From a virus, in the IMG/VR virus record IMGVR_UViG_3300049846_002130, positions 119,529 to 183,528 of that record: a stretch of DNA of 64,000 bases. One strand, written 5' to 3'. Position 1 is the first letter of the stretch. The number at the start of each line of letters is the position of its first letter. A model generated the notes under the pieces. The model had not been told where the DNA came from and searched no databases. It worked only from the letters and a program-made list of their open reading frames with translations. Shown one piece after another: positions 1 through 64,000 of this stretch. A program made the position numbers and the translations under genes.

Positions 1-38
1 CTAACAAAGCTTTCTGTAGGTTTGAGTAAACAAATGGG

Positions 39-305
39 TTATTTAAATCCCATTTGTTCATATATATACTCCAACACATCTGCCCCATCAGGGGCATTGA
101 TAAGCTCATCTATATCTATAGATATACCTATCGAATAGCAGATAGGACAAATATTACTTATATCGTCTCTAGTTGCTTTATAGCCACATTCTAATTCTGA
201 ACATATAAAGTACTTAGAAGCCAATTCCTGGTTTTCTGCTAGGGGTGGCTTTAGATTTTCTACTAATGACAAATTCTTCATCCTTAGCAATATGTTTCTG
301 TACAA
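39..305 (-). CDS. small Cys-rich (Zn-ribbon-like) hypothetical protein
   Basis: ORF track; CxxxxC...CxxC pattern. Confidence 0.5.
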   Translation of the reverse strand: MYRNILLRMKNLSLVENLKPPLAENQELASKYFICSELECGYKATRDDISNICPICYSIGISIDIDELINAPDGADVLEYIYEQMGFK

Positions 306-1518
306 GAAGTAGTTTTAAGTTTTTTTCTATTGTTCTTATACTGTCGTGAGTTAGTAGATTACTAATATCTAAGTCATTAGTAATAGTGTCTGAAATAGAT
401 AATTCTTTAGAAATCTTTGGAATAAGTTTGTTTTTTATAAGTTCCTTAAGCTCTTCAGTAGAATAGTTTCTGAAATGAACTTCGGTTAATCGATCTCTAA
501 ACGGCTTAGATAGTTTAGTATTGTCATTACTTGTAAATATAAAGGTAATGTTAGAAACATCAATAGGTTGATTTATATAAGCATCTACCCAATTGGTATT
601 CTGGCTTGGATCTAATAAACTTAAAAAGCTATTTTGTACTTCCGTGGAGCTTTTATCTATCTCGTCACATACAAGAATTGGGTTTAAGCATTTGGTATTA
701 ATTAGTTCTTGAACTATAATTCCTGGAGAACTATTTGTATACGTTCTTAGGAAGCCAGAAACATAATTTTTATCAGTCTTATCTCCGAGACTAAACACTC
801 TCATTGGAGTTTCTAGTAGCTTTGCTAAATCATATGCAAACGTAGTTTTACCTACACCAGGAGGCCCACTAAATAATAATGGTGGAAGGCCAGGCTTATC
901 TAAGAAATAAGAGTAGCGTATGGTTAAGTACAACATAAGCTGATCTTCTTTTGATAAAGGTAAGACTTCTATAAGATTTTTTATCTCTCCAATAGCATAT
1001 TTTAAAGGTAGAGTTGTTTTAGGGATTTGGTCTAGGTACTGAATATAATTATTTAGATTATTATATTCAGTAGATCCAGGAACGAGTTTAGATAAACTGG
1101 ACTTTAAAGAAAGCAACTTATTTGTTTTTTCTAAAAGAAACATAAGTGCTTCTTGAGAAGATAGCTCAAGATATTTTGCTCTTTCCTCTAAAGATGTCAG
1201 TATTAGTTCTGCTTTGCTATCTAATTCTTCAGTTGAAAAGCAATTAAGTGCATTAGCTTCTAGGGGCTCTGCAGAAATTGGTTCATATATATTACTTGTA
1301 TAGTCTCTACAGAATATTTTAGATGTTGGTACAAATCTAATATTAGAGTCTTCAGGAAAAGCAGAGCCTATATAACCTATAGTAAGTAGTTTGTCTTTAT
1401 ATGTAATTAGAACTACTGCTTCATATGGTTCTTGCGAATAGGGCTCAATATTAATTAATTTAAAACTTTGTAAGTATATAGGAATATGTACTTGTAATGG
1501 GACTATATGTATTCTCAT
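214..1518 (-). CDS. Lon-like AAA+ ATPase lacking the protease domain
   Basis: Walker A GPPGVGKT, Walker B VCDEIDK, Lon-type GFLRTYTNSSPGIIV and LLDPSQN motifs; ends KPGIGF right after the AAA module. Confidence 0.85.
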   Translation of the reverse strand: MRIHIVPLQVHIPIYLQSFKLINIEPYSQEPYEAVVLITYKDKLLTIGYIGSAFPEDSNIRFVPTSKIFCRDYTSNIYEPISAEPLEANALNCFSTEELDSKAELILTSLEERAKYLELSSQEALMFLLEKTNKLLSLKSSLSKLVPGSTEYNNLNNYIQYLDQIPKTTLPLKYAIGEIKNLIEVLPLSKEDQLMLYLTIRYSYFLDKPGLPPLLFSGPPGVGKTTFAYDLAKLLETPMRVFSLGDKTDKNYVSGFLRTYTNSSPGIIVQELINTKCLNPILVCDEIDKSSTEVQNSFLSLLDPSQNTNWVDAYINQPIDVSNITFIFTSNDNTKLSKPFRDRLTEVHFRNYSTEELKELIKNKLIPKISKELSISDTITNDLDISNLLTHDSIRTIEKNLKLLLVQKHIAKDEEFVISRKSKATPSRKPGIGF

Positions 1519-1522
1519 TTAG

Positions 1523-1792
1523 TTATGATTTAACTAGACGAGTTACGAAAGCTTGAACAAGATCTTGTATTTCTTTTCTTAATAAATCACTGTCTTGTTT
1601 AGCTAACCTTCGCTCTTCCTTCTCCTCTTTTAAAAGACTATTCAGAAACTGAACTTCTTTTTGTGTATTTGTTGGAAACCATTTGGCTCTTATATAATGA
1701 TATAAGAGTATGCCTACTGTGCTTTGACCAATAAAAGAAAATAATACTGTGACTGTAAACCAAAAGGTTACAAAGCTATCACTCAATATCAT
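1523..1792 (-). CDS. small membrane protein with coiled-coil tail
   Basis: N-terminal hydrophobic helix, charged C-terminus. Confidence 0.55.
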   Translation of the reverse strand: MILSDSFVTFWFTVTVLFSFIGQSTVGILLYHYIRAKWFPTNTQKEVQFLNSLLKEEKEERRLAKQDSDLLRKEIQDLVQAFVTRLVKS

Positions 1793-2012
1793 CTTTTTTC
1801 TTTAGTTGACGTTTGGCTGGTTGAGGCTCTAACTTCGATTCTGACTTTGGTTCAGGAGTTGGTTTGCTATCAACACTAATCAATGCTTCTAGCCTTTTAA
1901 CGCTTTGCTCCAAAACTTCAATTCGGCTTCTTAAAAGCTTAATTTGTTTTGCCTGATGTATTGCTGTCATCAGCTCTTGACTCATAGCTCCTCCACGATA
2001 CTTATTGCCCAC
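1779..2012 (-). CDS. hypothetical protein
   Basis: ORF tightly packed in the operon; likely start MSQELM after GGAG. Confidence 0.5.
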   Translation of the reverse strand: MGNKYRGGAMSQELMTAIHQAKQIKLLRSRIEVLEQSVKRLEALISVDSKPTPEPKSESKLEPQPAKRQLKKKDDIE

Positions 2013-2584
2013 GCAATGTCTTCTACCAGAGTACTTCTCTTACTAGGATTTCTAAGAATATAGCTTGGATGATATGTAGTCAAGACCAATATATCTTGTA
2101 TAGTAAATCTTTGACTAGCAAAGGCTCCAAATCGATCTATTCTTGCTAGGCGACATAATGTATCAGCTGCCACACGGCCCAGTCCAAGTATGAACTTAGG
2201 TTTAACCAACTGTATTTGTTTTACAAGAAAAGGCTGACAAGCTAGTTGTTCTTCAAGCAAAGGGGTTCTGTTATAAGGTGGCCGATGTTTAACTACATTG
2301 GTAACAAATGTCTTATGTCTTTTGTTATCCCACCCAGCTTCAGTCAAGACTTGCTGAAGTAGCTGACCGGCGGGCCCGACAAGGGGCACGCCGAAGCCGT
2401 CATCATAAAGCTCTGGATTACTTTCTACCTCACCAGGAGCCTCAGCACAGATAAATAGCTCAGCAGAGCTATGGCCCTCTCCAGGCACCGGAAGCCATGG
2501 GCTAGAGTGATCGGTATTTAATATACAGCCTGTGCACTGCTTAATTTGGGTTCGAAGACTCTGTAGTGAGTAAGGCTCTGACAT
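1982..2584 (-). CDS. udg: uracil-DNA glycosylase family 4 (Fe-S type)
   Basis: CxxC, EAPG, GPAGQLL, TNVVKHRPP.NR.P, YHPSYILR motifs. Confidence 0.9.
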   Translation of the reverse strand: MSEPYSLQSLRTQIKQCTGCILNTDHSSPWLPVPGEGHSSAELFICAEAPGEVESNPELYDDGFGVPLVGPAGQLLQQVLTEAGWDNKRHKTFVTNVVKHRPPYNRTPLLEEQLACQPFLVKQIQLVKPKFILGLGRVAADTLCRLARIDRFGAFASQRFTIQDILVLTTYHPSYILRNPSKRSTLVEDIAWAISIVEEL

Positions 2585-3404
2585 GGTTAGGAACCTCTAA
2601 CGAATAACGATTAGCATATTTAAGTATGCGTTGAGAGACTATATCTAGATGACGAGATATTATCTTATGTCTTGGTAAGGAGAACATATCTAGTTGTTCT
2701 TGAGTTAAGGAAAGCTTACTATCAATAATATCTAAAATAGTTGCATCAGAGACTATTACTGTTTTTAGAATAGAGTCGTTAAATACAATAGCTACTTGAG
2801 CATGAGTAATATCAAAAGAAGCTAGATATCTAATTACATCTTTATAAAAACATTCAGCATCTAAATCTAGTACATATTGAGCCGAGAGGGGAATCTGATT
2901 GACAACTTTACTAAGTGAGTAAGTGGCCAACCTTTCTATTACATACCCTCGATGTTTAGTAAATCTTGTATAGGATCTTAATAGGTTGCTTAAGATTACA
3001 GCTGCAGGGTTACAATTAACTATTTGTATACCATTTATATATATATTAGGTAAGGTTGGTTGAAAGTTAAAATCTATAACCGGAACTTTTGTATACGAGG
3101 GAAATGGATTATTAACGACGGAATGCTCTTTTCGAAACTCTTCATAAGCTGGTGAGGCTCTATCTAAATAAATATCTAGATCCTGAGTATAAGTATAAGT
3201 AGGGCCTAGGCCTAAGCTTAATAAAAGATATGTTAATGCTGCGCCACCACAAATTGCCCACTGTCCAGATTGATATTTAGATTTCTGTAGGGTCTCAAAT
3301 ACATTAGAACCTAATATAGCTAATTCTGATTTAATGTTTTCAGGAACCGGATTACAAGAAAATGTTTGCACATATTTCTCAATGTCTCCTATTGAGTATT
3401 TCAT
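2541..3404 (-). CDS. Pol-beta-superfamily nucleotidyltransferase, CCA-adding/poly(A) polymerase-like
   Basis: GGA...DLD catalytic signature; LRSYTRF..HRGY resembles R..RF...G; FDIT motif. Confidence 0.6.
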   Translation of the reverse strand: MKYSIGDIEKYVQTFSCNPVPENIKSELAILGSNVFETLQKSKYQSGQWAICGGAALTYLLLSLGLGPTYTYTQDLDIYLDRASPAYEEFRKEHSVVNNPFPSYTKVPVIDFNFQPTLPNIYINGIQIVNCNPAAVILSNLLRSYTRFTKHRGYVIERLATYSLSKVVNQIPLSAQYVLDLDAECFYKDVIRYLASFDITHAQVAIVFNDSILKTVIVSDATILDIIDSKLSLTQEQLDMFSLPRHKIISRHLDIVSQRILKYANRYSLEVPNHVRALLTTESSNPN

Positions 3405-3598
3405 GAATCCATCTCCTTTCTTCTAGAGTCTAGATAGCCTTGTATGCCTAACCAGAGCATAGTAATCATCATCCAGCTATTAGCATCTATATAACGAGTA
3501 AAGAGTGCAATAGTAGCAATAGTCCAAGCTATAAATTTCCTACTATTTGCCTTATTAACAAAATTTTCTATGTGTTGGCAAAGTTTATCAAGTGTCAT
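3401..3598 (-). CDS. small two-TM membrane protein (holin-like)
   Basis: SRKFI followed by two short hydrophobic helices. Confidence 0.45.
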   Translation of the reverse strand: MTLDKLCQHIENFVNKANSRKFIAWTIATIALFTRYIDANSWMMITMLWLGIQGYLDSRRKEMDS

Positions 3599-3615
3599 AA
3601 ATAATATGAGAGCGC

Positions 3616-4086
3616 CTATTCAGCGCTCTCATCCTCCCATAAAGATGGAATCTGCTGTAAAGCTAGATCCCTAATTGTACGAATATATTCCTGTATAGCA
3701 AGAATATCTTTAACCACATAAATCTTTTCTAAGAAGTCTCGTCCAGATACAGTAGGTATTTGGGAAATCCTCATTGCCTTTTTAGTAATGAAGTCATCTT
3801 CATCTAAACTCAAGAAGTAATTAAATTCGTTGAGTGTATGATGGGCTTCATATGGACTAACTTCATGTAGCTTGTTATAGAGTTTAGCTACAAGGGTTGC
3901 CATCGGTCCGCAAGGTAAAAGTTTAGTAGTAAGAGTAAAACTACCAATAGCTATTCTTCTAAACAAATCAGCATAGGGTAATAGAATTGCAAATAAAGCA
4001 TCGTCAACATTCTGACTAGTAGCATTATCTAAATCTTTGTTCTCTAGGTTTGGATTATAGGCAATAGCCTCTGGTTTCAGTTTCAT
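3616..4086 (-). CDS. hypothetical protein
   Basis: ORF track; GGAGG RBS upstream. Confidence 0.6.
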   Translation of the reverse strand: MKLKPEAIAYNPNLENKDLDNATSQNVDDALFAILLPYADLFRRIAIGSFTLTTKLLPCGPMATLVAKLYNKLHEVSPYEAHHTLNEFNYFLSLDEDDFITKKAMRISQIPTVSGRDFLEKIYVVKDILAIQEYIRTIRDLALQQIPSLWEDESAE

Positions 4087-4129
4087 TATCAGCCTCCAAT
4101 AAGAATGAGTCTAACAAATTAGGTTAGCT

Positions 4130-4238
4130 TAGAAAAGACAAACTTTATAGTGCCTGCCACAGGATACTGTCTAACCCAGTATTGATAGAGTTGAACTATC
4201 CACTTATACGTACAAGGTATTAAATGTAATCTTTTCTA
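4130..4238 (-). ncRNA. Y RNA (YrlA-like) candidate
   Basis: terminal stem TAGAAAAGA/TCTTTTCTA, inner stem TATAAGTG/CACTATA, then in order a T-arm (GATAG TTCAACT CTATC), a loop-closed acceptor-like stem and a GG-containing D-like hairpin; Ro60 gene in the window. Confidence 0.6.
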
Positions 4239-4263
4239 CATTTAAACTCAAACTTATTATAGG

Positions 4264-4337
4264 TGGGTAAGGCATCGAGTTCAACGATGCTTTCTACTAG
4301 CTACAAGCTAATCTGGATTGTCTTCTTACACATACCC
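4264..4337 (-). tRNA. atypical tRNA-like RNA (nominal anticodon TGT)
   Basis: acceptor GGGTATG/CTTACCC, anticodon arm ATTAG CTTGTAG CTAGT, T-arm GCATCG TTGAACT CGATGC, no clear D-stem. Confidence 0.5.
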
Positions 4338-4344
4338 AAGTAAT

Positions 4345-4424
4345 TGGAGAGACTAGATTTGAACTAGTGAACCTTTTGGGAACGGTTTTACAGACCGCAT
4401 GCTTTAGCCTCTTGCATACTCTCC
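4345..4424 (-). tRNA. tRNA-Tyr(GTA)
   Basis: cloverleaf; loop CTGTAAA, long variable arm, T-loop TTCAAAT. Confidence 0.85.
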
Positions 4425-4430
4425 AAAAAA

Positions 4431-4566
4431 ACTAGTGTAGATAGATGCTCGGCTCAGCGAATAAACACCTTAAGTGATCAGACAAAAAGTTAATCATTCT
4501 TTTCAGCTTTGCTACAGGATGATCTTCCCAGCTGTAATTTCTTCTACCAACAGCTTTTTACACTAG
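4431..4566. ncRNA. structured RNA candidate of unknown class
   Basis: closing stem CTAGTGTA/TACACTAG with internal hairpins, between two tRNAs. Confidence 0.4.
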
Positions 4567-4587
4567 AGCCCGGTACCAGGCTTTTAA

Positions 4588-4661
4588 TGGCCAAGGTAGG
4601 AGTCGAACCTACGACGCATAGCTCTTCGGGCTATCGCTCATACCAACTGAGCTACTCGGCC
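4588..4661 (-). tRNA. tRNA-Phe(GAA), C at position 33
   Basis: GGCCGAG/CTTGGCC acceptor; loop CCGAAGA; canonical D and T arms. Confidence 0.85.
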
Positions 4662-4758
4662 TAAGGTGTAGATAACAATTTAAACAACTTATTAGTTTAA
4701 TTCCAATTATAAATGTAAAGTTGTTAGCATTTATCTACAAGATAGATTTATCTAGAAA

Positions 4759-4941
4759 CTAAAAGACTTTTTTGGCTTTAGTATAAGCAAAACCCTTTTT
4801 GCCTATACGAGTAGTAACTTGGCCTTTAGAGTTTAGACCTACTCTCGCACCAGGGATACCAATACTAGTGGATATACCTGTTTTACTAATTGTAATGTTT
4901 ATTGGACCTACTTTGAAGGTCTTAGATGCAGAGAGTTTCAT
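4759..4941 (-). CDS. DUF4236-like small basic protein
   Basis: KTFKVGPINITISKTGISTSIGIPGARV pattern. Confidence 0.65.
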   Translation of the reverse strand: MKLSASKTFKVGPINITISKTGISTSIGIPGARVGLNSKGQVTTRIGKKGFAYTKAKKVF

Positions 4942-4957
4942 TACTCCTCCAATAGTA

Positions 4958-5581
4958 CTAGATTAATCTAGAGCCTACCTTATTTTCAACTGCAGCAGAA
5001 CGATCAGCATCTGTAAAGAAGTTGTCGCCACTAACCTTATCTTCAGCCCAGCCATCGATAATATTTAGCAGCGAATTCAATGCTGCTTCAAAGTTATGAG
5101 CTGTGTTGCTCATCTGCAATGTTTTGCCTGGTTTGATACCTAGCTTAGTAGAATATTCGATAGCTTTCTTATCTGTACCCATAAAAAGCCAATCCCACCG
5201 CAGCGCAGTTTCCATTGTTCGAATACGCTCGCAAATGTTTTTGGCTGTACCAGAATCATAGTGACCATCTTGTCCATCAGTGAATACGATGGAAAGTACT
5301 TTATCTGTAGGCTGAAATCCTGTTGAAGTATTTAAACTATCTAAAAATTTAGATAGTGATCCACAAATATCAGTATCACTACCGTTTGCTGAATAGCTTC
5401 TACGAAGGTCAGCAACAGAAACATATTCGTTTCCAATATAGCCGGAGAAAGTTCTGGCATATAACTGGACATCCTTCTTATCTAGTAAAAGCTGTAGCCT
5501 ATCTAGAAAAGAGCGTAGTGTATGTTTATGGCTTGCCATCGAGCCTGAATCATCTAATAATAATGCTAATTTCTTTTGCAT
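4958..5581 (-). CDS. von Willebrand factor A domain protein
   Basis: MIDAS LLDDSGSM; FTDG; FMG. Confidence 0.85.
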   Translation of the reverse strand: MQKKLALLLDDSGSMASHKHTLRSFLDRLQLLLDKKDVQLYARTFSGYIGNEYVSVADLRRSYSANGSDTDICGSLSKFLDSLNTSTGFQPTDKVLSIVFTDGQDGHYDSGTAKNICERIRTMETALRWDWLFMGTDKKAIEYSTKLGIKPGKTLQMSNTAHNFEAALNSLLNIIDGWAEDKVSGDNFFTDADRSAAVENKVGSRLI

Positions 5582-5740
5582 GTAAGTCTCCTATGCAATG
5601 CCTTCGTTAGAAGGCTTATATTTTAGTACAAAGCCTAGCCAAGGCGACCATTAGGTCGCCTCCCAGCCCCAGGGTTAGGGACTATATAAACTTATTCATA
5701 ATTTATCAGGCTGACTATTTTTTTAATATAATTTTTAAAA

Positions 5741-6736
5741 TTACCAGCCCCAATCGCCCATTAAATTACCAACACTGTAATCGCTCACCCTCCCCTCAAA
5801 GAAATTTTTCAAACTATCTCCACTCATAATCCAGTCTAACCAGGGTAGTGGATTTGTTTCTATTTCATAGTTTGCTTTAAGGCCAAGCATTTGAAGCCTA
5901 CGATCAGCAATATATCTTATATATACTTTCATTTCTTCTGGTGTTAGGCCTTCAATTGGTCCCATAGCAAAAGCTTTATCTATAATAATATCTTCAACTT
6001 CTACAGCTTGACGGTACATACTGTAGATATATTTTTTAAATTCATTACTAATAATTTGGGGGTGCTCTTCGCAGAACTTTTTAAATAGCCAGCTCATGCC
6101 TTGTAGATGTAGTGTTTCGTCCCTAATAGACCATTCAACTACAGTGCACATGCCCTTCATCTTACCAAAGCGTTGGTAGTTCATTAACATGGCAAAGGCA
6201 CTAAAGAGGCTCATGCCTTCATTGCATACTGTATGAGCTAGCTGATAAGCCATAGTCTTTATTTCTGCTTCTCTTATAGACGCTTCATTAGGAAAGGCTC
6301 CTACAGAATGATAATCAGACATAAGATCTACTTTGTGTTTCATATCTTTATCAGATAAAAAAGCACCGTACTCAGATTCATCCATACCTAATGTATCGTT
6401 TAACAACGCATATGCTCGCTGATGAATTGCTTCGCGAGAAGCGAAGCTCATGAGCATTTGTCGTATCTCATGACTTCTAAAGAACGGAATGAATCTGTCA
6501 CAGTAGTTAGAGGCGACCTGCACATCAGTCTGAGTAAACAGCCGCAGAATTTCCGTTATATGGTTCTTCTCTGCAGGGGTTAGGATTCCAGTTTTCCATT
6601 GTTTAATATCTTCTTGAAGTTCTGCTTCCCATTCACCCCACGCAGCGCGATCTGACTGAATGGCAAAGTCAATTGCTTCTGGATATTTAAATGGCTTATA
6701 TGTTTGGCTATAATGTTCTAAGCTCATAGTTAACAC
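5741..6736 (-). CDS. nrdB: ribonucleotide reductase class Ia beta subunit
   Basis: EAIHQRAY, EGMSLFSAF, WSIRDETLH di-iron ligands; NFFE tail. Confidence 0.95.
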   Translation of the reverse strand: MLTMSLEHYSQTYKPFKYPEAIDFAIQSDRAAWGEWEAELQEDIKQWKTGILTPAEKNHITEILRLFTQTDVQVASNYCDRFIPFFRSHEIRQMLMSFASREAIHQRAYALLNDTLGMDESEYGAFLSDKDMKHKVDLMSDYHSVGAFPNEASIREAEIKTMAYQLAHTVCNEGMSLFSAFAMLMNYQRFGKMKGMCTVVEWSIRDETLHLQGMSWLFKKFCEEHPQIISNEFKKYIYSMYRQAVEVEDIIIDKAFAMGPIEGLTPEEMKVYIRYIADRRLQMLGLKANYEIETNPLPWLDWIMSGDSLKNFFEGRVSDYSVGNLMGDWGW

Positions 6737-6969
6737 AGTCCACTAACAAGAATAGGCTTGTAACCAACACTTGTATGAAAAGTACGCAATTCTCCAGAAG
6801 GTGCTTTTGCTAACAAACAGAAAGAACCATCTCTTGGATCTATTGATAGACCAACTAATGTCCATGATTGATCATATATTTTAAATGTAGTACCTAGTTG
6901 CAAGCTTGTTACAAAATTTTGTGTAATTATTTTTTCCATAATTTTTCCTACGCATGGCAAGCCATGCAT
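6730..6969 (-). CDS. hypothetical protein
   Basis: ORF between nrdA and nrdB. Confidence 0.45.
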   Translation of the reverse strand: MHGLPCVGKIMEKIITQNFVTSLQLGTTFKIYDQSWTLVGLSIDPRDGSFCLLAKAPSGELRTFHTSVGYKPILVSGLC

Positions 6970-8717
6970 TCGTCTTCATCTTTAGCCATATAATCTTTAA
7001 GAGCTACTCGCTGTATTTTATTAGCTACTTTATCAGCCTGAACAGTAGAACTAGTTCTGTAGTAGTACAAGCCTTTAACCCCAGATTTCCAGGCTTTAAG
7101 ATGGACCTTATTAACATAAGCCCTATCTACATTTGCTGGAAAGAATAGATTAACTGACTGACCCTGACATATATAATGTTGTCTGTCAGCAGCATGTTGA
7201 ACTACCCATTCTTGGTTTAGCTCAAAAGCTGTTTTATATATGTGTTTTTCATGCTCATCTAATTCTTGTAAATGTTGTACTGACCCATTACTAAGAATAA
7301 TGGAATTCCATATTTCATCTAATTTGCTACTACTATAACCTTTAGAGATAAGTAGAGCTTCTAGATGCTTGTTCTTAACTAGCCAACTACCCACACGGGT
7401 TCTATGTGTGTAGGCATTAGACTTATTAGGTTCAATACTGGGGCTGGTATTGGCAATGATAGATGTATTGGCGTTAGGCGCTATAGCTAATAGATGTGCA
7501 TTACGTCTGCCTGTACCTATTCCACCTGGATACTCTCCACGTTCTAAAGCTAATTGCTTAGTAGATTTAATAGCTTCCTGTTGAATATGAGAACTCATAT
7601 TATGATTAACTATAGAAGCTATTGCAGACTCCCATGGAATACCATTCTTTTGTAAATAAGAATGAAATCCCATCAGACCTAAGCCTAACGAACGTTCATT
7701 TATAGCTGCTTTAATAGCAGAGCTTAGCTCTACAGGGGCATGGCTAATAAAGATATCTATTACATTATCTAGTAATCTAATAGCATCTTGAACAATTAAT
7801 GTATCTTTCCAATCATCATAGTGTTCCGCAACTAATGAGCTTAAACAACAGACAGCTGTATAATTGTTGTCTGTTGGAAGCTCAATCTCAATGCACAGAT
7901 TTGAACCTCTGATTTTTAGGCCTTGGTCTTTAAGTGTTTGTGGCAATGCTTTATTAGCTGTATCAATAAAGTGTAAATAAGGCTCTCCAGTTCTAGCTCT
8001 GGTTTCTAATATCTTATGCCAAAGCTGACGAGCATTAATTTGTTCTTTAACTTCATTGTTGTGTGGATCAATTAAATTAAACAAGGAATCGTTTTGAACA
8101 CAATGCATAAACTCATCTGTAATATTAATAGCATTGTGTAGATTAAAACACTTTCTGTTTTCGTCACCACCAGTTGGAACTCTTATATTTAAGAACTCAA
8201 CAATATCTGGGTGTGATATATCTAGATATGCAGCATAAGAGCCGCGCCGGCTGCCTTTCTGATGGTAGGCAGTCATATCGGCATCAACTGTTTTTAAGAA
8301 TGGAATGGGCCCTGGCGACTTCTTGCTAACAGCACGAATGTCAGACCAATGGCCTCCGACACCGCCACCCTTAACAGAAAGCCAACGTAGCTCAGAGCTA
8401 TGGCTAATTAAAGAATGGAGATTATCGTCCACATAGGTTAAGTAACAACTAATTGGTAAGCCCTGCCAAGGCTCACCAGGAGCGGGGGCATTACTAAGAA
8501 CGGGAGTAGAGAACATAAGCCAGTTCTTGCTTACATAATCATAAATACGTTGTGCAAATTGTAGATCGCCAGCACAATAGGCAACTGCTGCCCTGGCATA
8601 CGCTTCTTGTGGAGAAGACTCTGTTGGTAGTAAATAATGTTCTTTTAGGAGAGACATACCAAAATCTGTGATAAGACCATCTCTCGATAGATCAATCTCT
8701 ATCCCGTAAACTTTCAT
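6948..8717 (-). CDS. nrdA: ribonucleotide reductase class Ia alpha subunit (no ATP cone)
   Basis: STPVLSN, PISCY, SNLCIE, IAPNAN, GLYYYR, C-terminal CMAC. Confidence 0.95.
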   Translation of the reverse strand: MKVYGIEIDLSRDGLITDFGMSLLKEHYLLPTESSPQEAYARAAVAYCAGDLQFAQRIYDYVSKNWLMFSTPVLSNAPAPGEPWQGLPISCYLTYVDDNLHSLISHSSELRWLSVKGGGVGGHWSDIRAVSKKSPGPIPFLKTVDADMTAYHQKGSRRGSYAAYLDISHPDIVEFLNIRVPTGGDENRKCFNLHNAINITDEFMHCVQNDSLFNLIDPHNNEVKEQINARQLWHKILETRARTGEPYLHFIDTANKALPQTLKDQGLKIRGSNLCIEIELPTDNNYTAVCCLSSLVAEHYDDWKDTLIVQDAIRLLDNVIDIFISHAPVELSSAIKAAINERSLGLGLMGFHSYLQKNGIPWESAIASIVNHNMSSHIQQEAIKSTKQLALERGEYPGGIGTGRRNAHLLAIAPNANTSIIANTSPSIEPNKSNAYTHRTRVGSWLVKNKHLEALLISKGYSSSKLDEIWNSIILSNGSVQHLQELDEHEKHIYKTAFELNQEWVVQHAADRQHYICQGQSVNLFFPANVDRAYVNKVHLKAWKSGVKGLYYYRTSSTVQADKVANKIQRVALKDYMAKDEDECMACHA

Positions 8718-8890
8718 AACTAACTCCTAAAGTTCCTTTTGTGGGACCCATTGCCCAAGGAATGTAGAAGTCAGTTTATCTAACGGAATAGAGGGAATGT
8801 AAGTATTGAAATTATTATATAGTATTTTAAATAAAGGTAGATTATTACATAGCAATTTTACTTTGGTTTATAGCTTACAGTAAGCTAGAA

Positions 8891-9400
8891 CTAGTTAGAT
8901 GAACCAAGACAAGCCTCACCCCTTAGAGAATCTTTTGTAAGGGCTTGATATTCAGAGTCACTAACTAATTGTAGTGGGAGAGTAGGTGTACAGACTAACT
9001 GAAAGCAGGTCTTCTCACCAGCTGCAAAAGGATAAGGTCTATCGGAGAGATTAATACAGTTAATAAAGAGTTCACCTTTATAACCTGGATCTACTACTCC
9101 TGCACGAACCTTAAGTGGAGTCTTACGAATAGAACCTCGCTCAAGGATTAGACCCTGGCTATTAGGTGGCAAAGCTATTTTAATACCAGTTGGTATTAGG
9201 GTTCGAGTAGTTTCGAACTCCCATTGGTCACGGAAGACCTCCCTATAAGCCTCTGTTGTTAGTAATGGTGGAACAACAAGATCTTTTATACAGTAAAGAT
9301 CTAACCCAATAGATGTACCTTCATATGCAGGCTGATAGTCTTTAAGATCTATTTTTACTTTTTCTTTAAATTCTTGTGTAACTGTAAATTTAACTAACAA
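8891..9400 (-). CDS. dut: trimeric dUTPase
   Basis: GLDL, IPTG, ERGS, GVVDPGYKGE, RG...GSS motifs. Confidence 0.85.
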   Translation of the reverse strand: MLVKFTVTQEFKEKVKIDLKDYQPAYEGTSIGLDLYCIKDLVVPPLLTTEAYREVFRDQWEFETTRTLIPTGIKIALPPNSQGLILERGSIRKTPLKVRAGVVDPGYKGELFINCINLSDRPYPFAAGEKTCFQLVCTPTLPLQLVSDSEYQALTKDSLRGEACLGSSN

Positions 9401-9827
9401 TATCTACCTCTATTAAATCAGCTTGTTGTTGATAATAAGCTTTCATATGAGCCTTCCATTTTATTAAATCTTGCTCATACTTAACTAAGCGCTTATTATA
9501 CTTGAGTAATTTCTCACTATAAGCTTCTTTATCTTTAACATATTGAATCATCTGTTGATCATAGTTTGGATTAGAAACTTCTTCTGACTCTATTTTAACG
9601 CACCATCGGTTATAATAGTCTTTTGTAATTTTATAACCATGTTCTTTAGCTATATCTTTAAGGTGTTCTAAAAATTTATCATAACTTCTTCTGATTTCTA
9701 AATTAAGAGAACGATAATGAAGGGTAAATAATTCTTCGTTTCTTAGTGTAACAGTTGCTAGTGGTTCAACTGGAACACTAGGAAGTCTGGGCTTGGTAGG
9801 CTTAGGTTTGGGTTCGAACTCTTTCAT
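9390..9827 (-). CDS. hypothetical coiled-coil protein
   Basis: ORF track. Confidence 0.55.
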   Translation of the reverse strand: MKEFEPKPKPTKPRLPSVPVEPLATVTLRNEELFTLHYRSLNLEIRRSYDKFLEHLKDIAKEHGYKITKDYYNRWCVKIESEEVSNPNYDQQMIQYVKDKEAYSEKLLKYNKRLVKYEQDLIKWKAHMKAYYQQQADLIEVDIVS

Positions 9828-9859
9828 TTAATCTCCCAAAACATAAAGATACGCCGTTT

Positions 9860-11257
9860 CTAGCGTATCTTTATGTTTTTAATTGTATCTACTAGAGATG
9901 TGCTATCAGAGGCAAATCTAATAACAGCATTAATTAGCTGTGTATTAAGTCCCGACATGTTTAAGGTATTGTCATCTGAGACGGGGACACAAGGTTTAAA
10001 TTCTAGATCCCAGAATACAACTTTACCTTTAATTTTACCTTGCTCTCTTAAGTCAGCATATACTTCTTTAACAGAGGTACTAGTTTGATTTTCTACCCAG
10101 GTTTCATTGTCAGATAAAATAATTGTTAAATCTGTTTCTGGTTGAATAGCTTCCAAAGCAGCAGTTACTCGAGTGCTACCACCAACAGAGAATAAGGTTC
10201 TAATTGAAGTTGAGAATAGTTGCTCTTTAGTTATTGTCTCTTCAATCTCAGTATTAAAGGTAGTTATAGTTGTTTTATCTGTAGCCATATATCTAGCCAA
10301 CCACAAAGCTTTGTCAATGTATTGATGCCTATACATACTTGTAGAAACATCAATAAAGATTTGTATATTTAAATCTGATGATAAAGCAGGAGTGTACTTT
10401 ATTGACTCATTAAGAGCTTGCTCAAATACTGGGCTATAATTAATATTGCGCCAAGTAATTACTAAAGATTCAAGATCTTTACGAAGTGTAGTTGCATCGA
10501 CATCTAGTAATTTACTATCTGTTAGCTCTTTATTATGACTACTAAACTGATTATAGAATTTTCTAATTTGTGTCCAAGTGCTTCGTGTAATTAGATCATC
10601 CTTTTGCTTATCACTCATTTTGTTCCAATGATTGAGAAGCAAAATGCCCGGAGCATATCTTGGTAGTCTATCTGTTAACTCACCAGATAAGAACATTTTA
10701 TATTCATTTAGAAACAATGGATATTCTTTTGTTCTTTTAAATAACCATGAAAAATAATCAACGTGTGTCGAAGGCGGATTGGGATGTGTAAGAGAAATTA
10801 AGTCTTTTAATGTTGGAGTTCCATAATCTTGCGCAAATAAAACTTCTGGTTCTGTCTGTACTAAAAATTCTTTAATATAGTTTTTAGCTGCAGATCCAAG
10901 AGATCTAATACCAATTTCTCCACCTCTAACTAGTTGAACAAACTTTTTAATCATTCCAAGATTGTCTAGTATATATGGGACTGTTTCATTGAATAGCTCT
11001 GGCTCTTTTCTTACTAATAGTAAGATAAGAAGAACAATTGGTGTATCCTTCATCCCAGCTTGAGTTCTTGCATAGATAGCTGTCTGTGCAATATATTCTG
11101 AATCGCATCTATTTGCTGTATCTAATAGCTGCTGTAAATTAGCAGTAGAACGAGTCTTGGAAGTTAAAATAGCTGTTGTTGCAATTTTTGCTAATAATTC
11201 TTCTGGAGTCATTATATCCATAATTCCACCAGCAGAATTTCTTATATGTCCGTCCAT
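9860..11257 (-). CDS. Ro60/TROVE-domain RNA-binding protein with C-terminal vWA domain
   Basis: N-terminal NSAGG..TPEELLAKIATT, AIYAR..GMKDTP, LISLTHP; vWA DVSTSM...GGST...SDNETW. Confidence 0.85.
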   Translation of the reverse strand: MDGHIRNSAGGIMDIMTPEELLAKIATTAILTSKTRSTANLQQLLDTANRCDSEYIAQTAIYARTQAGMKDTPIVLLILLLVRKEPELFNETVPYILDNLGMIKKFVQLVRGGEIGIRSLGSAAKNYIKEFLVQTEPEVLFAQDYGTPTLKDLISLTHPNPPSTHVDYFSWLFKRTKEYPLFLNEYKMFLSGELTDRLPRYAPGILLLNHWNKMSDKQKDDLITRSTWTQIRKFYNQFSSHNKELTDSKLLDVDATTLRKDLESLVITWRNINYSPVFEQALNESIKYTPALSSDLNIQIFIDVSTSMYRHQYIDKALWLARYMATDKTTITTFNTEIEETITKEQLFSTSIRTLFSVGGSTRVTAALEAIQPETDLTIILSDNETWVENQTSTSVKEVYADLREQGKIKGKVVFWDLEFKPCVPVSDDNTLNMSGLNTQLINAVIRFASDSTSLVDTIKNIKIR

Positions 11258-11406
11258 TTGTCCTCCGCTTGCATTTGATTAATCAATTAAGTAATATCTT
11301 TTTGCTGACTAAATCAACCATGGGGTTGCATTATTAAAGAATGTGGGGTCAGGTCGAAATCATAACAAAGGCGTCATAAGACGCCTAAATTCGATTGGGA
11401 GTTTAA

Positions 11407-12813
11407 ATGACTGGATGGATAAAAAGAGAGTTCGCTGCCGATGATTTTGGTCCCGGTATAAGAACTAAAGTTACCGCAAGTGCTCAAGTAGAGCCTAATC
11501 GGGTTGTATTGGTATCTTCTACTAATACTGCAGCCCATGCCTCTGTTTACGCACATGAATTTGGTGAGTGTACTGGCGTTTGTGTAGCTAAAAGTACAGT
11601 TAATCCTTCTGAGGCTTTCTATGTAGCTACATCTGGCGATGTAGATATAGATGCTATTGATGAGATATCTGCTGGCTCTCCTGTAAAAGTTTACAGTGCT
11701 GGTAAGGTCGGGCCCGCTCTTAGAAAGAGTGATGTTCTGGCTACAAGAGGTTCCTCTTTTGGAGCCGGGTTTACAAATCAGCCAGCTAACGATGGTATTG
11801 AAGTAGTTAGCTCTAGTGCTCTTGATGTTCAATATCTAGATCTTTATGGAACTACTCATGGCACTACTACTCTAGTACGCGAGAGAATACATCTTACTGG
11901 TACTTCTGTTGTAAGCACAGTTAAAACTAACTGGGGCAGACTACTTGGTGCTTTAATACCTCGTGGGCTAGGAAGAAATGCTGTGGGCACTATTACTATT
12001 CGAGAAGCATCTGGTAATGCCACTATTACTACAATTGTCCCAACTGCTCGTAGCAGTGGCATAGTCTTAGTTAGCTCTGCTAACAGACCAATGTTTGGTT
12101 TGCCAGGTGTCGTTGTGGGTTCAGAACCCAGCACAAGAATAGTTGGTCTTATTGGTACAGCTCTTGATAACTCTACTGCTGTTCTAGAAGCAGTAGCTTT
12201 AGCTGGAACAGATCTTGTTTCTTTAACGGAGTCACTGGCTAGTATCACAGCTTTATTAATTGGTGATATTGATGATACTACTGTTGTAGATATCAAGCTT
12301 CATCCACATTATGATATCTCTACTATAGTAGGAGTAGCTTTAGCTGATGCTGAACCAGCAACTAAAGTTCCTGTTAATTTAATCCATAGAGAGCGTAATC
12401 GTGAACTTGAAGGTGCTGAAGCAGCACGGACTTACTCTGTAACTGTTACTGGTGGAGTTATAGCTGACAGCTATACAACTCCAGTATCAATACTACCACC
12501 ACCTCCTAGTGGTAAGTCTTACCTTGTTGAAAGAGTAAAGGCTTCTTGGGAATATGGTTCAGCTCCTATGGTTTCTGGTAGCTTTACAGATATTGGGTTT
12601 GCTTTTACTAGCTCTGGAACACTAGTAAGTTCTTTAGTTCCATTAGCAGTACTTGAGGGTACAAGTGATTACACTAAAGTACATACTCTCGGTACTAGTG
12701 TTTTAGTGAACGAAGGTCTAGAGCTTGTTGCTGCTGGTGATGATGCTACCGATGGTGGAACAGATAATAGTTTAACACTTACAATTGTCTATAGAATTGT
12801 TTCTATAATGTAA
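11407..12813 (+). CDS. probable virion protein with N-terminal DUF2190-like (capsid decoration) region
   Basis: GV.VA...V.TSG.V......ISAGSPV pattern; beta-rich G/S/T/V composition. Confidence 0.55.
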   Translation: MTGWIKREFAADDFGPGIRTKVTASAQVEPNRVVLVSSTNTAAHASVYAHEFGECTGVCVAKSTVNPSEAFYVATSGDVDIDAIDEISAGSPVKVYSAGKVGPALRKSDVLATRGSSFGAGFTNQPANDGIEVVSSSALDVQYLDLYGTTHGTTTLVRERIHLTGTSVVSTVKTNWGRLLGALIPRGLGRNAVGTITIREASGNATITTIVPTARSSGIVLVSSANRPMFGLPGVVVGSEPSTRIVGLIGTALDNSTAVLEAVALAGTDLVSLTESLASITALLIGDIDDTTVVDIKLHPHYDISTIVGVALADAEPATKVPVNLIHRERNRELEGAEAARTYSVTVTGGVIADSYTTPVSILPPPPSGKSYLVERVKASWEYGSAPMVSGSFTDIGFAFTSSGTLVSSLVPLAVLEGTSDYTKVHTLGTSVLVNEGLELVAAGDDATDGGTDNSLTLTIVYRIVSIM

Positions 12814-12835
12814 GACTAAACTTAGTAATAGATAT

Positions 12836-12863
12836 AAAAAGAGGGCCTTATGGCCCTCTTTTT
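12836..12863. terminator. bidirectional intrinsic terminator
   Basis: AAAAAGAGGGCC-TTAT-GGCCCTCTTTTT between convergent genes. Confidence 0.8.
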
Positions 12864-13918
12864 ATATACTTAAATTGAGCTGTTCCAGTAGTTTGATAAC
12901 TTAAAAATTCAGAATAGATACTATTAGTCACAACATCATAAATCCAATCGTTAACTATTATCGTCACATTATCTATTAGATAGTAAACCTCAATAGTATC
13001 TGCTACTGGGAAATAAGATAAGTAATAATTATCGTCTTCCAGATAGGTAAAGTTCTCAGCAATATCATCTAAGGTTGGGGTCCAGTCTGGAGAGTTGATA
13101 TCTATTATTTTACTACTTTGTCCATAGGCTTCAGATAGCTCAATATAGGCTTCTCCTATAAGATTCTCTGGATCTCCATATGGTGCACTAGTTGTAACAA
13201 TAGAATGAATATCTAAGCTCATTCTGGAGTCTCGCTCGTCGTCCATTAGGTTTCTAACAATGTTAGGTGGAACAGATGTATGATCATCTTCATCTGAAAT
13301 TATGATTAATTCTAATGGAACTAGTGGTCTATAATATTGTTGTGTGGCTGACAGTTCCATAGTTAAGGCAATACCCTGTTCGTTTCCTGAGCCTGTAGTC
13401 CCTACTAATAGTAGGTCCCTTAGTAGGATATCTGCTTCTTCAACCAGTGGTGTTAATATTGTATAACCCTGACTCATTTCTAGTTGATATTTAGGAGTAA
13501 AACTAAACACACCAACTCTAAAATCTATATCACTTCCTATTAAGGGATCTATTATAGACACACTATTAACAGAAATTAATTTTTGATTATCATTCATAGA
13601 ACAAGAGTCGTCTACTAAAAAGAATAAATCCATTTTTTTAGTTTTATTGACGACTATGTTCTCGACTATATATTCTGTAAAGTCTATCGTCTGAACACTA
13701 GTTGGCAGTACAGGCTCTGATACTCTAGAAATATTATTTTCAATACAGCCTACAGGCGAACTAGTTACTAAAAGAAACAGTAAGAATATTATGAAGTTCT
13801 TCTTCAGTAAACTCTGAAGGAGATAATTCGTTAATGTCTTCGACTCTGAAAGCTGCTGCATTTTTATGGCCTCCACCACCATATAGTTTAGCAAGTTCAG
13901 ATACGTCGAGGCCACCAT
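12848..13918 (-). CDS. vWA-domain exported/lipoprotein
   Basis: hydrophobic segment then Cys; LVDDSCSM MIDAS; ISDEDD; true start probably internal. Confidence 0.7.
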   Translation of the reverse strand: MVASTYLNLLNYMVVEAIKMQQLSESKTLTNYLLQSLLKKNFIIFLLFLLVTSSPVGCIENNISRVSEPVLPTSVQTIDFTEYIVENIVVNKTKKMDLFFLVDDSCSMNDNQKLISVNSVSIIDPLIGSDIDFRVGVFSFTPKYQLEMSQGYTILTPLVEEADILLRDLLLVGTTGSGNEQGIALTMELSATQQYYRPLVPLELIIISDEDDHTSVPPNIVRNLMDDERDSRMSLDIHSIVTTSAPYGDPENLIGEAYIELSEAYGQSSKIIDINSPDWTPTLDDIAENFTYLEDDNYYLSYFPVADTIEVYYLIDNVTIIVNDWIYDVVTNSIYSEFLSYQTTGTAQFKYIKRGP

Positions 13919-14840
13919 CTTTTGATGAACGTAAAGATATATTCCACCCTTTCCCAGTACAGTAATAAATAGCAGCTGTCTTAAGCTTATTAGCTTCTGC
14001 TAAATTACTACCTAATTCCGACTGATAAAAATTACAGTTAATAGCAGGTATAACATAGTTGCTTATTAATAGTTTATGTACCTTGTTAGGAGATCCAAGT
14101 ATACCTATTACTTTGTTGTGGTAGCGAAGATAAGATTTACCTTCAGCTACACATTCATCATAATGATCAGTAAGCCTTGCTGATATTTTATCCCACTCAG
14201 GAAAGGTACGCCTATACATCTCTATAACTAATAAGAGTTCTTTTGCATTTGGAACTTTCCATTTCCAAATATCTCGATCTTCAATAAGATCAATAAGTAA
14301 CGGGCGACCTACACCAAGCTCATCTTTACAAAACCAGTCCCAAACAATACCTGCTCCGGATCTGTTCATATCAAAATATGTATATGGCAGATCTCCACAT
14401 TCCTTTTGTGCAGAGATATGATGATCGAGTACAAGTACTTCATCAAAATGATCGGCACATGTAATCAACATATCTCTGTGTGGACAAATATCTGCAAAGA
14501 GAATCTTTTGAGCACCAGATTCTTTTAGAAGTTTTTTGGTTGCTTCAAATTTGTGATCTTCTCTGATAAAACGAATTTTAGTATCTAGTAAACTACATTC
14601 TAAATATTCTAAATCACCATCTGCATCTAACATGCTAGCTATATTTTTAGCACCAAGCTTCTTTATATAGTGATAGTAACCCCATGCTGCTCCAAATCCA
14701 TCAGGACACGGGGCGTGGAATACAATAACGTCATAAAAAAGTAAATCAAGCTTTGCAATAGCTATAGCTAATTTTTGAGCTTTAGGTAATAAATTACTAG
14801 GTATAAAATTTTTACTTTCTATCATGTGGATCAATTCCAA
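13761..14840 (-). CDS. DHH/DHHA1 phosphoesterase
   Basis: H.PC.DG, FADI, LDHH, SLRS, GGGGH..AAAF. Confidence 0.9.
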   Translation of the reverse strand: MELIHMIESKNFIPSNLLPKAQKLAIAIAKLDLLFYDVIVFHAPCPDGFGAAWGYYHYIKKLGAKNIASMLDADGDLEYLECSLLDTKIRFIREDHKFEATKKLLKESGAQKILFADICPHRDMLITCADHFDEVLVLDHHISAQKECGDLPYTYFDMNRSGAGIVWDWFCKDELGVGRPLLIDLIEDRDIWKWKVPNAKELLLVIEMYRRTFPEWDKISARLTDHYDECVAEGKSYLRYHNKVIGILGSPNKVHKLLISNYVIPAINCNFYQSELGSNLAEANKLKTAAIYYCTGKGWNISLRSSKDGGLDVSELAKLYGGGGHKNAAAFRVEDINELSPSEFTEEELHNILTVSFSN

Positions 14841-15042
14841 AAGCTATAGCAAATATTACTAGTACCGAGCTTATTACTTCAAAACCAATAGGAAGCAAAG
14901 CTAAAACAAGTACAGTATAATGTCTAGCTGTTAATGTTTGTGGCTTAGAATAGAGCCAAGCTCCTAGAACAGCCAATCTAGATACACAAAACCAAGTTAT
15001 GTAGGCTATAGCTACATAGATTAACCATGTAAGTCCTATCAT
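14812..15042 (-). CDS. small membrane protein
   Basis: two hydrophobic helices. Confidence 0.55.
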   Translation of the reverse strand: MIGLTWLIYVAIAYITWFCVSRLAVLGAWLYSKPQTLTARHYTVLVLALLPIGFEVISSVLVIFAIAFGIDPHDRK

Positions 15043-15049
15043 TTAACTC

Positions 15050-15400
15050 TTATTCCTTTGTAATAGCAACCAGCTTTTTACCATCTCTGATGATTACATT
15101 ATCTTTAACAGGAGATAAGCTAGCTTTTACTATTTTTCGCATATACTCAGCTCGAAACTCACTAATAGCTTTTGCTATATGGTTTGGCACAGGTTCATCT
15201 GTTGTCTTATACCACCAAGTAATTCCCTCACCATAAACTCGATAAGTATCGCCGAACCTATCAGTAATGCTAGCTTCATATGAATTGCCATTAACATGAA
15301 AATCATTAACAACAATTGTTGCTTGCTTTCGTCGATTCCATAAGAACGCTGTTAATCCAGAGCCAAGAGCTAACACGCCAGTAGCTATATATTTAGTCAT
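15050..15400 (-). CDS. hypothetical protein with N-terminal TM
   Basis: ORF track. Confidence 0.55.
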   Translation of the reverse strand: MTKYIATGVLALGSGLTAFLWNRRKQATIVVNDFHVNGNSYEASITDRFGDTYRVYGEGITWWYKTTDEPVPNHIAKAISEFRAEYMRKIVKASLSPVKDNVIIRDGKKLVAITKE

Positions 15401-15697
15401 TTATACTCCTGGTATACTCCTAATAATTTTAGAGTCTTTAATTAGGCCCCATCTATAACCAACCTTGTCTGGTATAGCCCAGGTTATTTCTGCTCCTTGT
15501 CGGGCTTCTTGTGCATATACACTAGTTTTTGTTTGATCTTTATTCTGTTCTATAAACTTAATGTTACCAAACTGTATAAATCTACAGCCAGTATTAGGAG
15601 CTGTCTGAACATTATAAATTTTAGAATTAATTTTTATACCAGAATGTTTTGAATGCAGTACTTTATGAATTGTTAAAATTTGATGTTCTGTTAGCAT
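15401..15697 (-). CDS. hypothetical protein
   Basis: ORF track, abutting neighbours. Confidence 0.55.
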   Translation of the reverse strand: MLTEHQILTIHKVLHSKHSGIKINSKIYNVQTAPNTGCRFIQFGNIKFIEQNKDQTKTSVYAQEARQGAEITWAIPDKVGYRWGLIKDSKIIRSIPGV

Positions 15698-16380
15698 TAA
15701 AGTTTAATTATAATTGCTGTTTGATTATCAGTAGATAAAGAGTCAAGTTGGTCTAAGTTTTCCTTAGTAAAAGGAAGTAGACTTAGTTCTTCTGGGCCAA
15801 ACCCATCAAGTCCATCAGAATATATAGCTAGATAGTCGTAGTTATTTTGATCAAGCTTAATAGTTTTTACTTCAGTAAGGATATCATTATATCCATTAGA
15901 ACCTAAACAATTAATTAGCCGACCATCTGGAAGCTCATGGGGGTTTGTTTGATATTTAGTATCACCATATATAGATAGATATGAATCTCCAATATGAAGA
16001 TAGGTAACTTTATCGTCACTAACTAGAGCTAAAATTAGTGTAGCTCCTCTAAAATCACCATGACTATTAACTACATAATGAATTACTTTTGCTAAGTCTT
16101 TTAAGTAGCTTTCTAAAGCTTTATCATCGACATAGTTAAAGCTATCAGTAGCCATATCAACTACTTGAATTACTTCTTGAGAAGCTTTATCTCCATTTGG
16201 ATGACCGCCCATTCCGTCAGAGACAGCAATTAAGAGTTTATCGTCCAGTTCTTTAACTAAATAACTATCTTCTTGATAATCTCTCATATGTTGGCGATAG
16301 CAAATGTCTATTTGTTTGTTTTTTAACTTTAAAGATTCTATATGATCATTTTTATTAAAGCTAGTTAACTTCATAGCCAT
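15697..16380 (-). CDS. PP2C-family protein phosphatase
   Basis: QEDS, VSDGMGGH, ATL, HIGDS, YSDGL, DNQT. Confidence 0.9.
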   Translation of the reverse strand: MAMKLTSFNKNDHIESLKLKNKQIDICYRQHMRDYQEDSYLVKELDDKLLIAVSDGMGGHPNGDKASQEVIQVVDMATDSFNYVDDKALESYLKDLAKVIHYVVNSHGDFRGATLILALVSDDKVTYLHIGDSYLSIYGDTKYQTNPHELPDGRLINCLGSNGYNDILTEVKTIKLDQNNYDYLAIYSDGLDGFGPEELSLLPFTKENLDQLDSLSTDNQTAIIIKL

Positions 16381-16552
16381 ATAAGTCCTATGTCTGTTGT
16401 CTTGTCAAATAGAGACACTGATACTTGTAAGCCAGTAAGTTCCTGAGCTGCATTATAGACAACAAAAAACTGAAGTCCCACACCCCATAGGTCAAGCATT
16501 TGATGTCGATCTATCTTTATAGATGGAATAAATCCCATAAGTTCTCCAATAA

Positions 16553-16575
16553 TTAGGGGGCTAAGTGCCCCCTAA
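16553..16575 (-). terminator. intrinsic terminator hairpin
   Basis: TTAGGGGG...CCCCCTAA immediately downstream of 16577..16777. Confidence 0.6.
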
Positions 16576-16576
16576 A

Positions 16577-16777
16577 TTACTTCAATCCTTCAAAGTCTTC
16601 ATCGGTTTTAGTACTAGGTTCTGTCTTAGAGGTTCGTCTCCTCTTCATTTTTTCTGCAGCAGCAGCAAAGCCTTTTTCTAGTCCCCGTTCAAGGCCCTTG
16701 GCAGCTCCAGCCGCCACTAGATGTACAGCTGTAGCTTCTACAGCCTTAATTAAAAACTTTCCTATTGCATTACTCAT
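16577..16777 (-). CDS. hypothetical protein
   Basis: ORF with GGAG RBS. Confidence 0.55.
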   Translation of the reverse strand: MSNAIGKFLIKAVEATAVHLVAAGAAKGLERGLEKGFAAAAEKMKRRRTSKTEPSTKTDEDFEGLK

Positions 16778-16913
16778 TATTTTTCTCCTGAAGCTGTTTT
16801 AAAGATACCTGTCTTTTCACTAACCTTTCTCATAGCTAAAGCACCCGCTGTAAAACAAAATCCGGTAAGTGCTGCTCCGGTTATTTCTAAAGCAACAAGC
16901 ATAAGTAGTTTTT

Positions 16914-17279
16914 TCATGCAACTCCTCCGTTAATAACAGACGGAAGAAACTGTAAAGAATAGGTTTTCCATTTCTTTGCTTCTTCTATCTGTCCATCTTC
17001 TTCGTATAAATAAATCTGATAATTAATATACCTAATAGGATCTACAACTAAACCAGTCACTCTCATTTTTATTTTAAGTTTATCTTCTTTGGCATGCAGA
17101 ATGGTTCCTGGTTGAACTATTTGAAACTTATGAGTAAATACGGGAAGCTTTTTCTTTGGAGCTATAAGTCCTTCTACTATTACTTCCCAACTATTAGTTA
17201 GTATAGGTTTAACTAACCTAACACAGTAGGTAATTTGTTCATACTCATATGTAAGCATCATACTGGGTATATATTTCAT
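16914..17279 (-). CDS. hypothetical protein
   Basis: ORF track. Confidence 0.5.
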   Translation of the reverse strand: MKYIPSMMLTYEYEQITYCVRLVKPILTNSWEVIVEGLIAPKKKLPVFTHKFQIVQPGTILHAKEDKLKIKMRVTGLVVDPIRYINYQIYLYEEDGQIEEAKKWKTYSLQFLPSVINGGVA

Positions 17280-17280
17280 A

Positions 17281-17523
17281 TTAACTTAATTCTACTTTAC
17301 TAACAACTATAGTCTGCTTGTTGGTTCCACCGACGGTGGCGACTCCCCCAATCTTTTGTCCATAAACTCGCACCTGTGCTTCTTTGTTAGTCAAAACTAC
17401 TTGATCTAATATAGTTTTTACTGTTGGGTCAGCAGCAAGGTTATAGGTAAGAGTGGGGGTCACAAGCTCATACTTACCAGGACCAATATCCTGGTAAGTG
17501 AGTGTACCTAATATGCTAATCAT
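17281..17523 (-). CDS. hypothetical OB-fold-like small protein
   Basis: GTLTYQDIGPGKYEL...V.V.G pattern; coupled to the protease gene. Confidence 0.5.
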   Translation of the reverse strand: MISILGTLTYQDIGPGKYELVTPTLTYNLAADPTVKTILDQVVLTNKEAQVRVYGQKIGGVATVGGTNKQTIVVSKVELS

Positions 17524-19211
17524 TATACTTCTCCATTCTTGTTTTGGAACTCAGCCACTACTACCATAAGTAGCGCTGTACAAATGGCGCTTATAGCAAT
17601 CCAGGCTCTAGAACCAATACTGTCTAGAAACCAGACAGGATTGAACTGAAGTAAGGCATCAGCTGCCAAATAAGTTGTCATACCTGCAAGTAGACCTAAT
17701 ACAGCGGTTCTAGTTCTACGAAATGGAGTCAATGTAAAGACAGCTGGAAGAGCAATAAGCGGACTTAACCAAAGTGGAAAACCACTAGCACCAGGACCGA
17801 ACATTAGGTCTGGTAAGTCAAATATATGGAACGTGCCTGGAACAGCACCTGTCCACTTAAGTGGTAGAAGATTAAGTGGTGCAAGAGCACCTGCCCAAAG
17901 GCCAGTCCACAAACTAGTTTGAACAGAAAACTTATTAGAAAACGAGTATGTCTTTGAGACCAATCCTACCAGTAGAACACTAAGTAAAGCAATAAGTGTT
18001 GTTTGCTTAATTGGAGGAGAACTTACTGGAAGGTCTGCAATAGCGGACTTACCACCTCGATGCTTAAGTACAGCGTCCTTAAGGTTGATAATACCAGCAC
18101 CTACCTCAACTGACTTTGGACCATGAGCTGTACTTGTAAGTAATGGAGTGACCTCTTTTGGAGCAATACCTTCACTTAGTAAAACTGCTACAGCACCTGC
18201 AACATGTGGGGTAGCCATAGAGGTACCCTGCCACTCTAGGAACTGTTCAGTTCTATTACCAGGATTTGTTAGCTGCCAGACACCTCCACCTGGAAAATTC
18301 TTATTTCCACCAGGCGCAGCCAAGACTAGGTCCGCACCATAGCTCGAGTAATACGAACGCTTATGGTCAGGGCCAGTCGCACCGACGCTAATAACGTCGG
18401 GGTATAGGGCTGGGTAGCCCATACAGCCTTCGCAGCCATCATTACCAGCGGCAGCAACAACTACAACATTATGGTCTACAGCATACTTTACTGCATCACG
18501 TATAACCTTGCTGGGTGTCGGGCCACCAAGACTCATGCTGATAACACCAGCACCCTGATCTGTTGCCCAACGAATACCACCAGCAATCCAGTCATTATAT
18601 CCAAATCCAGCATCAGAAAGTACCTTTACTGGCAATACTTTGACATGACGAGCAACGCCAACACCACTAATACCATTATCTACAACCTCACCAATAGTGG
18701 AGGCACAATGAGTACCATGACCATGCATATCGGTTAGCTTTTCGCCAGTAAAAGACTTGCCCTTTAGAATACGCTCTGGATCCATATCACTAGTCTTAGT
18801 GAATCCAGTATCTAGTACAGCAACAATGATACCTTCTCCACCTTTGGTATTGGTCCAAGCCCAAGGAGCATCAATCTCACCCATATGCCATTGCTTATTA
18901 AACTCTGGATCATTTGGCTTTAAGTCTGGCTCATCGGTAGCTACCAACATTCCAGTAATTACATACTGAATTCTTGGCTCAACAGATGTAACATTGGCCT
19001 GGCTTTCAAAGAAAGCTAAGCCTTCTGAAAGATTGCTAACTTCAACAATAGCAATAGACTCATCTACAAGAGACTCGTCTGCCCAATCTGCAGAAATAAT
19101 GTTTGAGCCAACAAGATTGTGTAGTTCAGTTGTTGAAGTATTGTCTACAAAGTCGACAACAAGAGTACTTGCATTAGCTACTGTTAACAAACTAAGTAAT
19201 ACTGGTATCAT
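17523..19211 (-). CDS. S8 subtilisin-like serine protease with signal peptide and C-terminal TM helices
   Basis: triad motifs VAVLDTG, HGHGTHCA, GTSMATPHVA; AAAGN; hydrophobic C-terminus. Confidence 0.9.
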   Translation of the reverse strand: MIPVLLSLLTVANASTLVVDFVDNTSTTELHNLVGSNIISADWADESLVDESIAIVEVSNLSEGLAFFESQANVTSVEPRIQYVITGMLVATDEPDLKPNDPEFNKQWHMGEIDAPWAWTNTKGGEGIIVAVLDTGFTKTSDMDPERILKGKSFTGEKLTDMHGHGTHCASTIGEVVDNGISGVGVARHVKVLPVKVLSDAGFGYNDWIAGGIRWATDQGAGVISMSLGGPTPSKVIRDAVKYAVDHNVVVVAAAGNDGCEGCMGYPALYPDVISVGATGPDHKRSYYSSYGADLVLAAPGGNKNFPGGGVWQLTNPGNRTEQFLEWQGTSMATPHVAGAVAVLLSEGIAPKEVTPLLTSTAHGPKSVEVGAGIINLKDAVLKHRGGKSAIADLPVSSPPIKQTTLIALLSVLLVGLVSKTYSFSNKFSVQTSLWTGLWAGALAPLNLLPLKWTGAVPGTFHIFDLPDLMFGPGASGFPLWLSPLIALPAVFTLTPFRRTRTAVLGLLAGMTTYLAADALLQFNPVWFLDSIGSRAWIAISAICTALLMVVVAEFQNKNGEV

Positions 19212-19304
19212 TCTTTCTCCTGGTTACCTATCCATAGCTGCCGTCAGGCAGCACCTACTTCTTGACTACTTTCAAATACAACTATATAATTAACTTAATT
19301 TAAA

Positions 19305-20489
19305 ATGCAGACTACGAAACAAATTATTACTTATAATCTTTCTTCTACTTTTGAAGAGCAGGAGCTGATCAAACTAGCTTCACCTCTTCGATTGGTTAAT
19401 ATATCTGCTGAAATTACTGATGGCTCTGGTACCTTTAGTATAGAGATTAGAGAACGATCTGGTACGGTAAATCCGACATATATACCAGTTTCGTATACTG
19501 CTATATCGGAACTTAATGAATATCCCGATGTAGATATATTCCCTTTTAGTTCTAATAATAGAAATATTATTTGGATTGCTCTTAAAAAAGATTCTGGAAC
19601 TATTAATACTCTTAGAGTTAATCTTCGGTTTAATTATGGTCCAGAAACTGATGTGCTAGATGTTTCTAGAGGTGGTACGGGGCAAAGTAATGTTGTTGAT
19701 GCTTTAAATGCTTTATTACCCTCACAGACTGGTAACGCAGGCTTTTATTTATCAACAGATGGTATTAATGCTTTATGGGCTCCCGTAGCCGGGGGTGGGG
19801 GTCCTGGTATCTCTGATGGTGACAAAGGAGATATAACTGTTAGTGGCAGCGGATTAGTTTGGACTATAGATAATAGTACTATTACAAACTCAAAGTTAGC
19901 TGATATGTCGGCCAGTACTTTAAAGGGCAATAATACTGGTAGTTCTGGGGCACCATTAGATTTAACCACCACACAAGTAAAATCAATGTTGGCTATTACT
20001 GAAAGTGATGTAGCTAATCTTACTTCTGATCTTGCAGCAAAAGCTCCTTTAGCTAGTCCGACATTTACAGGAACAGTTGTTTTACCAACAAATACATCTA
20101 TTGGTAGTGTAAGCTCTACAGAAATTAGCTATATAGATGGTGTAACTAGCAGTATTCAAACACAACTAGATAGTAAATCTAGTATAGGTCATACACATGT
20201 TGTTGCAAACATTACTGATTATACTAGTAGTACAAACTCATTAATTTCTACAGCTATAACAGCACATGCAGGAGCAGCCGATCCACATACTGGATATCAA
20301 CTAGAATCTGAAAAAAATGCTACTAGTGGTTATGCTGGACTTGATAGTTCAACCTTAGTTCCAGTAGCCTTATTGGGTACCGGAACAGCTAATTCGTCTA
20401 AGTTTTTACGTGGTGATCGTGTTTGGGCCACGCCAGCAGGTGGTGGTGGCGGAACAATAAATTCATATTTCCCCTCAGGCTGGGGATAG
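19305..20489 (+). CDS. tail fibre-like virion protein
   Basis: DGDKGDITV, KAPLASPTFTG, HTH motifs seen in phage fibre proteins. Confidence 0.6.
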   Translation: MQTTKQIITYNLSSTFEEQELIKLASPLRLVNISAEITDGSGTFSIEIRERSGTVNPTYIPVSYTAISELNEYPDVDIFPFSSNNRNIIWIALKKDSGTINTLRVNLRFNYGPETDVLDVSRGGTGQSNVVDALNALLPSQTGNAGFYLSTDGINALWAPVAGGGGPGISDGDKGDITVSGSGLVWTIDNSTITNSKLADMSASTLKGNNTGSSGAPLDLTTTQVKSMLAITESDVANLTSDLAAKAPLASPTFTGTVVLPTNTSIGSVSSTEISYIDGVTSSIQTQLDSKSSIGHTHVVANITDYTSSTNSLISTAITAHAGAADPHTGYQLESEKNATSGYAGLDSSTLVPVALLGTGTANSSKFLRGDRVWATPAGGGGGTINSYFPSGWG

Positions 20490-20497
20490 GAGCTTAA

Positions 20498-20929
20498 ATG
20501 GCTAAGACAACTACTTTTTCAAACGACTTAGTTGCATTAATTTTTAATGCAACAGCAATAGCTAACATTGCAGACAATGCTGCGTCGTCTCCAATAACCA
20601 TATTGTATGTTAGTCTACATACCTCCAGTCCTGGAGTTGGTGGAAACCAAACAACTAATGAGACTGCATATACTAACTATGCTAGGGTTGCTGTAAACAG
20701 AAACTCTGGAGGTTGGACAGTTGCTAGCGGCAGCGCAGCAAACACTGCGCTAATTCAGTTTCCAACTTGTGGTGCTTCTGGTAGTACAGTCACTCATGTT
20801 GGTATTGGAACCGCATCATCTGGTACCGGAAAGCTTTTGTATTCTGGAGCACTCTCAGCAAGCTTAGGTGTCTCTACAAACATACAGCCACAGTTTAGTG
20901 CAAGTGCTCTAACTACTACGGAATCATAA
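20498..20929 (+). CDS. probable phage tail/virion protein
   Basis: LYVSLHT..PG, E..YTNYARVAV, QFP.C motif family. Confidence 0.65.
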   Translation: MAKTTTFSNDLVALIFNATAIANIADNAASSPITILYVSLHTSSPGVGGNQTTNETAYTNYARVAVNRNSGGWTVASGSAANTALIQFPTCGASGSTVTHVGIGTASSGTGKLLYSGALSASLGVSTNIQPQFSASALTTTES

Positions 20930-21060
20930 TGCTAATCTGTGGAGATTGTAAGCAACCTGTAGTAATTAAGGATAATGTAATTGTTAGAAGTTGTAATCAT
21001 ACAGGTTCAATAATTGCTAACTTAACTGCAAAAGTAAAAGCACATGGCAATCTTAAATGA
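20929..21060 (+). CDS. 43-aa Cys-containing protein (MLICGDCKQP...)
   Basis: read manually; start overlaps upstream TAA, stop overlaps downstream ATG. Confidence 0.55.
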   Translation: MLICGDCKQPVVIKDNVIVRSCNHTGSIIANLTAKVKAHGNLK

Positions 21061-21908
21061 GTTTTAGAAGTTATAGAGATATTTATCTAGCAATAGAAGC
21101 TGGACAATATAATGTAAATACTTTTGCTAAAACTCAGTCACAAGTTAATACAGCTGCTATTGGTGTTGATTTATCTATGGCACCTGGTAATCCAAAGGCC
21201 AATTATTATATTGGTGATCCCCTAACTGCAACAACATTAACAGCTGGGGGTTTGACTCCAGCTAATGCTGTATCTCCATATAAAAAATATTTATATAGGC
21301 TTGGCATAGCAATGCCAACTAACGCAAACGGTAACTTAACAACATTTTATCTTTGTGACTACTTACTATTTTATTCGTTTATAGATATGAGTGATACATC
21401 TGAACAGGTGTTGGATAACACTATTAGTCTTCCTCGCTATACAACAGGTGAGGGAGTCCAGATGGCAGCTGTATTATTACAAACTCAAACCGGTGGAGTA
21501 ACCTTTTCTGTAAAGTATGTTAATTCTGATGGAACTACTAATAGAACTACACCAACTATTACCTGTAACACTTCAACAGCAGCTACCTGTATACTTAACA
21601 GTAATACTACTGGGACAACACCTGGTTTGTTTATGCCATTACAAATAGGAGATAAAGGTGTAAGAAGTATTACTTCTATAACATTTGATACAGCAGATAT
21701 AGGAGTAATGGCTTTAATTTTAGTTAAGCCAATAGCGACTTTAAATTACCATAGTAACGCAGCCTATGCAGAGACAGAATATCTTAGAGCTGGAAGCTCT
21801 TTGCCTGAAATTAAAGACGGAGCTTATCTAAACTTAATAGCTTGGGGTGGAGCCGGAAGCTGGGTAGGGTCTCCATTCACAGGAATGATCGAAACTATTT
21901 GGGGTTAA
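21057..21908 (+). CDS. probable virion protein
   Basis: paralogous to the next gene (LPRYT.G..V, PL..GD.GV..I). Confidence 0.6.
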   Translation: MSFRSYRDIYLAIEAGQYNVNTFAKTQSQVNTAAIGVDLSMAPGNPKANYYIGDPLTATTLTAGGLTPANAVSPYKKYLYRLGIAMPTNANGNLTTFYLCDYLLFYSFIDMSDTSEQVLDNTISLPRYTTGEGVQMAAVLLQTQTGGVTFSVKYVNSDGTTNRTTPTITCNTSTAATCILNSNTTGTTPGLFMPLQIGDKGVRSITSITFDTADIGVMALILVKPIATLNYHSNAAYAETEYLRAGSSLPEIKDGAYLNLIAWGGAGSWVGSPFTGMIETIWG

Positions 21909-21909
21909 A

Positions 21910-23064
21910 ATGCCAGGATTTACATCACAAGATGATATGATTAGTGAGATCTCTACTTTTGGTAAGACTTATAGAAATGATTGGAATAAATCTTTCTTAC
22001 CAACAACAGCAGCAGTAGCTGGTGAATGGCACTGTTTGGCAAGATCGCAGGGAAGTCCAACTGCTGATGCCCTTTATAATACTGGAACTAACTTGGCTTT
22101 TCAACCAGTTACAGATGCAACAGCTAATAATAGTTCATTTGTTCATGGTGGAGATGTAACTACTGATTATAAACACTTGTTAAGTGCTTCTGCTGTAGCT
22201 GCTACTGGTACAATTGTGCCATTTTATTTAATGTTAGTTGATCTAATTGGGTTTTATCGGGTAACTTCTGTTACTACGACAACACCACAATCTTTAACAA
22301 ATACATTAAGTGTTACTAATAACTTTACTGCAGATGCTTCTACAGATGTATGTACACATACATTTTATAATTTATTAGCTTATACAAGAGTAAGATTAAC
22401 TACAACAGTTACTCTTCCTGCTGGTTTAGCAACAGCTACAGACTACTATGTAATTAAGCTAACAGACACTACTTGTAAGTTGGCTTCATCATATGCCAAT
22501 GCTGTTGCTGGTACAGCAATAAATATTACTGATGCGGGTACAGGAACCCATACAATCAATACTTTGCTTCCTCGTTATACTAACGGAGCTAGAGTCCGCC
22601 CCTTTATGTGGAACACAAATGCTACCCCAATGGGAGCAGCAACACCCAACTTAAGTATTGGGTATACTAATGCTGCTCAGACAGGTAGCCGTGCCACACC
22701 AACAACCTTACCTATTGGAAAGACTGCTGCTGCTAATGGGCTCGTATTATATTCTGGAAACGGTTCTGGTAAATATGGACCCTTTATGCCTTTACAGGCG
22801 GGTGATACTGGTGTTGCCCAAGTAGATACGGTAACAATATCTGTTTCTTATGTATCTGGAGAGTTTTCTATAGGTTTAGCAGTACCACTTATGGCACTAC
22901 CTGCAACTACTTTAGGTGTAGCAACTGAAAGAGAATTTGTTAATCAATTTCCGTCATTACCTCGTATTTATGATGGTGCAAATCTACAGTTATTAATGTA
23001 TTCAGGTGCTAACACAGCTACGAGTACCCCAATGATGGGTCATCTTGAGTTTGCCTGGGGATAA
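21910..23064 (+). CDS. probable virion protein
   Basis: MPGFTSQDD..., LPRYTNG, PLQAGDTGV, SLPRIYDGA; inserted fibre-like segment. Confidence 0.6.
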   Translation: MPGFTSQDDMISEISTFGKTYRNDWNKSFLPTTAAVAGEWHCLARSQGSPTADALYNTGTNLAFQPVTDATANNSSFVHGGDVTTDYKHLLSASAVAATGTIVPFYLMLVDLIGFYRVTSVTTTTPQSLTNTLSVTNNFTADASTDVCTHTFYNLLAYTRVRLTTTVTLPAGLATATDYYVIKLTDTTCKLASSYANAVAGTAINITDAGTGTHTINTLLPRYTNGARVRPFMWNTNATPMGAATPNLSIGYTNAAQTGSRATPTTLPIGKTAAANGLVLYSGNGSGKYGPFMPLQAGDTGVAQVDTVTISVSYVSGEFSIGLAVPLMALPATTLGVATEREFVNQFPSLPRIYDGANLQLLMYSGANTATSTPMMGHLEFAWG

Positions 23065-23067
23065 TAA

Positions 23068-23961
23068 TTGCTTTTAAAGAATAAGAACACATTAGCTGGT
23101 CAGCCAGTTAGATATATAACTGGTAGCTTAGGTCACTTTCCAGAAAGCTTCTGGTCTGGTCCGACAAGAAGTCGGACAGCAATGAGTTCTATTTCTGCTG
23201 TACCTAATGGATACAACGATTCTCTTGCCTTAATCTTACCTCGTAGTACTAATGGTATAAGTTCCTATAATCAAATAATTGGGGACTCTGCTATTAGTGC
23301 TACACTAATAGCAGGGGCTCCTATAGTTGCTGCTGTTACTGGTAATGGAGATATTACTACAGCTGTAATTAGTTATATTACTGAGGGCGAAATAGCAGCT
23401 ACTCTTACCGGTAGCGGAGATATAGTTGGAACTCTTTCCTATATTACTCATTCAGATCTTGTAGCGGCCCTTACTGGAGACTCTAGTATTGTTGCAACTT
23501 TAACTGAAGGCAGAGTATTAGAAGCTGTACTTACAGGCGATAATACAATAACTGCAACTTTAATTGGTACATATCCAATTAGTTCTTCTATTGTAGGAAA
23601 TGGAGATATAGTAAGTGATCTACTCGGAATAGGCTATATGATTGTTACCATACCTGGTAGTAGTAGCACATCAGTAGGAGCTACTGATGTGCCAGCCTAT
23701 ATAGGTGCCACAATAACTGCAGCTGGAGAGACACTAACAACAACAAATGTTGCTTCTGCCGTATGGAGTGCTGTAGTCGAAGCTGGGTTCACTTACGAAC
23801 AAGCTATAGAAATACTACTTGCTGTAGCTGCCGGCAAAACAACAATAGTCGATCTAGGTGGAGGTGATGCTACTGTCACCTTTAGAGACCTAGATGATGT
23901 TGTTGATAGGGTAGTAGCAGATATGTCTGGTAGTGAGCGAACTAATGTAACTATTAGTTAG
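23068..23961 (+). CDS. probable virion protein with A.LTG repeats
   Basis: repeated (A/G)xLTG(D/S)xxI motifs; cassette context. Confidence 0.55.
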   Translation: MLLKNKNTLAGQPVRYITGSLGHFPESFWSGPTRSRTAMSSISAVPNGYNDSLALILPRSTNGISSYNQIIGDSAISATLIAGAPIVAAVTGNGDITTAVISYITEGEIAATLTGSGDIVGTLSYITHSDLVAALTGDSSIVATLTEGRVLEAVLTGDNTITATLIGTYPISSSIVGNGDIVSDLLGIGYMIVTIPGSSSTSVGATDVPAYIGATITAAGETLTTTNVASAVWSAVVEAGFTYEQAIEILLAVAAGKTTIVDLGGGDATVTFRDLDDVVDRVVADMSGSERTNVTIS

Positions 23962-24182
23962 AATAAGAAATTATCTAACTTATTTGCAGATAAAGTCTTA
24001 ATTTGATTCAAGATCTTATCTAGTTCTTCAATAGATTGAAATGATTTGGACCCTAAATAGGCTCTATGTCTTGCCCAAGATGGAAATCCCCATACATATA
24101 TTCTATTAGATTCTATCCGTATTGCTAGATTTTTAGCTTCAATTATAGAGTATAAATCAGCTAAACCAATCATCTGATCCAA
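23958..24182 (-). CDS. hypothetical protein
   Basis: coupled to the mnmA stop. Confidence 0.5.
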   Translation of the reverse strand: MDQMIGLADLYSIIEAKNLAIRIESNRIYVWGFPSWARHRAYLGSKSFQSIEELDKILNQIKTLSANKLDNFLF

Positions 24183-25225
24183 CCTCCGCCAATTACTTGG
24201 CCTTGTCTATAAACAACTGCTGCCTGTCCAGGTGTAACTACTGTTGGCGTTTCTATATGTATTGTTTTAGAACCATATACATCGTCTAAAGATATGGTTT
24301 TAACTGGAATACTATTCTTCCTATAGCGAATAACAACTTCAATATCGTTGGTTGGAGTGGGCTCTTCCCAACTAATCCAACCATCTACTCTAAAGCTAGT
24401 AACAGCATTAGCATCTCTAATGTCAGATACATATACTGTACTTGTATCCTTATCTATACGAGTAACAAACAACGGATTATTGCTTTGTGTAATATTTAAT
24501 CCACGACGTTGGCCAATAGTAAAGTTATGAAGACCATTATGCTTTCCTAAAGTGTTTCCATTCTCATGCTTAATTAAACCACTAGTACCAGAAAGATAAG
24601 TTACTATCTGCTTTTCTAAAAATTCTTTATGGGTACCATTAGGAGCAAAGCATAAATTTTGACTTTCTTGCTTATCTGCAATTGGTAAATCAAGCTCCTT
24701 AGCTAAAGCTCTTACATTTTCCTTAGTTAAAGTAGCTAGTGGAAAAAGAATTTTAGATCTAAACAATGGATCTATTGGGAATAGAAAATAAGATTGATCC
24801 TTATTACTATCAAAAGCTTTATAAAGCTTATTGTCAATTAGCTGAGCATAGTGTCCAGTCGCGACATAATCATATCCAAGCGTCTGTGCCAACTCAATAA
24901 GCAAATTGAACTTAAGAATGCCATTGCAATGAGTACACGGAATAGGAGTGCGGCCATTAAAGTATTCCTCCACAAAATTCTGAAGTACAAACTTCTTAAA
25001 GTGTGCTCGGTAATCTGTTACGAAGTATGGTATGTTAAGCTCACTACAAACTATATTGGCATCAATAGCATCTTGTTGTCCACAACAAGACTTTGATATA
25101 ACTTCTTTAACTTCGTCATGGAGCTTCATATGAACTCCAAGTACATCATGGCCATCTCTCTTGAGTAAAGCAGCAGCAACACTGCTGTCAACACCGCCTG
25201 ACATTGCTACTAAAACTTTAGACAT
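24170..25225 (-). CDS. mnmA: tRNA-specific 2-thiouridylase
   Basis: AMSGGVDSSV, CC, TPIPCTHCN, ATGHYA, KDQSYFL, ESQNLCF, TIGQRRG, TPGQAAV. Confidence 0.95.
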   Translation of the reverse strand: MSKVLVAMSGGVDSSVAAALLKRDGHDVLGVHMKLHDEVKEVISKSCCGQQDAIDANIVCSELNIPYFVTDYRAHFKKFVLQNFVEEYFNGRTPIPCTHCNGILKFNLLIELAQTLGYDYVATGHYAQLIDNKLYKAFDSNKDQSYFLFPIDPLFRSKILFPLATLTKENVRALAKELDLPIADKQESQNLCFAPNGTHKEFLEKQIVTYLSGTSGLIKHENGNTLGKHNGLHNFTIGQRRGLNITQSNNPLFVTRIDKDTSTVYVSDIRDANAVTSFRVDGWISWEEPTPTNDIEVVIRYRKNSIPVKTISLDDVYGSKTIHIETPTVVTPGQAAVVYRQGQVIGGGWIR

Positions 25226-25249
25226 AAAGATTCTCCTAGAGGTTAATTA

Positions 25250-26944
25250 ATGACTGGTGCTTTTAAACCTGGGGCTACATCCGGAACAACAGTAAGTGTC
25301 GAAGAACTTCCAGATACCTTAGGCCAGAGTACAATGGCTGGTAGCCTATCAGTTGTTATTGCAAGTGATCAAACTCCAATACCAATCTCTGGAAGTATTA
25401 CAGCTACCAATCCTAGTGTGGGTCTTACGGGTGATCCAGTTCCCACTTCCGCTACTTTTATTGGTGGAGAGAATGAATTTGGAGATCTATACGGTCCTAG
25501 AGTTTTTGATTTAGACTATTTAGGACCTGCTGAGTGGAACTTAGGTGTCAACCTTAGATTTGGTGCAGACGGAGGAAGTGTCGAAGCTGGTACAGCTCTA
25601 GATCCTATTCGTATTGACCCTACCGGAACCACTGCTCAACCTATTACTGATAATGGGGGAAGCCTTACTATAGATAGCTCTCAACTGCCCCCGGTCTTAG
25701 GATCAACAACTTCAGCTAATAGTTTGTCTGTTGTTCTTGCTAGCGATCATGGATTTGTTTTTGTTCATGATGGGGGCGGGTCTTTATCTGTAGATGATGG
25801 TGGGGGCTCCCTAACTGTAGACGGTACAGTTACAGCTAATATAGGTACTGCAGGTGGACTAGCTCTTAATACAACTCTTACTAATGGAACTCAAAAATCT
25901 ATTGTTCGTAGTGGAGATAAAGGTTCATCTGTTTCTGCAGATATAACATCAACCCCTCAAAGTGTTGATCATGAGGCTCTTGATATTCAATTATATCATT
26001 CTGGAACAGCTATAGATCCCACACAAATCAGAGCACTAACAGCTTCAGATATAGTAACTGCAGAGGTTAGTAGCTGGCTTGGAAGTACAGCTCCTACTGT
26101 TGGTCAAAAGTCTATGGCCAATTCAGTTCCAGTTGTTCTAGCTAGTGATCAAAGTACAATTGTAGTTTCTGGAACCGTTACTGCAAGTAACCCAAGTGTT
26201 GGTACTAATAATACTGCTGCCCCAGGTTCCTCTACACAGATAGGTGGGACTGATGGAACTAATCTTCAATCTGCTAGAGTTTTTGATTTGGATTCAGGTG
26301 GCGGAACCCAATATGTTATTGGGGTTGGATTACGCAAAGCAGCTTCAGGTGGTTCTGTTGAAGCAGGAACCTCAACAGATCCTTTAAGGACAGATCCTAC
26401 TGGAACAACTGCTCAACCCGTAACAGATAATGGTAGTTCTATTACTGTAGATGCACCTGTAGGAACCCCTGTAGCTGTTCGTCTTTCTGATGGAGCTGCT
26501 TTCTATGATGGAACGAAGACTGGTCAACTACCAACAGCTCTTGTTGGAGGGCGACTCGACACTAATATCGGAGCTTGGCTAGGCTCTACAACGCCCACAG
26601 TCGGTCAGAAGACTATGACAGATAGTCTTCCTGTTGTATTAGCTAGCAACCAATCTTCTCTTCAGGTAAACTTTCAGTCTTCAAGTAGTAGTGTAAGTAG
26701 TGTTGCTGCTAGTGCAACTAGTGTCACACTACTTGCCTCTAATTCCTCTAGGAAAGGAGCCAGCATTTATAACGATAGTACTAAGAATCTTTACATTAAG
26801 CTAGGATCTACAGCTTCTAGTACAAGCTTTAGTATATTACTTAATAATGGTGGTTATTATGAAGTACCCTTTGGATATACTGGAGTTATAGATGGTATTT
26901 GGAATATTGCATCAGGTAATGCTAGAATTACGGAGTTAACATAA
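25250..26944 (+). CDS. repetitive virion/tail-associated protein
   Basis: internal duplications; C-terminal RKGASIYN...LYIKLG...YYEVPFGYTG domain. Confidence 0.6.
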   Translation: MTGAFKPGATSGTTVSVEELPDTLGQSTMAGSLSVVIASDQTPIPISGSITATNPSVGLTGDPVPTSATFIGGENEFGDLYGPRVFDLDYLGPAEWNLGVNLRFGADGGSVEAGTALDPIRIDPTGTTAQPITDNGGSLTIDSSQLPPVLGSTTSANSLSVVLASDHGFVFVHDGGGSLSVDDGGGSLTVDGTVTANIGTAGGLALNTTLTNGTQKSIVRSGDKGSSVSADITSTPQSVDHEALDIQLYHSGTAIDPTQIRALTASDIVTAEVSSWLGSTAPTVGQKSMANSVPVVLASDQSTIVVSGTVTASNPSVGTNNTAAPGSSTQIGGTDGTNLQSARVFDLDSGGGTQYVIGVGLRKAASGGSVEAGTSTDPLRTDPTGTTAQPVTDNGSSITVDAPVGTPVAVRLSDGAAFYDGTKTGQLPTALVGGRLDTNIGAWLGSTTPTVGQKTMTDSLPVVLASNQSSLQVNFQSSSSSVSSVAASATSVTLLASNSSRKGASIYNDSTKNLYIKLGSTASSTSFSILLNNGGYYEVPFGYTGVIDGIWNIASGNARITELT

Positions 26945-26945
26945 G

Positions 26946-29900
26946 ATGTCTAGCACTAATAAAGCAGTAATATTATTAGATAGTACCGATGATATTCTTG
27001 TAGGCCAACGGGTATCTGCCGATAGCATTCCTGTTACAGTTGCATCTGATCAACCTGCTATTGCTGTTAGTATGTCTACATCTCCTTTACCAACAGGAGC
27101 TGCAACTGAAGCTACACTTAGCTCTTTATTAACATCATCACAATTACTTGATGATGTTATTTATACGGCTGGAACAAGTACTTATACAGAAGCAGCTAGT
27201 AAAGGCTCTCTAATTCTAGGTATTAGAAGAGATGCTGATACTTCATTAGTAGACACTACTAATGAGATGGCTCCGTTACAAGTAGATGCAAATGGTAGAC
27301 TAAAAGTTGAAGCTTTTTCTGGAGAGACATTACCAGTATCTCTTACATCTACAACTATAACTGGGACAGTAGCAGTAACCAAGTCTGGGACATGGACCTT
27401 AGATGCTAATTCTGGTGTAGATATTGGTGATGTTACAATTAATAATGCTTCTGGAGCTGGTGCTGTAAATATACAAGATGGTGGCAATTCAATTACTGTA
27501 GACGGAACAATTGCTGCTACTCAATCTGGAACATGGTCAACCAGAACACAAGATGGTTCTGGTAATAATATAACTTCTGCATCTAGAGGTTCTGAAAGAG
27601 CTTTATCTGTTCAGATAGTTGACGGTTCTGGCACACAAATAACCTCATTTGGTGGAGGAACACAATATACAGAAGATATTGCTGCTGCTGCTGATCCTAT
27701 TGGCAATATGCTACTTGTCGTACGAGCAGATTCTCTTGCATCAATAACAGATTCTGATGGCGATAATTTAGCATTAAGAGCAACCAATAAAGGTGAGTTA
27801 TACGTAAAGCAAACCGATGCTATTCCGGTAACTGATAATGCTGGTAGTTTAACTGTAGACAATGGAGGTACTTTTGCGGTTCAAGAAAGTGGAGCTGCAC
27901 TAACTTCACTCCAACTTATAGATGATATTGTTGGTACAGCTGGCTCTGCTATTACAAGTAAAGCTGGTGTTGTAGCTGGTAGTGATGGAACAACTACAAG
28001 AATCATTTCTACAACAGCAACTGGAATAGTAAAAGTAGATTTGTCTGGAACCAATGCTAATAGTACGGCTGTTAAAGTAGATGGCTCTTCTTTTACTCAA
28101 CCAGTTAGTGGTACGGTCACTGCTAATTTGGCTGCTGGAACTAACAATATTGGTGATGTTGATGTTTTAACAGTTCCTGCTCCTTTATCAACAACTGGTA
28201 ATGGAACAGCAGCAACGGCTTTACGGGTTACTGTAGCTTCTGATTCTACAGGTGTTTTAGCTGTTACAGATAATGGTGGAAGCCTCACTGTAGATGGTAC
28301 TGTGGCTGCCACCCAGTCTGGGACATGGAATATTACCAATATTTCTGGAACGGTATCACTACCAACAGGAGCAGCTACACTATCTGAACAACAAACACAA
28401 ACAACTTCTTTGCAATTACTTGATGATGTTGTTGTTGTTGATAATGCTGCTTTTACTGATGGGACAACAAAACTTTCTATGGCTGGCTACATCTACGACG
28501 ATGTAGCTGGAACAGCATTATCTGAAAACGATGCTGCTGCAGCTAGAATCAATAGTAATAGAGCATTAGTTAATACTATTGAAGATGGTGCAACTAGAGG
28601 CAGATACGCGACAGTTACTGCTTCAAATGCTATCAAAGTAGATGGTTCGGCAGTAACACAGCCAATATCTGCTTCCTCTTTGCCATTGCCTACTGGTGCC
28701 GCAACCGAAACAACTCTAACTGGTGTATTAACAACATCGGCCTTTCAGGCAAGAGTAAATACTCTCGGCCAGAAGACTATGGCTAACTCAACACCAGTCG
28801 TCGTCGCTTCTGACCAGACTGCGATACCCTCATCGCAGTCTGGAGCTTGGACAGTCACTGCTAACGCAGGCACCAATCTGAATACGTCTGCTCTAGCTTT
28901 AGAATCTGGTGGTAATCTAGCCTCGGTTGTTACAAATACAACTAACATTCCTAATGTTATAGGTACAGCTGCTTCAGCAATTCCATCTAAACTTATTCAA
29001 GTAGGCGGTAGCGATGGTACAAATGCTAGAGCAATTAGAACAAACACATCTGGTCAGCTAGATATTCGGCCGCTAACAAACGCTGATGTTGTTAAGTCTC
29101 AGCTTCAAGATAATGCTGGAAATGGTTTAACTAGTAACAGTACTACCTATACTGCAAAGTTTGCTTTAGATGAAAACTTGCTAGGTACTTTAGGCACTGC
29201 TTTTTCAACTCCTGGTAAGGTAGATATTAAGGGTGCTGACGGAGATGTCTTTGTCAGACAAGCAACAGCTTCAAACCTTAATGCAACAGTTGTTGGCACA
29301 GGAACTTTTGCCGTCCAAGCAGCTCAAAGCGGTACCTGGACAGTTCAGCCAGGTAATACAGCCAATACAACAGCATGGCTTGTTACTGGAACCGGCGGCA
29401 CCTTCCCAGTAACTGATTCTGGTGGTTCTTTAACTGTAGATAATAATGGAACATTTGCAGTTCAAGCATCTATTGCTGCTGGAGCTACAAGTATTGCAAA
29501 GGCCGAAGACGTTGCAAGTGCTAATGCAGATGTTGGTGTCCCTGCTATGGCAGTGCGTAAAGCTGTCCCAGCTAATACATCTGATACAGATGGCGACTAT
29601 GAAATGCTACAACTTAACCGTGGACGTTTATGGACTACGGCTACAGTTGATGCTTTACCTGCTCATGCATATGATATTTTTGGCAAAATAAGAATCTCTG
29701 AGCAATTTAATGATGTTGAGGTACAGTTCCATAGAGACTCACCGGCAAATCTTGTAACAATTACTGCTGCTGGTACGCCTAATGGAACAGCCGACAACAC
29801 CACTGTACCTGGTTTAATGCAAATGGCAACAGGTACGGGAACAACTGGTGAAATTAAAGCAGTTACAAAAGATTCGGTTATCTATCGTTCGGGTGCTGAA

Positions 29901-31379
29901 GTATTTTGTATGTTTACGGCTGCCTGGCTTGATGGAGGAGTAGCTACTTCCTTCCAAAGAATCGGACTATATGATACAAGTAATGGATTCTTTATTGGCT
30001 ATGAGAATACTACCTTTGGAGTAACTACTAGAACTGGTGCTGTAGACACACAGGTTGCTAAAGCATCATGGTCTGTTGACACTCTTACTGGAGCATCAAC
30101 AAGTAAGTTCACACGTAATGGTACACCGGAAGCAATAGACTTAACAAAGCTAAATGTATTTCGTGTTAGATATGGATGGCTTGGCTCGGCGCCCATTAGA
30201 TGGGAAGTACTTTCTCCAGATGGAGAATGGGTTTTATTTCATCAAACTCTTCAGCCTAACCTCAGTGCTTCGCCCTCAGTACAATCTACTGATCTTCCGA
30301 TAACAGCTCACTTAGCTAAGACAGCTGGCGCTACTTCTTTAAGATTAAATACTGCTTGCTGGGGAGCAGGAATTAATTATTCAGATGTAGATTTTGCTGC
30401 CTCCGCTACACTTGCTACAGCTGCTAATAGTGCTGTTAACTTTAATACACTTGGAGTTGCTTCTCTTCGTATCCGAATTGGAACAACAACAACTGGAACA
30501 ATTGCTTTAGAGGCAACTGTTGATGGCACAAACTGGATAACACATCCAAACTGCTATCTAACAAATGCTGCTGGCTCTGGTGAAACACAGGTCACAAGTA
30601 CCATTACCCCTACCTCAGGTAATGCTTATCGATTAGATGCTACTGGATTTCGTGGAGTTCGAGCTAGAACAGCAACAACATTAGGAGCAAGTGTTGTTAT
30701 AGCATATCTACAAGATACCCATGTATCGATAGCTACGGTAATTGGTGACAAAGCTAATAACTCAGCTGCACCTGGTTCAACAAATGTTGGAGCTCTAGTA
30801 GCTGTAGCTAATGCTAGCGTACCAACTTTTACCGAAGGCAATATAGTTGCGTTATCGTCTAACCTTTCTGGAGCAGTAAGAACAGTACCCTTTGAAGTTG
30901 CAACATACTCAGCAACAAACGTTAATTATACTGTTGCTAGCTCAGCAACAGATATTTTTACTATTACTGGCTCTGGTTCTAAAACAGTTAGAGTCCGCAG
31001 AATGGGTATGTCTGGTATACAGACTACTGCTGGCCAGGGTACAGTAATATTGTTAAAGAGATCAACTGCAAACACAGGTGGTACAGCCACAACTTGTACA
31101 AATGTGCCTTATGATTCTACTAGTGCTGCAGCTACAGCTGTTGTTAGAGCCTATACAGCTAATCCAACAACTGGAACATTAGTTGGTAACCTTTATGCAG
31201 ACCGGTTATTTATAGGTACAGCTACCTCTAATAGCGATAGAGGTATTTGGGAATTTAATTGTTTAAAGGCTCAGCCCCTAGTTCTTAGAGGAACAGGTGA
31301 GGTATTATCTATCAACTTAAATGGTATTACCGCTAGTGGTAATGTCATTAATGCTTGGGTTGAGTGGACAGAAGAATGA
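26946..31379 (+). CDS. large repetitive virion/tail-associated protein (1477 aa)
   Basis: repeated TDNxGSLTVD, LPTGAATE, VVASDQ modules; T/A/G/S-rich. Confidence 0.65.
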   Translation: MSSTNKAVILLDSTDDILVGQRVSADSIPVTVASDQPAIAVSMSTSPLPTGAATEATLSSLLTSSQLLDDVIYTAGTSTYTEAASKGSLILGIRRDADTSLVDTTNEMAPLQVDANGRLKVEAFSGETLPVSLTSTTITGTVAVTKSGTWTLDANSGVDIGDVTINNASGAGAVNIQDGGNSITVDGTIAATQSGTWSTRTQDGSGNNITSASRGSERALSVQIVDGSGTQITSFGGGTQYTEDIAAAADPIGNMLLVVRADSLASITDSDGDNLALRATNKGELYVKQTDAIPVTDNAGSLTVDNGGTFAVQESGAALTSLQLIDDIVGTAGSAITSKAGVVAGSDGTTTRIISTTATGIVKVDLSGTNANSTAVKVDGSSFTQPVSGTVTANLAAGTNNIGDVDVLTVPAPLSTTGNGTAATALRVTVASDSTGVLAVTDNGGSLTVDGTVAATQSGTWNITNISGTVSLPTGAATLSEQQTQTTSLQLLDDVVVVDNAAFTDGTTKLSMAGYIYDDVAGTALSENDAAAARINSNRALVNTIEDGATRGRYATVTASNAIKVDGSAVTQPISASSLPLPTGAATETTLTGVLTTSAFQARVNTLGQKTMANSTPVVVASDQTAIPSSQSGAWTVTANAGTNLNTSALALESGGNLASVVTNTTNIPNVIGTAASAIPSKLIQVGGSDGTNARAIRTNTSGQLDIRPLTNADVVKSQLQDNAGNGLTSNSTTYTAKFALDENLLGTLGTAFSTPGKVDIKGADGDVFVRQATASNLNATVVGTGTFAVQAAQSGTWTVQPGNTANTTAWLVTGTGGTFPVTDSGGSLTVDNNGTFAVQASIAAGATSIAKAEDVASANADVGVPAMAVRKAVPANTSDTDGDYEMLQLNRGRLWTTATVDALPAHAYDIFGKIRISEQFNDVEVQFHRDSPANLVTITAAGTPNGTADNTTVPGLMQMATGTGTTGEIKAVTKDSVIYRSGAEVFCMFTAAWLDGGVATSFQRIGLYDTSNGFFIGYENTTFGVTTRTGAVDTQVAKASWSVDTLTGASTSKFTRNGTPEAIDLTKLNVFRVRYGWLGSAPIRWEVLSPDGEWVLFHQTLQPNLSASPSVQSTDLPITAHLAKTAGATSLRLNTACWGAGINYSDVDFAASATLATAANSAVNFNTLGVASLRIRIGTTTTGTIALEATVDGTNWITHPNCYLTNAAGSGETQVTSTITPTSGNAYRLDATGFRGVRARTATTLGASVVIAYLQDTHVSIATVIGDKANNSAAPGSTNVGALVAVANASVPTFTEGNIVALSSNLSGAVRTVPFEVATYSATNVNYTVASSATDIFTITGSGSKTVRVRRMGMSGIQTTAGQGTVILLKRSTANTGGTATTCTNVPYDSTSAAATAVVRAYTANPTTGTLVGNLYADRLFIGTATSNSDRGIWEFNCLKAQPLVLRGTGEVLSINLNGITASGNVINAWVEWTEE

Positions 31380-32266
31380 GGAGTCATCGTATGCAACTTA
31401 CTACTAAAACTTTGGTTCAAACTGATGGTGGACAATCAGTAACACGGACATGGTATGTACATGTACCTTCGCAAGGCTCTACGGGCCGTCCAGTAATTTT
31501 CTTCTTCCATGGCCATGGAGGTAGTGGCCTTGGAATGTCAGGTAACTCCAATATGGATTACTATGCTAACAAAGGTTATGTACTGGTTTACCCAGATGGA
31601 CTACCTTTTGTAGATGGTAAGCTAGGTTGGAGAACCTTAGCAACTCCACAATATAACACTGGTCTTGATCAAAACTTTGTTGAGCTAATGATAGCTGAAC
31701 TAACTTCATCGCCCTATAATTGTGATGCTAGTAAAATCTATTGTTCTGGATTCTCGAATGGAACAGATGTTTGTTGGCAAATGTACACACAAAGGTCAGA
31801 TTTAATTCGAGGATTCTCTACATTTGGTAGAGGTATTGATCAAGAATTTGTTGGATTGACTCCAGCTATTCTTCGTCCCTGGTCAACTACAATTGGTCAG
31901 CAAGACGATTCTTGGGATGGTCATAAAGACCCACCGGAGAATAATGCTTGGGGTGCATTAGAGACTAGAGACTACGTATGTGGGCTTAATAACCGCACTA
32001 CAGTAGCTACACCGCCCGCAGGCACTGCAGCCGGTAGTCCTCCAAATCCATCTACTGGTACAAAACTTACTGTATTTAACTACAATACAGTAGCAACCTC
32101 TGGACAACCTTCTGCTCAGGTCTCAGCAGGTACTGTGTCTCAGGTTACACAACCAGCTCTGCATAGATGGTTCGCTAAGCTTCCTGCTTGGCCCGATAAC
32201 TTCTATGCCACATCTTATACAATAACCTTCTTCAAGACATATGCTGGATTACCAGCAGAGCTATAG
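31364..32266 (+). CDS. PHB depolymerase/LpqC-type alpha/beta-hydrolase esterase
   Basis: FFHGHGGSG, LVYPDG, IYCSGFSNG nucleophile elbow; likely start MQLTT. Confidence 0.8.
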   Translation: MDRRMRSHRMQLTTKTLVQTDGGQSVTRTWYVHVPSQGSTGRPVIFFFHGHGGSGLGMSGNSNMDYYANKGYVLVYPDGLPFVDGKLGWRTLATPQYNTGLDQNFVELMIAELTSSPYNCDASKIYCSGFSNGTDVCWQMYTQRSDLIRGFSTFGRGIDQEFVGLTPAILRPWSTTIGQQDDSWDGHKDPPENNAWGALETRDYVCGLNNRTTVATPPAGTAAGSPPNPSTGTKLTVFNYNTVATSGQPSAQVSAGTVSQVTQPALHRWFAKLPAWPDNFYATSYTITFFKTYAGLPAEL

Positions 32267-32275
32267 GATTAACAG

Positions 32276-32593
32276 ATGGGTGTTTCTGCTTTTAAACCAT
32301 CATCTAATGATGGAGACTCTCTTGCAGTAGAGGAACAGTTCTCAAGAGCTTATATCTCTACTGGTGCTACTACAACTATTAAGTCTGGTGCTGGACTACT
32401 TCATACAATAACTATTGGTGAAACAGCAGCAGGTGCTATTACAGTATATGATAATACTGCCGGAAGTGGAACAATAATTGCTGTATTTAAAGCATCTATT
32501 GCAGAACAAACGTTTGTACTGGATGTATTGTTTACTACTGGTCTTACGATAGTAACAGCAGCTGGTTCTAAACTAACTGTTAGCTATAGATAA
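32276..32593 (+). CDS. small probable virion protein
   Basis: KSGAGLLHTI.I...VYDNT...GLTIVT pattern. Confidence 0.6.
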   Translation: MGVSAFKPSSNDGDSLAVEEQFSRAYISTGATTTIKSGAGLLHTITIGETAAGAITVYDNTAGSGTIIAVFKASIAEQTFVLDVLFTTGLTIVTAAGSKLTVSYR

Positions 32594-32598
32594 TTCTT

Positions 32599-33096
32599 CT
32601 ACCCGAAGATTAAAAAACGGTCTTCGGGTAGAATTCTATCTAGCACTTGCTTTACGTCTTCCCAATTAAGTCCACCATTACCGCAACCGGGCTTAGGCAA
32701 AGCCACTATTTTATTTTTAGTTGTGGTTCTTAACTGGGAAGCACTAAGAGCAATTCTCTCTAAGCTAGACTTGCCCATCCACCCAGGGAATGTACCCTGG
32801 GTGTTTTTGTTTTTATACCGAGGTAACAGCTCTTCATAAGGAGATATCTTATTTTTAGTAGGAAAGCTCCATATTTCAGTCCTGCCATCTTGAGCTATTT
32901 TACATGGTTGATTATTACCTTGTAACAATAACGTACCTAAAACCTGAGCACAATCCGGATAACGAGCTTTTGCTTCAGCTGCAATACCTCGCCCCATAAT
33001 AGCTTCGCCTTTTGAATTAGTACAGAGATTGGTTGTGATACATAAAATATCAACACTGTCGATAGTATTCCAAATATCATCATGTTGGATTAGCAT
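32599..33096 (-). CDS. macro domain (ADP-ribose hydrolase-like) protein
   Basis: N..G..MGRGIA, FPTK, ALPKPGCGNGGL.W. Confidence 0.85.
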   Translation of the reverse strand: MLIQHDDIWNTIDSVDILCITTNLCTNSKGEAIMGRGIAAEAKARYPDCAQVLGTLLLQGNNQPCKIAQDGRTEIWSFPTKNKISPYEELLPRYKNKNTQGTFPGWMGKSSLERIALSASQLRTTTKNKIVALPKPGCGNGGLNWEDVKQVLDRILPEDRFLIFG

Positions 33097-33883
33097 TTAA
33101 TTTCTCCATATACCAATCTCTAACGATAAGACTCAACAAATCTCTATATAATTCGGGTAACTCTAGTATAGCTAGATTGTTATAAACATAGTTATATACA
33201 GTGCTCTTAAGTTCAATAATGTTTGAAGTATCTAGATAATAATTAGCTTTGTTTAGACCAGTCTGGATAGCCACTATATCTTTTAGTTCTGGTATGTCAG
33301 TAAAAACAAAAGTTTTAACTACTTTATTATCTTTAATAAAACTAATTGTATTATTGTCACACTTATTAATAAAAATGTTCTTAATAAGAAAATTAAATTC
33401 TTCAATCATCTTGATTAAGATTATTTGTTTGGTTTTGATTTTCTCATTTGTAAGTGTAATACCATGCTGATCGTAAAATCTTGATATACCATCTTCTGTT
33501 ATGAGTTTATTAAGTTCACATGGATAGTTAACAGGAATTATTAAGAATGGATACTTCTTGTTAGGTCCAGCTTCTATATAAACACCAGGAAGTTTATTAG
33601 TATCAGAAGGTAGTCTAATACATATGTTATAAGAATCTTTACTAACCTGTAAGGTAAATTTTATCTCTCTATTGTCTATATCTAACTTAAATCTAGAGGA
33701 TAAACAATCTAGCCAATCTCTCTCTGTATCTTCTATAGTATTAGTTGGTTCAGAGCTTTCGTTATTTAATGTGCTTGCTAATAATAAGCTTAACAAACTA
33801 AGGCTACCAACTTTTAGAAGAGTGGAAGAGCCTGTCTTTGTTTTAAGATTGTTTTTAGTCTTAATCTTAGGTTTTGTTTTCAT
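33080..33883 (-). CDS. hypothetical protein, Lys-rich N-terminus plus TM anchor
   Basis: ORF track; shared N-terminal architecture with three other genes. Confidence 0.6.
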   Translation of the reverse strand: MKTKPKIKTKNNLKTKTGSSTLLKVGSLSLLSLLLASTLNNESSEPTNTIEDTERDWLDCLSSRFKLDIDNREIKFTLQVSKDSYNICIRLPSDTNKLPGVYIEAGPNKKYPFLIIPVNYPCELNKLITEDGISRFYDQHGITLTNEKIKTKQIILIKMIEEFNFLIKNIFINKCDNNTISFIKDNKVVKTFVFTDIPELKDIVAIQTGLNKANYYLDTSNIIELKSTVYNYVYNNLAILELPELYRDLLSLIVRDWYMEKLNANPT

Positions 33884-33896
33884 TATTAGCCGGTGG

Positions 33897-34628
33897 TTAA
33901 AATGGTATTAAGGGATCAATAGTAATAGATTTAAACTTCTCTAATATAATCCTTGCTGGTTCTTGGTTATGAGCAACGATACATTCTGAGAAGACAAACA
34001 GCCTTGTCAGCTCATCTATCGTAGGAAGGTTTTGACAATTAATTACTTTGTTTCCTATTACAATTTGAATGTTTTGCCCTTTACGAGAAATTGAGTAAGC
34101 TTTGTTATTAAGCTGTCCAGTTACTGATTTAAACGATTCATATTCTTTAACTGAAATAATAGTATGCTCATACTTGGTTTCTGGTTGATCATATGGATCT
34201 ATAGACTTTCCATAAGCTTGTAATTCTTTTATTATTGCTTCTACGTCTACTGGAAAATCAAAGCAAAGCCTAAAATCTTTTGCATCTAATGCAAGCCACC
34301 TATTATCTTCCCAGTCATTCCACAAGAAAAGAATCATTCCTGTTTCTTGATCAATAATTCTAATATCTATTTCAGACATAACTATATTAAACTTCTTACC
34401 ATAAATATCAATTATTTTTACATAAGAAAAGGGATCTTCTGCTGAGCCTGTTTCATCAATCCAAAAGCCAGGTAATGGCTTAATAATACTAGGAGTTGGT
34501 AGTGAAAGAGTTATAAGACTAGCTAAACCTAATATAGACAAAAGAGCAAAAGAGTTTTTTGTACTATTAGTTTTAGTTAAAGACTTTGCTTTACTTTTTG
34601 GTTTAATCTTGTTTTTAGCTCTTTGCAT
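33897..34628 (-). CDS. hypothetical protein, Lys-rich N-terminus plus TM anchor
   Basis: start reset to MQRAK (GGAG RBS) because the longer ORF overlaps tRNA-Ser. Confidence 0.6.
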   Translation of the reverse strand: MQRAKNKIKPKSKAKSLTKTNSTKNSFALLSILGLASLITLSLPTPSIIKPLPGFWIDETGSAEDPFSYVKIIDIYGKKFNIVMSEIDIRIIDQETGMILFLWNDWEDNRWLALDAKDFRLCFDFPVDVEAIIKELQAYGKSIDPYDQPETKYEHTIISVKEYESFKSVTGQLNNKAYSISRKGQNIQIVIGNKVINCQNLPTIDELTRLFVFSECIVAHNQEPARIILEKFKSITIDPLIPF

Positions 34629-34645
34629 TATTTCTCCAATAAAAG

Positions 34646-34735
34646 CGGAAGGCTGAGGACTCGAACCCCATACGGCTTTACCCGTACCCAAGCTTTCAAG
34701 GCTTGTCGCCGCCCATCGCAGCTGCTTAACCTTCC
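34646..34735 (-). tRNA. tRNA-Ser(TGA)
   Basis: GGAAGGT/GCCTTCC, G73, loop CTTGAAA, long variable arm. Confidence 0.85.
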
Positions 34736-34740
34736 AATAT

Positions 34741-34826
34741 TAGACCTAATAGGACTCGAACCCCCGGAAGTTATTAACTTCAGTGCTTTTCAAGAGCACC
34801 ATCTTAAACCACTTGATCACAATCCC
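34741..34826 (-). tRNA. chimeric/pseudo tRNA-Ser(TGA)-like gene with a foreign 3' end
   Basis: D, anticodon and variable arms intact, but acceptor GGGATTG vs TAGGTCT and T-stem GGGGG vs CCTAT pair poorly. Confidence 0.65.
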
Positions 34827-34831
34827 AGTTA

Positions 34832-35209
34832 TTAACAAATATTATCGGGTAATGAAATTATATTAGCATGCAATTTCATGTGACAGTTTGCGCATAAGCA
34901 AATACACTTAGCCAATTCAGCTTTAAGCTTTAAAGCTGAATAGCTTCCCTTGGCATTACCGATATTAAAATCTTTTTCGTTTGGATCTAGATGATGAGCA
35001 ACTAAACAAACGAATTCTTTTTCTGGACAGAGATTGCATCCGTTGGACTTAAAGTCATTAATTATAAGTTTGTTTCGAATAGCATATTTTTCTCTATTTT
35101 TGTTATTACGAATTTTCATTTTTTGATTATATATAGAATCAGTATGATATCTATTATTATAGTATTCTCTATTATATTCTTTCCGCTTTTCTTTATCTTT
35201 ACTAGGCAT
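34832..35209 (-). CDS. HNH endonuclease-like protein
   Basis: CxxC...HHLDP..KDF...ELAKC..LCANCH. Confidence 0.8.
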   Translation of the reverse strand: MPSKDKEKRKEYNREYYNNRYHTDSIYNQKMKIRNNKNREKYAIRNKLIINDFKSNGCNLCPEKEFVCLVAHHLDPNEKDFNIGNAKGSYSALKLKAELAKCICLCANCHMKLHANIISLPDNIC

Positions 35210-35278
35210 AAAAACTCCTAGTAAAGATTGTATAGAAGACTTAATTTTAAGTCAAGAATATCAAACTATAAGTCTAAG

Positions 35279-35352
35279 TGAGAGAGCAGGGATTTGAACC
35301 TTGGACCACTTGCTTAACAGGCACAATGCTCTACCACCTGAGCTATAGGTCT
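35279..35352 (-). tRNA. chimeric/pseudo tRNA-Asn(GTT)-like gene with a foreign 3' end
   Basis: D-arm and loop CTGTTAA present; acceptor AGACCTA vs CTCTCTC does not pair. Confidence 0.65.
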
Positions 35353-35355
35353 ATG

Positions 35356-35429
35356 CGGGCCCTCCTGGACTTGAACCAGGGTATCGCAGCTTAACAGGCT
35401 GCTGCCTTTACCGACTTGGCGAAGGGCCC
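35356..35429 (-). tRNA. tRNA-Asn(GTT)
   Basis: fully paired cloverleaf GGGCCCT/AGGGCCC, G73. Confidence 0.9.
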
Positions 35430-37549
35430 TCTAGTTTAGTACTAAACTTTAATTTTTCTTGATCTCTAGTTACATAGATTATGTCATTGGCTACATATAT
35501 ACCACCTATGACTTCATTAGATAGTGGATCAAGTAAGTAGTTATTAATTGCTCGCTTTAGTGGACGTCCACCAAAAGCAGGGTCATAACCTTTATCAACA
35601 AGTAGTTCCTTAGCTTCAGGAGTTATTATTAGCTTAAGTTCTTTATCTGCTAATTGTTTTTGTACTTTATGTAAGTGAATATCTAGTATCTTACTTATAT
35701 CGGATTTAGTAAGTGGATCAAATATTACTTTACTATCGATTCTATTTAGAATCTCAGGCTTAATAGCTTTAAGTAATTCAGCTTCAACAGCAGCTGTAGC
35801 TTTTTCTCTGTTACCTGCAGCTTCAAATATTTTTACAGAGCCAATATTTGAAGTCATGATGATAACAGTATTCTTAAAGTCTACGCTCCGGCCACGACTA
35901 TCAGTTAGCCTGCCTTCATCTAATAGTTGTAAGAAAACATTAAAGACATCTGGGTGCGCCTTCTCTATTTCATCAAATAGAACCACAGAGTATGGTCTAC
36001 GCAATACTGCCTCAGTTAGCTGGCCACCTTCATCATGACCAGCATAACCTGGAGGTGAACCTAGTAATCTACTAACAGTATGCTTTTCCATATACTCTGA
36101 CATATCGATACGAACAATGGCGTTCTCATCATCAAATAAGAACTCAGCCAAAGCCTTTGCTAGCTCAGTCTTGCCAACACCAGTCGGTCCTAAAAACAAG
36201 AAACTACCTGTCGGCCGGTTAGCATCTTGAAGGCCAGCACGGGCTCGTCGGACAGCCTTAGATAAGGCCACAATGGCTTCGTGTTGCCCAATAACTCGTT
36301 TATGGAGATTATCTTCCATATGCAAAAGCTTCTGAGATTCGCTTTGCTTTAGTTTGTTAACCTTGATGCCTGTCCACTGACCAATAACCTTTGCTATGTC
36401 GTCATAGGAAAGAGCATCCGAAAGAAGTGGTTTCTCACCTTGAACATTAGCTAGATTATTGTTTAGATTCAATAATGTTTGTTCAGCTTCAATCAGAGTA
36501 CTATATCTAATCTTGCTGGCTTGTTCATAATCACCATTAGTTTCAGACTCTTCGGCAATAAGAAAAAGTTCTTCTATGAGTTCTTTTTGAGAAGCAATCT
36601 CATCCAAGATAGTTCTCTCTTGAGACCACTGAAGCTTTAGGTTTGCAAGATCATCTTCTTTTGTTCTAAGCAAGGCTTTAAGCTTATTGTAAGCAGTTAC
36701 ATTACGATCACTTCTTATAGCTACTTCATTAACCCTAAGAGATATAACTTCTCTTTCTAGTAAATCAATCTCATGAGGCTTACTTTCAGATGTAGTCTTT
36801 AATAAGCTACAAGCTTCATCAAGTAAGTCAATAGCTTTATCTGGAAGATTTCGTTCAGTTAAGTACCTGTTGCTTAAAGTAGCTGCAGCTATTAAAGCAG
36901 AATCATTAATCTGAATACCATGATAGGTTTCGAACTTCTCTTTTAGGCCTCGTAGGATTTGCAGGGTTACATCAACACTTGGAGCATTAATAAATACTGC
37001 CTGGAATCTACGATCTAATGTTTTATTCTTTTCGAAGGTCTTCTTATATTCATCAATACTAGTTGTACCAATCACCCTAAGGTTGCTTCTAGATAGACTA
37101 TCCTCAAGCATACTGCTTGCATCAACTCCACCCTCAGACTTACCAGCACCAACAATATTATGAATATTATCTAGAAAAAGAATTAAGTCATCGCTCCTAG
37201 ATTCTAATTCTCTAAGAAGTTTAAGTAGTCGTTCTTCGAATTCACCTCTATAACTAGCCCCAGCTAGAAGACTAGCTATATCTAGGGATAGAATTTTTTT
37301 ATTCTTTAGATATTCTGGGACATCCTCAACTACAATTCTTTGAGCAAGGCCATAAACTATAGTGGTCTTACCTACACCAGAAGCTCCTATTAAAATAGGA
37401 TTATTCTTAGATCTACGAGTAAGAATCTGAATAACTCTTCGAATCTCTTCATCTCTACCAATTGTGGGATCAAGTAAATCTTCTTCAGCTAAAGCTGTAA
37501 TATTCTTACAGTAGCGAGCAACAATATCTTCCTTAGCTGACTTGGTCAT
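35408..37549 (-). CDS. clpB: ClpB-like AAA+ disaggregase lacking the N-terminal domain
   Basis: LDP.IGRDEEIRR, two NBDs, coiled-coil middle domain, GPTGVGKTE, DEIEKAH; start reset to MTKSAK because the longer ORF overlaps tRNA-Ser. Confidence 0.9.
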   Translation of the reverse strand: MTKSAKEDIVARYCKNITALAEEDLLDPTIGRDEEIRRVIQILTRRSKNNPILIGASGVGKTTIVYGLAQRIVVEDVPEYLKNKKILSLDIASLLAGASYRGEFEERLLKLLRELESRSDDLILFLDNIHNIVGAGKSEGGVDASSMLEDSLSRSNLRVIGTTSIDEYKKTFEKNKTLDRRFQAVFINAPSVDVTLQILRGLKEKFETYHGIQINDSALIAAATLSNRYLTERNLPDKAIDLLDEACSLLKTTSESKPHEIDLLEREVISLRVNEVAIRSDRNVTAYNKLKALLRTKEDDLANLKLQWSQERTILDEIASQKELIEELFLIAEESETNGDYEQASKIRYSTLIEAEQTLLNLNNNLANVQGEKPLLSDALSYDDIAKVIGQWTGIKVNKLKQSESQKLLHMEDNLHKRVIGQHEAIVALSKAVRRARAGLQDANRPTGSFLFLGPTGVGKTELAKALAEFLFDDENAIVRIDMSEYMEKHTVSRLLGSPPGYAGHDEGGQLTEAVLRRPYSVVLFDEIEKAHPDVFNVFLQLLDEGRLTDSRGRSVDFKNTVIIMTSNIGSVKIFEAAGNREKATAAVEAELLKAIKPEILNRIDSKVIFDPLTKSDISKILDIHLHKVQKQLADKELKLIITPEAKELLVDKGYDPAFGGRPLKRAINNYLLDPLSNEVIGGIYVANDIIYVTRDQEKLKFSTKLEGPSPSR

Positions 37550-37581
37550 ATGCACTCCAATCAATATAAGCTTATTATAAA

Positions 37582-37665
37582 CGGAGCCGGCAGGATTCGA
37601 ACCTACGATAGTGTTACTATGGTTGTTTAGCAAACAACTGGTTTAAGCCACTCACCCACAGCTCC
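37582..37665 (-). tRNA. tRNA-Ser(GCT)
   Basis: cloverleaf with loop TTGCTAA and long variable arm, G73. Confidence 0.9.
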
Positions 37666-37672
37666 AATGAGA

Positions 37673-38122
37673 CTAGCTTTTCTTTGAATCTCTAATCTCC
37701 ACATATATCCTGGCGACTACCTTTGCAGAAAGCCTGTCTACAGCATCTTTATATGCTACTGCTGTCCACTTATCTTTAATATGAGTGGAAAGATCTTCTA
37801 TTGATCCACTTTTATATACCTCGTTATCATCTATAACTACATGCTTAAAACTATTACTATCTCTATCATAATAATAGTCTGTATAACTATACTGCTTAGG
37901 TAGTACCTGTAATCTATCTTCTAGAAATCCATAGTAAAATAGTTCATCAAAGAGTTTACGTTCTTTTTGTTCCTTAGTTTCTGCTAACTCTGTGTTAGCA
38001 GCCCACAATAAACCAACAAGGCTAGCAAAGCCCAAGATTTTAGTTGCAGAGTTTACTTTTTGTTCATTCTTAACTAACAATTTGGTTTCTTGCTTAGCTT
38101 TAGGTTTTAAATTGTTACCCAA
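37673..38122 (-). CDS. hypothetical protein, Lys-rich N-terminus plus TM anchor
   Basis: ORF track. Confidence 0.6.
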   Translation of the reverse strand: MGNNLKPKAKQETKLLVKNEQKVNSATKILGFASLVGLLWAANTELAETKEQKERKLFDELFYYGFLEDRLQVLPKQYSYTDYYYDRDSNSFKHVVIDDNEVYKSGSIEDLSTHIKDKWTAVAYKDAVDRLSAKVVARIYVEIRDSKKS

Positions 38123-38490
38123 TTATCACCATTAATCCATTTGTTTAGATACTCTTCTGGAAAAACAGAATTATCAGAATTTAGCTCTACAAATGGGTCT
38201 GCTTTAGAACTTTGAGTTAATAGCTTATATTTACTTCCTGATGCAGTTGTTACGATACCGTCTTCATATGAAACAATGGGGCCTGTAACTGTCCATCTTG
38301 CAGGAGGCCGACTTCCATCAGCTTCCTCCTCAACCCATCCAGTAAGACACCAGATCTTAAGATTTGGATCAGTATAGGCTTTCTTAGGAAGCAAAGACCA
38401 CTGACTAAGTGTTCTTCTTCTAGGAGAGTCTTTCGTATCAAAATGTAAGGTTACATTTTGAGTAACTAGTGCAATTAAGTTAGGATCCAT
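38107..38490 (-). CDS. hypothetical phage protein
   Basis: TGPIV...IVTTASGSKYKL pattern. Confidence 0.6.
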   Translation of the reverse strand: MDPNLIALVTQNVTLHFDTKDSPRRRTLSQWSLLPKKAYTDPNLKIWCLTGWVEEEADGSRPPARWTVTGPIVSYEDGIVTTASGSKYKLLTQSSKADPFVELNSDNSVFPEEYLNKWINGDNWVTI

Positions 38491-39788
38491 TAGCTAATCT
38501 CCTCTATATCTATTACATCCTGTTCTTTAGCAATACCTTCAAGGTGTTTAAAGACAAAGCCTTTGTGTTTAAATATTGTACCGAACATATTTGGATGTTC
38601 GACTCTAATACAAACACCTTCAATAGGATGTCTATTATCAATAGGATCTGGTCCATCTGATAGCTGGTGACTAAGTTCCAATAAAGCTTCTTTAGTATCT
38701 AGCTTAAATCTTGTTAGCTCGGGGACATGTTTAAGTCCTAGTTCTTTACACCTAGCTTTAATCTGATCCCAAGATAGTTCTGTTATAGCTCCGTCAGTAT
38801 CACAACTAGTAATTCTATAAACATAAAGTTCATATTGGCCTTCAGAAAGACCATATGAATAAGTAATTGTAGGTGGATAAATCCGGGCTAAAGCTTTTCT
38901 TATATCATCTTTATCTCTTATTAAAGAATGCTGAGCCATGATTGGTTTATTATGCATCCAACCAACTAATTCGTAATATAGAACTTCACCTTTATGAAGA
39001 CTGAGTTTACTGCCTATTGCTTGTCGCCAAGCTCTGTCTCCAAAGTCGGTCTCAATAAGTTTTTCTCTTGGATCAAAAGTAACATTACGACTACCAGTAA
39101 CATGCTTCCAATCACTTTTGGTTTTAAGTACAAATGGAATCTTAAAGAAAGCTAATAACCAATTAATAGCAAGCTTCCAGAACCAAGGTTTTCTTTCAAC
39201 CAAAACATGACCGGTTCTACCACTAGTTCCGTGTAGTTTTTGAGTAATAATTATATCTGCTTGATCTGGAATAGTACTTAAATAATAGCTAAGTTGTTTA
39301 GTGTCATAATGCTTAGGAAGCATTATGATTTCTTTAAGCTTCGTTTTTACTTTGTTTGGCTTCTTTATCAAAGAGGTTGTAGCTTTAGAGAAATATTTAT
39401 TACAAACAAGTTGATTGTTAATTATAGTAAAGGTTTGACCTTCTTTTAGTTCAGCTAAATTAGTACCCGTCCAGCTAAGTTTATCTAGCTCAAGCCAAAT
39501 ACCTTCTGATCTAACTCCTCGAATAGTAATACATTTTATTCTTCGATTAGCTTCGAAGTAACCGTTGGCTTCAGGGTCTTTGTTTTCACCTTTACCACGT
39601 CGGTAAAGATTATTGTGATAACACATCTCATGGCTAAGCTCCCCATCGGAGGGGAAATAAATACCAAGCTGACCATCTTTAACTACATTAGAAACCACAA
39701 CTTCATTACCTAAGCAAGAACCTATTAAAAGTCTACTTGCATTAGGATGTGGTTTTGTTTTTATTCTGGTAATAATTGCTTCATACAT
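38490..39788 (-). CDS. ATP-dependent RNA ligase, DRB0094/Rnl5-like
   Basis: N-terminal OB-like HPNASRL...GIYFP.D; motif I QKLHGTS; YELVG; EGVCIR; FKHK. Confidence 0.8.
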   Translation of the reverse strand: MYEAIITRIKTKPHPNASRLLIGSCLGNEVVVSNVVKDGQLGIYFPSDGELSHEMCYHNNLYRRGKGENKDPEANGYFEANRRIKCITIRGVRSEGIWLELDKLSWTGTNLAELKEGQTFTIINNQLVCNKYFSKATTSLIKKPNKVKTKLKEIIMLPKHYDTKQLSYYLSTIPDQADIIITQKLHGTSGRTGHVLVERKPWFWKLAINWLLAFFKIPFVLKTKSDWKHVTGSRNVTFDPREKLIETDFGDRAWRQAIGSKLSLHKGEVLYYELVGWMHNKPIMAQHSLIRDKDDIRKALARIYPPTITYSYGLSEGQYELYVYRITSCDTDGAITELSWDQIKARCKELGLKHVPELTRFKLDTKEALLELSHQLSDGPDPIDNRHPIEGVCIRVEHPNMFGTIFKHKGFVFKHLEGIAKEQDVIDIEEIS

Positions 39789-39795
39789 AGTGTTC

Positions 39796-41019
39796 TCAAT
39801 TAATTAATTCAGAATTGAACCTGTGCGCCGGCGACCACCAGATCGAGGAAACTATTCGTGGAACCAGACTCTGAAACTTTTCTATTATTAACGTCATAGA
39901 ATGTGTTTCTAATAGCTTAATAAGAAGCATGTTATCAGTTGTACGTAGAATTTTTAAGACTAGTTGTCTTATAGCTTCTTTATCTCTTAGGCTATATTCT
40001 TGCTGCTGGTAACTAACAATAGTTCCTTTAAGTTCAAGATTGATTAAATACTCTTTACCAGACTTCCATCTAAGACCAAGCTGGTCTTTATCTGGCAGGC
40101 TATTAAGCTCTATGATTAAGTTGTCTTCTGTAGAAGGCTTAAACTTATCTTCCTTGGTTACAAGCGTGCTAATTATATTAGCTACAGCTGTAGGACCGCC
40201 ACATTTATCTCTAAGATCTACCCAAGTTTGATTGGTCCATCTAGATATTAAAGCTTCAAGCTTATCTGTATCAGTAGTATAAAAACTAGTAGCACCAGTG
40301 GCTTCTGAATGATTTCTTCTAAGTTTAATTTCATCTTTATAAACAACTAAGTCAAATTTACTATAAAACTTATCAATAGTTTTAAAATCATGTATTAAAT
40401 TTGGGTGAAGAATATTAATAAGTTCTGCTAGAATTTTTTCTACAATCTCTACAGTTCCTACAGTATCTCTTATCTTGGTATAAGTTGGTTCGTTCCATGT
40501 ATTAACCCAAGTACTTAACTGGTTACATAAATCTTTTATACAAATAGCATTTATGTTAATACTTGGAATAGATAATCTACTATAAGTACTTGGGTTACCC
40601 TGAACAAATCCTTGACTAAAAGAGTCTATTCTAAAGTCTACTAAATAGGATTCTCCAAGTTCAGGAATTGCTAGTCTTAAGTATTTGTGATTATATTTTT
40701 CAACCACAGATATTTTTAGGTTATCGGATTTAACTGTAGGTTTATTAGTTATATTAGTATTTTCTGATGAATAAACATTTTTTAATGAATAGATATACGA
40801 TTGGTTTATAGCAGATGCTTTAGTAACTATGTTGTCAGGAGAAGGCTTCTCATCAACAGTAGTAACTTTAGGTTCATCTTCTTTACCTAAAGAACTTAAA
40901 GCTCCTACCAAACCTAAACTTAGAAGTAGCGAACCTAAACCTAAGGCGGGTTTTTGTGTTGTTGGCTTCGTAAGAGTCTTAGTTGAAGACCGTATTTTTT
41001 GTTTAACTGGTGAGGTCAT
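39796..41019 (-). CDS. hypothetical protein, Lys-rich N-terminus plus TM anchor
   Basis: ORF track. Confidence 0.6.
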   Translation of the reverse strand: MTSPVKQKIRSSTKTLTKPTTQKPALGLGSLLLSLGLVGALSSLGKEDEPKVTTVDEKPSPDNIVTKASAINQSYIYSLKNVYSSENTNITNKPTVKSDNLKISVVEKYNHKYLRLAIPELGESYLVDFRIDSFSQGFVQGNPSTYSRLSIPSININAICIKDLCNQLSTWVNTWNEPTYTKIRDTVGTVEIVEKILAELINILHPNLIHDFKTIDKFYSKFDLVVYKDEIKLRRNHSEATGATSFYTTDTDKLEALISRWTNQTWVDLRDKCGGPTAVANIISTLVTKEDKFKPSTEDNLIIELNSLPDKDQLGLRWKSGKEYLINLELKGTIVSYQQQEYSLRDKEAIRQLVLKILRTTDNMLLIKLLETHSMTLIIEKFQSLVPRIVSSIWWSPAHRFNSELIN

Positions 41020-41495
41020 TAGTTACTCTTTATTGTTTTCCACATATAAGATTTAGCAATTTGTATAGCTAACTTTCTTATAGTTGCAATAGAAATAGGT
41101 TTAATTCTTTGAGAGCGTCGTAAAACGCGTATATCTTTGCCTACTAAAAGGATACCCCAATAATTAGGTAAACCTTTTGTAGATAAATCCTTAACAAGCT
41201 CTTCGTCAGAAGAGCCTCTTAAGATATCTTTTTGACAAGCAATATAACAATGTGAAGCAGCTTTTTCATACTTAAGGTATTTTCGCTTTTGTAAATCTTG
41301 TAATAAATCTGCTCGACTTATTTTTGCTTCTATTGCCAATACTTTAAATGGTCTATATTTTGGGCGAGTGCTGATGCCTATAGCATCAGCTATACCCCGC
41401 CCAAAAGCTATCTCATTAATAGCTAAATCTATACCTGGTCTCGTAAGTAACCAGTCTACTAATTTAATTGTTAATTCTCTATGAGTCATTAACAA
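41019..41495 (-). CDS. PD-(D/E)xK nuclease-like (MmcB-like) protein
   Basis: NE...ADAIG...IEAKISRADL..D. Confidence 0.65.
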   Translation of the reverse strand: MLMTHRELTIKLVDWLLTRPGIDLAINEIAFGRGIADAIGISTRPKYRPFKVLAIEAKISRADLLQDLQKRKYLKYEKAASHCYIACQKDILRGSSDEELVKDLSTKGLPNYWGILLVGKDIRVLRRSQRIKPISIATIRKLAIQIAKSYMWKTIKSN

Positions 41496-41496
41496 A

Positions 41497-41685
41497 TTAT
41501 ACCACTGGTTCTACAAAAACCTTTCCAACTTCTTCATATTGTTCTTTGGTTAACTGAAGCTTTACAGCTCTAGCGGAAACATATGCTTCTGATCGAGTGC
41601 TTCTACCTTCGTACTTCTTACGAGTATAAGCAACTGCTGTACGAGCTGCTGCTTTAGCTAAAGTTCTTTTTTGCTTTCTGTTCAT
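41497..41685 (-). CDS. small basic hypothetical protein
   Basis: MNRKQKR start; operon packing. Confidence 0.55.
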   Translation of the reverse strand: MNRKQKRTLAKAAARTAVAYTRKKYEGRSTRSEAYVSARAVKLQLTKEQYEEVGKVFVEPVV

Positions 41686-42374
41686 ATATTTTCCATAGTG
41701 AATTTTATTGGTTGATTTATTAAGTGGCCCGCACTATCTTTAGAACAAGCATTAATTGTGATTATATCTTGATGAAGTAAAACACCCGCTTGTTCATGAA
41801 TATGACCACAAATATGAATCTTGGGTCTAATTAATCTAATTTGCTCTAATAATATCTTAGAACCAATATGGCCATATTTGTCTTCATTTTCTTTGGGAGG
41901 TCTATAGACTTGGTCAGCAAATCCATAAGCTGGTTCATGAGTTACCAATAAATCGCAAGAGCCAAGTTTATAGTGCTTTGGAGTTCTATATGTACCAAAG
42001 AAATGGCTTCCCCAAATGGTTAGATCCCAGTATTTTAAGTACAAAGGGCTATCCATTAATAGTTGAATACCAATTCTTTTACAGGTAGCAGCTATAGCAT
42101 TTGTGTTCTTCTTAAATGCTCTAGCATCATGGTTACCTGGTACATATATCTTATAACATGCGGGTTGCTGAGCCAACCAGTAAAGAAAATCACAAAGCGA
42201 TTCATAACCTTTATTGGTTGCATCACCTGCATGAATTAAAATATCAGTTGGTTCAATTTCTAATTTCTCATGTTCATCATGAGTGTCAGAAATTGCTGTT
42301 AGGTTAACCATTTTCTCATAAGCTGAATAATTGGATTTTTGGTAATAAAATCTGGTTCTTGAGATTCCTGCCAA
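41682..42374 (-). CDS. calcineurin-like metallophosphoesterase
   Basis: SDTH, HAGD, PGNHD, THEP, CGHIHE; likely start MVNLT. Confidence 0.9.
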   Translation of the reverse strand: MAGISRTRFYYQKSNYSAYEKMVNLTAISDTHDEHEKLEIEPTDILIHAGDATNKGYESLCDFLYWLAQQPACYKIYVPGNHDARAFKKNTNAIAATCKRIGIQLLMDSPLYLKYWDLTIWGSHFFGTYRTPKHYKLGSCDLLVTHEPAYGFADQVYRPPKENEDKYGHIGSKILLEQIRLIRPKIHICGHIHEQAGVLLHQDIITINACSKDSAGHLINQPIKFTMENI

Positions 42375-43048
42375 CCTTCGCCTGCTTTTAAGAATAACTT
42401 AATTGGATCAGTATAGTCTGTAGCTAATCTATTCTTTTCTGGTGCGTGTAATATTCTATATACATCCATTACAGTAATGATTAGATTTGCATCGGACAAT
42501 CTTGCAAATTGAGCTGGACCAGCTAGAACTCTTTTACTACCTTTAACTAAGTGAGCTACGGTAATTAAGATAAAATTAGGATTTTCTCGAAGCTTATGTA
42601 ACTCTCGAGCCAGATCTCTAGATTCTTTTATGTTATCGCCAGCCCACTCATTCAGAGTATCTATAGCAGCTACATATATCTTCTTACTGTCAGCACATTC
42701 TTTAACCATTCTTTTAATTCTTGGTAGTACAGCTTCTTTAACACCACCTAAAATATTATGAATATTAGTGCTTCCAACTAGTTTCTGATACTTAATGATT
42801 TTATTTTTGCCTGTCTCAAAGTCAAATAAATCAACTATACAATCAGTATTCTGTGCATAACCACTAAGAATATCTAGTAAAATTAAAGTCTTACCAGAAC
42901 CAGGAACTCCAGATATATTAATCCAGCTACCACCAGGAGTACCAAAATCTTTACCATTTTGCTCTCCAATAATTTTGTCCCAAAACTCTCTATGTGAAGA
43001 AAGTACTGGTGGATGTTTAGCATTCTTTCTTATATCTAGTTCGTTCAT
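42299..43048 (-). CDS. RecA-fold ATPase, RadA/Sms-core-like
   Basis: GVPGSGKT, IDT, AHLVKG, KNR motif. Confidence 0.65.
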   Translation of the reverse strand: MNELDIRKNAKHPPVLSSHREFWDKIIGEQNGKDFGTPGGSWINISGVPGSGKTLILLDILSGYAQNTDCIVDLFDFETGKNKIIKYQKLVGSTNIHNILGGVKEAVLPRIKRMVKECADSKKIYVAAIDTLNEWAGDNIKESRDLARELHKLRENPNFILITVAHLVKGSKRVLAGPAQFARLSDANLIITVMDVYRILHAPEKNRLATDYTDPIKLFLKAGEGWQESQEPDFITKNPIIQLMRKWLT

Positions 43049-43066
43049 AAATATCCCCTAAAAGAT

Positions 43067-43092
43067 AAAGGCTAAGCTTTTGCTTAGCCTTT
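43067..43092 (-). terminator. intrinsic terminator hairpin
   Basis: AAAGGCTAAGC-TTTT-GCTTAGCCTTT. Confidence 0.65.
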
Positions 43093-43123
43093 GAGATTAA
43101 CTAAGACCTAGTCATAGCGCAGG

Positions 43124-43459
43124 TCACTGCGCTGGTTCTACTAGTAAGATCCAATTAAATGGTATACGATATTTAACTTTTGTTTTTGTAGTCGTTGTTA
43201 CTAAACAATTATGAACTACTGCATCGGGTGGAAAAGAATAAATAAACCTAGCAGGATCTTTTCCAAATAAAAGATCACTAATGTGTTCTTTTAAAGAAGA
43301 CGGTTTTTGATACTCAACAATATGAGAATCTATAGGAGTTGTTTTTGAGTCACATCTAATACCTCTAATGGTAACCCATCGACTACTATCATTAGATACA
43401 GTAACATCTTCTAAGAATAACACTTCTTTAGTAGGCAAATAGATAAAAGCATTAGTCAT
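43124..43459 (-). CDS. hypothetical protein
   Basis: ORF track. Confidence 0.55.
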   Translation of the reverse strand: MTNAFIYLPTKEVLFLEDVTVSNDSSRWVTIRGIRCDSKTTPIDSHIVEYQKPSSLKEHISDLLFGKDPARFIYSFPPDAVVHNCLVTTTTKTKVKYRIPFNWILLVEPAQ

Positions 43460-43748
43460 CGTCTATCTCTTCTAGTAGATAATCTAGAATTTTTATGAAT
43501 TCTTTTTGAGTTGGCTCAGGATTAACATCTTTAATTCGTAGTCTATATTGTGGTTGAAACCTAATAATATACTCTCTAAAATTACCAAGACTAATTGAAA
43601 TTTTAATAGGATTTAAATTTATCTTTTGAGTTTTTTCATATAGGAGAGTTGTTTTAGGACCAATAAGCTCTTCTAAAGCTTGTGCCTCAGCTTCCTCTTC
43701 TTTTTTTCTCAAGATAAATGGATTTAGTAATTTAAGTATTCTAATCAT
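43452..43748 (-). CDS. hypothetical protein
   Basis: ORF track. Confidence 0.55.
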   Translation of the reverse strand: MIRILKLLNPFILRKKEEEAEAQALEELIGPKTTLLYEKTQKINLNPIKISISLGNFREYIIRFQPQYRLRIKDVNPEPTQKEFIKILDYLLEEIDDD

Positions 43749-44404
43749 AGATCTACTACAATAGGCTTGTTAAGCTTACGATAGTTTTCATCTAATGATG
43801 CTGCATTAACAGCAATAGTCTTATTATTAGAATACTTATATTGACCATAGCCTTCATGGATATGACCAAAGGCATGAAGATCTATACTTAAGCCTTCTAC
43901 TCTAGATCTTAAAGGTTTACTACCAACATTGTAATCTACTTCACCATCAAACAAATGGTTTACTTGATCGCCAAGACCATAAGGTGGAACATGGGTAAGT
44001 AATATGTTGGTATCATCTGGTATGTGGTCCCAAACGGAATCTTGTTCATTATAGAATGCCCAACCCTTTAGGTCCTTCTGTAGAGGTGAGCCATAGAACT
44101 TAAGAGAATCAATTATAATTGATTCTCTATACAAATAATGACAGTTTTCTGGCAAAGTCTTAAGAAGCTCTCTAAATCGTGGCTTCTGCCTTTCGCAGAA
44201 GAAGTCATGATTACCGGCAATAAATACGATATGTCTAGCTGGTATTGGCTCTTCATGACCGTTGCCTAGCCAATTAAGAAAACCCAAAACTTCACGCTCT
44301 GTTCCGTTCATTGTAAAATCACCAGTATGAATTAAGAAATCACATTCTGGGATATGTAATTTATGTGCTTGGTTATGAGTATCAGAAATAAAAGTTAAAC
44401 GCAT
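43745..44404 (-). CDS. calcineurin-like metallophosphoesterase (paralog of 41682..42374)
   Basis: SDTH, HTGD, AGNHD, THVPP, FGHIHE. Confidence 0.9.
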   Translation of the reverse strand: MRLTFISDTHNQAHKLHIPECDFLIHTGDFTMNGTEREVLGFLNWLGNGHEEPIPARHIVFIAGNHDFFCERQKPRFRELLKTLPENCHYLYRESIIIDSLKFYGSPLQKDLKGWAFYNEQDSVWDHIPDDTNILLTHVPPYGLGDQVNHLFDGEVDYNVGSKPLRSRVEGLSIDLHAFGHIHEGYGQYKYSNNKTIAVNAASLDENYRKLNKPIVVDL

Positions 44405-44405
44405 A

Positions 44406-44900
44406 TTAGTTCTCTATAGTGTTGCAGATAAGAGCCCATCTTGTTGTATAAGAAACACAGCCTTGCTGTTTTGGATTACTCCAATCTACTTTATGATATG
44501 GCCTTTCAAGACCAGGTATGTTAGTTGGGAAGATAAATATCTGGCCAGGATTTTGATTAAACTTTTGGCTATCTACAGTTAACACTGTATGCCATAAATT
44601 TCCATAAAGGCTAACTACTGTAAGTCCTTTATTGTTTAATGGATCTTTGTGTCCAGATACATTTTGTCCTGGCTCATATTTTTGAATAAACCAAGTATTG
44701 AATACTTGTGCGGGAACCAATGAGTTTAAATTTAAAAACTCTTCTTGAATTAGCTTAGGTAACTTATCTAAGGATTTAATCATTTTAAACTGAAAGTTAC
44801 CTAGCCAAGTTGGACAATTTCTATACGAAAGGTTTTCTAACTCACCTATTAAACTTGGTTCAGCTCCATAAGTAAATGGATTGGGTATTCTAATTAGCAA
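44406..44900 (-). CDS. 2OG-Fe(II) oxygenase-like (AlkB-like) protein
   Basis: KYEPG...HKD...H...R pattern. Confidence 0.6.
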   Translation of the reverse strand: MLIRIPNPFTYGAEPSLIGELENLSYRNCPTWLGNFQFKMIKSLDKLPKLIQEEFLNLNSLVPAQVFNTWFIQKYEPGQNVSGHKDPLNNKGLTVVSLYGNLWHTVLTVDSQKFNQNPGQIFIFPTNIPGLERPYHKVDWSNPKQQGCVSYTTRWALICNTIEN

Positions 44901-45090
44901 TTAGAATACCCATAAATATAGCAAATGGTAACTGCCATATTAAAGCTAAGCCCAAAATCTTAAGTTTGGCTTCTATTGAAATTAACTTAGAATCTATATG
45001 GGTTGTAATTCTTCTATAAAAAATAGTCCAAACAAAGAAATTAATTATGGAAAGTATTGCTAAGGTACTACTTAGATTTAATAACGGCAT
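44890..45090 (-). CDS. small membrane protein
   Basis: two hydrophobic helices. Confidence 0.5.
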   Translation of the reverse strand: MPLLNLSSTLAILSIINFFVWTIFYRRITTHIDSKLISIEAKLKILGLALIWQLPFAIFMGILIAN

Positions 45091-45577
45091 TTTGACTCTC
45101 TAAAATTTCTGTTCTTAAATTTAATAGCTCTCTTCTTATAAGCCGGCAATATGTCATTGATCTAAAAGTTGAAGCTAAATAAATATCAACAACTAATCGT
45201 TTTTGAGTAGAAGTTAGATGATCTTCCCAAAAGCCAATAACCTGATGTGCATCGATATTAGATCTTATATAAGTTGTAACAGGAATATGACGAAGAGTTT
45301 CTAGTCTATCAAGGTAGACTAGGGCCTTATCTATGTCTTGAACTCCATTCTTTTGATAGGCTCTTACTGCGTATTTAAAGATATTAAACAGATGTGGACA
45401 AAGTCTCCATGCTTCTGCAACATCATTTACAGAATAGACAGGTAGCTCGTAGTAGCTAGGATTAATAACTGTACGAAGAAAGTCCATAAATAATAAGCTG
45501 GCACTAAGTGCCAGCTCCTCCCTGAGAACCAACAAGCTTCTCAAACATCTCATAGCTATGTCTAGTCCGGGCAGCAC
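45068..45577 (-). CDS. DUF3310-like protein
   Basis: NPSYY...NIFKY..R...KNG..DI.KA..Y; true start probably downstream (MDFLR). Confidence 0.65.
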   Translation of the reverse strand: MLPGLDIAMRCLRSLLVLREELALSASLLFMDFLRTVINPSYYELPVYSVNDVAEAWRLCPHLFNIFKYAVRAYQKNGVQDIDKALVYLDRLETLRHIPVTTYIRSNIDAHQVIGFWEDHLTSTQKRLVVDIYLASTFRSMTYCRLIRRELLNLRTEILESQNAVIKSK

Positions 45578-46262
45578 TTGCAGTCGCCTTATTTACAAGG
45601 CGACTGATAGCTCGGCTTGTACTATCAGTACCATACTTGGGAAGTAAAAAGCTTCGAATAGCCTCAGCAATCTTATTCTCGTCAGCAGGATCCTTAGTAC
45701 GGCCATCTACAAAAGTAATGTTGTTTAGATAAGAGGCAGCCTTATCTGCACCCGCATCAAAAGCTTCTTCTGCTAGATCTGTAAACTTTACTAATACTGG
45801 TGTAGTCATAAATCTACCAAAAGCTGTTGCTCTATGCTGCTTGCGCCGCCACTCTTCTGCAACATGATCCTTACAGAATACAGCTGCCCCATAGACAACG
45901 TATCTTGGATGACCATCAGAAGTAAGAACACCATTACTATATGTTGCTGGAATTTCAGGAGTTAGGCCCCAGACAAGAGTAGTAACACGCTCACCAATAC
46001 GTAATGCTGTATTTACGCTCTTTCTAGCCTCTGTATAGGCTAAAGCTAAGAGGTGATCGTATTCTGCACTTTCTGGGTCTAGATTATCGGCAACAACTTG
46101 CTTGCTGAGCTTCTTAACAGTAGCTACCATCATCTTTTCAAGTCGCTCACGACCAGGATGAAAGTACTTTGTATTTACTCTAACATCTCTAAAAATAGTG
46201 TTAGTTAGAGTAGTATCTAGCTTAACTCGACGATCTACAACAGTCATTTTATTATCCTTCAT
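45504..46262 (-). CDS. hypothetical protein
   Basis: ORF track. Confidence 0.65.
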   Translation of the reverse strand: MKDNKMTVVDRRVKLDTTLTNTIFRDVRVNTKYFHPGRERLEKMMVATVKKLSKQVVADNLDPESAEYDHLLALAYTEARKSVNTALRIGERVTTLVWGLTPEIPATYSNGVLTSDGHPRYVVYGAAVFCKDHVAEEWRRKQHRATAFGRFMTTPVLVKFTDLAEEAFDAGADKAASYLNNITFVDGRTKDPADENKIAEAIRSFLLPKYGTDSTSRAISRLVNKATASAARTRHSYEMFEKLVGSQGGAGT

Positions 46263-46509
46263 AAGCCTTCATCTTAAGAATTTCAATATAGTATGTATGA
46301 AACTGGTCCTTATCCTTATAATGGATGCCAACAGCATGCGTAATTAGGGGATTACCATCTGGACCTAGAACCTTAGTAATATCTTCTCGGTCCTTTAAAC
46401 CCTTATTCCACTCGCTAGTGGTAACCCAATCCAGTTTACCATCGGAATACTTAATCTGCATTAGCTTTACAACATTAAAGCCCTTAAAGCGTTCAAGTAG
46501 TTCAAACAT
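46252..46509 (-). CDS. hypothetical protein
   Basis: ORF track, GAGG RBS. Confidence 0.55.
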   Translation of the reverse strand: MFELLERFKGFNVVKLMQIKYSDGKLDWVTTSEWNKGLKDREDITKVLGPDGNPLITHAVGIHYKDKDQFHTYYIEILKMKAYEG

Positions 46510-46691
46510 TTAAACCTCAACTTCTACAAACGTAGAAGAATCAAATCTAGTCATCTTTCCAGTTACTAAGCAAACAGCGTTATAAGTTAATTCGAAGACA
46601 TATGTATATCCAACAGGATATACCTTAACATAAGTACAGCCATCAACTATAAATTCAGTTGATGGCTGTAAGTCTTCGAAGCGCTTGATAG

Positions 46692-47906
46692 CTAGATGGT
46701 CTTCGTTCTTTCCATTCCTGACCCAGCAGCAGCAAGCGCTCTCTCCCGCTGGCGAGATGTTGAAGGGACAGAGGGCTCTTCGAACTCCTCTTCCTCTTCA
46801 GAAGTCTCTGTCAACTCAAGACTAGCTGCAGCTTGACGATACTCGTCAAGGAATGGTCCAACAAAGTCCAAAATACCATCAGTGAGTAGCGCTGCACCAT
46901 CACCAGCCCAATCGTCGAGTGCAACAGTAGCTACCTTCTCAACGGCAGCCTTATATGGAATTTTATTACTAACATCAAACTGGATAGCAATCAAAGCCAA
47001 AGCTGGTAAAAGTCCTTCGAGAGCCTTCTGTCCAGGGACAGTATGGAAGAATTGTGGAAGGGAGTTACCAAACTTAGCAGTAACCTCTCGAACAAATCGA
47101 CGGTTGATTGAACCAACTACACCACGCTGCGCGCCCTTAAGACCAATATCCTTGATCTTGGCAAACGCATTACCTGCTGGACTTGCCATTTTTACTCCTG
47201 CTGACTTTTTTACTTTAAGTTCTTTGTATAAAGCTTCGATAGTCGAAGAGTCTAGATGTCTATTATGGATTAGCTCTTGATGCAATCTAGAATGATCTGG
47301 ATGTGTAGTATCAAGAGAATCAATAAGCTCTAGCCATCGCTCGAAGGAAATATTGGGGGCATAATTGGAATGAATAAATTTAAGAGTGGCTAAATTAAAA
47401 GCATCTTTGGTTAAACCTACTTCGCTTGTAATTGTACCAACCTTAATTAAATTCCAATCATTCTTATGGGCTTGCTCTGCTATAGAAAGATTTTTTGCTG
47501 TAACAGCAATTCCATTTCTATTAACTTTTGTCTGCATTACCTTACCAATATTTTGACCGCTCGGTAGTTTATATTGGTTTTTAGGTAAAGCATAAATACC
47601 TGAATTGAGTGTTTTAAAAGAGTTTATAATATCTACTTTTGCAGCCACTCTATCTATTTTTTCACTATCACTTCTACTAAGAAATGTTTTTAGGTCTTTA
47701 TGTATCATATAACTCTCTTTTAAAGAAGAGAGTACTGGAGTGATTTCGTGAATAGTAAGATTATTGTCTTTATCAAAAGATACTCTTACATCTAAGTTTA
47801 GTTCACTAAACAAATCTGTGTCCCAATCATCAAAAACAGAATCAATGTCAAACCAGGCTTCATCTGGAAGATCACTGAAATTATTTGATGCTAGGAACTC
47901 TTTCAC
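46692..47906 (-). CDS. hypothetical protein with acidic C-terminal tail
   Basis: 404-aa ORF. Confidence 0.65.
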   Translation of the reverse strand: MKEFLASNNFSDLPDEAWFDIDSVFDDWDTDLFSELNLDVRVSFDKDNNLTIHEITPVLSSLKESYMIHKDLKTFLSRSDSEKIDRVAAKVDIINSFKTLNSGIYALPKNQYKLPSGQNIGKVMQTKVNRNGIAVTAKNLSIAEQAHKNDWNLIKVGTITSEVGLTKDAFNLATLKFIHSNYAPNISFERWLELIDSLDTTHPDHSRLHQELIHNRHLDSSTIEALYKELKVKKSAGVKMASPAGNAFAKIKDIGLKGAQRGVVGSINRRFVREVTAKFGNSLPQFFHTVPGQKALEGLLPALALIAIQFDVSNKIPYKAAVEKVATVALDDWAGDGAALLTDGILDFVGPFLDEYRQAAASLELTETSEEEEEFEEPSVPSTSRQRERALAAAGSGMERTKTI

Positions 47907-48268
47907 GTACCCACTCCATTTTATCGTTTAGGTACTCAATCTTCTTAATGTTACACTGTTGTATGTAACCCATGCAATATTTGCATGGTCTAGAAGGTTT
48001 AGGTTTACCAGCTGGGCTCCATCTATAAATTCTAAGGATATCCCCTGGTCTAGAAGCTAGTAGGGCATGGGTTTCTGCATGCAATTTACACACTTCAATA
48101 GGATTTTGTGTCTCGTCATCTACAACACTATACCTAAATTTGGTATGTGTTTTTGCATTATTGACTGTAATCTTAATTACAGTCTTACCTCTAATTAATA
48201 TGGCTGCAACATGCCATAAACTTGGAGATTGTAAAGCTAGATGACGAGCCCGCTCATAGAGGGCTCAT
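47881..48268 (-). pseudogene. cytidine/dCMP deaminase-family protein with a +1 frameshift after the start
   Basis: HAE and PCKYC zinc motifs; the open frame extends almost to the RBS-preceded ATG at 48268, which is one base out of frame. Confidence 0.7.
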
Positions 48269-48312
48269 TTTATCTCTCCAAACCATACCCTGCGTCAGCA
48301 GGGTAGTAACAT

Positions 48313-48987
48313 TTATTGTCGCTCTTCCAGGGTATATGAAAGATATTTTTCTACTTCTTCTTCAGCTTTAATTAGTTCCCGGTTAGAACTAAGCTCTTTT
48401 TTATAAAATGAACTAGCTGCAATAAAATCAGCTTCTAATTCATGATAATATTCAGGCGTACAGTTTGGAGCATAAGTAGGAAGTAAAGCTATAGCCCCTT
48501 CTTTATTAGTAGGGTCTGAAGGCAAAATCATTTTTTGTGCCTTATAGGCACTAAGAATTTGTCTATCTATATTTTGCTTATGAGTTTTTAGTAAATGAAA
48601 AACACTAAGAGCCTCAAGCGGGTCTACTATAGGATAGTACTTAGAATCTCTATTATTTCTAATTTCTACTTCACCATAGCTTTTATAGAAAGTCTTCTTT
48701 ATTGGATCCCACGAATATAAAGTATAGTTAGTGAATAATAAATTATATGGATCAGACCACCAATCACTTCTTGTCAACCACCATCTTATTGCCATATTAA
48801 AAAGCCAGGCAATAGGATAAAACCATATTGTAATTAGCCATGTAATAGGATGCCAAAGCTTAACAGTTATTTGTTCTGGTAATTCTGTTTCAGCTTTAGA
48901 AATAAGAGTCTCTAAAGCTTCTTGTTGAACAAGAAATAGCTTGGGCTTCTGTAGCATAATTACTCCTTCTGACGTAATTCGGTACAC
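48313..48987 (-). CDS. membrane-anchored hypothetical protein
   Basis: Trp-rich TM segment. Confidence 0.55.
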   Translation of the reverse strand: MYRITSEGVIMLQKPKLFLVQQEALETLISKAETELPEQITVKLWHPITWLITIWFYPIAWLFNMAIRWWLTRSDWWSDPYNLLFTNYTLYSWDPIKKTFYKSYGEVEIRNNRDSKYYPIVDPLEALSVFHLLKTHKQNIDRQILSAYKAQKMILPSDPTNKEGAIALLPTYAPNCTPEYYHELEADFIAASSFYKKELSSNRELIKAEEEVEKYLSYTLEERQ

Positions 48988-49169
48988 CAGTTAGCTAGAG
49001 TCCTAAACTCTTCCTTGGAAACAGTAGCATCCACAAAACACATGTCATGATGTACATATGTAGCATTCTTACTAGGATGAACTGAGACCTGATTACATTG
49101 TCCAAGACCAATAATACTTATAAGTATAAAAAGAGCAAATATAACTAGGTTTCTTATAAGTCTAATCAT
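48960..49169 (-). CDS. small putative lipoprotein
   Basis: signal-like N-terminus with LGQC. Confidence 0.5.
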   Translation of the reverse strand: MIRLIRNLVIFALFILISIIGLGQCNQVSVHPSKNATYVHHDMCFVDATVSKEEFRTLANWCTELRQKE

Positions 49170-49600
49170 TCTTTCACCTTTTCAAATCCTAAAGCACAAT
49201 GATCATATGTAAGATAATCATCTGAACTTGTAGAATAGTTACATGCTATTGAACCACCTTCTAACCAAAGTTTATAGCTTGTCTGGTTATACTCTCCTAA
49301 TAGAAACCATTTAGGATCAGTGGTGTTACGCGCAAGGATGCCAGGCTTTGCAAACTTACTTTTGATTAGTTTATATGGAGGTCCCGGAAAGCTAACTAGT
49401 CTATATCCTCCAAGAATATCAACTTGTTTAATATCAAAGCTTAATGGAAAGCCTGTTTGTAACGAAAAAGCTAAAGTCTTACTTTCTATGTATTTAACAA
49501 AATAAATATTTGTAGGATTACATGAAAGTCTAATCCAATAGCCAAGGTATTGCTCAAGAGGACTTTGAGTCAACTCTGTTGAATAGTAAGGTATTGACAT
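49166..49600 (-). CDS. hypothetical protein (tandem paralog family)
   Basis: shares KPG...WFLL..Y...Y.L pattern with neighbours. Confidence 0.55.
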   Translation of the reverse strand: MSIPYYSTELTQSPLEQYLGYWIRLSCNPTNIYFVKYIESKTLAFSLQTGFPLSFDIKQVDILGGYRLVSFPGPPYKLIKSKFAKPGILARNTTDPKWFLLGEYNQTSYKLWLEGGSIACNYSTSSDDYLTYDHCALGFEKVKE

Positions 49601-49955
49601 GTAAAACTCTTGGAGAGGTTAAAGTTGTAGCTTCAACTACAGTGTTAGGATTAATTCCATAAAGGATATTCTCATAAGATACTATTAAGTAGTATTTATC
49701 TTTACTTATAGCAATATCCCCTGGTTTTAGGCATTCTAGTTTTATTACAGAGGTATAACCTGGAGGATGTCCGAACATCTTAAATATAAATTGATTTTCT
49801 AAGATATTGCTTACTAAAGTAGCGTCTAAGAAGTTTCCATTATCTAAATTAAATAACATATATCTACAATCTGGCATAAACTGAAGTAAATAAATCTTAT
49901 TGGTTAATGGACTTACAAAGTATTTACCAACTAGTCTATGAATTGGGAGCCTCAT
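49554..49955 (-). CDS. hypothetical protein (tandem paralog family)
   Basis: KPGD...YYLIVSY...Y. Confidence 0.55.
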   Translation of the reverse strand: MRLPIHRLVGKYFVSPLTNKIYLLQFMPDCRYMLFNLDNGNFLDATLVSNILENQFIFKMFGHPPGYTSVIKLECLKPGDIAISKDKYYLIVSYENILYGINPNTVVEATTLTSPRVLHVNTLLFNRVDSKSS

Positions 49956-50401
49956 GGTTTTATAACCTCAAGACACTGCAAAGTAACCAAAGCTTCTCTA
50001 ATTAAAGAGAGTGCTGGACTTGGTGGTAGTAAATTAATCATAAGCCCAGTTTTAAGATTAAGAAACTTAGTTGTTCCACCAATTAGACTAAAAGAATAAA
50101 ACATATCTTCGTTAACCATGTAAACATTATTACTTTTAATATTAGGGCACGGATAAACTGCTCTTCTAAAAGAATAAACAGGGGCACATGCATGATAATA
50201 AGAATTAGAGTCTAAGATTTGATTACTTGAAAAGGTACCAGAGGTAATATCTACTACTCCTGGACTTCCATAAAAATTAATAGCTATATACTTCTTATTA
50301 TTAGGAACCGAAACTAATCCTGCTAATGATTCTATAGCACTCTTAACAAAGATAGTATTTTGAGGTAAGCAATATGTAGTTAGTGCTTCTGAAAAAGTCA
50401 T
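49952..50401 (-). CDS. hypothetical protein (possible tandem paralog)
   Basis: similar length and composition; FLNLKTG. Confidence 0.5.
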   Translation of the reverse strand: MTFSEALTTYCLPQNTIFVKSAIESLAGLVSVPNNKKYIAINFYGSPGVVDITSGTFSSNQILDSNSYYHACAPVYSFRRAVYPCPNIKSNNVYMVNEDMFYSFSLIGGTTKFLNLKTGLMINLLPPSPALSLIREALVTLQCLEVIKP

Positions 50402-50402
50402 G

Positions 50403-50834
50403 TCATAACCTATATAAAGTTATATTAGACTTATTTAGAACCTCATACTCAAACTTATCATCAGTTGTATAATATCCTTCAGAAGTACCAGAAAATCTTA
50501 GCTTATATAAGAAATTTTTATAGTTTACTAATAAAAACCATGGGTATACTGGAGTACCTTTTCGTCTAACGATATCTCCAGATGAAAGTTTAGAGCCCTT
50601 ATATTTATTTACTCCATTAACTTTACTTAATGAATCAATATAAATATCTGAGGGTGGATGATAAAACACATTGCCATAAAGCTTAGCTACTGTGCAATCC
50701 TTGGCTTTCCCGGTTACGATATTGACTAATACTAATTTAGATTCTTTAGTTAATGTTGTAAAATAATATAAAGAGTTATCAATCTTTATTATCTTATTAG
50801 AATATCTAGATAGCTGTTCTGTAGATAGCTGCAT
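50403..50834 (-). CDS. hypothetical protein (tandem paralog family)
   Basis: SSGD...WFLLVNY...YKL. Confidence 0.55.
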   Translation of the reverse strand: MQLSTEQLSRYSNKIIKIDNSLYYFTTLTKESKLVLVNIVTGKAKDCTVAKLYGNVFYHPPSDIYIDSLSKVNGVNKYKGSKLSSGDIVRRKGTPVYPWFLLVNYKNFLYKLRFSGTSEGYYTTDDKFEYEVLNKSNITLYRL

Positions 50835-51012
50835 AATATTAATTCCCTTAATTATAGATTAAAAATAACCATAAATGTTGCAGCTACAAAGCTACTAAAA
50901 ATTATCCAAACAATTTCTAGAAGAAGAAACTCTTTTCTAGAAGTACTTAAAAAGCTAATTGCTAGATGACCTAAAGTAAAGGTTATTAGCAGTAACAGTA
51001 AGAATATAATCA

Positions 51013-51441
51013 TTATTGTCCCTTAATTAATTCTTCTCTAATTTTCATTAAGAGTTTTCCTAAGTGGTTATGACCCTTACCTTTACAGATACCCCAAAAG
51101 GTGTCTCCCCAAGTATTACCTTCAATTAATTTTCTACCTTGAGTTGAAATTAATTTAACAGCTAAATCAGAACCTGGCTTAAACTTTTGTCTAAGTAAAT
51201 CTTCCATTACTTTAAGTTTAACAAGTTCCCAATCTAGACGAAGACCAGCTGCGTAACCTAAATGCTTAGCTTGCTTAAATGTAGCAGCTTTACAAATATT
51301 GTCTCGCATTTTGGGATCATCAAATTTAGCAGCCTGATATGCATGTTCAGTAGATGGATAAACAATACCATCTAAGGTAACTGGACAAAACCAAAAATTA
51401 CTTAACCACCTATATTCACCAGAAAAGCTATCTATATTCAT
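51013..51441 (-). CDS. NADAR (YbiA-like) family protein
   Basis: WLSNF, YPSTEHAYQAAKF, KF..., EGNTWGDTFWG, NHLGKLLM. Confidence 0.9.
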   Translation of the reverse strand: MNIDSFSGEYRWLSNFWFCPVTLDGIVYPSTEHAYQAAKFDDPKMRDNICKAATFKQAKHLGYAAGLRLDWELVKLKVMEDLLRQKFKPGSDLAVKLISTQGRKLIEGNTWGDTFWGICKGKGHNHLGKLLMKIREELIKGQ

Positions 51442-51476
51442 TTTAATCTTCTTTATTTAATATAATTAGATTAGAA

Positions 51477-51674
51477 CTAGTTGGCATCTTTAGTAATATT
51501 TTCAAGCTGTTGAACAATTTCACGAATTATAAAATAGCTTTGACGAGCACTGTTTTGAATCTGTCGTGCCATTTCTAAACCAGCCTGACGTGCTTCTTCT
51601 GGAAGTGTAATATAGTTCTTAAGCAGAAGATTTAATGTTTCAAGAGTATCGTCATCAGCCATAGTTGCTCCCAA
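51477..51674 (-). CDS. hypothetical protein
   Basis: ORF track. Confidence 0.45.
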   Translation of the reverse strand: MGATMADDDTLETLNLLLKNYITLPEEARQAGLEMARQIQNSARQSYFIIREIVQQLENITKDAN

Positions 51675-51885
51675 AACTTGAGTAAGCTATCTAAAGTTTT
51701 GACAAAGATGCTAAGAGTTAATTAATCAGTATTCTTAATTTCTTCAGCATCAATTAGATGAGAATCAAGCTCATCTTTTTGTTCTGGTATAGGAATTTCA
51801 GCAATAATGTTATCTACAACCTTCTCTACTAATAATAGTAGTTTACTGGCTAGCCTATTAAGAATAGCTTCTCGATCTTCAGTCA

Positions 51886-52452
51886 TTAAGGCTCCCATAA
51901 CATTAGTTTATCAAGCTCTGTCCAAAGAGCAGCAAGAATTGGTCTATTAGTAGCTCTATATAGAGCTTTTCTAAATGCACCATATTCTTTCTTATACATA
52001 CCATATAAGCTTTTGTTTCTTTTATTAGAGCTAATATCTTCAAGAACACTAATACAGCTTCTAACGTTTGCTATACGATCACAAAGCTTAACGTAAATAG
52101 CATCTTCGGTCTGATTGATCTTCTTGTAGGTATAAACAAACTTCTCTTTACGAGTAGTTAATTCGTTGTTTTGGTCATCATATTCTTCATTTGTAACAGC
52201 TTCAACTAAGCTTGTTACTCCATGTCCAAAGAGTTCTTCTAGTTTAGCAGGAGCGACATTAGTATCTTCTAGTATGTCGTGAAGTACGATAGCTTGTAAT
52301 ATAAACCAATCGTTAATTCCAAACTCAATGGCTACAGAGAGTACTGCAATTAAATGTACCTTATATGGATGTCGACCATATCTACAACCAGCTTTATCGT
52401 GCTCTTCAATAGCAAACTCTAAAGCTCGTTGGACTTCAGAGTAGGTGTCCAT
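51886..52452 (-). CDS. HD-domain (p)ppGpp hydrolase-like (SpoT-HD/Mesh1-like)
   Basis: PY.VHL..V, LHDILEDT, V.AVT, VKLCDRIAN. Confidence 0.85.
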   Translation of the reverse strand: MDTYSEVQRALEFAIEEHDKAGCRYGRHPYKVHLIAVLSVAIEFGINDWFILQAIVLHDILEDTNVAPAKLEELFGHGVTSLVEAVTNEEYDDQNNELTTRKEKFVYTYKKINQTEDAIYVKLCDRIANVRSCISVLEDISSNKRNKSLYGMYKKEYGAFRKALYRATNRPILAALWTELDKLMLWEP

Positions 52453-53096
52453 TAAACTTCTACCTCTCTTTTCCGACTAGTATTCCAATCGTCTAGAATC
52501 TTGCCTCTAACTACTGTATAAATACCCCTATTAGTTTCTAATACAGCAGGAAGCAATGTGTTTCTAACTCGGTTACGATATCCACTGGTTGGATCTCTAT
52601 TGGTAGGATCTTCAAGCCAAGGAATATTATGCTGCTTAGCGTACTCATAAAGATTATGCTTACGAGTTAAAATAAATGGTCGGTAGCAATTAAAAGGGGT
52701 GCTCCATGGCATAAGAGCTGAACGTCCCTGAAGGCAACTCATTAGCCATGTTTCTACCTGATCATCAAGATGATGAGCAAGATAGACTGGTACGCCAAAG
52801 CTTGCAAACCATTCCCGACGATGCTTGCTCCACCAGTGCTCAAGGCTTGTAGACGCATCTAGCTGTTCTGGCATATCATAGATGTCTAAGTGTAGGTCCC
52901 GTGCCTTACAATAGGCACGAACAAACTCCATATAGTCATTTGCTCTCTCAGTATGGTGGTTGACATGCAATACACTTACATCTCTCTCCCGCACTTGAGT
53001 TAAGAAGTGAAGTAGCGACATGCTATCAACACCACCACTAACAGCTACTTTAAGTCTCGAATGCATCTTCCATTTAGGAAGTAGTTCGATAAGCAT
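52452..53096 (-). CDS. tilS: tRNA(Ile)-lysidine synthase, catalytic domain only
   Basis: AVSGGVDSMSLL, HVNH, AHHLDDQVET, RPF, EDPTN, RNRVR. Confidence 0.9.
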   Translation of the reverse strand: MLIELLPKWKMHSRLKVAVSGGVDSMSLLHFLTQVRERDVSVLHVNHHTERANDYMEFVRAYCKARDLHLDIYDMPEQLDASTSLEHWWSKHRREWFASFGVPVYLAHHLDDQVETWLMSCLQGRSALMPWSTPFNCYRPFILTRKHNLYEYAKQHNIPWLEDPTNRDPTSGYRNRVRNTLLPAVLETNRGIYTVVRGKILDDWNTSRKREVEV

Positions 53097-53098
53097 AA

Positions 53099-53302
53099 TT
53101 ATGCTCCTGGTCTAATAAAAGCCTCAGCTGCCATCCATCGTTGCAGATCTGCTAAATCTGGTTTAGGTAAAGACTCTCTTGTATAGGAATAACCCATGAA
53201 AGCATCATCTACATCTATCTCTTTAGTATCTTTTGGGAACCTAAGAATCTCAAACTTATTAATGTTTTTTACTCTTTGGTTTTGCTTAGCAAATCTACGC
53301 AT
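53099..53302 (-). CDS. hypothetical protein
   Basis: ORF track. Confidence 0.5.
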   Translation of the reverse strand: MRRFAKQNQRVKNINKFEILRFPKDTKEIDVDDAFMGYSYTRESLPKPDLADLQRWMAAEAFIRPGA

Positions 53303-53550
53303 GTAAAGCCTTCCTCAATTAAACGTTTATCACAAGAATCTTTATCACTTTCAGTAGAAATACACTTAACTAACCCGAGTAAGTTTCTTCTTTCAAGAGA
53401 ATTTTCCGTAGTTGGAATCCAACTAGTTAATGTTGTATTTAATGCTTGATAAAGCTCTTGGCGGAATTCTGTATCTGCCTCTACTAAAATAGCAAATAGG
53501 TTTTCTATAGTTTCCTCTATAAGTTGTTCTCTTTGTTGCTCAATAGACAT
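53269..53550 (-). CDS. hypothetical protein
   Basis: ORF track. Confidence 0.5.
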   Translation of the reverse strand: MSIEQQREQLIEETIENLFAILVEADTEFRQELYQALNTTLTSWIPTTENSLERRNLLGLVKCISTESDKDSCDKRLIEEGFTCVDLLSKTKE

Positions 53551-53552
53551 AA

Positions 53553-53819
53553 CTAATCTCCTATAGCAGGCCCCTCGTCAGAGGGAGGCTCACAAATTTG
53601 CACATGTCCTCGACCATAGCCAGGAATAAGAGTTCGTTGAAGATTTGAGTCAATAGTTGACTCAAGTTTATTAGGATCATCTCCAAGGAAAGCTCCATAC
53701 CACTTGCCATTGATTTCTTCTTTTAAAATCCAATATTGAGAACAATGAGCAATAAGTTGACCAGGAATCATCATTTCTGGATTAGTCTTATTTGTCTTAC
53801 CTCTTGGCCGCAGATTCAT
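53553..53819 (-). CDS. hypothetical protein
   Basis: ORF track. Confidence 0.55.
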   Translation of the reverse strand: MNLRPRGKTNKTNPEMMIPGQLIAHCSQYWILKEEINGKWYGAFLGDDPNKLESTIDSNLQRTLIPGYGRGHVQICEPPSDEGPAIGD

Positions 53820-54218
53820 TTATCCTCCACGAAGATAAAGATATAGAAACTTAAATAACTCCACGTTATAGTTTCCAAATGGGCCCCTAAAGAGATCTGC
53901 CCAAGTAACCCATGTTACAAGACCTTCATGAGAAGAGCTTGGTGGCGGAAACTTCTCAACTAAGTTTTCTCTAATGGAGAATGCATGAACTAAACATCTC
54001 CCACTATCAGACTTTCTCTGAAAACTAAGATCATAAAAGTCATTTACATCAACTTTAATCTTTGTCTCTTCATAAAACTCTCGTGCAATTGCATCAACTA
54101 AGGCTTCATTGGGTTCAACCATACCCCCAATCAATCCCCACTGATTTGGATCAAACTTACGAGAAATACCTAATACTAGGCCAGATCTTTCTGCTACAGC
54201 AACAACAGCATCTTTCAT
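53820..54218 (-). CDS. NUDIX hydrolase
   Basis: GG.VEPNE....AIAREFYEET Nudix box. Confidence 0.9.
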   Translation of the reverse strand: MKDAVVAVAERSGLVLGISRKFDPNQWGLIGGMVEPNEALVDAIAREFYEETKIKVDVNDFYDLSFQRKSDSGRCLVHAFSIRENLVEKFPPPSSSHEGLVTWVTWADLFRGPFGNYNVELFKFLYLYLRGG

Positions 54219-54222
54219 GGGT

Positions 54223-54426
54223 TCACCTGCTAGAGTTTTTAAGATAATATAAATGTCTTAGAATAAGAAGGGTATACTCTTCTTCTACTTTAGAGATTTG
54301 CTCTCTAATATAGTCTCCGGTATTAAAATACTCATCGTCTGTGAGAGTTCCAGCAATATCTTCACAATGAAGTGCCTTCCAGCATTCATACCAAAACTGA
54401 AGTTCGTTTAAAATAGGTAACTTCAT
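54223..54426 (-). CDS. hypothetical protein
   Basis: ORF track. Confidence 0.5.
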   Translation of the reverse strand: MKLPILNELQFWYECWKALHCEDIAGTLTDDEYFNTGDYIREQISKVEEEYTLLILRHLYYLKNSSR

Positions 54427-54441
54427 TAGCTATTCCTGTTG

Positions 54442-54699
54442 TTAATAGCAACCCAAAGGTTGACCTCTAATTAAGGTTTGCAGTGCATAGTTCTTATATG
54501 CACAAACAACATAATCTGTTTGATTATTGTCTCTAAGTAATGTACAGGGTACAAAGTGATCGTGATTAACATCGTCACTTACACATGTTGTGGCTATACA
54601 TGATGTCCAAAGCTTAGCACAATAAGCTTCAGCATTAAGCTCTGCACTTCGTTGTATCTCTCTAGAAGAGACACAGGCTAATAATACTATTGTAAACAA
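54442..54699 (-). CDS. small Cys-rich putative lipoprotein
   Basis: MFTIVLLAC signal; several Cys. Confidence 0.55.
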   Translation of the reverse strand: MFTIVLLACVSSREIQRSAELNAEAYCAKLWTSCIATTCVSDDVNHDHFVPCTLLRDNNQTDYVVCAYKNYALQTLIRGQPLGCY

Positions 54700-54809
54700 G
54701 ATTTAATTAAAGAAATCTATGATATTAAATGCTATAAATGCGCCAACTAAAAGCCAAGCCCAAGATGGAACTTGCTCAATTAGTTCAACAACTAGATTTT
54801 TCTTTTTCA

Positions 54810-55223
54810 TTAATTAAACCTTGTATCACAAGTAACAAGAACCAAAGCATCATTATTCTGATCAGTAAGAAATATAACCCTTTGAGGTAAATGTCTCTTA
54901 TGCTTTTTAAGCTCGTAATACCGAAGATCTGGTTCTTTAATAAAGCTGTATTTCTTGTTTGCCTGATTAAACAAAGGCTTTAAAAGTTCTTCTTTGTCTT
55001 CGGCTCTAACAATAACTCCAGCTAAGTTATAGCCATAACCTTCAAATACTGCAAAATCAGTAGCTCCCTTAAACCAACGATCGGGATAGGGCGTAGCTAC
55101 GCCTTCAAGGTCATAATAAGTAGCTCCAACCCAAGATTCATCAACCTTGGGTGGATGAGTACAATAATGGTCTAGCTCATTTAAATCCCAAGACGGGAAA
55201 AGCAGTGCAAGCCAAAGTAACAT
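54810..55223 (-). CDS. hypothetical exported protein
   Basis: short hydrophobic N-terminus. Confidence 0.55.
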   Translation of the reverse strand: MLLWLALLFPSWDLNELDHYCTHPPKVDESWVGATYYDLEGVATPYPDRWFKGATDFAVFEGYGYNLAGVIVRAEDKEELLKPLFNQANKKYSFIKEPDLRYYELKKHKRHLPQRVIFLTDQNNDALVLVTCDTRFN

Positions 55224-55235
55224 GATGTCTCCTAT

Positions 55236-55607
55236 TTATTGAAATATAAACTGTTTTGCTAATGAATGCTCTTGTGTAATAGGGTTCCATACCCAAATTC
55301 GTCTTCGTTTAGTTCCTATTAAATGAAAGCCAGTAGGTATATTGCCGGCCCAACCATTTTTCCGAGCCTCTGATACAGATTTAAAGATCTTAGCTTCCAC
55401 AGCTAATTTTTCTAGAGTCTTAGATCTAGAAATTGTTTGAACTTCTGATTCAAATAAAATATTAGCTGTTTCTAATTCTTTTTCATCAGAAATATTAACT
55501 ATCCAATTAAAGTTAGCATCTCGTAGAGATACCTCTTCTAGATTTTCTTCAGCTATAGTCATGGCAATCTCCATAATACGATAATTATCGTGGTAACTAA
55601 AAACCAT
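55236..55607 (-). CDS. hypothetical protein with possible S4-like RNA-binding motif
   Basis: IFKSVSEARKNGW resembles an S4-like helix motif. Confidence 0.45.
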   Translation of the reverse strand: MVFSYHDNYRIMEIAMTIAEENLEEVSLRDANFNWIVNISDEKELETANILFESEVQTISRSKTLEKLAVEAKIFKSVSEARKNGWAGNIPTGFHLIGTKRRRIWVWNPITQEHSLAKQFIFQ

Positions 55608-55704
55608 AATAATTTAGCTGGACCAGTTAATGATATTTCTACTTCTAATATCTTTTTAGTAAATATTAGATAAAGGAATAGCAATAACATGACAAATCCT
55701 TTAG

Positions 55705-55778
55705 TGGAGCCCGAAACTAGAATCCAACTAGTGTCTATTACTTACAAGGTAATTGCTTTAGCACTAAGCTATACGGGC
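55705..55778 (-). tRNA. tRNA-Thr(TGT) with encoded CCA and C19/G56 swap
   Basis: GCCCGTA/TTCGGGC, loop CTTGTAA, D-loop AGTGCTA, T-loop TTGGATT. Confidence 0.85.
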
Positions 55779-55786
55779 TTAATTAA

Positions 55787-55816
55787 GTGGGGGCTGGGAA
55801 GTCTCCCAGCCCCCAC
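55787..55816. terminator. strong GC-rich hairpin
   Basis: GTGGGGGCTGGGA-AGTC-TCCCAGCCCCCAC. Confidence 0.6.
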
Positions 55817-56209
55817 CATGATTTGATAAGTAGTTTACTCTACTGATCTTTGTGTAGTCGAGATCTTACTGATAGTCAATTACAGTCTACTATCCGGGCG
55901 CCGAGCTTTGTACTATGAACAAGCTGTACTTCATAGTCCGATCAAGATTTCTTCAGTTTCCTTACTATCTCTCAGGCTCAATTGCCGACATTGCTTTAGC
56001 GCAAGATTAGAAGTTAAGTTGATATTTCGCGTTGATCTACCAACCTAAAGTTGTTGTCTCTTCCCATTTCTGGGATCTGACTTTTATTATAGAATACTCA
56101 GTAAAAACATAGATAGAATCATTTAATTATAGTTACCTTCATTGATTGAGGGCACCGGGGGCTATGCCCCCACGCACTAGCCTTAAGCCCTGCTAGTAGC
56201 TGCTAGCTA

Positions 56210-56698
56210 TCAAGAGCTAGCAGTAGTCTTGGCAGCCTTAATGGCTGCAAAAAACTCAGTACGGAAGCTGTCAGGTACTGACTTCACTCGCTCCCAGTCT
56301 TCATGACTAAGACCAACATCGTGACAACAAGTGATCCGATTAAGAGCCAAACACCAGGGAATAAAATTATTGGTAGCTGCAGCATAAGCCTTAGCAATAT
56401 CAATCTCCAAAAGCTTATTCTTAGCAGCTCCTTCAAGAACCCTGAGTCGACGAATCTCGCCACGAAGAGCTTCCTTTCTAATAGCCTCTCCATCCATAAG
56501 GGTCTTGATGGCCTCAACAGCATCTCGCTCAGCAGCAGCCTTCCTCTCTGCAGCAGCAGTCTTAAAGGCATCACTTAGCTGAGGAAATGCCTCAGTCTCC
56601 GTATTAGAAGTAACCGTAGTAAGGGCCAGTAAGCCCAAAGTATTGTACGTCATTGGCATATCAGACTCCTTATTGTGCTTTAAGCACAGCGTTCGCAC
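56210..56698 (-). CDS. hypothetical coiled-coil protein
   Basis: ORF track; likely start MPMTY after GGAG. Confidence 0.6.
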   Translation of the reverse strand: MRTLCLKHNKESDMPMTYNTLGLLALTTVTSNTETEAFPQLSDAFKTAAAERKAAAERDAVEAIKTLMDGEAIRKEALRGEIRRLRVLEGAAKNKLLEIDIAKAYAAATNNFIPWCLALNRITCCHDVGLSHEDWERVKSVPDSFRTEFFAAIKAAKTTASS

Positions 56699-56715
56699 TG
56701 CTAAAGTAATTTTAG

Positions 56716-56802
56716 TGGTGAGAGCTAGGGTATTCGAACCCCGAAGCTTTGCTTGCTACAGACATAAGAGTCTGGCTAGACACCTATCTAGCTTAAGCTC
56801 TC
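56716..56802 (-). tRNA. atypical tRNA-like RNA (6-bp D-stem, long variable arm, nominal CTT anticodon, ACCA end)
   Basis: GAGAGCT/AGCTCTC A CCA; GCTAGA/TCTAGC; CAGAC TCTTAT GTCTG; T-loop TTCGAAT. Confidence 0.7.
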
Positions 56803-56809
56803 ATAAATA

Positions 56810-57985
56810 TATGTTTTTGAGTAGGGAATATAACCACCCCGTCTATCGGATTTGCCGTCCTCTTTACAAAGGATAGGCTCCCAGACCCGTTCCGGACTCT
56901 ATGTTGTACCTGACTTTACTAACGTCAATTAATCTGGCCTACAACAATAAAGACCGATTAACCAATGTGGCGGTAGTAAAGCAACTATATTTGGTCTGAG
57001 TTTCACAGACACTTAATACTTGCTAAAGCAAGTACTGGCTCTGACGCTTGGAGGCCAATCCATTTAATACTCATTGGAGCTTACCCTTGAGAGCGGCCCT
57101 AGCAAATATAGTCTAGATTAATTAGCTACTATTAAGCTATTGGATCCTTTAATAACTAATCAACCATATGAGAGGTTTTTATTATCTTCTTTTATTCTAG
57201 ATAACTTAGAGCCTGGGCCAGGCATAAATACCCCGCTTACTACAAAGGTAGTAAGCTTTAATAATTGCAGGAGACCTCTCTTAACCTTGCTAGTGTGCCA
57301 TTTGATATGTAGTTGGCTCTACTTAATATGATTACTATTAAGGCTAGTAACCTTGCCTTTACAGATTCGTTTTATCTGCCTATCTACTTGTCGTCAATAA
57401 GAGTAAAACTAACACGGATGATTCACCGGATAGGTCGATGTCCATCGGGATTAGTTAATTTATCTTATATCCCCTGTGGCTTTAGAAGGCCACATCCCAA
57501 AGGGTCCCAGCAGAGAGTATGAGTCAGGCCGGCTGGATAGGCATTATCCGCAATAAGCTTTAGATATCTCAATATCTAAGGTTGCCGCCTTAGTATCTTG
57601 ATAACTACAGCTTATTAACCCCTTGAAGTACGATTAACTAGCGTACTCTAGGTATAGCTTGAAGGACTATACAGCCTGATGAGCAAATGGAGGTCCAGGA
57701 GTACTAAGTACCAGTAGCTTCTGCTACTACACTTTAATATGTTATTGCCTTCCCGGACCGCAATACATCGTTTTACTTCTTAGATAACAGTAACAATAAA
57801 TAATTTAGAAGCTTATCGATGACTTTATAGCCACTTATCTAGCTACTAGTGTTTTGATAGGAAGATAGACACTACTATCATGCACATTCAATCGTTTCGG
57901 TAGCTAATCCTTATCGATTACTTCATAGACAGGCGCAAGCGTCCTCTACTAGATAGGTATAGATGCATTCCAGCGGGTGTTACCT
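56810..57985. ncRNA. large structured non-coding RNA candidate
   Basis: about 1.15 kb without a convincing ORF, many hairpins, within a tRNA-rich region. Confidence 0.55.
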
Positions 57986-58034
57986 CAAGCGATCAAATTG
58001 AGGCAGACTAAGTCCTATCATCTCAGGCGTCCTG

Positions 58035-58490
58035 TCAAGGACGCTCAATACCAGTAGCATCTCTAAGGTCGGCCCCCTGGAGGTTGGCCCCCTGGAAGTT
58101 GGCCCTCTGGAGGCTGGCCCCTCGGAGGTTGGCCCCCTGGAGGTCAGCCTCCTGGAGGTTGGCCTCCTGGAGGCTGGCCCCTCGGAGGTTGGCCCCCTGG
58201 AGGTTGGCCCCCTGGAAGTTGGCCCTCTGGAGGTTGGCCCTCTGGAGGTTGGCCCCCTGGAGGTTGGCCCCTCGGAGGTCAGCCCCCCGGAGGTCAGCCA
58301 CCAGGAGGTCAGCCCCCTGGAGGTTGGCCCCCCGGAGGTCAGCCCCCCGGAGGTCAGCCCCCTGGAGGTCAGCCCGCTGGGGTGCAGTTCCTTCCTCGAC
58401 AGGATGGGCTTCGAAGCCTTGGCTTCGAAGCCAAGCTTGGTGAGGCCCGTACCAAGGGAAGCGGGCCATGAGGTTGGTATAATCAATCAT
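58035..58490 (-). CDS. pentapeptide repeat protein
   Basis: A(D/N)L(Q/R)G repeats encoded by 15-bp tandem repeats. Confidence 0.9.
   Translation of the reverse strand: MIDYTNLMARFPWYGPHQAWLRSQGFEAHPVEEGTAPQRADLQGADLRGADLRGANLQGADLLVADLRGADLRGANLQGANLQRANLQRANFQGANLQGANLRGASLQEANLQEADLQGANLRGASLQRANFQGANLQGADLRDATGIERP
58070..58375. repeat. 15-bp tandem repeat (GGAGGTTGGCCCCCT-like), coding
   Basis: directly visible; encodes pentapeptide repeats. Confidence 0.85.
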
Positions 58491-58518
58491 AGAATCTCCT
58501 AAAGATATTAATTTCTAG

Positions 58519-58591
58519 TGGATCCGGTGGAAATCGAATCCACCTCAAACGGCTTGCAAGGCTGTTTCGCCCCCTTGGTACATGCGGACCC
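58519..58591 (-). tRNA. tRNA-Cys(GCA), atypical
   Basis: GGGTCCG/CGGATCC, loop CTTGCAA, T-arm GTGGA TTCGATT TCCAC, A73. Confidence 0.75.
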
Positions 58592-58597
58592 ATTAAG

Positions 58598-58669
58598 TAC
58601 TTCCGAGGGTAGTCGAAACCCTGTTGCATGGATGAAAACCATGAGTCCTGACCGCTAGACGACGGAAGC
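58598..58669 (-). tRNA. tRNA-Glu(TTC)
   Basis: loop TTTTCAT, D-arm GTC..GAC, T-arm AGGGT TTCGACT ACCCT. Confidence 0.85.
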
Positions 58670-58748
58670 AAAAGTTAGAAAACCTAGACTATCACAAGTA
58701 CTAGGTTTTTATATTAAGCTCTGATATATAGACTTAATAACTAAATTG

Positions 58749-58823
58749 TTGGGGGATTAGGCTTCGAAACCTAATTATCTAAGCATGTCTTGCTCAAGTT
58801 AGAGTGATCAACCTCTATCCCCA
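58749..58823 (-). tRNA. degenerate tRNA-like element
   Basis: TGGGGAT...TCCCCCA ends, TTAGG TTTCGAAG CCTAA arm; no canonical anticodon loop. Confidence 0.35.
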
Positions 58824-58928
58824 AACTATAGCCATAAAATCACAGCAGTTACTACTAAGGCTACTAAATAACTTAGCAATACACCAAGCACAAAACCAAA
58901 GATAATGGTTAAAAGCTTTTGCATGGCT

Positions 58929-59111
58929 TTAGGAACACCTATTAAAGACAACCTTAGCAAGAGCAAGATCATCATCAGTGGCACAGAACTTAAGAATCAT
59001 AACCTCTGTTCCAGGAAGAAGATCAGCTAAAAGCTTAACTTCATTTTCATGAATAACTAACACTGGATAGATATTAGGAACAAAAGGAGCGACACAGGTA
59101 TCATTAGGCAT
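58929..59111 (-). CDS. hypothetical protein
   Basis: ORF track. Confidence 0.5.
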   Translation of the reverse strand: MPNDTCVAPFVPNIYPVLVIHENEVKLLADLLPGTEVMILKFCATDDDLALAKVVFNRCS

Positions 59112-59114
59112 CTA

Positions 59115-59738
59115 TCACCTCATAGTATCTAGTGGAATATGAAACTTTTGTTTACTATTTGAATTCTTCCAGCAATGGCTAGTTCCACCATCTTTAGGGG
59201 TTGTCGCATCAATACCCCAAGTAAAGGCATAAAGCCTATCAAGGTTCTTACCAACCTGAAGGTTTCGGTAATGAAGTGGAGAAGCTTTATAGTCTTCTGG
59301 TGGATAATGAACGCTAAAGATTGCACCTTTCTCAATTGCCCATGCAATACCAGCCATAGTATTAGCTTGCATCACGTCACTAAATCTACGATGGTAATAA
59401 TTTAAGGTTCCGCCTGGATTTTTATTGAAATCAACAGTCCCGTCATCTACATATCCAGGAATAGAAGACTTTAGAGACCAAAACCAGTTATCCATGTTAT
59501 CAATATGAAACTGACAGGGAGCATGAATCTGCAATGAGGCTGCCTTGCCAGCTAAGAACAAACTAACAGCAAGATGGTCACTAAAAGCAGCACCACCACT
59601 GATTAAGTTTCTTTCAGAAACAGGGGTGTCTGCCAGTAGTACCTGGTCTAGATGATGAAAGCAGTTTACATAGATCTGCTTTGTCCATTTAGTAGCATCT
59701 ACTCCTCTACCTGCACTACCAATAATACCAATAAACAT
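59115..59738 (-). CDS. SLOG-superfamily (YspA/DprA-like nucleotide-binding) protein
   Basis: IGIIGSAGR, ISGGA..SD.LA, RN..V, AF...GGT. Confidence 0.6.
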   Translation of the reverse strand: MFIGIIGSAGRGVDATKWTKQIYVNCFHHLDQVLLADTPVSERNLISGGAAFSDHLAVSLFLAGKAASLQIHAPCQFHIDNMDNWFWSLKSSIPGYVDDGTVDFNKNPGGTLNYYHRRFSDVMQANTMAGIAWAIEKGAIFSVHYPPEDYKASPLHYRNLQVGKNLDRLYAFTWGIDATTPKDGGTSHCWKNSNSKQKFHIPLDTMR

Positions 59739-59939
59739 TGGTCACCTCATTGCAGATAGCTCGTCAGAGCTACTAAGCAACCTAGGTATGAGTCGGATCA
59801 GTCCACTTACGACGATTAGTCCAGTAGTAAGTACTCTGTCTATTAAGACAATGGTTACCTAATAGGCCAAGCCCAATGGTAATAACTGCAACAGCAGCAC
59901 ACCAGACAATGAACATTTTATCTGCAGGCATAAAACCTC

Positions 59940-60671
59940 CTAGAATGAACTACAGTAGGTTCCTTCACTTTGACACCAGAAGTGAGTCCACAAGCGATTG
60001 AATCTAAAGCCATTATTAGTCTTTCGATCAAATAGAACATCCCACTCTCTATTACGATCGGGAGCATAAACTACATTGCCAGTATTCCAATATACACTTC
60101 TGGCTTCCAAATAAGAACCTTCCCAAAGCTGAATGGCACCCCATGCATCTTGAGATACATTATCATAAATAGCTCCATGAATAATGTATAGGTCACTATT
60201 AGTAAGCTCAATAACAGATGTTTCTGGTAAGTAGTTATTAGTGTAGATCGTATCTACAAGTAGTCCTTGACTATCAATTAAAATAGTGGGGTTACTCTGC
60301 CAAGTGACCTCTACATGATTTAACAACAAGTTACTGTCCTGGGCCACAATTTCAGTGTTATAAGCCTTAAGGTTCATTAACTTAAGAGTAGCGTCAGTCA
60401 CTCTAATATAGCCGCTTAAAACAGTATCTGCGTGTCCAGAAATGGTCAAATCATGATCAACTTCAAGATCATAAAATACACCATCACAAAGGACTAGCAT
60501 ATCAGTTTCACTTGCTTGAGACTGAAGATCTCCGTCCCAACAAGTACTGGTAGTAGTATGAATAGTAGGTGTAGTAGAAACTACATTCACTGCTTCATTA
60601 GAGACAGTAGGTTTCTTAGTTACATCAACATCAATTGGAGAATTAGAGCAAGCAATTAACAGCCACATCAT
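59940..60671 (-). CDS. putative lipoprotein with beta-helix-like region
   Basis: MWLLIAC signal; repeating beta/Asn pattern, GGA-like motifs. Confidence 0.6.
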   Translation of the reverse strand: MMWLLIACSNSPIDVDVTKKPTVSNEAVNVVSTTPTIHTTTSTCWDGDLQSQASETDMLVLCDGVFYDLEVDHDLTISGHADTVLSGYIRVTDATLKLMNLKAYNTEIVAQDSNLLLNHVEVTWQSNPTILIDSQGLLVDTIYTNNYLPETSVIELTNSDLYIIHGAIYDNVSQDAWGAIQLWEGSYLEARSVYWNTGNVVYAPDRNREWDVLFDRKTNNGFRFNRLWTHFWCQSEGTYCSSF

Positions 60672-60685
60672 AACCTCCTATTAAA

Positions 60686-60717
60686 TGGTGGGCACGGAGA
60701 GATTCTAACCCCTAACC
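60686..60717 (-). pseudogene. isolated tRNA 3' fragment (T-arm, acceptor strand, ACCA)
   Basis: GGTT AGGGG TTAGAAT CTCTC CGTGCCC A CCA. Confidence 0.6.
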
Positions 60718-60762
60718 ATACAAGTAGTTGAAAATAACTAATTAATTAAGTTAGAATTAGAG

Positions 60763-60836
60763 TGAGAACGACAGGACTCGAACCTGTATAATCCACTTAC
60801 GGTACTTTGATTAGAAGGCAAAGCCGATACGTTCCC
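60763..60836 (-). tRNA. D-armless tRNA-Arg(TCT)-like RNA
   Basis: GGGAACG/CGTTCTC, loop CTTCTAA, T-arm ACAGG TTCGAGT CCTGT; only TATCGG in place of the D-arm. Confidence 0.6.
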
Positions 60837-60845
60837 AGGAGTCTT

Positions 60846-61463
60846 ATGAATTGTTTAAACTGTAATAAGGAAACAACAAATCCTAAATATTGTAGCAAAT
60901 CTTGTTCTGCTAAGATAAACGGAAAGCTATTTCCTAAACGCAAACTTAAAAACTTATGTAGTCGTTGTAAGAATATTAGAGATACTTATACCTCATCCCT
61001 ATGTAAGAGTTGTAGAGCTCAAGGTATTCATATTGGAAATCCAAAAGGAAATTCTAATATTTCTATTGAGCGGCTGAAAAGTATTTCGGTTAATGAAACA
61101 ACTAAAAAATGCCCAAGCTGTAAAGAAATATTGCCGCTTATGCAATTTTATATTCGTCGAGGATTTCGAACTCATTCTTACTGCCGAACATGTGTTTTAA
61201 AACAAACTTCAGATCGGCAAAAGAACTTTAAACTAATGTGCGTTGAATACAAAGGTGGGAAATGTATTTTTTGTGGATATAATCGATGTGTCCAAGCTAT
61301 GGACTTTCATCATTTAGATCCATCTCAAAAAGATTTCGCAGTTTCACAAAGAAAGTCTTTAGCATTTACAGATGTAGTAAGAGCTGAACTAGATAAATGT
61401 GCTTTACTATGTGCTACTTGTCATCGAGAAGTACATGCGGGAGTAATAACTCTTATGCCTTAG
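60846..61463 (+). CDS. HNH endonuclease with N-terminal Zn-finger repeats
   Basis: CxxC repeats; KGGKC..CGY...DFHHLDP..KDF...ELDKC.LLCATCHREVH; start reset to ATG 60846. Confidence 0.85.
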   Translation: MNCLNCNKETTNPKYCSKSCSAKINGKLFPKRKLKNLCSRCKNIRDTYTSSLCKSCRAQGIHIGNPKGNSNISIERLKSISVNETTKKCPSCKEILPLMQFYIRRGFRTHSYCRTCVLKQTSDRQKNFKLMCVEYKGGKCIFCGYNRCVQAMDFHHLDPSQKDFAVSQRKSLAFTDVVRAELDKCALLCATCHREVHAGVITLMP

Positions 61464-61474
61464 GCTACGCGCCC
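61456..61474 (-). pseudogene. isolated tRNA 5' fragment (GGGCGCG TA GCCTAAGGCA)
   Basis: acceptor strand complementary to the fragment at 60686. Confidence 0.55.
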
Positions 61475-61603
61475 TAAAAAGATGGTGTATCTTTATCTTC
61501 TGGATTTATTGGTTTCTTAGGTTGTTCTAGGCTCCACTTCAAAAGTATATAAACCATACAACCTAATAATAAGATAGCTCCTGTAAAAAAATCCATATAG
61601 TAC

Positions 61604-61963
61604 CTAATTAAAAGTAGATTCAACTGCCGTCATTAGTTCTTTAACATTATCAGAACTACCAATAACCTGAAGTTTATTGTTCTTCCAGATCTTAGCTGTC
61701 CAGATAGACTCATTTTTCCATACTAGTCCCATTAGCTCATGACTACCTGCCATGCCATAGGACCAATAGTATTCTGCATGTCTAGTCCAACTAGGAATTG
61801 GTTTGGTAACTGTAACCGGCTTAATAGCTACAAGTGCTTTATTAGCACAAGAAACTGCTGTTACTACCACTACAATATTTGAAATGGTGAACAGAATCAC
61901 GTACAAAAGTACAAATAAATTTAAGTAAGTAAAGGTATTAATAAATGAACTTAAATTACTCAT
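61604..61963 (-). CDS. membrane-anchored hypothetical protein
   Basis: N-terminal TM. Confidence 0.55.
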   Translation of the reverse strand: MSNLSSFINTFTYLNLFVLLYVILFTISNIVVVVTAVSCANKALVAIKPVTVTKPIPSWTRHAEYYWSYGMAGSHELMGLVWKNESIWTAKIWKNNKLQVIGSSDNVKELMTAVESTFN

Positions 61964-61977
61964 TTGTACTCCAAAAG

Positions 61978-62051
61978 TTGAAGCGGCACGACTCGAACGT
62001 GCAATTAGACAGCTTCAAAGGCTGTTACCATACCAATTAGGTGACGCTTCA
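61978..62051 (-). tRNA. tRNA-Gln(TTG)
   Basis: TGAAGCG/CGCTTCA, loop CTTTGAA. Confidence 0.85.
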
Positions 62052-62159
62052 ATAACTAAATTAAGGGCTCGACCTATATTTCAAAGTCGAGCCCATGGAT
62101 CTTATCGCTGTTAAATCCATTTAGAGGTGATTTAAGCGACCTCGTGGTGAGATGATTGG

Positions 62160-62236
62160 TGGTGGGCCCTCGGTGATTTGAACACCGGCCTTCATGCTTA
62201 TGAGGCACGCACTCTAACCAACTGAGTTAAGGGCCC
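62160..62236 (-). tRNA. tRNA-CAT, probably Ile2 (lysidine) type, CCA encoded
   Basis: GGGCCCT TA ACTC..., loop CTCATAA, A73; resembles bacterial tRNA-Ile2 rather than initiator. Confidence 0.85.
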
Positions 62237-62308
62237 ATTAAAATTACATTTTACAAACTTGTTCTAAGTACTATAGCTTTAGTATACTCCTTAAAGGAGC
62301 AGCTATGA

Positions 62309-62557
62309 ATGATCCTGGCGGGCCAAGTACTAGCACTATTCATTACTGGAGCAGTCGAGTATGCCTTGGCTGCCGCATGGACGGAGTCTGTGAGTCGTAA
62401 ACATGCTACTGCATGTGCAGGAATTAGCTTTGTAAACGTTATGATTTGGGGAACTGTTGTTACCTACGTATCTACAGGTGGTTGGCCAGCACTTGTAGCA
62501 CATGCATTAGGTTGTGCAGCTGGTGCTTGGCTTACTGTTAAATATAACAGTAAATAA
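62309..62557 (+). CDS. small three-TM membrane protein
   Basis: hydrophobic helices; GGAG RBS. Confidence 0.6.
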   Translation: MILAGQVLALFITGAVEYALAAAWTESVSRKHATACAGISFVNVMIWGTVVTYVSTGGWPALVAHALGCAAGAWLTVKYNSK

Positions 62558-62558
62558 A

Positions 62559-62881
62559 TGGGCCGTATAGGATTCGAACCTATGACCTCGGGCTTAACGT
62601 CACTGCACTTAGTTTCCTAAGCTACCTTAAAGGCTTGCAGTGCTGGACTATATCATCACCTTCACCTTAAGTGGTCAGGTGCTGTACGTGTAGTCTCTGA
62701 GGACTCTCTGCTAATGCAGGTTGCCTGCTGATTGTCCAATCCATTAAATTTTTACGTTTAGGCACGTATTAATGGCTCTAAGGAGTTTCCAGCATATAGT
62801 ACAGTTCATTTACTATATTTCTATAGTAACGCTCTTATTACACGTTTAAGGCCCTCGCTCTACCAACTGAGCTAACAGCCC
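62559..62881 (-). tRNA. tRNA-Lys(TTT) interrupted by a group I intron
   Basis: exon 1 62881-62848 and exon 2 62597-62559 join into a cloverleaf with loop CTT|TTAA. Confidence 0.85.
62598..62847 (-). mobile_element. group I self-splicing intron (250 nt, no ORF)
   Basis: P TGCTGGAAACTCC, Q AATCAGCAG, R TCAGAGACTAC, S GATATAGTCC, terminal G. Confidence 0.9.
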
Positions 62882-62905
62882 CTAACTACCCTCTCACCGG
62901 TCCCG

Positions 62906-63106
62906 TCAGGGACCGAGATGTGGACCAATTGTGTTAACTACATACCAGCAGAATCCTACAAAAACTATAGCTACTACGGGCACAAACATCGAAATTAAAT
63001 CAGGATATTCATTAATAGATACAGCCATTGCAACAGGAGCCCAAATAATTAATGATACAGCACCAATAATACCACAAATAAGAGCTACTAAAAAAATGAA
63101 TAACAT
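62906..63106 (-). CDS. small two-TM membrane protein
   Basis: hydrophobic helices. Confidence 0.55.
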   Translation of the reverse strand: MLFIFLVALICGIIGAVSLIIWAPVAMAVSINEYPDLISMFVPVVAIVFVGFCWYVVNTIGPHLGP

Positions 63107-63165
63107 TAGTCCTCATTATTACGTAGGTTACTTAGTTTATAACCTGCTAGAGTTAAAATCTCATA

Positions 63166-63357
63166 TCAAGGATCGCCGTGGTATGGAAAAGTGGTGAGTT
63201 GCATGACATGAAAGACATCATACCAAGCGGCAAAAGCCATAACACCAGAAAACATAAACAGAAGCAGATGAATTAATCTATTTTTATTTGAAACTAAAAA
63301 CGAGTAAAGATAACAACAAGTTGCTAATATCCAAAGCAATGTAAGAGCGATATTCAT
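63166..63357 (-). CDS. small two-TM membrane protein
   Basis: hydrophobic helices. Confidence 0.55.
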   Translation of the reverse strand: MNIALTLLWILATCCYLYSFLVSNKNRLIHLLLFMFSGVMAFAAWYDVFHVMQLTTFPYHGDP

Positions 63358-63359
63358 AT

Positions 63360-63539
63360 TTACTCCTGTTCAGTAATAGCTAGCTGACGTTGAGTGCGAC
63401 GATTCTGTCGCTTAGCAAGCTTATGCTTATAGATAGCTGTTCTACCACGCCATGTAGCTGGAGTACCACCAGCCTTAAAATGTTGCTTACGAAGTTCACC
63501 TTTAATGCCTCGTAAGATTTTGTTTTTAAGTTTGGCCAT
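63360..63539 (-). CDS. 59-aa highly basic protein (MAKLKNK...GGTPATWRGR...)
   Basis: read manually; GGAG RBS; below the ORF-track cutoff. Confidence 0.6.
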   Translation of the reverse strand: MAKLKNKILRGIKGELRKQHFKAGGTPATWRGRTAIYKHKLAKRQNRRTQRQLAITEQE

Positions 63540-63784
63540 AGTAACTCCTATTACTTAGATGGTGTCCAATCAGCTATTTAAATAGCTTGTTCATATGAAC
63601 TGCAATCTACACAGATTACCATTTACCTATGATTAGCAATACGAATGATAAGCAATCAGTTGAAAAGGTTCAGTGAAGTTAAGGTAAAGATTGTGGGTTT
63701 TGTAACCAACCCTCCACATTTTCCCTTGAAAACCATTAACGCGGGCTCGAAAGAGCCACGGTAAATCTGAGTATGGATTAAACA

Positions 63785-64000
63785 TTAGTCAATAGCTCCT
63801 TCAAGGTCAGCTCCCTGGAGGTTAGCTCCCTGGAGGTCAGCTCTCTGGAGATCAGTTCTCTGGAGGTTGGCCCCCTGGAGGTCAGCCCCCTGGAGGTAGG
63901 CGTCCCGAAGGTAGGCATCTTGGAGGTTGACATCTTGGAGGTTGGCATTCTGAAGGTAGGCCCACCGGAGGTAGGCCCTCTGGAGGTTAGCCCCCCAGAG
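63785..64000 (-). CDS. pentapeptide repeat protein (5' end outside window)
   Basis: ANLQ/AYLR/ADLQ repeats ending EGAID*. Confidence 0.85.
   Translation of the reverse strand, partial: LWGANLQRAYLRWAYLQNANLQDVNLQDAYLRDAYLQGADLQGANLQRTDLQRADLQGANLQGADLEGAID

What the first reader, a model, noticed from the sequence alone, without database searches (positions are those of the whole stretch)
2541..62881. Candidate phage tRNA repair and re-tooling system centred on Ro60
Seen in one window: Ro60/TROVE (9860-11257), a Y RNA candidate, an RNA ligase (38490-39788), a CCA-like NTase, MnmA, TilS, a deaminase, two metallophosphoesterases, a DHH phosphoesterase, about 12 tRNAs and at least 5 tRNA-like or split RNAs. 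Established: bacterial Ro60/Y RNA loci are linked to RNA repair ligases, and hosts use anticodon nucleases against phages. Inference: the phage heals, ligates, CCA-completes and modifies its own tRNAs and may deploy tRNA mimics. I cannot verify from sequence alone that this combination is undescribed.
Basis: partly seen in the sequence, partly recalled or inferred. Interest (0 to 1): 0.8.

Follow-up and report, generated by a model that had tools for sequence, protein, structure and literature searches.

The report
Phage tRNA support genes, not one system
The last third of this 183-kb phage genome holds real genes for a Ro60 RNA-binding ring, an RNA ligase, two tRNA wobble-base enzymes and 11 tRNAs, but they are scattered helpers of a kind already described in large phages, not one repair machine built around Ro60.

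Summary
Most listed parts are real. Ro60 (9860-11257) is very divergent in sequence, but a family profile and its predicted fold both place it in Ro60. The ligase (38490-39788) is of the Naegleria/Deinococcus nick-sealing type (Rnl5). MnmA, a one-domain TilS, two paralogous metallophosphoesterases, a DHH enzyme and 11 tRNAs, one split by a group I intron, are confirmed.

Three parts do not hold as named. The "CCA-like NTase" is an orphan resembling the anti-Gabija protein Gad2. The "deaminase" is nearest dCMP deaminases and has no in-frame start. The Y RNA candidate lacks the YrlA motif and has no counterpart in the closest relative.

The genome has no recognisable polynucleotide kinase, CCA-adding enzyme, RlaP or Tpt1, so a T4-like heal-and-seal pathway cannot be assembled.

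The genes are spread over 60 kb. Across 50 Ro60-bearing phage records, RNA ligases occur in about half and MnmA in one.

The re-tooling part is supported. MnmA's three substrate tRNAs (Lys, Glu, Gln) are all phage-encoded. The CAU tRNA has tRNA-Ile2 signatures that fit TilS, and AUA is a common codon.

Phage Ro60 genes usually lie within tRNA arrays (15/20 windows against 1/20 controls).

The concept was published for jumbo phages in 2021. Earlier notes of this scan on this same genome flagged the Y RNA, intron and split-tRNA parts.

The parts
9860..11257 (-). Divergent Ro60 (HEAT-repeat ring plus vWA domain with MIDAS residues D303/S305/S307/T362/D383)
   Evidence: profile links to TROVE/vWA_Ro60 proteins and to solved Ro60 structures; AF2 pLDDT 88.8; top 13 PDB matches are all Ro60.
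11298..11357 (-). Conserved structured element in the Ro60 leader: stem CUGACC/GGUCAG enclosing a small hairpin. Candidate Ro60-linked RNA or regulatory site.
   Evidence: 78% mean column identity across three phages whose Ro60 proteins are 58-64% identical. By eye the inner hairpin in L083 pairs as UAAUC/GAUUA, but RNAalifold, as aligned, scored 3 of its 5 pairs as broken there; the 13-mer is unique in the genome.
   Evidence: T-arm GATAG-TTCAACT-CTATC; MFE -25.1 kcal/mol; z -1.66; no Rfam match, no GNCGAA motif, not conserved in L082.
4343..4661 (-). tRNA-Tyr(GUA) and tRNA-Phe(GAA)
24170..25225 (-). MnmA, tRNA 2-thiouridine(34) synthase
   Evidence: NF001138, 362 bits against a cut-off of 284; phrog_1741.
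34645..35429 (-). tRNA-Ser(UGA), a degenerate Ser copy, an HNH endonuclease gene, a partial Asn-like tRNA and tRNA-Asn(GUU)
37581..37666 (-). tRNA-Ser(GCU)
38490..39788 (-). Rnl5-type (NgrRnl/DraRnl-like) ATP-dependent RNA ligase: N-terminal OB-like domain plus nucleotidyltransferase domain
   Evidence: invariant K184-x-H-G, E273, E390-G, K407-x-K409. NgrRnl at E 1e-17, Rnl2/REL1 only at 1e-7.
41682..42374 (-). Metallophosphoesterase 1, MPPED2-like
42299..43048 (-). RecA/KaiC/RadA-like (AAA_25) ATPase, not a polynucleotide kinase
43745..44404 (-). Metallophosphoesterase 2, MPPED2-like, a paralogue of the first (31% identity)
52452..53096 (-). One-domain TilS (PP-loop lysidine synthetase N-domain; C-terminal tRNA-binding domains absent)
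   Evidence: TIGR02432, 117.7 bits against a cut-off of 93.6.
55705..55778 (-). tRNA-Thr(UGU)
58597..58669 (-). tRNA-Glu(UUC), an MnmA substrate type
60763..60836 (-). D-armless tRNA-like RNA with anticodon UCU, next to an antisense HNH gene (60846-61463 +) and between tRNA end fragments at 61474 and 60686
61977..62051 (-). tRNA-Gln(UUG), an MnmA substrate type
62160..62236 (-). tRNA with anticodon CAU that has tRNA-Ile2 signatures (G3-C70, C4-G69, C5-G68): the likely TilS substrate
   Evidence: sequence; criteria of PMC1635315.
62559..62881 (-). tRNA-Lys(UUU) interrupted after U34 by a 250-nt group I intron; an MnmA substrate type
13761..14840 (-). DHH/DHHA1 phosphoesterase, kept next to Ro60 in two related phages; role unassigned
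2541..3404 (-).
47881..48264 (-). CDA-fold deaminase reading frame without an in-frame start codon
51013..54218 (-). NADAR (51013-51441), SpoT-like HD hydrolase (51886-52452) and NUDIX (53820-54218), flanking TilS

Best explanation
The span is the accessory arm of a 183.5-kb tailed phage. It holds three loosely co-located gene sets, mostly on one strand, not a single Ro60-centred machine.

(A) Translation re-tooling. There are 11 tRNAs here and 12 in the genome. Several (Leu-UAA, Thr-UGU, Lys-UUU, Glu-UUC, Gln-UUG, Ile2-CAU) read A-ending codons that this 40%-GC phage uses often. Two wobble-base enzymes have all their substrates supplied by the phage. MnmA would thiolate U34 of the phage tRNA-Lys(UUU), tRNA-Glu(UUC) and tRNA-Gln(UUG). 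The one-domain TilS would turn C34 of the CAU tRNA into lysidine, so that it reads the frequent AUA codon. The tRNA-Lys must first lose its group I intron, presumably by self-splicing.

(B) RNA surveillance and repair. A divergent but structurally canonical Ro60 ring probably binds misfolded or 3'-extended phage tRNA precursors, or a partner RNA, and hands them to host exonucleases. An Rnl5-type ligase can reseal 3'-OH/5'-phosphate nicks held in duplex, for example broken tRNAs whose stems keep the halves together. It can only act on ends that need no 5' kinase.

(C) Enzymes that more likely counter host nucleotide or NAD signalling: two MPPED2-like phosphodiesterases, DHH, NADAR, NUDIX, a SpoT-like HD hydrolase and a Gad2-like NTase.

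Shown here: the identity of the parts, the enzyme-substrate matching, the codon usage, and the dispersal of the genes. Inferred: every activity and every substrate.
For: - Part identities.
- Enzyme-substrate matching: tRNA-Lys(UUU), Glu(UUC) and Gln(UUG) are all encoded alongside an equivalog-level MnmA.
- The CAU tRNA has G3-C70, C4-G69 and C5-G68. PMC1635315 gives G3/C70 as excluding Met and fMet, and C4-G69/C5-G68 as typical of tRNA-Ile(CAU) and required by E. coli TilS.
- AUA makes up 20.4 of every 1000 codons and 32% of Ile codons, more than AUG.
- Related phages keep MnmA, S8, PP2C, DHH and Ro60 together.
- Phage Ro60 genes lie in tRNA arrays. 457 of 881 tRNAs fall within 10 kb of Ro60, against 101 expected. 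15/20 Ro60 windows hold tRNAs, against 1/20 antipodal control windows.
- Ligase relatives also sit among tRNAs (5/5), and 4/5 have a Metallophos gene within 7 kb.
- Both phosphoesterases are nearest to MPPED2.
- The NTase-like protein resembles Gad2.
- Published framework for set C and for phage RNA repair: PMC7824862.
Against: - No activity was tested.
- TilS lacks the C-terminal domains that E. coli TilS uses to read the acceptor stem, so the match to the acceptor signatures may not be how this enzyme picks its tRNA.
- Ro60 here is 5.2 kb from the nearest tRNA, with nucleotide-metabolism genes between them.
- The Ro60-tRNA adjacency rests on related genomes: only 7 single-linkage Ro60 clusters, 4 of them with tRNAs nearby.
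- Rnl5 enzymes are known as duplex-nick sealers. Action on tRNA is not established for them.
- The recurring ligase-Metallophos proximity could mean the phosphoesterases do heal RNA ends, which would move them from set C to set B.
- Absence of a kinase rests on HMM searches and one embedding search, so a very divergent kinase could be missed.
Confidence: 0.6

Rival explanations
1. This is one integrated counter-defence pathway against host anticodon nucleases: the phosphoesterases heal broken tRNA ends, the ligase seals them, an NTase restores CCA, MnmA, TilS and the deaminase re-modify, and Ro60 with a Y RNA organises the process.
For: - A ligase with intact catalytic motifs is present.
- A Metallophos gene lies within 7 kb of the ligase in 4 of 5 related phages and in the window.
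- One relative has Tpt1, one has RlaP and one has a weak AAA_33 kinase near the ligase.
- Phage Ro60 genes sit in tRNA arrays.
- In Salmonella, rsr, the Y RNAs and rtcBA form one operon (PMC7790460, listed; the operon organisation is from my own knowledge, as the paper was not opened here).
Against: - No polynucleotide kinase, CCA-adding enzyme, RlaP or Tpt1 in this genome.
- The P-loop protein is RecA/KaiC-like.
- The NTase-like protein looks like Gad2.
- The deaminase is nearest dCMP deaminases and has no in-frame start.
- The ligase is the duplex-nick type, not the anticodon-loop type Rnl1.
- Ro60 is 27 kb from the ligase. 13 of 25 near-complete Ro60 phages have no recognised RNA ligase.
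- None of the 80 Ro60 neighbourhoods holds a homologue of this ligase.
Confidence: 0.15
2. The tRNAs and wobble enzymes serve codon-usage compensation only. Ro60, the ligase and all the hydrolases are unrelated accessory or anti-defence genes that merely share the phage's non-essential arm.
For: - Heavy use of AUA, AGA, TTA and other A-ending codons.
- The genes are spread over 60 kb and interleaved with nucleotide metabolism, proteases and a tail-fibre module.
- There is almost no recurrence of the window's other genes around Ro60 in other phages.
- Anti-defence genes (Acb5, Tad2-like) lie in the same regions of relatives.
Against: The strong placement of phage Ro60 genes inside tRNA arrays, co-oriented with the tRNAs, argues that at least Ro60 is functionally tied to tRNAs. 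Ligase relatives are also always near tRNAs.
Confidence: 0.2
3. Ro60 works as in Thermus phage phiLo. With a phage-encoded Y-like RNA it captures host PNPase or another exonuclease to redirect host RNA decay, for example against CRISPR RNA maturation. This would be independent of tRNA repair.
For: - The fold matches phiLo Ro60 (9KOP/9L5Y).
- phiLo's Yrl RNAs lie just upstream of its Ro60 gene (PMC12135203).
- This phage and two relatives have a conserved structured element in exactly that place.
Against: The leader element is only about 60 nt, has just three sequences behind it, and has only a partial CGA match to the motif. It could be a promoter, operator or leader. No host is known, so no PNPase partner can be examined.
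Confidence: 0.2

Closest known systems
RNA-repair and tRNA-provisioning repertoire of jumbo phages (Iyer, Anantharaman, Krishnan, Burroughs & Aravind 2021, PMC7824862, section 3.4.9)
   Same: The same parts list in principle: many phage tRNAs, ATP-dependent RNA ligases, phosphoesterases including calcineurin-like and HD types, NTases, and in a small subset a TROVE/Ro60 protein. NADAR, NUDIX and DHH enzymes are discussed as counter-signal systems.
   Different: This genome is below 200 kb and lacks the kinase, RlaP, CCA-adding and Tpt1 components. The paper does not mention TilS or MnmA. Here both wobble enzymes are matched by phage-encoded substrate tRNAs.
Phage T4 Pnkp plus Rnl1 repair of PrrC-cleaved tRNA-Lys
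   Same: A phage RNA ligase together with a phage interest in tRNA-Lys(UUU).
   Different: No Pnkp (neither the kinase nor the HAD phosphatase). The ligase is Rnl5-like, not Rnl1: PF09511 does not describe it, and T4 Rnl1 ranks far below NgrRnl.
Salmonella rsr-yrlBA-rtcBA RNA repair operon (PMC7790460) and bacterial YrlA Y RNAs (PMC4201824)
   Same: A Ro60 orthologue in a genome that also encodes an RNA ligase and tRNA-like RNAs.
   Different: Not an operon: Ro60 and the ligase are 27 kb apart. The ligase is ATP-dependent Rnl5, not RtcB. The candidate Y RNA lacks the GNCGAAN0-1G motif and lies outside the 4-kb criterion.
Thermus phage phiLo Ro60 with Yrl1/Yrl2 (PMC12135203; PDB 9KOP, 9L5Y)
   Same: A phage Ro60 with the canonical ring fold (TMq 0.62-0.64). 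A conserved structured element lies just upstream of the gene, where phiLo has its Yrl RNAs.
   Different: 16-17% identity over the structural alignment. RNA binding and PNPase capture are untested here.
Naegleria gruberi NgrRnl and Deinococcus DraRnl (Rnl5 family; PDB 5COT, TIGR02306)
   Same: The domain order (N-terminal OB-like domain, C-terminal nucleotidyltransferase), the catalytic motifs, and the best structural match (E 1e-17, TMt about 0.7).
   Different: About 90 residues longer, with insertions. Only 16-17% identity. TIGR02306 matches the N-terminal part only, far below its cut-off.
Phage-encoded TilS of Pseudomonas jumbo phages MIJ3 and PA5oct (PMC6892783)
   Same: A lysidine synthetase gene in a tRNA-bearing phage.
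   Different: Here only the 214-aa catalytic N-domain is present, and a candidate tRNA-Ile2(CAU) substrate and high AUA usage are identified.

Membership tests
Ro60 / TROVE (Rsr) proteins | Full-length homology to TROVE plus Ro60-type vWA proteins | tested here: met
   Direct Pfam TROVE search is negative. A profile of the protein plus two homologues gives full-length hits at E 1e-48 and below. Of the 60 aligned sequences, 55 carry vWA_Ro60 and 33 carry TROVE. The profile hits PDB Ro60 at E 1e-36 to 1e-43.
Ro60 / TROVE (Rsr) proteins | Ring of alpha-helical repeats closed by a vWA domain with MIDAS residues | tested here: met
   AF2 pLDDT 88.8. The top 13 Foldseek matches are Ro60 of frog, human, Deinococcus and phage phiLo, TMq 0.62-0.75. 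D303, S305, S307, T362 and D383 are invariant in 60 sequences.
Ro60 / TROVE (Rsr) proteins | Binds a Y RNA and misfolded RNAs | not testable with these tools
   Needs cross-linking or gel-shift experiments.
YrlA-type bacterial/phage Y RNA (PMC4201824) | GNCGAAN0-1G motif in the Ro60-binding region | tested here: not met
   Absent from 4130-4238. The only matches in the scanned span 3500-15300 lie inside coding sequence at 6967, 10767 and 13838.
YrlA-type bacterial/phage Y RNA (PMC4201824) | Encoded within 4 kb of the Ro60 gene | tested here: not met
   The candidate's 5' end at 4238 is 5.6 kb beyond the Ro60 stop at 9860.
YrlA-type bacterial/phage Y RNA (PMC4201824) | tRNA-like domain (T-arm, acceptor-like stem-loop, D-like stem-loop) closed by a long 5'/3' stem | tested here: met
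   The MFE of the 109-nt segment gives a 10-bp closing stem, a canonical T-arm and two further hairpins. It is one of only two perfect T-arms outside tRNA genes. The z-score is only -1.66.
YrlA-type bacterial/phage Y RNA (PMC4201824) | Conservation or covariation in relatives | tested here: inconclusive
   No similar sequence at the syntenic place of L082 or L083. L082 has a different stem-enclosed tRNA-like element about 6 kb downstream of its Ro60. Rfam gave no Y RNA match in seven other phage Ro60 loci, so its silence here means little.
Rnl5 (NgrRnl/DraRnl) RNA ligases | N-terminal OB-like domain followed by the nucleotidyltransferase domain | tested here: met
   TIGR02306 matches residues 7-191 and PF09414 matches 179-407. 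Whole-chain structural match to NgrRnl at E 1e-17, with Rnl2/REL1 at 1e-7.
Rnl5 (NgrRnl/DraRnl) RNA ligases | Covalent nucleotidyltransferase motifs I, III, IV and V | tested here: met
   K184-x-H186-G187, E273, E390-G391 and K407-x-K409 are invariant in 48 homologues.
Rnl5 (NgrRnl/DraRnl) RNA ligases | Seals 3'-OH/5'-phosphate nicks in duplexes with an RNA 3'-OH strand | not testable with these tools
   Needs a biochemical assay.
T4-type tRNA heal-and-seal pathway | 5'-OH polynucleotide kinase | tested here: not met
   No AAA_33 match in the genome. The P-loop protein 42299-43048 is AAA_25/KaiC/RadA-like.
T4-type tRNA heal-and-seal pathway | 2',3'-cyclic phosphodiesterase or 3'-phosphatase | tested here: inconclusive
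   Two MPPED2-like metallophosphoesterases recur near the ligase in relatives. Their substrate is unknown.
T4-type tRNA heal-and-seal pathway | RNA ligase specialised for anticodon-loop breaks (Rnl1 or RtcB) | tested here: not met
   The only ligase found is Rnl5-like. This genome was not searched with the Rnl1 or RtcB models themselves.
CCA-adding enzyme (class II NTase) | PolyA_pol head domain (PF01743) | tested here: not met
   No match in the genome. Protein 2541-3404 resembles Gad2 clusters (score 0.96) and PolyA_pol heads only at TM about 0.5, on a model with pLDDT 0.55.
MnmA | Full-length match above the curated equivalog cut-off, with three domains | tested here: met
   NF001138 at 362 bits against 284; PF03054, PF20259 and PF20258 all present.
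TilS | PP-loop N-terminal catalytic domain | tested here: met
   TIGR02432 at 117.7 bits against 93.6.
TilS | C-terminal tRNA-binding domains | tested here: not met
   The protein is 214 aa. The full-length model NF007942 matches only residues 6-185, at 61 bits against a cut-off of 606.
tRNA adenosine deaminase (TadA) or other tRNA deaminase | CDA-fold zinc motif plus family-level match | tested here: inconclusive
   The HAE...PCxxC motif is present. PF00383 scores 20.6 bits, below its cut-off of 25. The best PHROG is dCMP deaminase. There is no NCBIfam hit and no in-frame start.

The most novel reading that the evidence does not exclude
Phage Ro60 may be a dedicated quality-control or processing factor for phage tRNA arrays. 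Its gene sits inside, and co-oriented with, tRNA arrays in most Ro60-bearing phage records examined. In this lineage it may work with a conserved structured leader RNA (11298-11357) or with the tRNA-like element at 4130-4238, as a highly divergent Y RNA that current models cannot see.
Probability: 0.25. Interest if true: 0.6.

Novelty: new member of a known kind. Interest (0 to 1): 0.38.

Why it matters
The general idea is already in the literature: large phages carry tRNAs, RNA ligases, end-processing enzymes and sometimes Ro60 to keep translation running under host attack. This window does not change that picture.

It does give three clean test cases.
- A phage that brings wobble-modifying enzymes (MnmA and a minimal TilS) together with every tRNA they act on, and that uses AUA heavily.
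- An Rnl5-type ligase in a phage with no recognisable kinase, which raises the question of which RNA breaks it seals.
- A very divergent Ro60 with a conserved leader element.

The survey made along the way found that phage Ro60 genes usually sit inside tRNA arrays. I did not find this stated in the papers held here. If it survives a lineage-corrected test, it points to what phage Ro60 is for.

Tried and rejected
- Direct Pfam and whole-genome TROVE searches on Ro60 were negative. Only a profile and a fold comparison showed what it is.
- Megablast of the Ro60 region against GenBank phages found nothing.
- Rfam gave no Y RNA, either over the window at E<=1 or over 4080-4520 at E<=10. It gave none in seven other phage Ro60 loci either, so Rfam cannot settle the Y RNA question.
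- I scanned viral and metagenome contigs for the conserved leader pattern. The 50 matches were chance hits inside high-GC coding sequence, such as response-regulator genes, so no new relatives were found.
- An RNR-based search for relatives returned only phages that share the RNR, so no control set matched for gene content was obtained. Antipodal windows of the same genomes served as the control instead.
- The idea that the P-loop protein between the two phosphoesterases is a polynucleotide kinase was rejected: it is RecA/KaiC-like.
- The idea that 39796-41019, next to the ligase, is an NTase was rejected. It has an N-terminal membrane-type segment and no family hit.
- Paralogy among the small membrane-anchored proteins around the ligase was not detected.
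- PF26128 (Gad2) is not in the local Pfam copy, so Gad2 membership could not be tested by HMM.
- The contigs that carry the ligase relatives are not held as searchable records, so I could not ask whether they also encode Ro60.

Full report
WHAT THE WINDOW IS
The window is the last 64 kb of a 183,528-bp IMG/VR virus record with direct terminal repeats. G+C is 40%. Nearly all genes run on the minus strand, except a plus-strand tail-fibre block at 19.3-32.6 kb. No close relative exists among deposited phage genomes.

CHECKING THE PARTS: Ro60
- The gene at 9860-11257(-) gave no Pfam hit, and TROVE was not found anywhere in the genome. PHROGs matched only the C-terminal third to an "RNA-binding protein" family. 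The only weak PDB sequence hits were the TROVE protein of Thermus phage phiLo.
- A profile of the protein and its two close homologues (58-64% identity) then found 827 proteins. The best were full-length at E 1e-48 and below.
- Of the 60 aligned sequences (the query, its 2 close homologues and 57 of the top hits), 55 carry PF25045 (Ro60 vWA) and 33 carry PF05731 (TROVE).
- The family profile hits human, frog, Deinococcus and phiLo Ro60 structures at E 1e-36 to 1e-43.
- An AlphaFold2 model has pLDDT 88.8, and its 13 best PDB matches are all Ro60, TMq 0.62-0.75. The MIDAS residues are invariant.
- This is a real Ro60 that is very divergent in sequence.

CHECKING THE PARTS: THE LIGASE
- The ligase (38490-39788) carries PF09414 in its C-terminal half. 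Its N-terminal half resembles the Deinococcus DRB0094 family.
- Motifs I, III, IV and V are invariant in 48 homologues.
- The model (pLDDT 90.9) matches the Naegleria nick-sealing ligase NgrRnl over the whole chain at E 1e-17. Rnl2/REL1 reach only 1e-7, and T4 Rnl1 ranks lower still.
- It is therefore an Rnl5-type enzyme. From my own knowledge of the NgrRnl and DraRnl work, these enzymes seal 3'-OH/5'-phosphate nicks in duplexes whose 3'-OH strand is RNA. They are not the anticodon-loop specialists.

CHECKING THE PARTS: THE OTHER ENZYMES
- MnmA (24170-25225) passes the NCBIfam equivalog cut-off with all three domains.
- The TilS-like protein (52452-53096) passes the cut-off for the TilS N-terminal domain. 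It is only 214 aa and lacks the C-terminal domains.
- The two metallophosphoesterases are paralogues (31% identity). Both are nearest to MPPED2 among solved structures.
- The DHH/DHHA1 enzyme is confirmed.

PARTS THAT DO NOT HOLD AS NAMED
- No class II CCA-adding enzyme domain exists in the genome.
- The only NTase-like candidate, 2541-3404 (a GG...DLD motif), has no HMM hit and no detectable sequence homologue. In the ESM Atlas, 28 of its 30 nearest clusters are Gad2 (Gabija anti-defence 2) families at a score of 0.96. PolyA_pol heads appear only as structural neighbours at TM about 0.5, on a weak model. Gad2 is an NTase-fold anti-Gabija protein (bioRxiv 10.1101/2023.05.01.538930). This assignment is a lead, not a test.
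- The deaminase frame (47881-48264) has the zinc motif, but PF00383 scores below its gathering cut-off and its best PHROG is dCMP deaminase. The only ribosome-binding site plus ATG is one base out of frame and stops after four codons.
- The P-loop protein between the two phosphoesterases is AAA_25/KaiC/RadA-like, not a kinase.
- The genome has no AAA_33-type polynucleotide kinase, RlaP or Tpt1.

tRNAs AND tRNA-LIKE RNAs
- ARAGORN finds 10 tRNAs. With introns allowed it also finds tRNA-Lys(UUU), split after U34 by a 250-nt group I intron that Rfam scores at 67.9 bits. The genome has 12 tRNAs in all.
- A scan for a perfect T-arm gave ten hits, all on the minus strand. Only two lie outside tRNA genes: one in the Y RNA candidate (4184-4200) and one in a D-armless tRNA-like RNA with anticodon UCU (60763-60836).
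- The latter sits beside an antisense HNH gene, whose likely start is 60846, and between two fragments of a tRNA acceptor stem.
- A second HNH gene of the same PHROG family lies between degenerate Asn-like and Ser-like copies at 34.6-35.4 kb.
- I read these as traces of homing-endonuclease traffic in the tRNA region. I did not test that. This matches earlier notes of this scan on the same window.

THE Y RNA QUESTION
- The 109-nt candidate folds into a 10-bp closing stem with a T-arm and two further hairpins, in the YrlA order.
- The z-score is only -1.66. It lacks the GNCGAAN0-1G motif of YrlA RNAs (PMC4201824). It lies 5.6 kb from Ro60, outside that paper's 4-kb criterion.
- The closest relative has nothing similar at the matching place. 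That relative does have a different stem-enclosed tRNA-like element about 6 kb downstream of its Ro60.
- The 150-nt spacer just upstream of Ro60 is more conserved than the flanking proteins. Mean column identity is 78% across three phages whose Ro60 proteins are 58-64% identical.
- The spacer contains a CUGACC/GGUCAG stem enclosing a small hairpin. By eye the hairpin in L083 pairs as UAAUC/GAUUA, which would be compensatory, but RNAalifold, as aligned, scored three of its five pairs as broken there. Its 13-nt core is unique in the genome.
- This is where phiLo has its Yrl RNAs. With three sequences it remains a candidate only.

DO THE GENES FORM A SYSTEM?
Within the window they are spread over 60 kb. 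They are interleaved with ribonucleotide reductase, dUTPase, UDG, a subtilase, PP2C, a ClpB-like ATPase and tail-fibre genes. Ro60 is 27 kb from the ligase.

In close relatives:
- Two related contigs keep the order (MnmA)-subtilase-PP2C-DHH-[opposite-strand gene]-Ro60-dUTPase-RNR. MnmA, DHH and Ro60 therefore travel together in this lineage.
- Five phages with a 39-47% identical ligase all have tRNAs within 10 kb of it. Four have a Metallophos gene within 7 kb. Singly they also carry Tpt1, RlaP, a weak AAA_33 kinase, MnmA, HD_4, Acb5 and a Tad2-like gene.

In phages at large:
- One peptide pattern recovered 111 Ro60 genes in IMG/VR, and the best 80 were kept.
- In 50 records of 60 kb or more, PF09414 ligases occur in 23, RtcB in 4, Rnl1 in 8 and MnmA in 1. 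Among the 25 near-complete records, 12 have any of the three ligases.
- tblastn with the window's proteins found the ligase, MnmA, DHH and the NTase-like protein in none of the 80 Ro60 neighbourhoods. It found the others in one to three.
- So no Ro60-centred gene cassette is conserved.

THE ONE STRONG Ro60 NEIGHBOUR IS tRNA
- 52 of 80 Ro60 loci have tRNAs within 10 kb, almost always on the same strand.
- In the 50 records, 457 of 881 tRNAs lie in the Ro60 window, against 101 expected.
- In 20 near-complete genomes, 15 Ro60 windows contain tRNAs (238 in all). That compares with 1 of 20 antipodal control windows and 7 of 20 ligase-centred windows. Fisher p is 1e-5 for Ro60 against the control.
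- Caveat: these genomes form only 7 single-linkage Ro60 clusters, 4 of them with tRNAs nearby. The number of independent events is small.
- I did not find this adjacency stated in the papers held here.

WHAT IS SUPPORTED IN THE "RE-TOOLING" IDEA
- MnmA's substrates are the U34 tRNAs for Lys, Glu and Gln (abstract of PMC7025502). The phage encodes exactly these three.
- The tRNA that ARAGORN calls Met(CAU) has G3-C70, C4-G69 and C5-G68. Silva et al. give G3/C70 as excluding Met and fMet tRNAs, and C4-G69/C5-G68 as frequent in tRNA-Ile(CAU) and required by E. coli TilS (PMC1635315).
- AUA is 20.4 per 1000 codons in 156 long reading frames, more than AUG. AGA, TTA and ACA are also common.
- So four of the twelve tRNAs need a wobble modification that the phage itself can supply.
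- TilS in phages has been reported (MIJ3/PA5oct, PMC6892783). MnmA-like proteins form phrog_1741, labelled there as QueC-like.

COMPARISON WITH WHAT IS KNOWN
Section 3.4.9 of Iyer et al. 2021 (PMC7824862) already describes jumbo-phage tRNAs supplemented by RtcB and ATP-dependent RNA ligases, kinases and phosphoesterases, and RlaP and CCA-adding NTases. It adds that a small subset has a TROVE protein. The same paper treats DHH, calcineurin-like, NADAR and NUDIX enzymes as likely counters to nucleotide and NAD-derived signals. Chen et al. 2014 found YrlA-like RNAs next to phage Ro60 genes.

VERDICT
- The healing and CCA steps, and the central role of Ro60, are not supported.
- The combination is a new member of a known kind.

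Noticed in passing
window 11298-11357 (-), with L082:7187-7318 and L083:7388-7520: The spacer upstream of Ro60 is more conserved than the flanking genes. It folds into a CUGACC/GGUCAG stem around a small hairpin. The 13-mer TCGACCTGACCCC is unique in the genome. It could be a Y-like RNA, a Ro60 autoregulatory site or a promoter/operator.
   Followed up: partly
window 48264-48270 (-): The deaminase frame has no ATG/GTG/TTG before its catalytic motif. A good ribosome-binding site plus ATG lies one base out of frame and stops after four codons. This could be a +1 shift, an indel in the assembly or a decaying gene.
   Followed up: partly
window 62160-62236 (-): The tRNA called Met(CAU) has the acceptor-stem signatures of tRNA-Ile2 (G3-C70, C4-G69, C5-G68) and an encoded CCA end. 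AUA is used more often than AUG in this genome.
   Followed up: yes
window 11407-12813 (+): A 468-aa gene on the opposite strand between Ro60 and DHH is conserved in both relatives (about 45% identity). It has no family hit and is rich in Gly, Thr, Val, Ala and Ser.
   Followed up: no
window 12848-13918 (-): A 356-aa gene with a weak vWA match and DDSCSM-type MIDAS-like residues lies between DHH and the opposite-strand gene. It is absent from both relatives. A second small vWA-like gene (4958-5581) is conserved in them.
   Followed up: no
L082:14670-14900: A tRNA-like sequence (D, anticodon CCA and T arms) is enclosed by an ACGAAAGAU/AUCUUUCGU stem. The complement of its 5' acceptor strand appears only about 95 nt after the T-arm.
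   Followed up: partly
window 19305-23961 (+) compared with L083:1-2228: In relative L083, MnmA lies directly upstream of the subtilase. In the window a plus-strand tail-fibre block separates them, so the fibre genes look like an insertion or inversion.
   Followed up: no
L083:9588-12395 and L082:9789-11831: The ribonucleotide reductase differs among close relatives. L083 has the same class with an intein. L082 has an RNR_Alpha/RNR-II-type enzyme in the same place.
   Followed up: no
window 60846-61463 (+) and 34832-35209 (-): Two HNH endonuclease genes of the same PHROG family sit inside the tRNA regions, each next to broken or odd tRNA copies. The first probably starts at ATG 60846, after an AGGAG site, not at 60807.
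   Followed up: partly
window 59115-59738 (-): A 207-aa protein beginning GIIGSAGRG...SGGAAFSDH looks like a Rossmann-type (SLOG/DprA-like) nucleotide-binding protein but has no family hit.
   Followed up: no
window 51886-52452 (-): A stand-alone SpoT/RelA-type HD domain, a possible alarmone hydrolase, lies directly upstream of TilS. An HD_4 gene also lies near MnmA in the ligase relative L143.
   Followed up: no

What the first reader, a model, noticed from the sequence alone, without database searches (positions are those of the whole stretch)
4130..4238. YrlA-like Y RNA candidate hidden downstream of the tRNA cluster
Seen on the minus strand: a 9-bp terminal stem (TAGAAAAGA/TCTTTTCTA), an internal loop, a second stem (TATAAGTG/CACTATA), then three hairpins. 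These run T-arm with TTCAACT loop, acceptor-like 6-7 bp stem closed by a loop, and a short hairpin with a GUGGC loop. Established: bacterial YrlA Y RNAs have this permuted tRNA-like module on a long stem and partner Ro60. A Ro60 gene lies about 5.6 kb away. Inference: this is a phage Y RNA that tRNA scanners would likely miss. A competing local hairpin (TAAATGTA/TACATTTA) overlaps its 5' strand.
Basis: partly seen in the sequence, partly recalled or inferred. Interest (0 to 1): 0.85.

Follow-up and report, generated by a model that had tools for sequence, protein, structure and literature searches.

The report
Divergent phage Y RNA beside tRNAs
The stretch is very probably a gene for a small "Y RNA" with a built-in, partly reduced tRNA look-alike, the RNA partner of the Ro60 ring protein that this uncultured freshwater phage also encodes; the kind is already known from bacteria and a few phages, so this is a new and unusually divergent example, not a new kind.

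Summary
Rfam's YrlA model does not see the candidate at all. A 465-aa gene at 9860-11257, on the same strand, is a real but very divergent Ro60. I collected 80 other phage contigs that encode Ro60. These carry over 100 Y-RNA-like genes, all on the Ro60 strand, with one shared "handle": outer stem, AUGC loop, inner stem, UACAU. Rfam YrlA hits their long forms at 40-64 bits, below its cut-off of 69. A covariance model of 38 of these long forms, none from this phage, hits the candidate full length (25.9 bits, E about 0.001). A handle-only descriptor that ignores the T arm finds two sites in the window, against 0.012 expected. One is the candidate, which really spans 4250-4106. The other is an unnoticed short Y RNA at 4739-4667, 5 nt before tRNA-Phe. 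The candidate deviates in three ways: AUGU for AUGC, a 16-nt 3' loop and a reduced D arm. No orthologues or RNA data were found, so expression and Ro60 binding remain inferred. This scan has reported similar phage Ro60/Y RNA sets on other DNA. It is a new member of a known kind.

The parts
4106..4250 (-). Proposed whole long (YrlA-type) Y RNA, about 145 nt
   Evidence: R3 full-length match 4119-4250 at 25.9 bits, E 0.0012. The handle descriptor gives 4106-4250. Sequence.
4242..4250 (-). Outer stem, 5' strand UGAGUUUAA; pairs with 4114-4106
   Evidence: 9 contiguous pairs, one of them G-U. Pair probability is 0.98 for the outermost pairs.
4238..4241 (-). 5' internal-loop motif AUGU. The family has AUGC: invariant in 28 short forms, variable in a few long forms, e.g. 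AUGU in L100:6496.
4229..4237 (-). Inner stem, 5' strand AGAAAAGAU; pairs with 4139-4131.
   Evidence: The equivalent helix covaries strongly in the family (helix 2).
4224..4228 (-). UACAU motif, invariant in the family. Together with U4229 it gives UUAC, which fits Chen et al.'s YUAY at the start of the V region.
   Evidence: PMC4201824
4201..4208 (-). Closing stem of the tRNA-like module, 5' strand UAUAAGUG; pairs with CACUAUA 4152-4146 (4+3 bp, bulged A)
4184..4200 (-). T arm GAUAG-UUCAACU-CUAUC
   Evidence: Identical to T arms of real phage tRNAs. Aligned to the family's T arm by R1 and R3. Pair probability 0.85.
4164..4182 (-). Acceptor-like stem closed by a loop (AS): AUACUG-GGUUAGA-CAGUAU
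4153..4163 (-). Reduced D-like hairpin CCU-GUGGC-AGG; the GG is retained
   Evidence: Similar reduced forms occur in L105:4849-5011 (GGU-UGGC-ACC) and L048:13113-13256.
4146..4152 (-). Closing stem, 3' strand CACUAUA
4131..4139 (-). Inner stem, 3' strand GUCUUUUCU
4115..4130 (-). 3' internal loop, 16 nt, ending UUUG. The family's loop is 7-10 nt and ends YYG.
4106..4114 (-). Outer stem, 3' strand UUAGACUCA; ends 19 nt before the ATG of ORF 3616-4086
4667..4739 (-). Second, short Y RNA: outer stem UGUAGAUAA/UUAUCUACA, AUGC, inner stem AACAACUU/AAGUUGUU, UACAU. It ends 5 nt before tRNA-Phe.
   Evidence: R2 28.3 bits, E 1e-4. R3 25.3 bits, E 0.0016. Descriptor hit. Sequence.
9860..11257 (-). Divergent Ro60 (TROVE HEAT ring + vWA with DxSxS), 465 aa
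   Evidence: No direct Pfam hit. The profile finds 827 homologues, and most of the top ones scanned carry Pfam vWA_Ro60, half also TROVE. PDB profile matches to Ro60 proteins, E 1e-30 to 1e-40. AF2 pLDDT 86; Foldseek Ro60 TM 0.70, E 5e-14.
4256..4284 (-). Sigma-70-like promoter match TTGAAC-17-TATAAT; would start transcription at about 4250
   Evidence: 10 of 12, the joint best of three such matches in 3500-5800. This is a consensus match only.
4262..4337 (-). Low-scoring tRNA-Thr(UGU)-like gene between tRNA-Tyr and the Y RNA
   Evidence: Called by ARAGORN only at a relaxed threshold; not called at default or by Rfam.
4343..4426 (-). tRNA-Tyr
4588..4661 (-). tRNA-Phe

Best explanation
Window 4250-4106 (minus strand) encodes a roughly 145-nt YrlA-type Y RNA of this 183-kb freshwater phage.

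Anatomy. Its 5' and 3' ends pair into a two-part handle: a 9-bp outer stem, an asymmetric internal loop with AUGU on the 5' side, and a 9-bp inner stem followed by UACAU. By homology with bacterial and phage Y RNAs, this handle is the docking site for the phage's own Ro60 ring protein (9860-11257, same strand). The apical part is a circularly permuted tRNA-like module. It has a closing stem, a canonical T arm, a loop-closed acceptor stem and a reduced D hairpin that keeps the GG.

Context. A second, short Y RNA with the same handle lies at 4739-4667. Both sit in a small tRNA cluster and are probably cut out of a longer transcript by tRNA-processing enzymes.

Function, inferred from D. radiodurans, S. 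Typhimurium and Thermus phage phiLo. The RNA gates or tethers Ro60 to a host exoribonuclease such as PNPase for handling structured or damaged RNA during infection. The tRNA-like module serves as the effector or recognition end.

Shown here: the structure elements, family membership by covariance model and descriptor, and the Ro60 gene. Inferred: transcription, the RNA's ends, Ro60 binding and function.
For: 1. All helices are present.
2. The gene at 9860-11257 is a Ro60. Most of the ten best distant homologues scanned carry Pfam vWA_Ro60, half also TROVE. The PDB profile search gives E 1e-30 to 1e-40 to Ro60 proteins. The AF2 model (pLDDT 86) matches Ro60 structures at TM 0.70.
3. 56 of 80 other phage Ro60 loci gave 129 hits to my model R1, all on the Ro60 strand. 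In the family, 96.5% of cells are paired and 22 of 24 pairs show double-sided changes; slid controls give 40-46%.
4. Rfam YrlA hits their long forms full length at 40-64 bits, E 1e-5 to 2e-12. The family is therefore YrlA kin.
5. Model R3, built from 38 long forms and none from this phage, gives the candidate 25.9 bits, E 0.0012, full length with filters off. In 100 kb of the remaining 119.5 kb of the genome the best score is 17.7 bits.
6. The handle-only descriptor gives 2 sites in the window (the candidate and its neighbour), 0.012 per shuffle, 0 in the rest of the genome, and 133 versus 0 by strand in the Ro60 loci.
7. The neighbour at 4667-4739 scores E 1e-4 with the short-form model R2.
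8. Reduced D arms occur in other members: no canonical D stem could be aligned in 6 of the 41 long forms, and examples are.
9. In other phages, Y RNAs also lie 4-7 kb downstream of Ro60 inside tRNA clusters.
10. A promoter-like site places +1 at the first base of the outer stem.
Against: - Rfam YrlA gives no hit at the site even at E<=10.
- The short-form model R2 gives only 15.9 bits, E 0.13, with the 3' half misaligned.
- R3's margin over the best tRNA-driven full-length hit (20.7 bits) is only about 5 bits, and its E-values are rough.
- The candidate has AUGU where 28 of 28 short forms have AUGC. Its 3' loop is twice the usual length. The D arm is much reduced. Chen's GNCGAA(N)G motif is absent in strict form.
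- The unconstrained MFE fold (-33.7 kcal/mol) prefers the competing hairpin (probability about 0.8) over the inner stem. The family fold is -32.9 kcal/mol.
- No orthologue was found, so there is no covariation for this sequence itself.
- No RNA data exist, and no terminator precedes the next ORF.
- Ro60 is 5.6 kb away, beyond Chen's 4 kb.
Confidence: 0.75

Rival explanations
1. It is a decaying, no longer functional paralogue of a Y RNA (a Y RNA pseudogene), left beside the working short Y RNA.
For: It deviates from the family at several conserved features. It has AUGU instead of AUGC, a 16-nt 3' loop and a reduced D arm. An alternative hairpin is slightly more stable than the family fold. It scores low with R1 and R2.
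Against: Five helices (9, 9, 4+3, 5 and 6 bp) are all intact in a 33% GC sequence. Each single deviation is seen in high-scoring members elsewhere. The site is identical in contigs from two separate studies, which is uninformative either way.
Confidence: 0.12
2. It is a cis-acting leader of the downstream ORF 3616-4086, or a processing signal of the tRNA transcript. It would be derived from a Y RNA or tRNA but would not act as a free Ro60-bound RNA.
For: The 3' strand of the outer stem ends 19 nt before the ATG and 8 nt before the GGAGG. No intrinsic terminator lies between. Two nearly isoenergetic folds exist.
Against: The handle matches more than 100 free-standing elements in other phages that have varied downstream contexts. 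The downstream ORF has no recognisable family or relatives.
Confidence: 0.08
3. It is a chance set of AT-rich hairpins around the T arm of a broken tRNA.
For: The MFE z-score is only -1.66. The T arm is generic. A low-scoring tRNA-Thr-like gene lies next to it. tRNA pairs cross-hit the models.
Against: The T-arm-independent handle descriptor expects 0.012 hits per window and gave none on the wrong strand of 1.1 Mb. R3 aligns the candidate full length at E about 1e-3.
Confidence: 0.04

Closest known systems
YrlA (Rfam RF02553; S. Typhimurium, M. smegmatis, mycobacteriophages; Chen et al. 2014, PMC4201824; structure in Wang et al. 2018, 10.1101/312249)
   Same: A stem formed by the 5' and 3' ends, then YUAY, then a permuted tRNA-like module in the order (V)-T-AS-D. 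It is encoded on the Ro60 strand. The T loop fits the tRNA consensus.
   Different: It gets no score from the Rfam model. It has UAAAUGU where YrlA has GNCGAA(N)G. The D arm is reduced to an 11-nt hairpin. It lies 5.6 kb from Ro60 rather than within 4 kb, inside a tRNA cluster.
Yrl1/Yrl2 of Thermus phage phiLo with phiRo60 (PMC12135203; PDB 9KOP, 9L5Y)
   Same: Phage-encoded Ro60 with two phage-encoded Y-RNA-like genes and a stem-bulge-stem handle. phiRo60 is among the best sequence and fold matches of the window's Ro60.
   Different: The phiLo RNAs lie directly upstream of Ro60 and were picked by a CGAA motif. Binding to Ro60 and to host PNPase was shown by EMSA and cryo-EM there; nothing has been tested here.
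YrlB (S. Typhimurium) and other short bacterial Y RNAs
   Same: The short element at 4739-4667 has the handle plus a plain apical loop and no tRNA-like module. It pairs with a long form in one locus.
   Different: The equivalence rests on architecture only.
Yrn1 of Deinococcus radiodurans (Rsr-Y RNA-PNPase 'RYPER')
   Same: It provides the likely working model: the Y RNA tethers Ro60 to an exoribonuclease. Yrn1 also has a T-like stem-loop and only partial D-loop features (PMC4201824).
   Different: A different sequence family. No PNPase gene was seen in the parts of the window that I annotated.

Membership tests
YrlA (Rfam RF02553) | Match to the Rfam covariance model (gathering score 69 bits) | tested here: not met
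   No match at the site at gathering, at E<=10 on 1.1 kb, or in the whole genome. The same model scores clear relatives in other phages only 40-64 bits.
YrlA (Chen et al. 2014) | Encoded on the same strand as a Ro60 orthologue | tested here: met
   Ro60 at 9860-11257 (-); the RNA at 4250-4106 (-)..
YrlA (Chen et al. 2014) | Within about 4 kb of Ro60 | tested here: not met
   The distance is 5.6 kb. In other phage loci, family members lie up to about 7 kb away inside tRNA clusters.
YrlA (Chen et al. 2014) | GNCGAA(N0-1)G motif near the 5' end | tested here: not met
   The sequence is GUUUAAAUGU. The AAAUG variant with a compensating 3' change occurs in several members (L084, L057, L053, L074), but the following C is U here.
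YrlA (Chen et al. 2014) | 5' and 3' ends pair into a long, interrupted stem | tested here: met
   Outer stem 9 bp plus inner stem 9 bp.
YrlA (Chen et al. 2014) | YUAY at the start of the V region | tested here: met
   UUAC at 4229-4226, within the invariant UACAU.
YrlA (Chen et al. 2014) | Conserved T stem-loop resembling the tRNA T arm | tested here: met
   GAUAG-UUCAACU-CUAUC, with G53-C61 kept. It is identical to real phage tRNA T arms.
YrlA (Chen et al. 2014) | Loop-closed acceptor-like stem between T and D | tested here: met
   6 bp plus a 7-nt loop at 4182-4164.
YrlA (Chen et al. 2014) | Nearly invariant D stem-loop (4-bp stem, 7-9-nt loop with GG) | tested here: not met
   Only CCU-GUGGC-AGG, or alternatively CCUG-UGG-CAGG. 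The GG is kept. Comparable reductions occur in a minority of members.
YrlA (Chen et al. 2014) | tRNA-type tertiary pairs, Psi55/D modification, RNase P and CCA-adding substrates, Ro60 binding | not testable with these tools
   These need biochemistry.
Phage Ro60-linked Y RNA 'handle' family (models R1-R3 built here) | Full-length match to a covariance model built without this phage | tested here: met
   R3: 25.9 bits, E 0.0012. R1: 14 bits, E 0.31. E-values are rough.
Phage Ro60-linked Y RNA 'handle' family (models R1-R3 built here) | Match to the short-form (handle-only) model | tested here: inconclusive
   R2: 15.9 bits, E 0.13, with the 3' half placed wrongly because of the 84-nt apical insert. 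The neighbour at 4667-4739 scores 28.3 bits, E 1e-4.
Phage Ro60-linked Y RNA 'handle' family (models R1-R3 built here) | Handle layout: outer stem / AUGY / inner stem / UACAU / 3' loop ending G / outer stem | tested here: met
   Descriptor hit at 4106-4250. It expects 0.012 per shuffled window and gave 0 on the wrong strand of 1.1 Mb. The limits (Y, loop up to 16) were set after seeing the candidate.
tRNA | Cloverleaf in normal order, recognised by ARAGORN or Rfam RF00005 | tested here: not met
   Not called at default settings. Only spurious calls appear at relaxed settings.
Ro60 / TROVE (for the partner gene 9860-11257) | TROVE HEAT-repeat ring plus vWA domain with a MIDAS DxSxS | tested here: met
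   No direct Pfam hit. The family profile matches Ro60 structures end to end. Fold TM is 0.70 to 1yvp, 9nep and 2i91. D303, S305 and S307 are invariant.

The most novel reading that the evidence does not exclude
The phage's Ro60, its two Y RNAs, its tRNA set, an MnmA-like tRNA thiolase and an RNA ligase might form one tRNA surveillance and repair module that keeps translation going when the host attacks tRNAs. In that case the reduced tRNA-like end of the long Y RNA would act as a decoy or sensor for tRNA-directed enzymes. The near-isoenergetic alternative hairpin would switch the handle between a Ro60-competent and an incompetent state, possibly coupled to the ORF that follows without a terminator.
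Probability: 0.1. Interest if true: 0.7.

Novelty: new member of a known kind. Interest (0 to 1): 0.4.

Why it matters
For this phage, the result adds two unannotated RNA genes and identifies a Ro60 gene that Pfam misses.

More generally, the curated YrlA model misses phage Y RNAs. None reached its cut-off in 9 Ro60-bearing loci, while a model built here finds over 100 candidates in 56 of 80 loci. These often form arrays of long (tRNA-like) and short forms interleaved with tRNA genes.

That gives a large, covarying data set for asking what phage Ro60 particles do. It also shows how far the tRNA-like module can be reduced while the handle stays intact.

It does not change the known picture of Ro60 and Y RNA biology.

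Tried and rejected
- Rfam gave nothing at the site, either at gathering or at E<=10. YrlA sub-threshold hits elsewhere in the genome were tRNA cross-hits.
The contigs of the only two close Ro60 homologues, P0002 and P0003, could therefore not be fetched. This was the main obstacle to testing covariation on the candidate itself.
- No close relatives turned up in IMG/VR or the JGI metagenomes. I tried the Ro60 protein, the flanking ORFs, the Lon-like ATPase (one distant contig, L128, without Y RNAs or tRNAs) and DNA patterns. One search found only tRNA T arms. One search found mostly a coding region plus three GC-rich family members.
- blastn against GenBank phages matched only the two tRNAs.
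- Sequencing runs: three DNA holders with identical sequence, possibly the source samples, and no variants. No RNA holder was listed.
- A third weak hit in the genome (G000 78175-78255) lies antisense inside a 688-aa ORF and was dismissed. L121:2138-2213 lacks UACAU.
- The R3 hit at 62496-62624 is the 3' exon of an intron-bearing tRNA, not a Y RNA.
I used a trimmed MAFFT alignment instead.
- The genome search with R2 missed the 28-bit short element. Its pre-filter is lossy for these AT-rich RNAs.

Full report
**Observation.**
- 9-bp stem: UAGAAAAGA 4238-4230 with UCUUUUCUA 4138-4130.
- Second stem: UAUAAGUG 4208-4201 with CACUAUA 4152-4146, which is 4+3 bp with one bulged A.
- T-like hairpin: GAUAG-UUCAACU-CUAUC, 4200-4184.
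- Loop-closed 6-bp stem: AUACUG-GGUUAGA-CAGUAU, 4182-4164.
- Short hairpin: CCU-GUGGC-AGG, 4163-4153.

Folded alone, the 109 nt adopt this layout, but the energy is unremarkable: z = -1.66, and 7 of 200 shuffles fold as well. ARAGORN and the Rfam tRNA model call tRNA-Tyr (4343-4426) and tRNA-Phe (4588-4661) upstream, but not this stretch. The 17-nt T hairpin is identical to the T arms of many genuine phage tRNAs in IMG/VR.

**The partner gene.** The window is the last 64 kb of a 183.5-kb IMG/VR virus record with terminal repeats. Identical copies occur in freshwater metagenomes.

The ORF at 9860-11257 (minus strand, 465 aa) has no Pfam hit and only a C-terminal match to PHROG 850, 'RNA-binding protein'. 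It has just two close homologues among 5.8 billion proteins. Several lines show it is nonetheless a Ro60:
- A profile of the three sequences finds 827 relatives of about 500 aa. Of the ten best I scanned, nine carry Pfam vWA_Ro60 and five also TROVE.
- A 35-sequence profile matches X. laevis Ro60, human RO60, D. radiodurans Rsr and Thermus phage phiLo Ro60 end to end, with E 1e-30 to 1e-40.
- The AlphaFold model (pLDDT 86, pTM 0.84) superposes on Ro60 structures with TM 0.70 and E 5e-14.
- The MIDAS DxSxS (D303, S305, S307) is invariant.

Rfam YrlA (RF02553, gathering score 69 bits) gives nothing at the site. This holds at gathering, at E<=10 on a 1.1-kb slice and in the whole genome, where its weak hits are tRNA cross-hits. 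I therefore asked what Y RNAs look like next to Ro60 in other phages.

A scan of IMG/VR with the Ro60 profile returned 80 loci with distant Ro60 genes, 22-34% identical. In nine of them Rfam reported only tRNAs at gathering. A simple T/AS/D descriptor hit only the candidate in my window. In those loci it found clear permuted tRNA-like modules, all on the Ro60 strand and not called as tRNAs.

A covariance model of nine of these (R1) then gave 129 hits at E<=0.01 in 56 of the 80 loci, every one on the Ro60 strand, with up to nine per locus. On 41 of them, 96.5% of cells are paired and 22 of 24 pairs change on both sides. Slid controls give 40-46%.

Rfam YrlA does recognise the long forms full length, but at 40-64 bits, with E 1e-5 to 2e-12. 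These are YrlA relatives that the curated cut-off excludes.

**Anatomy of the family.** There are long forms of about 130-185 nt with a T/AS/D module, and short forms with a 60-75-nt core. Both share one handle, in this order:
- an outer stem ending in GA;
- AUGC, invariant in 28 short forms;
- an inner stem of 7-9 bp;
- YUACAU, with UACAU invariant and the Y paired;
- the apical part;
- the inner 3' strand;
- a 7-10-nt loop ending YYG;
- the outer 3' strand beginning U.

The CGAAUG of this handle is Chen et al.'s GNCGAA(N)G, and its YUAC is their YUAY (PMC4201824).

**The candidate carries this handle.** It is preceded by AUGU (4241-4238) and followed by UACAU (4228-4224). An outer 9-bp stem, UGAGUUUAA 4250-4242 with UUAGACUCA 4114-4106, encloses it. 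The 3' loop (4130-4115) ends UUUG-U as in the family. The element is therefore about 145 nt, 4250-4106.

The 'competing hairpin' is made of the conserved AAUG...UACAUU segments. Here the C-to-U change makes it a perfect hairpin.

**Statistics with models that exclude this phage.**
- R1: the candidate is the only true full-length hit in the window, at 14 bits, E 0.31.
- R2 (28 short forms), filters off: the best hit is a new site at 4667-4739 (-), 28.3 bits, E 1e-4. The candidate is second at 15.9 bits, E 0.13, with its 3' half misplaced because of the 84-nt insert.
- R3 (38 long forms), filters off: candidate 25.9 bits, E 0.0012, full length. The short site scores 25.3 bits, E 0.0016. The best tRNA-driven full-length alignment scores 20.7 bits.
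- In 100 kb of the remaining 119.5 kb of the genome nothing exceeds 17.7 bits with R3 or 16.2 bits with R2. The best of those hits lie in coding sequence or lack the motifs.

Because R3 rewards any T arm, I also wrote a descriptor of the handle alone. It finds exactly the two sites in the window, against 0.012 loci per dinucleotide shuffle (6 of 500 shuffles). It finds none in the rest of the genome. In the 80 Ro60 loci it finds 133 sites on the Ro60 strand and none on the other. Two of its limits (AUGY, loop up to 16 nt) were chosen knowing the candidate, so the figure is indicative only.

**How the candidate deviates.**
- AUGU instead of AUGC. This is seen once among the long forms, in L100:6496.
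- A 16-nt 3' loop instead of 7-10 nt.
- A D arm reduced to an 11-nt hairpin that keeps GG. No canonical D stem could be aligned in six of the 41 long forms. L105:4849-5011 has a very similar GGU-UGGC-ACC, and L048:13113 and L072:13512 are reduced further.
- A T stem with A-U at the 52-62 position, which is rare in the family.

With outer and inner stems enforced, the best fold is -32.9 kcal/mol against an MFE of -33.7 for the alternative. In the free ensemble the alternative hairpin has probability about 0.8 and the inner stem about 0.09. Protein binding or tertiary contacts would have to tip the balance.

**Context.** The order on the minus strand is:
- Ro60, a 145-aa ORF, dUTPase, RNR large subunit, a 79-aa ORF, RNR small subunit, a 207-aa ORF and a 60-aa ORF;
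- the short Y RNA (4739-4667), then tRNA-Phe starting 5 nt later, then tRNA-Tyr;
- a low-scoring tRNA-Thr(UGU)-like gene (4337-4262, called by ARAGORN only at a relaxed threshold);
- the long Y RNA, then ORF 3616-4086.

Elsewhere, Y RNAs likewise sit in tRNA clusters 4-7 kb downstream of Ro60, in L053, L048, L072, L043 and L057. A sigma-70-like match (TTGAAC-17-TATAAT, 4284-4256) would place +1 at about 4250, the first base of the outer stem. This is only a consensus match, and earlier notes of this scan say the phage has its own RNA polymerases. No terminator separates the RNA from the next ORF. The window also encodes an MnmA-like tRNA thiolase and an RNA ligase.

**Mechanism.** By homology, the handle docks on Ro60 and the apical module is the effector end. 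In D. radiodurans and S. Typhimurium, Y RNA tethers Ro60 to PNPase. In phage phiLo, Ro60, its Yrl RNAs and host PNPase form a ternary complex (PMC12135203). YrlA's module is a substrate of TruB, DusA and RNase P (PMC4201824). I infer the same for this phage, with release from the tRNA transcript by tRNA-processing enzymes. None of this is shown here.

**What is missing.** No orthologue of the candidate itself could be found. Covariation therefore supports the family, not this copy. No RNA run holds the sequence.

**Verdict.** This is a divergent, D-arm-reduced YrlA-type Y RNA, one of two Y RNAs of a phage Ro60 system. It is a new member of a known kind. Phage Y RNAs were reported by Chen et al. 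2014 and for phiLo in 2025. This scan has described similar phage sets on other DNA.

Noticed in passing
window 4667-4739 (-): An unannotated short Y RNA with the canonical handle: UGUAGAUAA / AUGC / AACAACUU / UACAU ... AAGUUGUU / UAAAUUG / UUAUCUACA. It ends 5 nt before tRNA-Phe. R2 gives 28.3 bits, E 1e-4.
   Followed up: yes
window 4262-4337 (-): A tRNA-Thr(UGU)-like gene with a 7-bp acceptor stem (one U-U), anticodon loop CUUGUAG, T loop UUGAACU (G at position 56) and no proper D arm. ARAGORN calls it only at a relaxed threshold. Its T loop and 3' end coincide with the -35 and -10 of the promoter-like site upstream of the long Y RNA.
   Followed up: partly
window about 62555-62885 (-): A tRNA gene interrupted by a group I intron (Rfam Intron_gpI 62624-62851, 67.9 bits). 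The 5' exon is GGGCUGU-UA-GCUCAGUUGGUAGAGC...CUU. The 3' exon has T arm AUAGG-UUCGAAU-CCUAU and ACGGCCC. The anticodon region reads CUUAA (UAA). ARAGORN does not call it.
   Followed up: partly
window 35287-35345 (-): A truncated or low-scoring tRNA directly after tRNA-Asn (Rfam 29.2 bits, model positions 8-63). Together with tRNA-Asn it cross-hits the YrlA, R1 and R3 models because it presents a T arm followed by a D arm.
   Followed up: no
window 24170-25225 (-), 38490-39788 (-), 35430-37633 (-), 13761-14840 (-): An MnmA-like tRNA 2-thiouridylase, an RNA ligase, a ClpB-like double AAA+ protein and a DHH/DHHA1 phosphoesterase. With 10 or more tRNAs and Ro60, these show a marked investment in tRNA and RNA upkeep.
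   Followed up: no
window 4169-4175 and 4109-4115 (-): The heptamer GUUAGAC occurs twice, once in the AS loop and once in the outer 3' strand. The outer 5' strand could therefore pair with either copy, and R2 aligned it to the inner copy. The significance is unknown.
   Followed up: no
L108, L087, L107, L116 and other IMG/VR Ro60 loci: Arrays of 4-9 model hits per locus on the Ro60 strand. They mix long and short Y-RNA-like forms, some hits may be tRNA cross-hits, and they are interleaved with tRNAs. L093 also has a tmRNA (10624-10998) just downstream. Rfam YrlA scores the long forms 40-64 bits, under its 69-bit cut-off.
   Followed up: partly
window 11407-12813 (+): A 468-aa ORF rich in V/T/S/G on the opposite strand, facing the Ro60 gene, with no Pfam or PHROG hit. 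A bidirectional terminator-like hairpin lies at about 12830-12870.
   Followed up: no

Follow-up and report, generated by a model that had tools for sequence, protein, structure and literature searches.

Organisation of the locus

The window, by which we mean the whole stretch of 64,000 nucleotides analysed here, is the last 64 kb of a 183,528-bp IMG/VR virus record that is classed as having direct terminal repeats. The genome is AT-rich, with a G+C content of about 36% in the window. The locus lies downstream of a gene for a ClpB-like AAA+ protein, and its features are all on the minus strand, where the order is tRNA-Asn(GTT), CAT, a second tRNA-Asn-like gene that we call Asn', the octamer CTCTCTC-A, a 69-nt spacer, an HNH ORF, 5 nt, a tRNA-Ser-like gene with anticodon TGA that we call Ser', the octamer TAGGTCT-A, ATAT, and tRNA-Ser(TGA) (Table 1).

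Table 1. Features of the locus in their order along the minus strand, with coordinates in the window
Feature	Coordinates	Strand	Basis and remarks
Intact tRNA-Asn(GTT)	35356..35429	-	ARAGORN; Rfam RF00005, 62.4 bits, full length; canonical
Asn', positions 1-65	35287..35352	-	Rfam local match, model positions 8-63, 29.2 bits; acceptor strand AGACCTA (35352-35346), normal D arm, GTT anticodon arm with bulged G, T arm CAAGG-TTCAAAT-CCCTG (35303-35287)
CTCTCTC-A	35279..35286	-	In place of the Asn' 3' acceptor strand and discriminator; 1/7 pairs with AGACCTA
Promoter-like TTGACT-17 nt-TACAAT	35227..35255	-	Consensus match only, 10/12
Perfect 12-bp hairpin ATCTTTACTAGG / CCTAGTAAAGAT	35195..35228 (arms 35228-35217 and 35206-35195)	-	Inverted repeat
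HNH endonuclease gene, 125 aa, intact	34832..35209	-	phrog_2255, E 1e-21; phrog_3106, E 1e-20
Ser', 5' acceptor strand through T stem	34749..34826	-	ARAGORN; Rfam 30.3 bits (gathering score 29); acceptor strand GGGATTG, 3-bp D stem, perfect TGA anticodon stem, perfect 6-bp variable arm, weak T stem GGGGG/CCTAT
TAGGTCT-A, displaced Asn' 3' acceptor strand and discriminator	34741..34748	-	7/7 Watson-Crick pairs with 35352-35346
Flanking tRNA-Ser(TGA)	34645..34735	-	ARAGORN; fold non-canonical: 8-bp acceptor, 4-bp T and 5-bp D stems

The preliminary description of this DNA placed intact Asn and Ser tRNA genes on the two sides of the unit. They are indeed there, 3-5 nt away from it, with the qualification that the fold of the flanking tRNA-Ser is non-canonical: its best Rfam match is to tRNA-Sec, at 36.3 bits and so below the gathering score of 47, and its minimum-energy fold has -37.5 kcal/mol. 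The intact tRNA-Asn is very different in sequence from Asn', and the last codons of the ClpB-like ORF (35408-37633) overlap it. The phage has other odd tRNAs, which may work.

The exact HNH protein is encoded on three further contigs (Logan SRR35532381, JGI 3300043395 and Logan SRR35181285), which match the window at 100% identity over 4830, 3806 and 1127 bp respectively, and the whole 861-bp locus is covered in each. The longest repeat within the locus is 14 nt. Misassembly between tRNA repeats, the hazard that the preliminary description had named, is excluded by these three further assemblies, all four being independent and identical. As the available copies are identical there is no variation among them on which covariation or selection could be tested.

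An interrupted tRNA-Asn gene

The 5' acceptor strand of Asn' forms only one of seven pairs with CTCTCTC (35286-35280), the sequence next to its own T arm, and ARAGORN makes no call on Asn' alone. With TAGGTCT (34748-34742), 538 nt downstream, the same strand forms all seven pairs, each of them Watson-Crick. The register of TAGGTCT is exact, since it comes directly after a T arm and is followed by a discriminator A and then by the 4-nt spacer. Once TAGGTCTA is joined to Asn', either after position 65 or in the T loop, ARAGORN calls a tRNA-Asn(GTT). It had been noted before that AGACCTA is left unpaired by its own 3' strand and that a perfect partner lies about 540 nt away at the end of the Ser-like gene, and both observations are borne out. 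From the seven pairs in register, together with the call obtained after joining, we conclude that Asn' has all the bases of a complete gene and that about 538 nt interrupt it.

The frequency of such matches by chance was estimated from the acceptor stems of 135 tRNAs in phage loci, of which 111 are distinct; a non-cognate match at all seven positions was seen in 4 of the 12,202 ordered pairs. Perfect cross-matches do arise by common descent, as in this phage, where the acceptor stem GGGCCCT/AGGGCCC is shared by tRNA-Met and the intact tRNA-Asn. The seven-base match signals a shared origin of the two pieces of Asn'.

The HNH gene and its relatives

The ORF that lies between the halves of Asn' had been taken for an HNH gene, and this is confirmed by its matches in PHROGs, to two HNH endonuclease families, and by the presence of all 15 residues that are invariant across 14 homologues, including C58, C61, H72, H73, C106, N108, C109, H110 and H114. 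A Pfam search with the same ORF gave no family at E 0.01. It is a free-standing ORF that has a Shine-Dalgarno sequence and an ATG of its own, and within the insert it is preceded by about 74 nt and followed by 83 nt, most of which (78 nt) are the body of Ser'. The gene itself looks alive, and cleavage activity is predicted for its product.

A search of positions 34000-36000 gave no intron family at E <= 1, and no Intron_gpI match in particular. A group I intron with an endonuclease ORF can be set aside for this reason, and also because the break is at the boundary of T arm and acceptor stem and not in the anticodon loop, and only about 74 nt precede the ORF.

Two other homologues are present in the same phage. 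The C-terminal part of an HNH protein encoded at 60846-61463 is 32% identical to the 125-aa protein (E 6e-16), and its gene sits in a second broken tRNA gene of the window (locus 60686-61474); a third, weaker homologue adjoins a tRNA-Leu gene near the start of the genome. All three HNH homologues of the phage adjoin tRNA genes or the wrecks of tRNA genes. The closest homologues found elsewhere, with 44-53% identity (among them one at 53%, one at 47% and a 75-aa fragment), and more distant ones are inside tRNA clusters of phage-like contigs, in the same orientation as the tRNAs, and on three Logan contigs (L090-L092) homologues are likewise found between tRNA genes. Another contig (L085) has one 5' piece of a tRNA next to an ORF on the reverse strand.

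With a profile-guided scan we obtained 80 loci from IMG/VR, 63 of them non-identical. There are tRNA genes within 1.2 kb in 47 of the 80, and every such tRNA is on the strand of the HNH gene. A downstream tRNA is present in 29 of the 63 distinct loci, and in 17 of these 29 it overlaps the stop codon or begins no more than 15 nt from it. The tRNA itself supplies the stop, as its T8-A9-G10, in at least nine loci (for example ...TAG CTCAG...), so that the last codons for the enzyme are encoded by the acceptor strand of the next tRNA. The ending of the HNH frame on T8-A9-G10 of the next tRNA is a family-wide habit at the level of annotation, of which we found no description. In the present locus the frame reads TGT TAA TAA CTG GGA TTG TGA, with an in-frame stop at positions 8-10 of Ser' behind two other stops. 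Agreement in phase with Ser' has a one-in-three chance, and is therefore only a weak hint that the HNH gene and the front of Ser' are an old unit.

On the other side, the upstream tRNA ends 19-170 nt before the HNH match in the relatives, a range into which the 69-nt spacer would fit if CTCTCTC-A is the tail of an upstream tRNA. The flanking tRNAs of the relatives were called by ARAGORN and are complete genes, and fragments would be missed by that program. We also used a script for the signature of the present locus, that is a 5' acceptor strand whose partner in cis fails and which has a perfect partner after a later T arm. The present locus is the only case in its genome, and in 86 other loci, 83 of them with this HNH family, there was one hit, which looks like chance.

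By its sequence the gene would be a free-standing one of the homing type, with an intact ORF, an HNH motif and its predicted zinc-binding cysteines, no intron or intein as carrier, and a niche in the tRNA clusters of unrelated phages.

Expression signals of the HNH gene

The promoter-like TTGACT-17-TACAAT is the joint-best sigma-70-like match in the region, being one of four at 10/12, and is the only one of the four that is just upstream of the HNH start codon. The arms of the 12-bp hairpin enclose the Shine-Dalgarno sequence and the ATG, and its 5' arm begins inside the -10 hexamer. Folding with the hairpin gives -16 kcal/mol (z = -3.6), and an RNA that starts at 35221, near the start expected from the promoter, keeps only -5.1 kcal/mol of this.

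In the case of I-TevI, I-TevII, I-TevIII, segB and Aeh1 mobE, the ribosome-binding site is hidden in read-through transcripts, and the promoter of the endonuclease gene itself starts transcription inside the hairpin (Edgell, Gibb and Belfort, PMC2988022). The arrangement suggests, by analogy, that the HNH protein may be translated solely from the transcript of its own promoter, as are T4 I-TevI, segB and mobE.

Origin of the arrangement

The reading that we prefer, and think probable, is that the locus is the scar of a free-standing HNH homing-endonuclease module that was copied into a redundant tRNA-Asn gene by recombination in the T arm. In the ancestor, Asn' would have been whole, a second tRNA-Asn(GTT) gene with today's tRNA-Asn on one side and tRNA-Ser on the other. 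After the DNA was broken in its T-arm segment, or next to it, repair would have used a donor in which a tRNA that we call X was followed by the promoter spacer, the HNH gene and a tRNA-Ser', as in the relatives of the HNH gene. In such a donor X would end in ...CCCTGCTCTCTCA, and the HNH gene would be followed by a Ser' ending in CAATCCC. The tRNAs of donor and recipient would differ in identity and the T arm would be the sole sequence that they share, so both crossovers should fall there, and in register, the only homology being the universal T-arm motif GGTTCRANTCC. The copied tract would have run from the T arm of X (perhaps CCCTG-CTCTCTC-A) through promoter, hairpin and HNH gene to the T arm of Ser', to give Asn' (1 to about 65) with the tail of X, then the HNH gene, then Ser' (1 to about 65) with the tail of Asn'.

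Crossovers in the T arm would account for the absence of any loss from Asn', for the tRNA length of both hybrids, and for a Ser' that is flawless before the T loop and poor after it. Ser' is perfect as far as the T loop and past it has only two of five Watson-Crick pairs in the T stem and two of seven in the acceptor stem, a good-then-poor pattern that is a prediction of a junction in the T arm. CTCTCTC would need no pairing partner if it was copied from a donor; the octamer may be the 3' tail of the donor tRNA, or merely the start of the insert.

Where exactly the junctions lie, to the nucleotide, cannot be told, and clean ancestral tRNAs result from neither of the two placements. With the crossover in the T loop the ancestral Asn' would have only three of five T-stem pairs; with the junction at 65/66 it would have four of five, but the register is then left without any homology to account for it. 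Identity with the flanking intact Ser extends over 14 nt of the T arm of Ser'.

The preliminary description had proposed, as one of two explanations, that a cassette of HNH gene and tRNA recombined into the conserved T arm of a tRNA-Asn. That proposal fits an Asn' that is complete when 538 nt are taken out, the position of the junctions in T arms, the niche of the family and the precedent of SegB discussed below. What it lacks is the empty site: we looked for an empty-site allele, for the donor arrangement (X, HNH, Ser') and for a diverged relative by neighbour proteins and by DNA patterns, and found none, so that the comparison with an empty locus called for earlier gave nothing. We thus infer the insertion and its direction.

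With regard to neighbour proteins, the best IMG/VR matches to the ClpB-like protein are 42-51% identical and none has an Asn/Ser cluster; a search of 5.8 billion proteins gave at most 58% identity, to bacterial ClpB. A 200-kb phage whose ClpB is likewise without the N domain is not syntenic, and no relative was found for the 244-aa downstream neighbour. As DNA patterns, the acceptor stem of Asn' with the start of its D stem matched only tRNA-Ile and tRNA-Arg genes of other phages; the tail GTTCAAATCCCTGCTCTCTC (a 20-mer ending in CTCTCTC-A) and the 5' 18-mer of Ser' had no match in IMG/VR, and a 32-mer from the body of Asn' and a 27-mer from the odd Ser had none in JGI metagenomes. The G+C content of the phage tRNAs ranges from 42 to 63% and does not separate native from foreign tRNAs.

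Three other types of element do not fit. An integrase-borne element that uses the T loop (attB/attP) is not indicated, as the 538-nt insert encodes only the 125-aa HNH protein and does not rebuild the target tRNA. A transposon with 7-bp terminal inverted repeats was considered, but the repeat consists of the two strands of an acceptor stem, in tRNA register. An origin by tandem duplication is rejected because the right-hand hybrid is followed by tRNA-Ser and not by a second copy of spacer and HNH gene.

Was there a reciprocal exchange?

The 5' strand of Ser', GGGATTG, had been described as the partner of the orphan CTCTCTC. The count given then, five of seven pairs, holds, with one G-U among the five and two mismatches, but not the meaning attached to it: 15% of non-cognate pairs of phage acceptor stems do as well, as do 25% of the real 3' strands when paired with GGGATTG and 31% of the real 5' strands when paired with CTCTCTC. 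In cis, Ser' forms six of seven pairs with its own downstream TAGGTCT, four of them G-U. ARAGORN calls Ser' in all three configurations tested (cis and both trans versions), and the T stems decide neither for nor against a reciprocal swap. The displacement of one acceptor strand is demonstrable, and a reciprocal swap is not supported beyond chance.

These figures bear on an alternative that we regard as unlikely, though it is the strongest of those considered. It holds that a circular or tandem unit of Ser' and HNH gene recombined once with Asn', T loop to T loop, in which case CTCTCTC-A would be the true 3' end of Ser' and the swap would be reciprocal in full. The topology of the locus fits a single reciprocal exchange, Ser' has seven Watson-Crick pairs in acceptor and T stem in trans as against four in cis, and events of the SegB type make tandem repeats of tRNA plus endonuclease that could loop out (PMC13096335). 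However the pairing of GGGATTG with CTCTCTC is at chance level, there is a mismatch in GGGGG/CCCTG also, and the trans version is not preferred by ARAGORN. An integrase or recombinase is absent from the insert, and the relatives of the HNH gene have a different tRNA on each side and no circular unit.

Function of the hybrid tRNA genes

To judge by their structure, both hybrid tRNAs are most likely non-functional. Alignment with a Rhizobium-phage tRNA-Asn (86% identity in the tRNA body) shows one G too many in Asn', which forms a bulge in the anticodon stem. There is an A-C mismatch in its T stem, and its discriminator is A, where the intact Asn of this phage and the phage tRNA-Asn genes compared have G. 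Minimum-energy folding of the hybrids was uninformative. With an intact tRNA-Asn(GTT) and tRNA-Ser(TGA) only 3-5 nt away, dead hybrids would be tolerated.

It could be that Asn' alone is dead and that Ser', with the borrowed end TAGGTCT-A and an acceptor stem rich in G-U pairs, is a working tRNA. Ser' is called by ARAGORN and passes the Rfam gathering score (30.3 bits against 29), its D, anticodon and variable arms are perfect, it is directly downstream of the HNH gene like the tRNAs in the relatives, and this phage tolerates unorthodox tRNAs. We nevertheless think it improbable that Ser' works, as its acceptor stem contains an A-G mismatch besides four G-U pairs and its T stem a G-A mismatch besides two, the energy minimum is a fold other than the cloverleaf and the energy is no better than for shuffled sequence (z = -0.14), the discriminator is A where the intact Ser has G, and only 5 nt separate Ser' from an intact tRNA of identical anticodon.

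The second explanation in the preliminary description was that the transcript folds into an outer split tRNA and an inner permuted tRNA, which are then processed and ligated. More generally, the locus might be a functional design, either a domain-swapped pair or a permuted tRNA-Ser inside a split tRNA-Asn, whose pieces the phage RNA ligase would join after cutting, and we rate this as very improbable. A version in which the swapped acceptor strands of two tRNA-length RNAs pair, or in which an RNA ligase re-joins them, to give working or decoy tRNAs, is to our minds just as far-fetched.

For such a design there is a perfect long-range acceptor helix, and an RNA ligase gene (PF09414) is 3 kb upstream. 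Phage RNA ligases are common in tRNA-bearing phages as repair enzymes, and the PF09414 gene is for that reason not specific evidence for splicing. Against it, the insert has no match to group I or group II introns or to any other RNA family, the reciprocal helix is at chance level, Asn' carries its additional defects (the bulged G and the T-stem mismatch), and next to the unit are intact genes for both anticodons. In the comparison with the 86 other loci the pattern is also unique, so that recurrence lends nothing to the earlier proposal, which we find without support. Moreover the ends of the insert are not shaped like the 5' and 3' ends of a tRNA, and RNase P and RNase Z would accordingly not be expected to cut at 65/66. 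If the design were real, bacterial viruses would have in this nested arrangement their own version of archaeal split tRNAs and algal permuted ones.

That the whole arrangement is an artefact, whether of misassembly across tRNA repeats or of a chance match of seven bases, has a negligible probability, for although short motifs are common to tRNA genes, no assembler would be misled by a repeat of only 14 nt, contigs from three other samples (two Logan runs and one JGI metagenome) show 100% identity over 861 to 4830 bp, and the seven-base match is in exact tRNA register.

Comparison with known systems

The closest parallel to the insertion by T-arm recombination that we favour is SegB of phage T4, a homing endonuclease encoded in a tRNA cluster. 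The core of its site, GGTTCRANTCC, is the T-arm motif, and SegB transfers itself together with neighbouring tRNA genes (Brok-Volchanskaya et al., PMC2330249). SegB has also been found to cut inside tRNA genes, at the motif RAWTSGAAC, and to drive recombination-dependent rearrangement of units of tRNA plus endonuclease (Chihara et al., PMC13096335). RAWTSGAAC appears to be the reverse complement of the T-loop consensus GTTCSAWTY, a reading that is made here and is not the wording of that paper.

Like SegB of T4 and T6, the present gene is a selfish endonuclease gene among phage tRNA genes, with its own promoter and a hairpin over its ribosome-binding site (PMC2330249, PMC13096335, PMC2988022). 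Neither of the two SegB papers (PMC2330249, PMC13096335) describes hybrid tRNA genes that flank the endonuclease gene in register on both sides. Unlike SegB, which is a GIY-YIG enzyme, the enzyme here is of the HNH type, and its cleavage target is only assumed by analogy.

The endonucleases of the phage T5 tRNA cluster are of the HNH family. They are encoded inside that cluster (2004 work, as cited in PMC2330249). The likeness to the present gene is in location in a tRNA cluster, and at least in the account of them given in PMC2330249 no split or hybrid tRNA is mentioned.

With split and permuted tRNAs the likeness is superficial: the parts of one tRNA are apart in the DNA, and a 3' piece is upstream of a 5' piece. 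Split tRNA genes are found in Nanoarchaeum equitans and permuted ones in Cyanidioschyzon merolae. In those systems the break is at the anticodon loop or other loops, a bulge-helix-bulge is cut by the archaeal or eukaryal splicing endonuclease, and the genes are conserved and the sole copy of an essential tRNA. Here by contrast the break is between T arm and acceptor stem, the host is bacterial, no bulge-helix-bulge is evident and intact copies are adjacent. In comparison with the second HNH locus of the window (60686-61474), no base of the broken gene is lost here and the break is at the T arm; the enclosed tRNA is a Ser, itself a hybrid and unlike the broken Asn' in identity, and the intact copies are outside the halves.

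Implications

The locus is a tidy example of a known process; it would point to a new route to mature tRNAs only if joined products were seen in RNA data. As an example it is an unusually clean fossil of the remodelling of phage tRNA clusters by homing endonucleases, as no base was lost and both junctions are in tRNA register, at the single motif common to all tRNA genes. It suggests that any tRNA gene can receive an endonuclease gene that is fused to the front of another, with hybrid and duplicated tRNA genes as the expected by-products of such an event. This bears on the turnover of phage tRNA sets, and on the weak extra tRNA calls made beside HNH genes.

HNH reading frames that end inside a tRNA gene

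Reading frames of the HNH family, the homologues of the 125-aa HNH endonuclease, enter the tRNA gene downstream in at least nine loci (see the table, in which L-numbers are the other phage or phage-like contigs compared and G000:C1 is this phage's own record beyond the window), and in each the stop codon is that tRNA's own T8-A9-G10. The final 2-3 HNH codons are therefore the 5' acceptor strand of the tRNA.

Positions of the HNH, tRNA and tRNA-like features discussed
Feature	Position	Strand	Basis
tRNA-Ser(TGA), non-canonical	34645-34735	-	minimum-energy fold and Rfam
HNH/tRNA overlap, T8-A9-G10 stop	L091:3378-3387		
HNH/tRNA overlap, T8-A9-G10 stop	L104, L113, L117, L118		
HNH/tRNA overlap, T8-A9-G10 stop	L142, L144, L166, L167		
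ClpB-like ORF/tRNA-Asn junction	35408-35429	-	
tRNA-Asn(GTT)	35356-35429	-	
tRNA-Met(CAT)	62160-62236	-	
Closest diverged HNH homologue	L090:1220-1964		
Third HNH homologue	G000:C1:7850-8600		
High-G+C segment	G000:C1:5000-20000		
5' tRNA fragment and ORF	L085:7214-7846		
tRNA-like sequence	L098:1495-1600		

The flanking tRNA-Ser

The tRNA-Ser(TGA) that flanks the main locus was counted as intact although it is non-canonical. In the minimum-energy fold the acceptor stem has 8 bp and the T stem 4 bp, and the D stem has 5 bp with a 5-nt loop and is separated from the acceptor stem by 5 nt. Despite the UGA (Ser) anticodon, the top Rfam match is tRNA-Sec, with a score of 36.3 bits that falls short of the gathering threshold (47). 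We take it to resemble the 8/4 "allo-tRNA" type.

Related loci and other tRNA-like sequences

The closest diverged HNH homologue (53% identity) lies between two tRNA-Met(CAT) genes, together with a 60-aa ORF, and is like the window locus in having tRNAs of the same anticodon on either side of HNH. The third homologue, outside the window and on the opposite strand, adjoins tRNA-Leu(TAA) and precedes a tRNA-like stretch (GGGGAG ... GGTGG-TTCAAGC-CCACA-CTCCC) that carries a long insertion and for which ARAGORN made no tRNA call. Also outside the window is a segment of 50-58% G+C, as against 34-42% in the rest of the genome, which could be a foreign island or DNA of mixed origin.

In the tRNA cluster of another phage (L085) a 5' tRNA fragment (GGCGGAGTTAGCTCAGCGGTAGAGC) directly adjoins a reverse-strand ORF, and no matching 3' fragment was seen. 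In a 147-kb phage (L098) a tRNA-like sequence with the 3' end ...GGGGGTTCGAATCCCTCCAGACCCACCA, not called by ARAGORN, immediately follows the HNH stop codon.

In the window, the ClpB-like ORF lacks its own stop codon ahead of the tRNA cluster and extends 22 nt inside tRNA-Asn to terminate at the D-loop TAA, so that no spacer separates coding sequence from tRNA block. The acceptor stem of this tRNA-Asn(GTT), GGGCCCT/AGGGCCC, is identical in the tRNA-Met(CAT) of the same phage, which hints that tRNA genes exchange modules.
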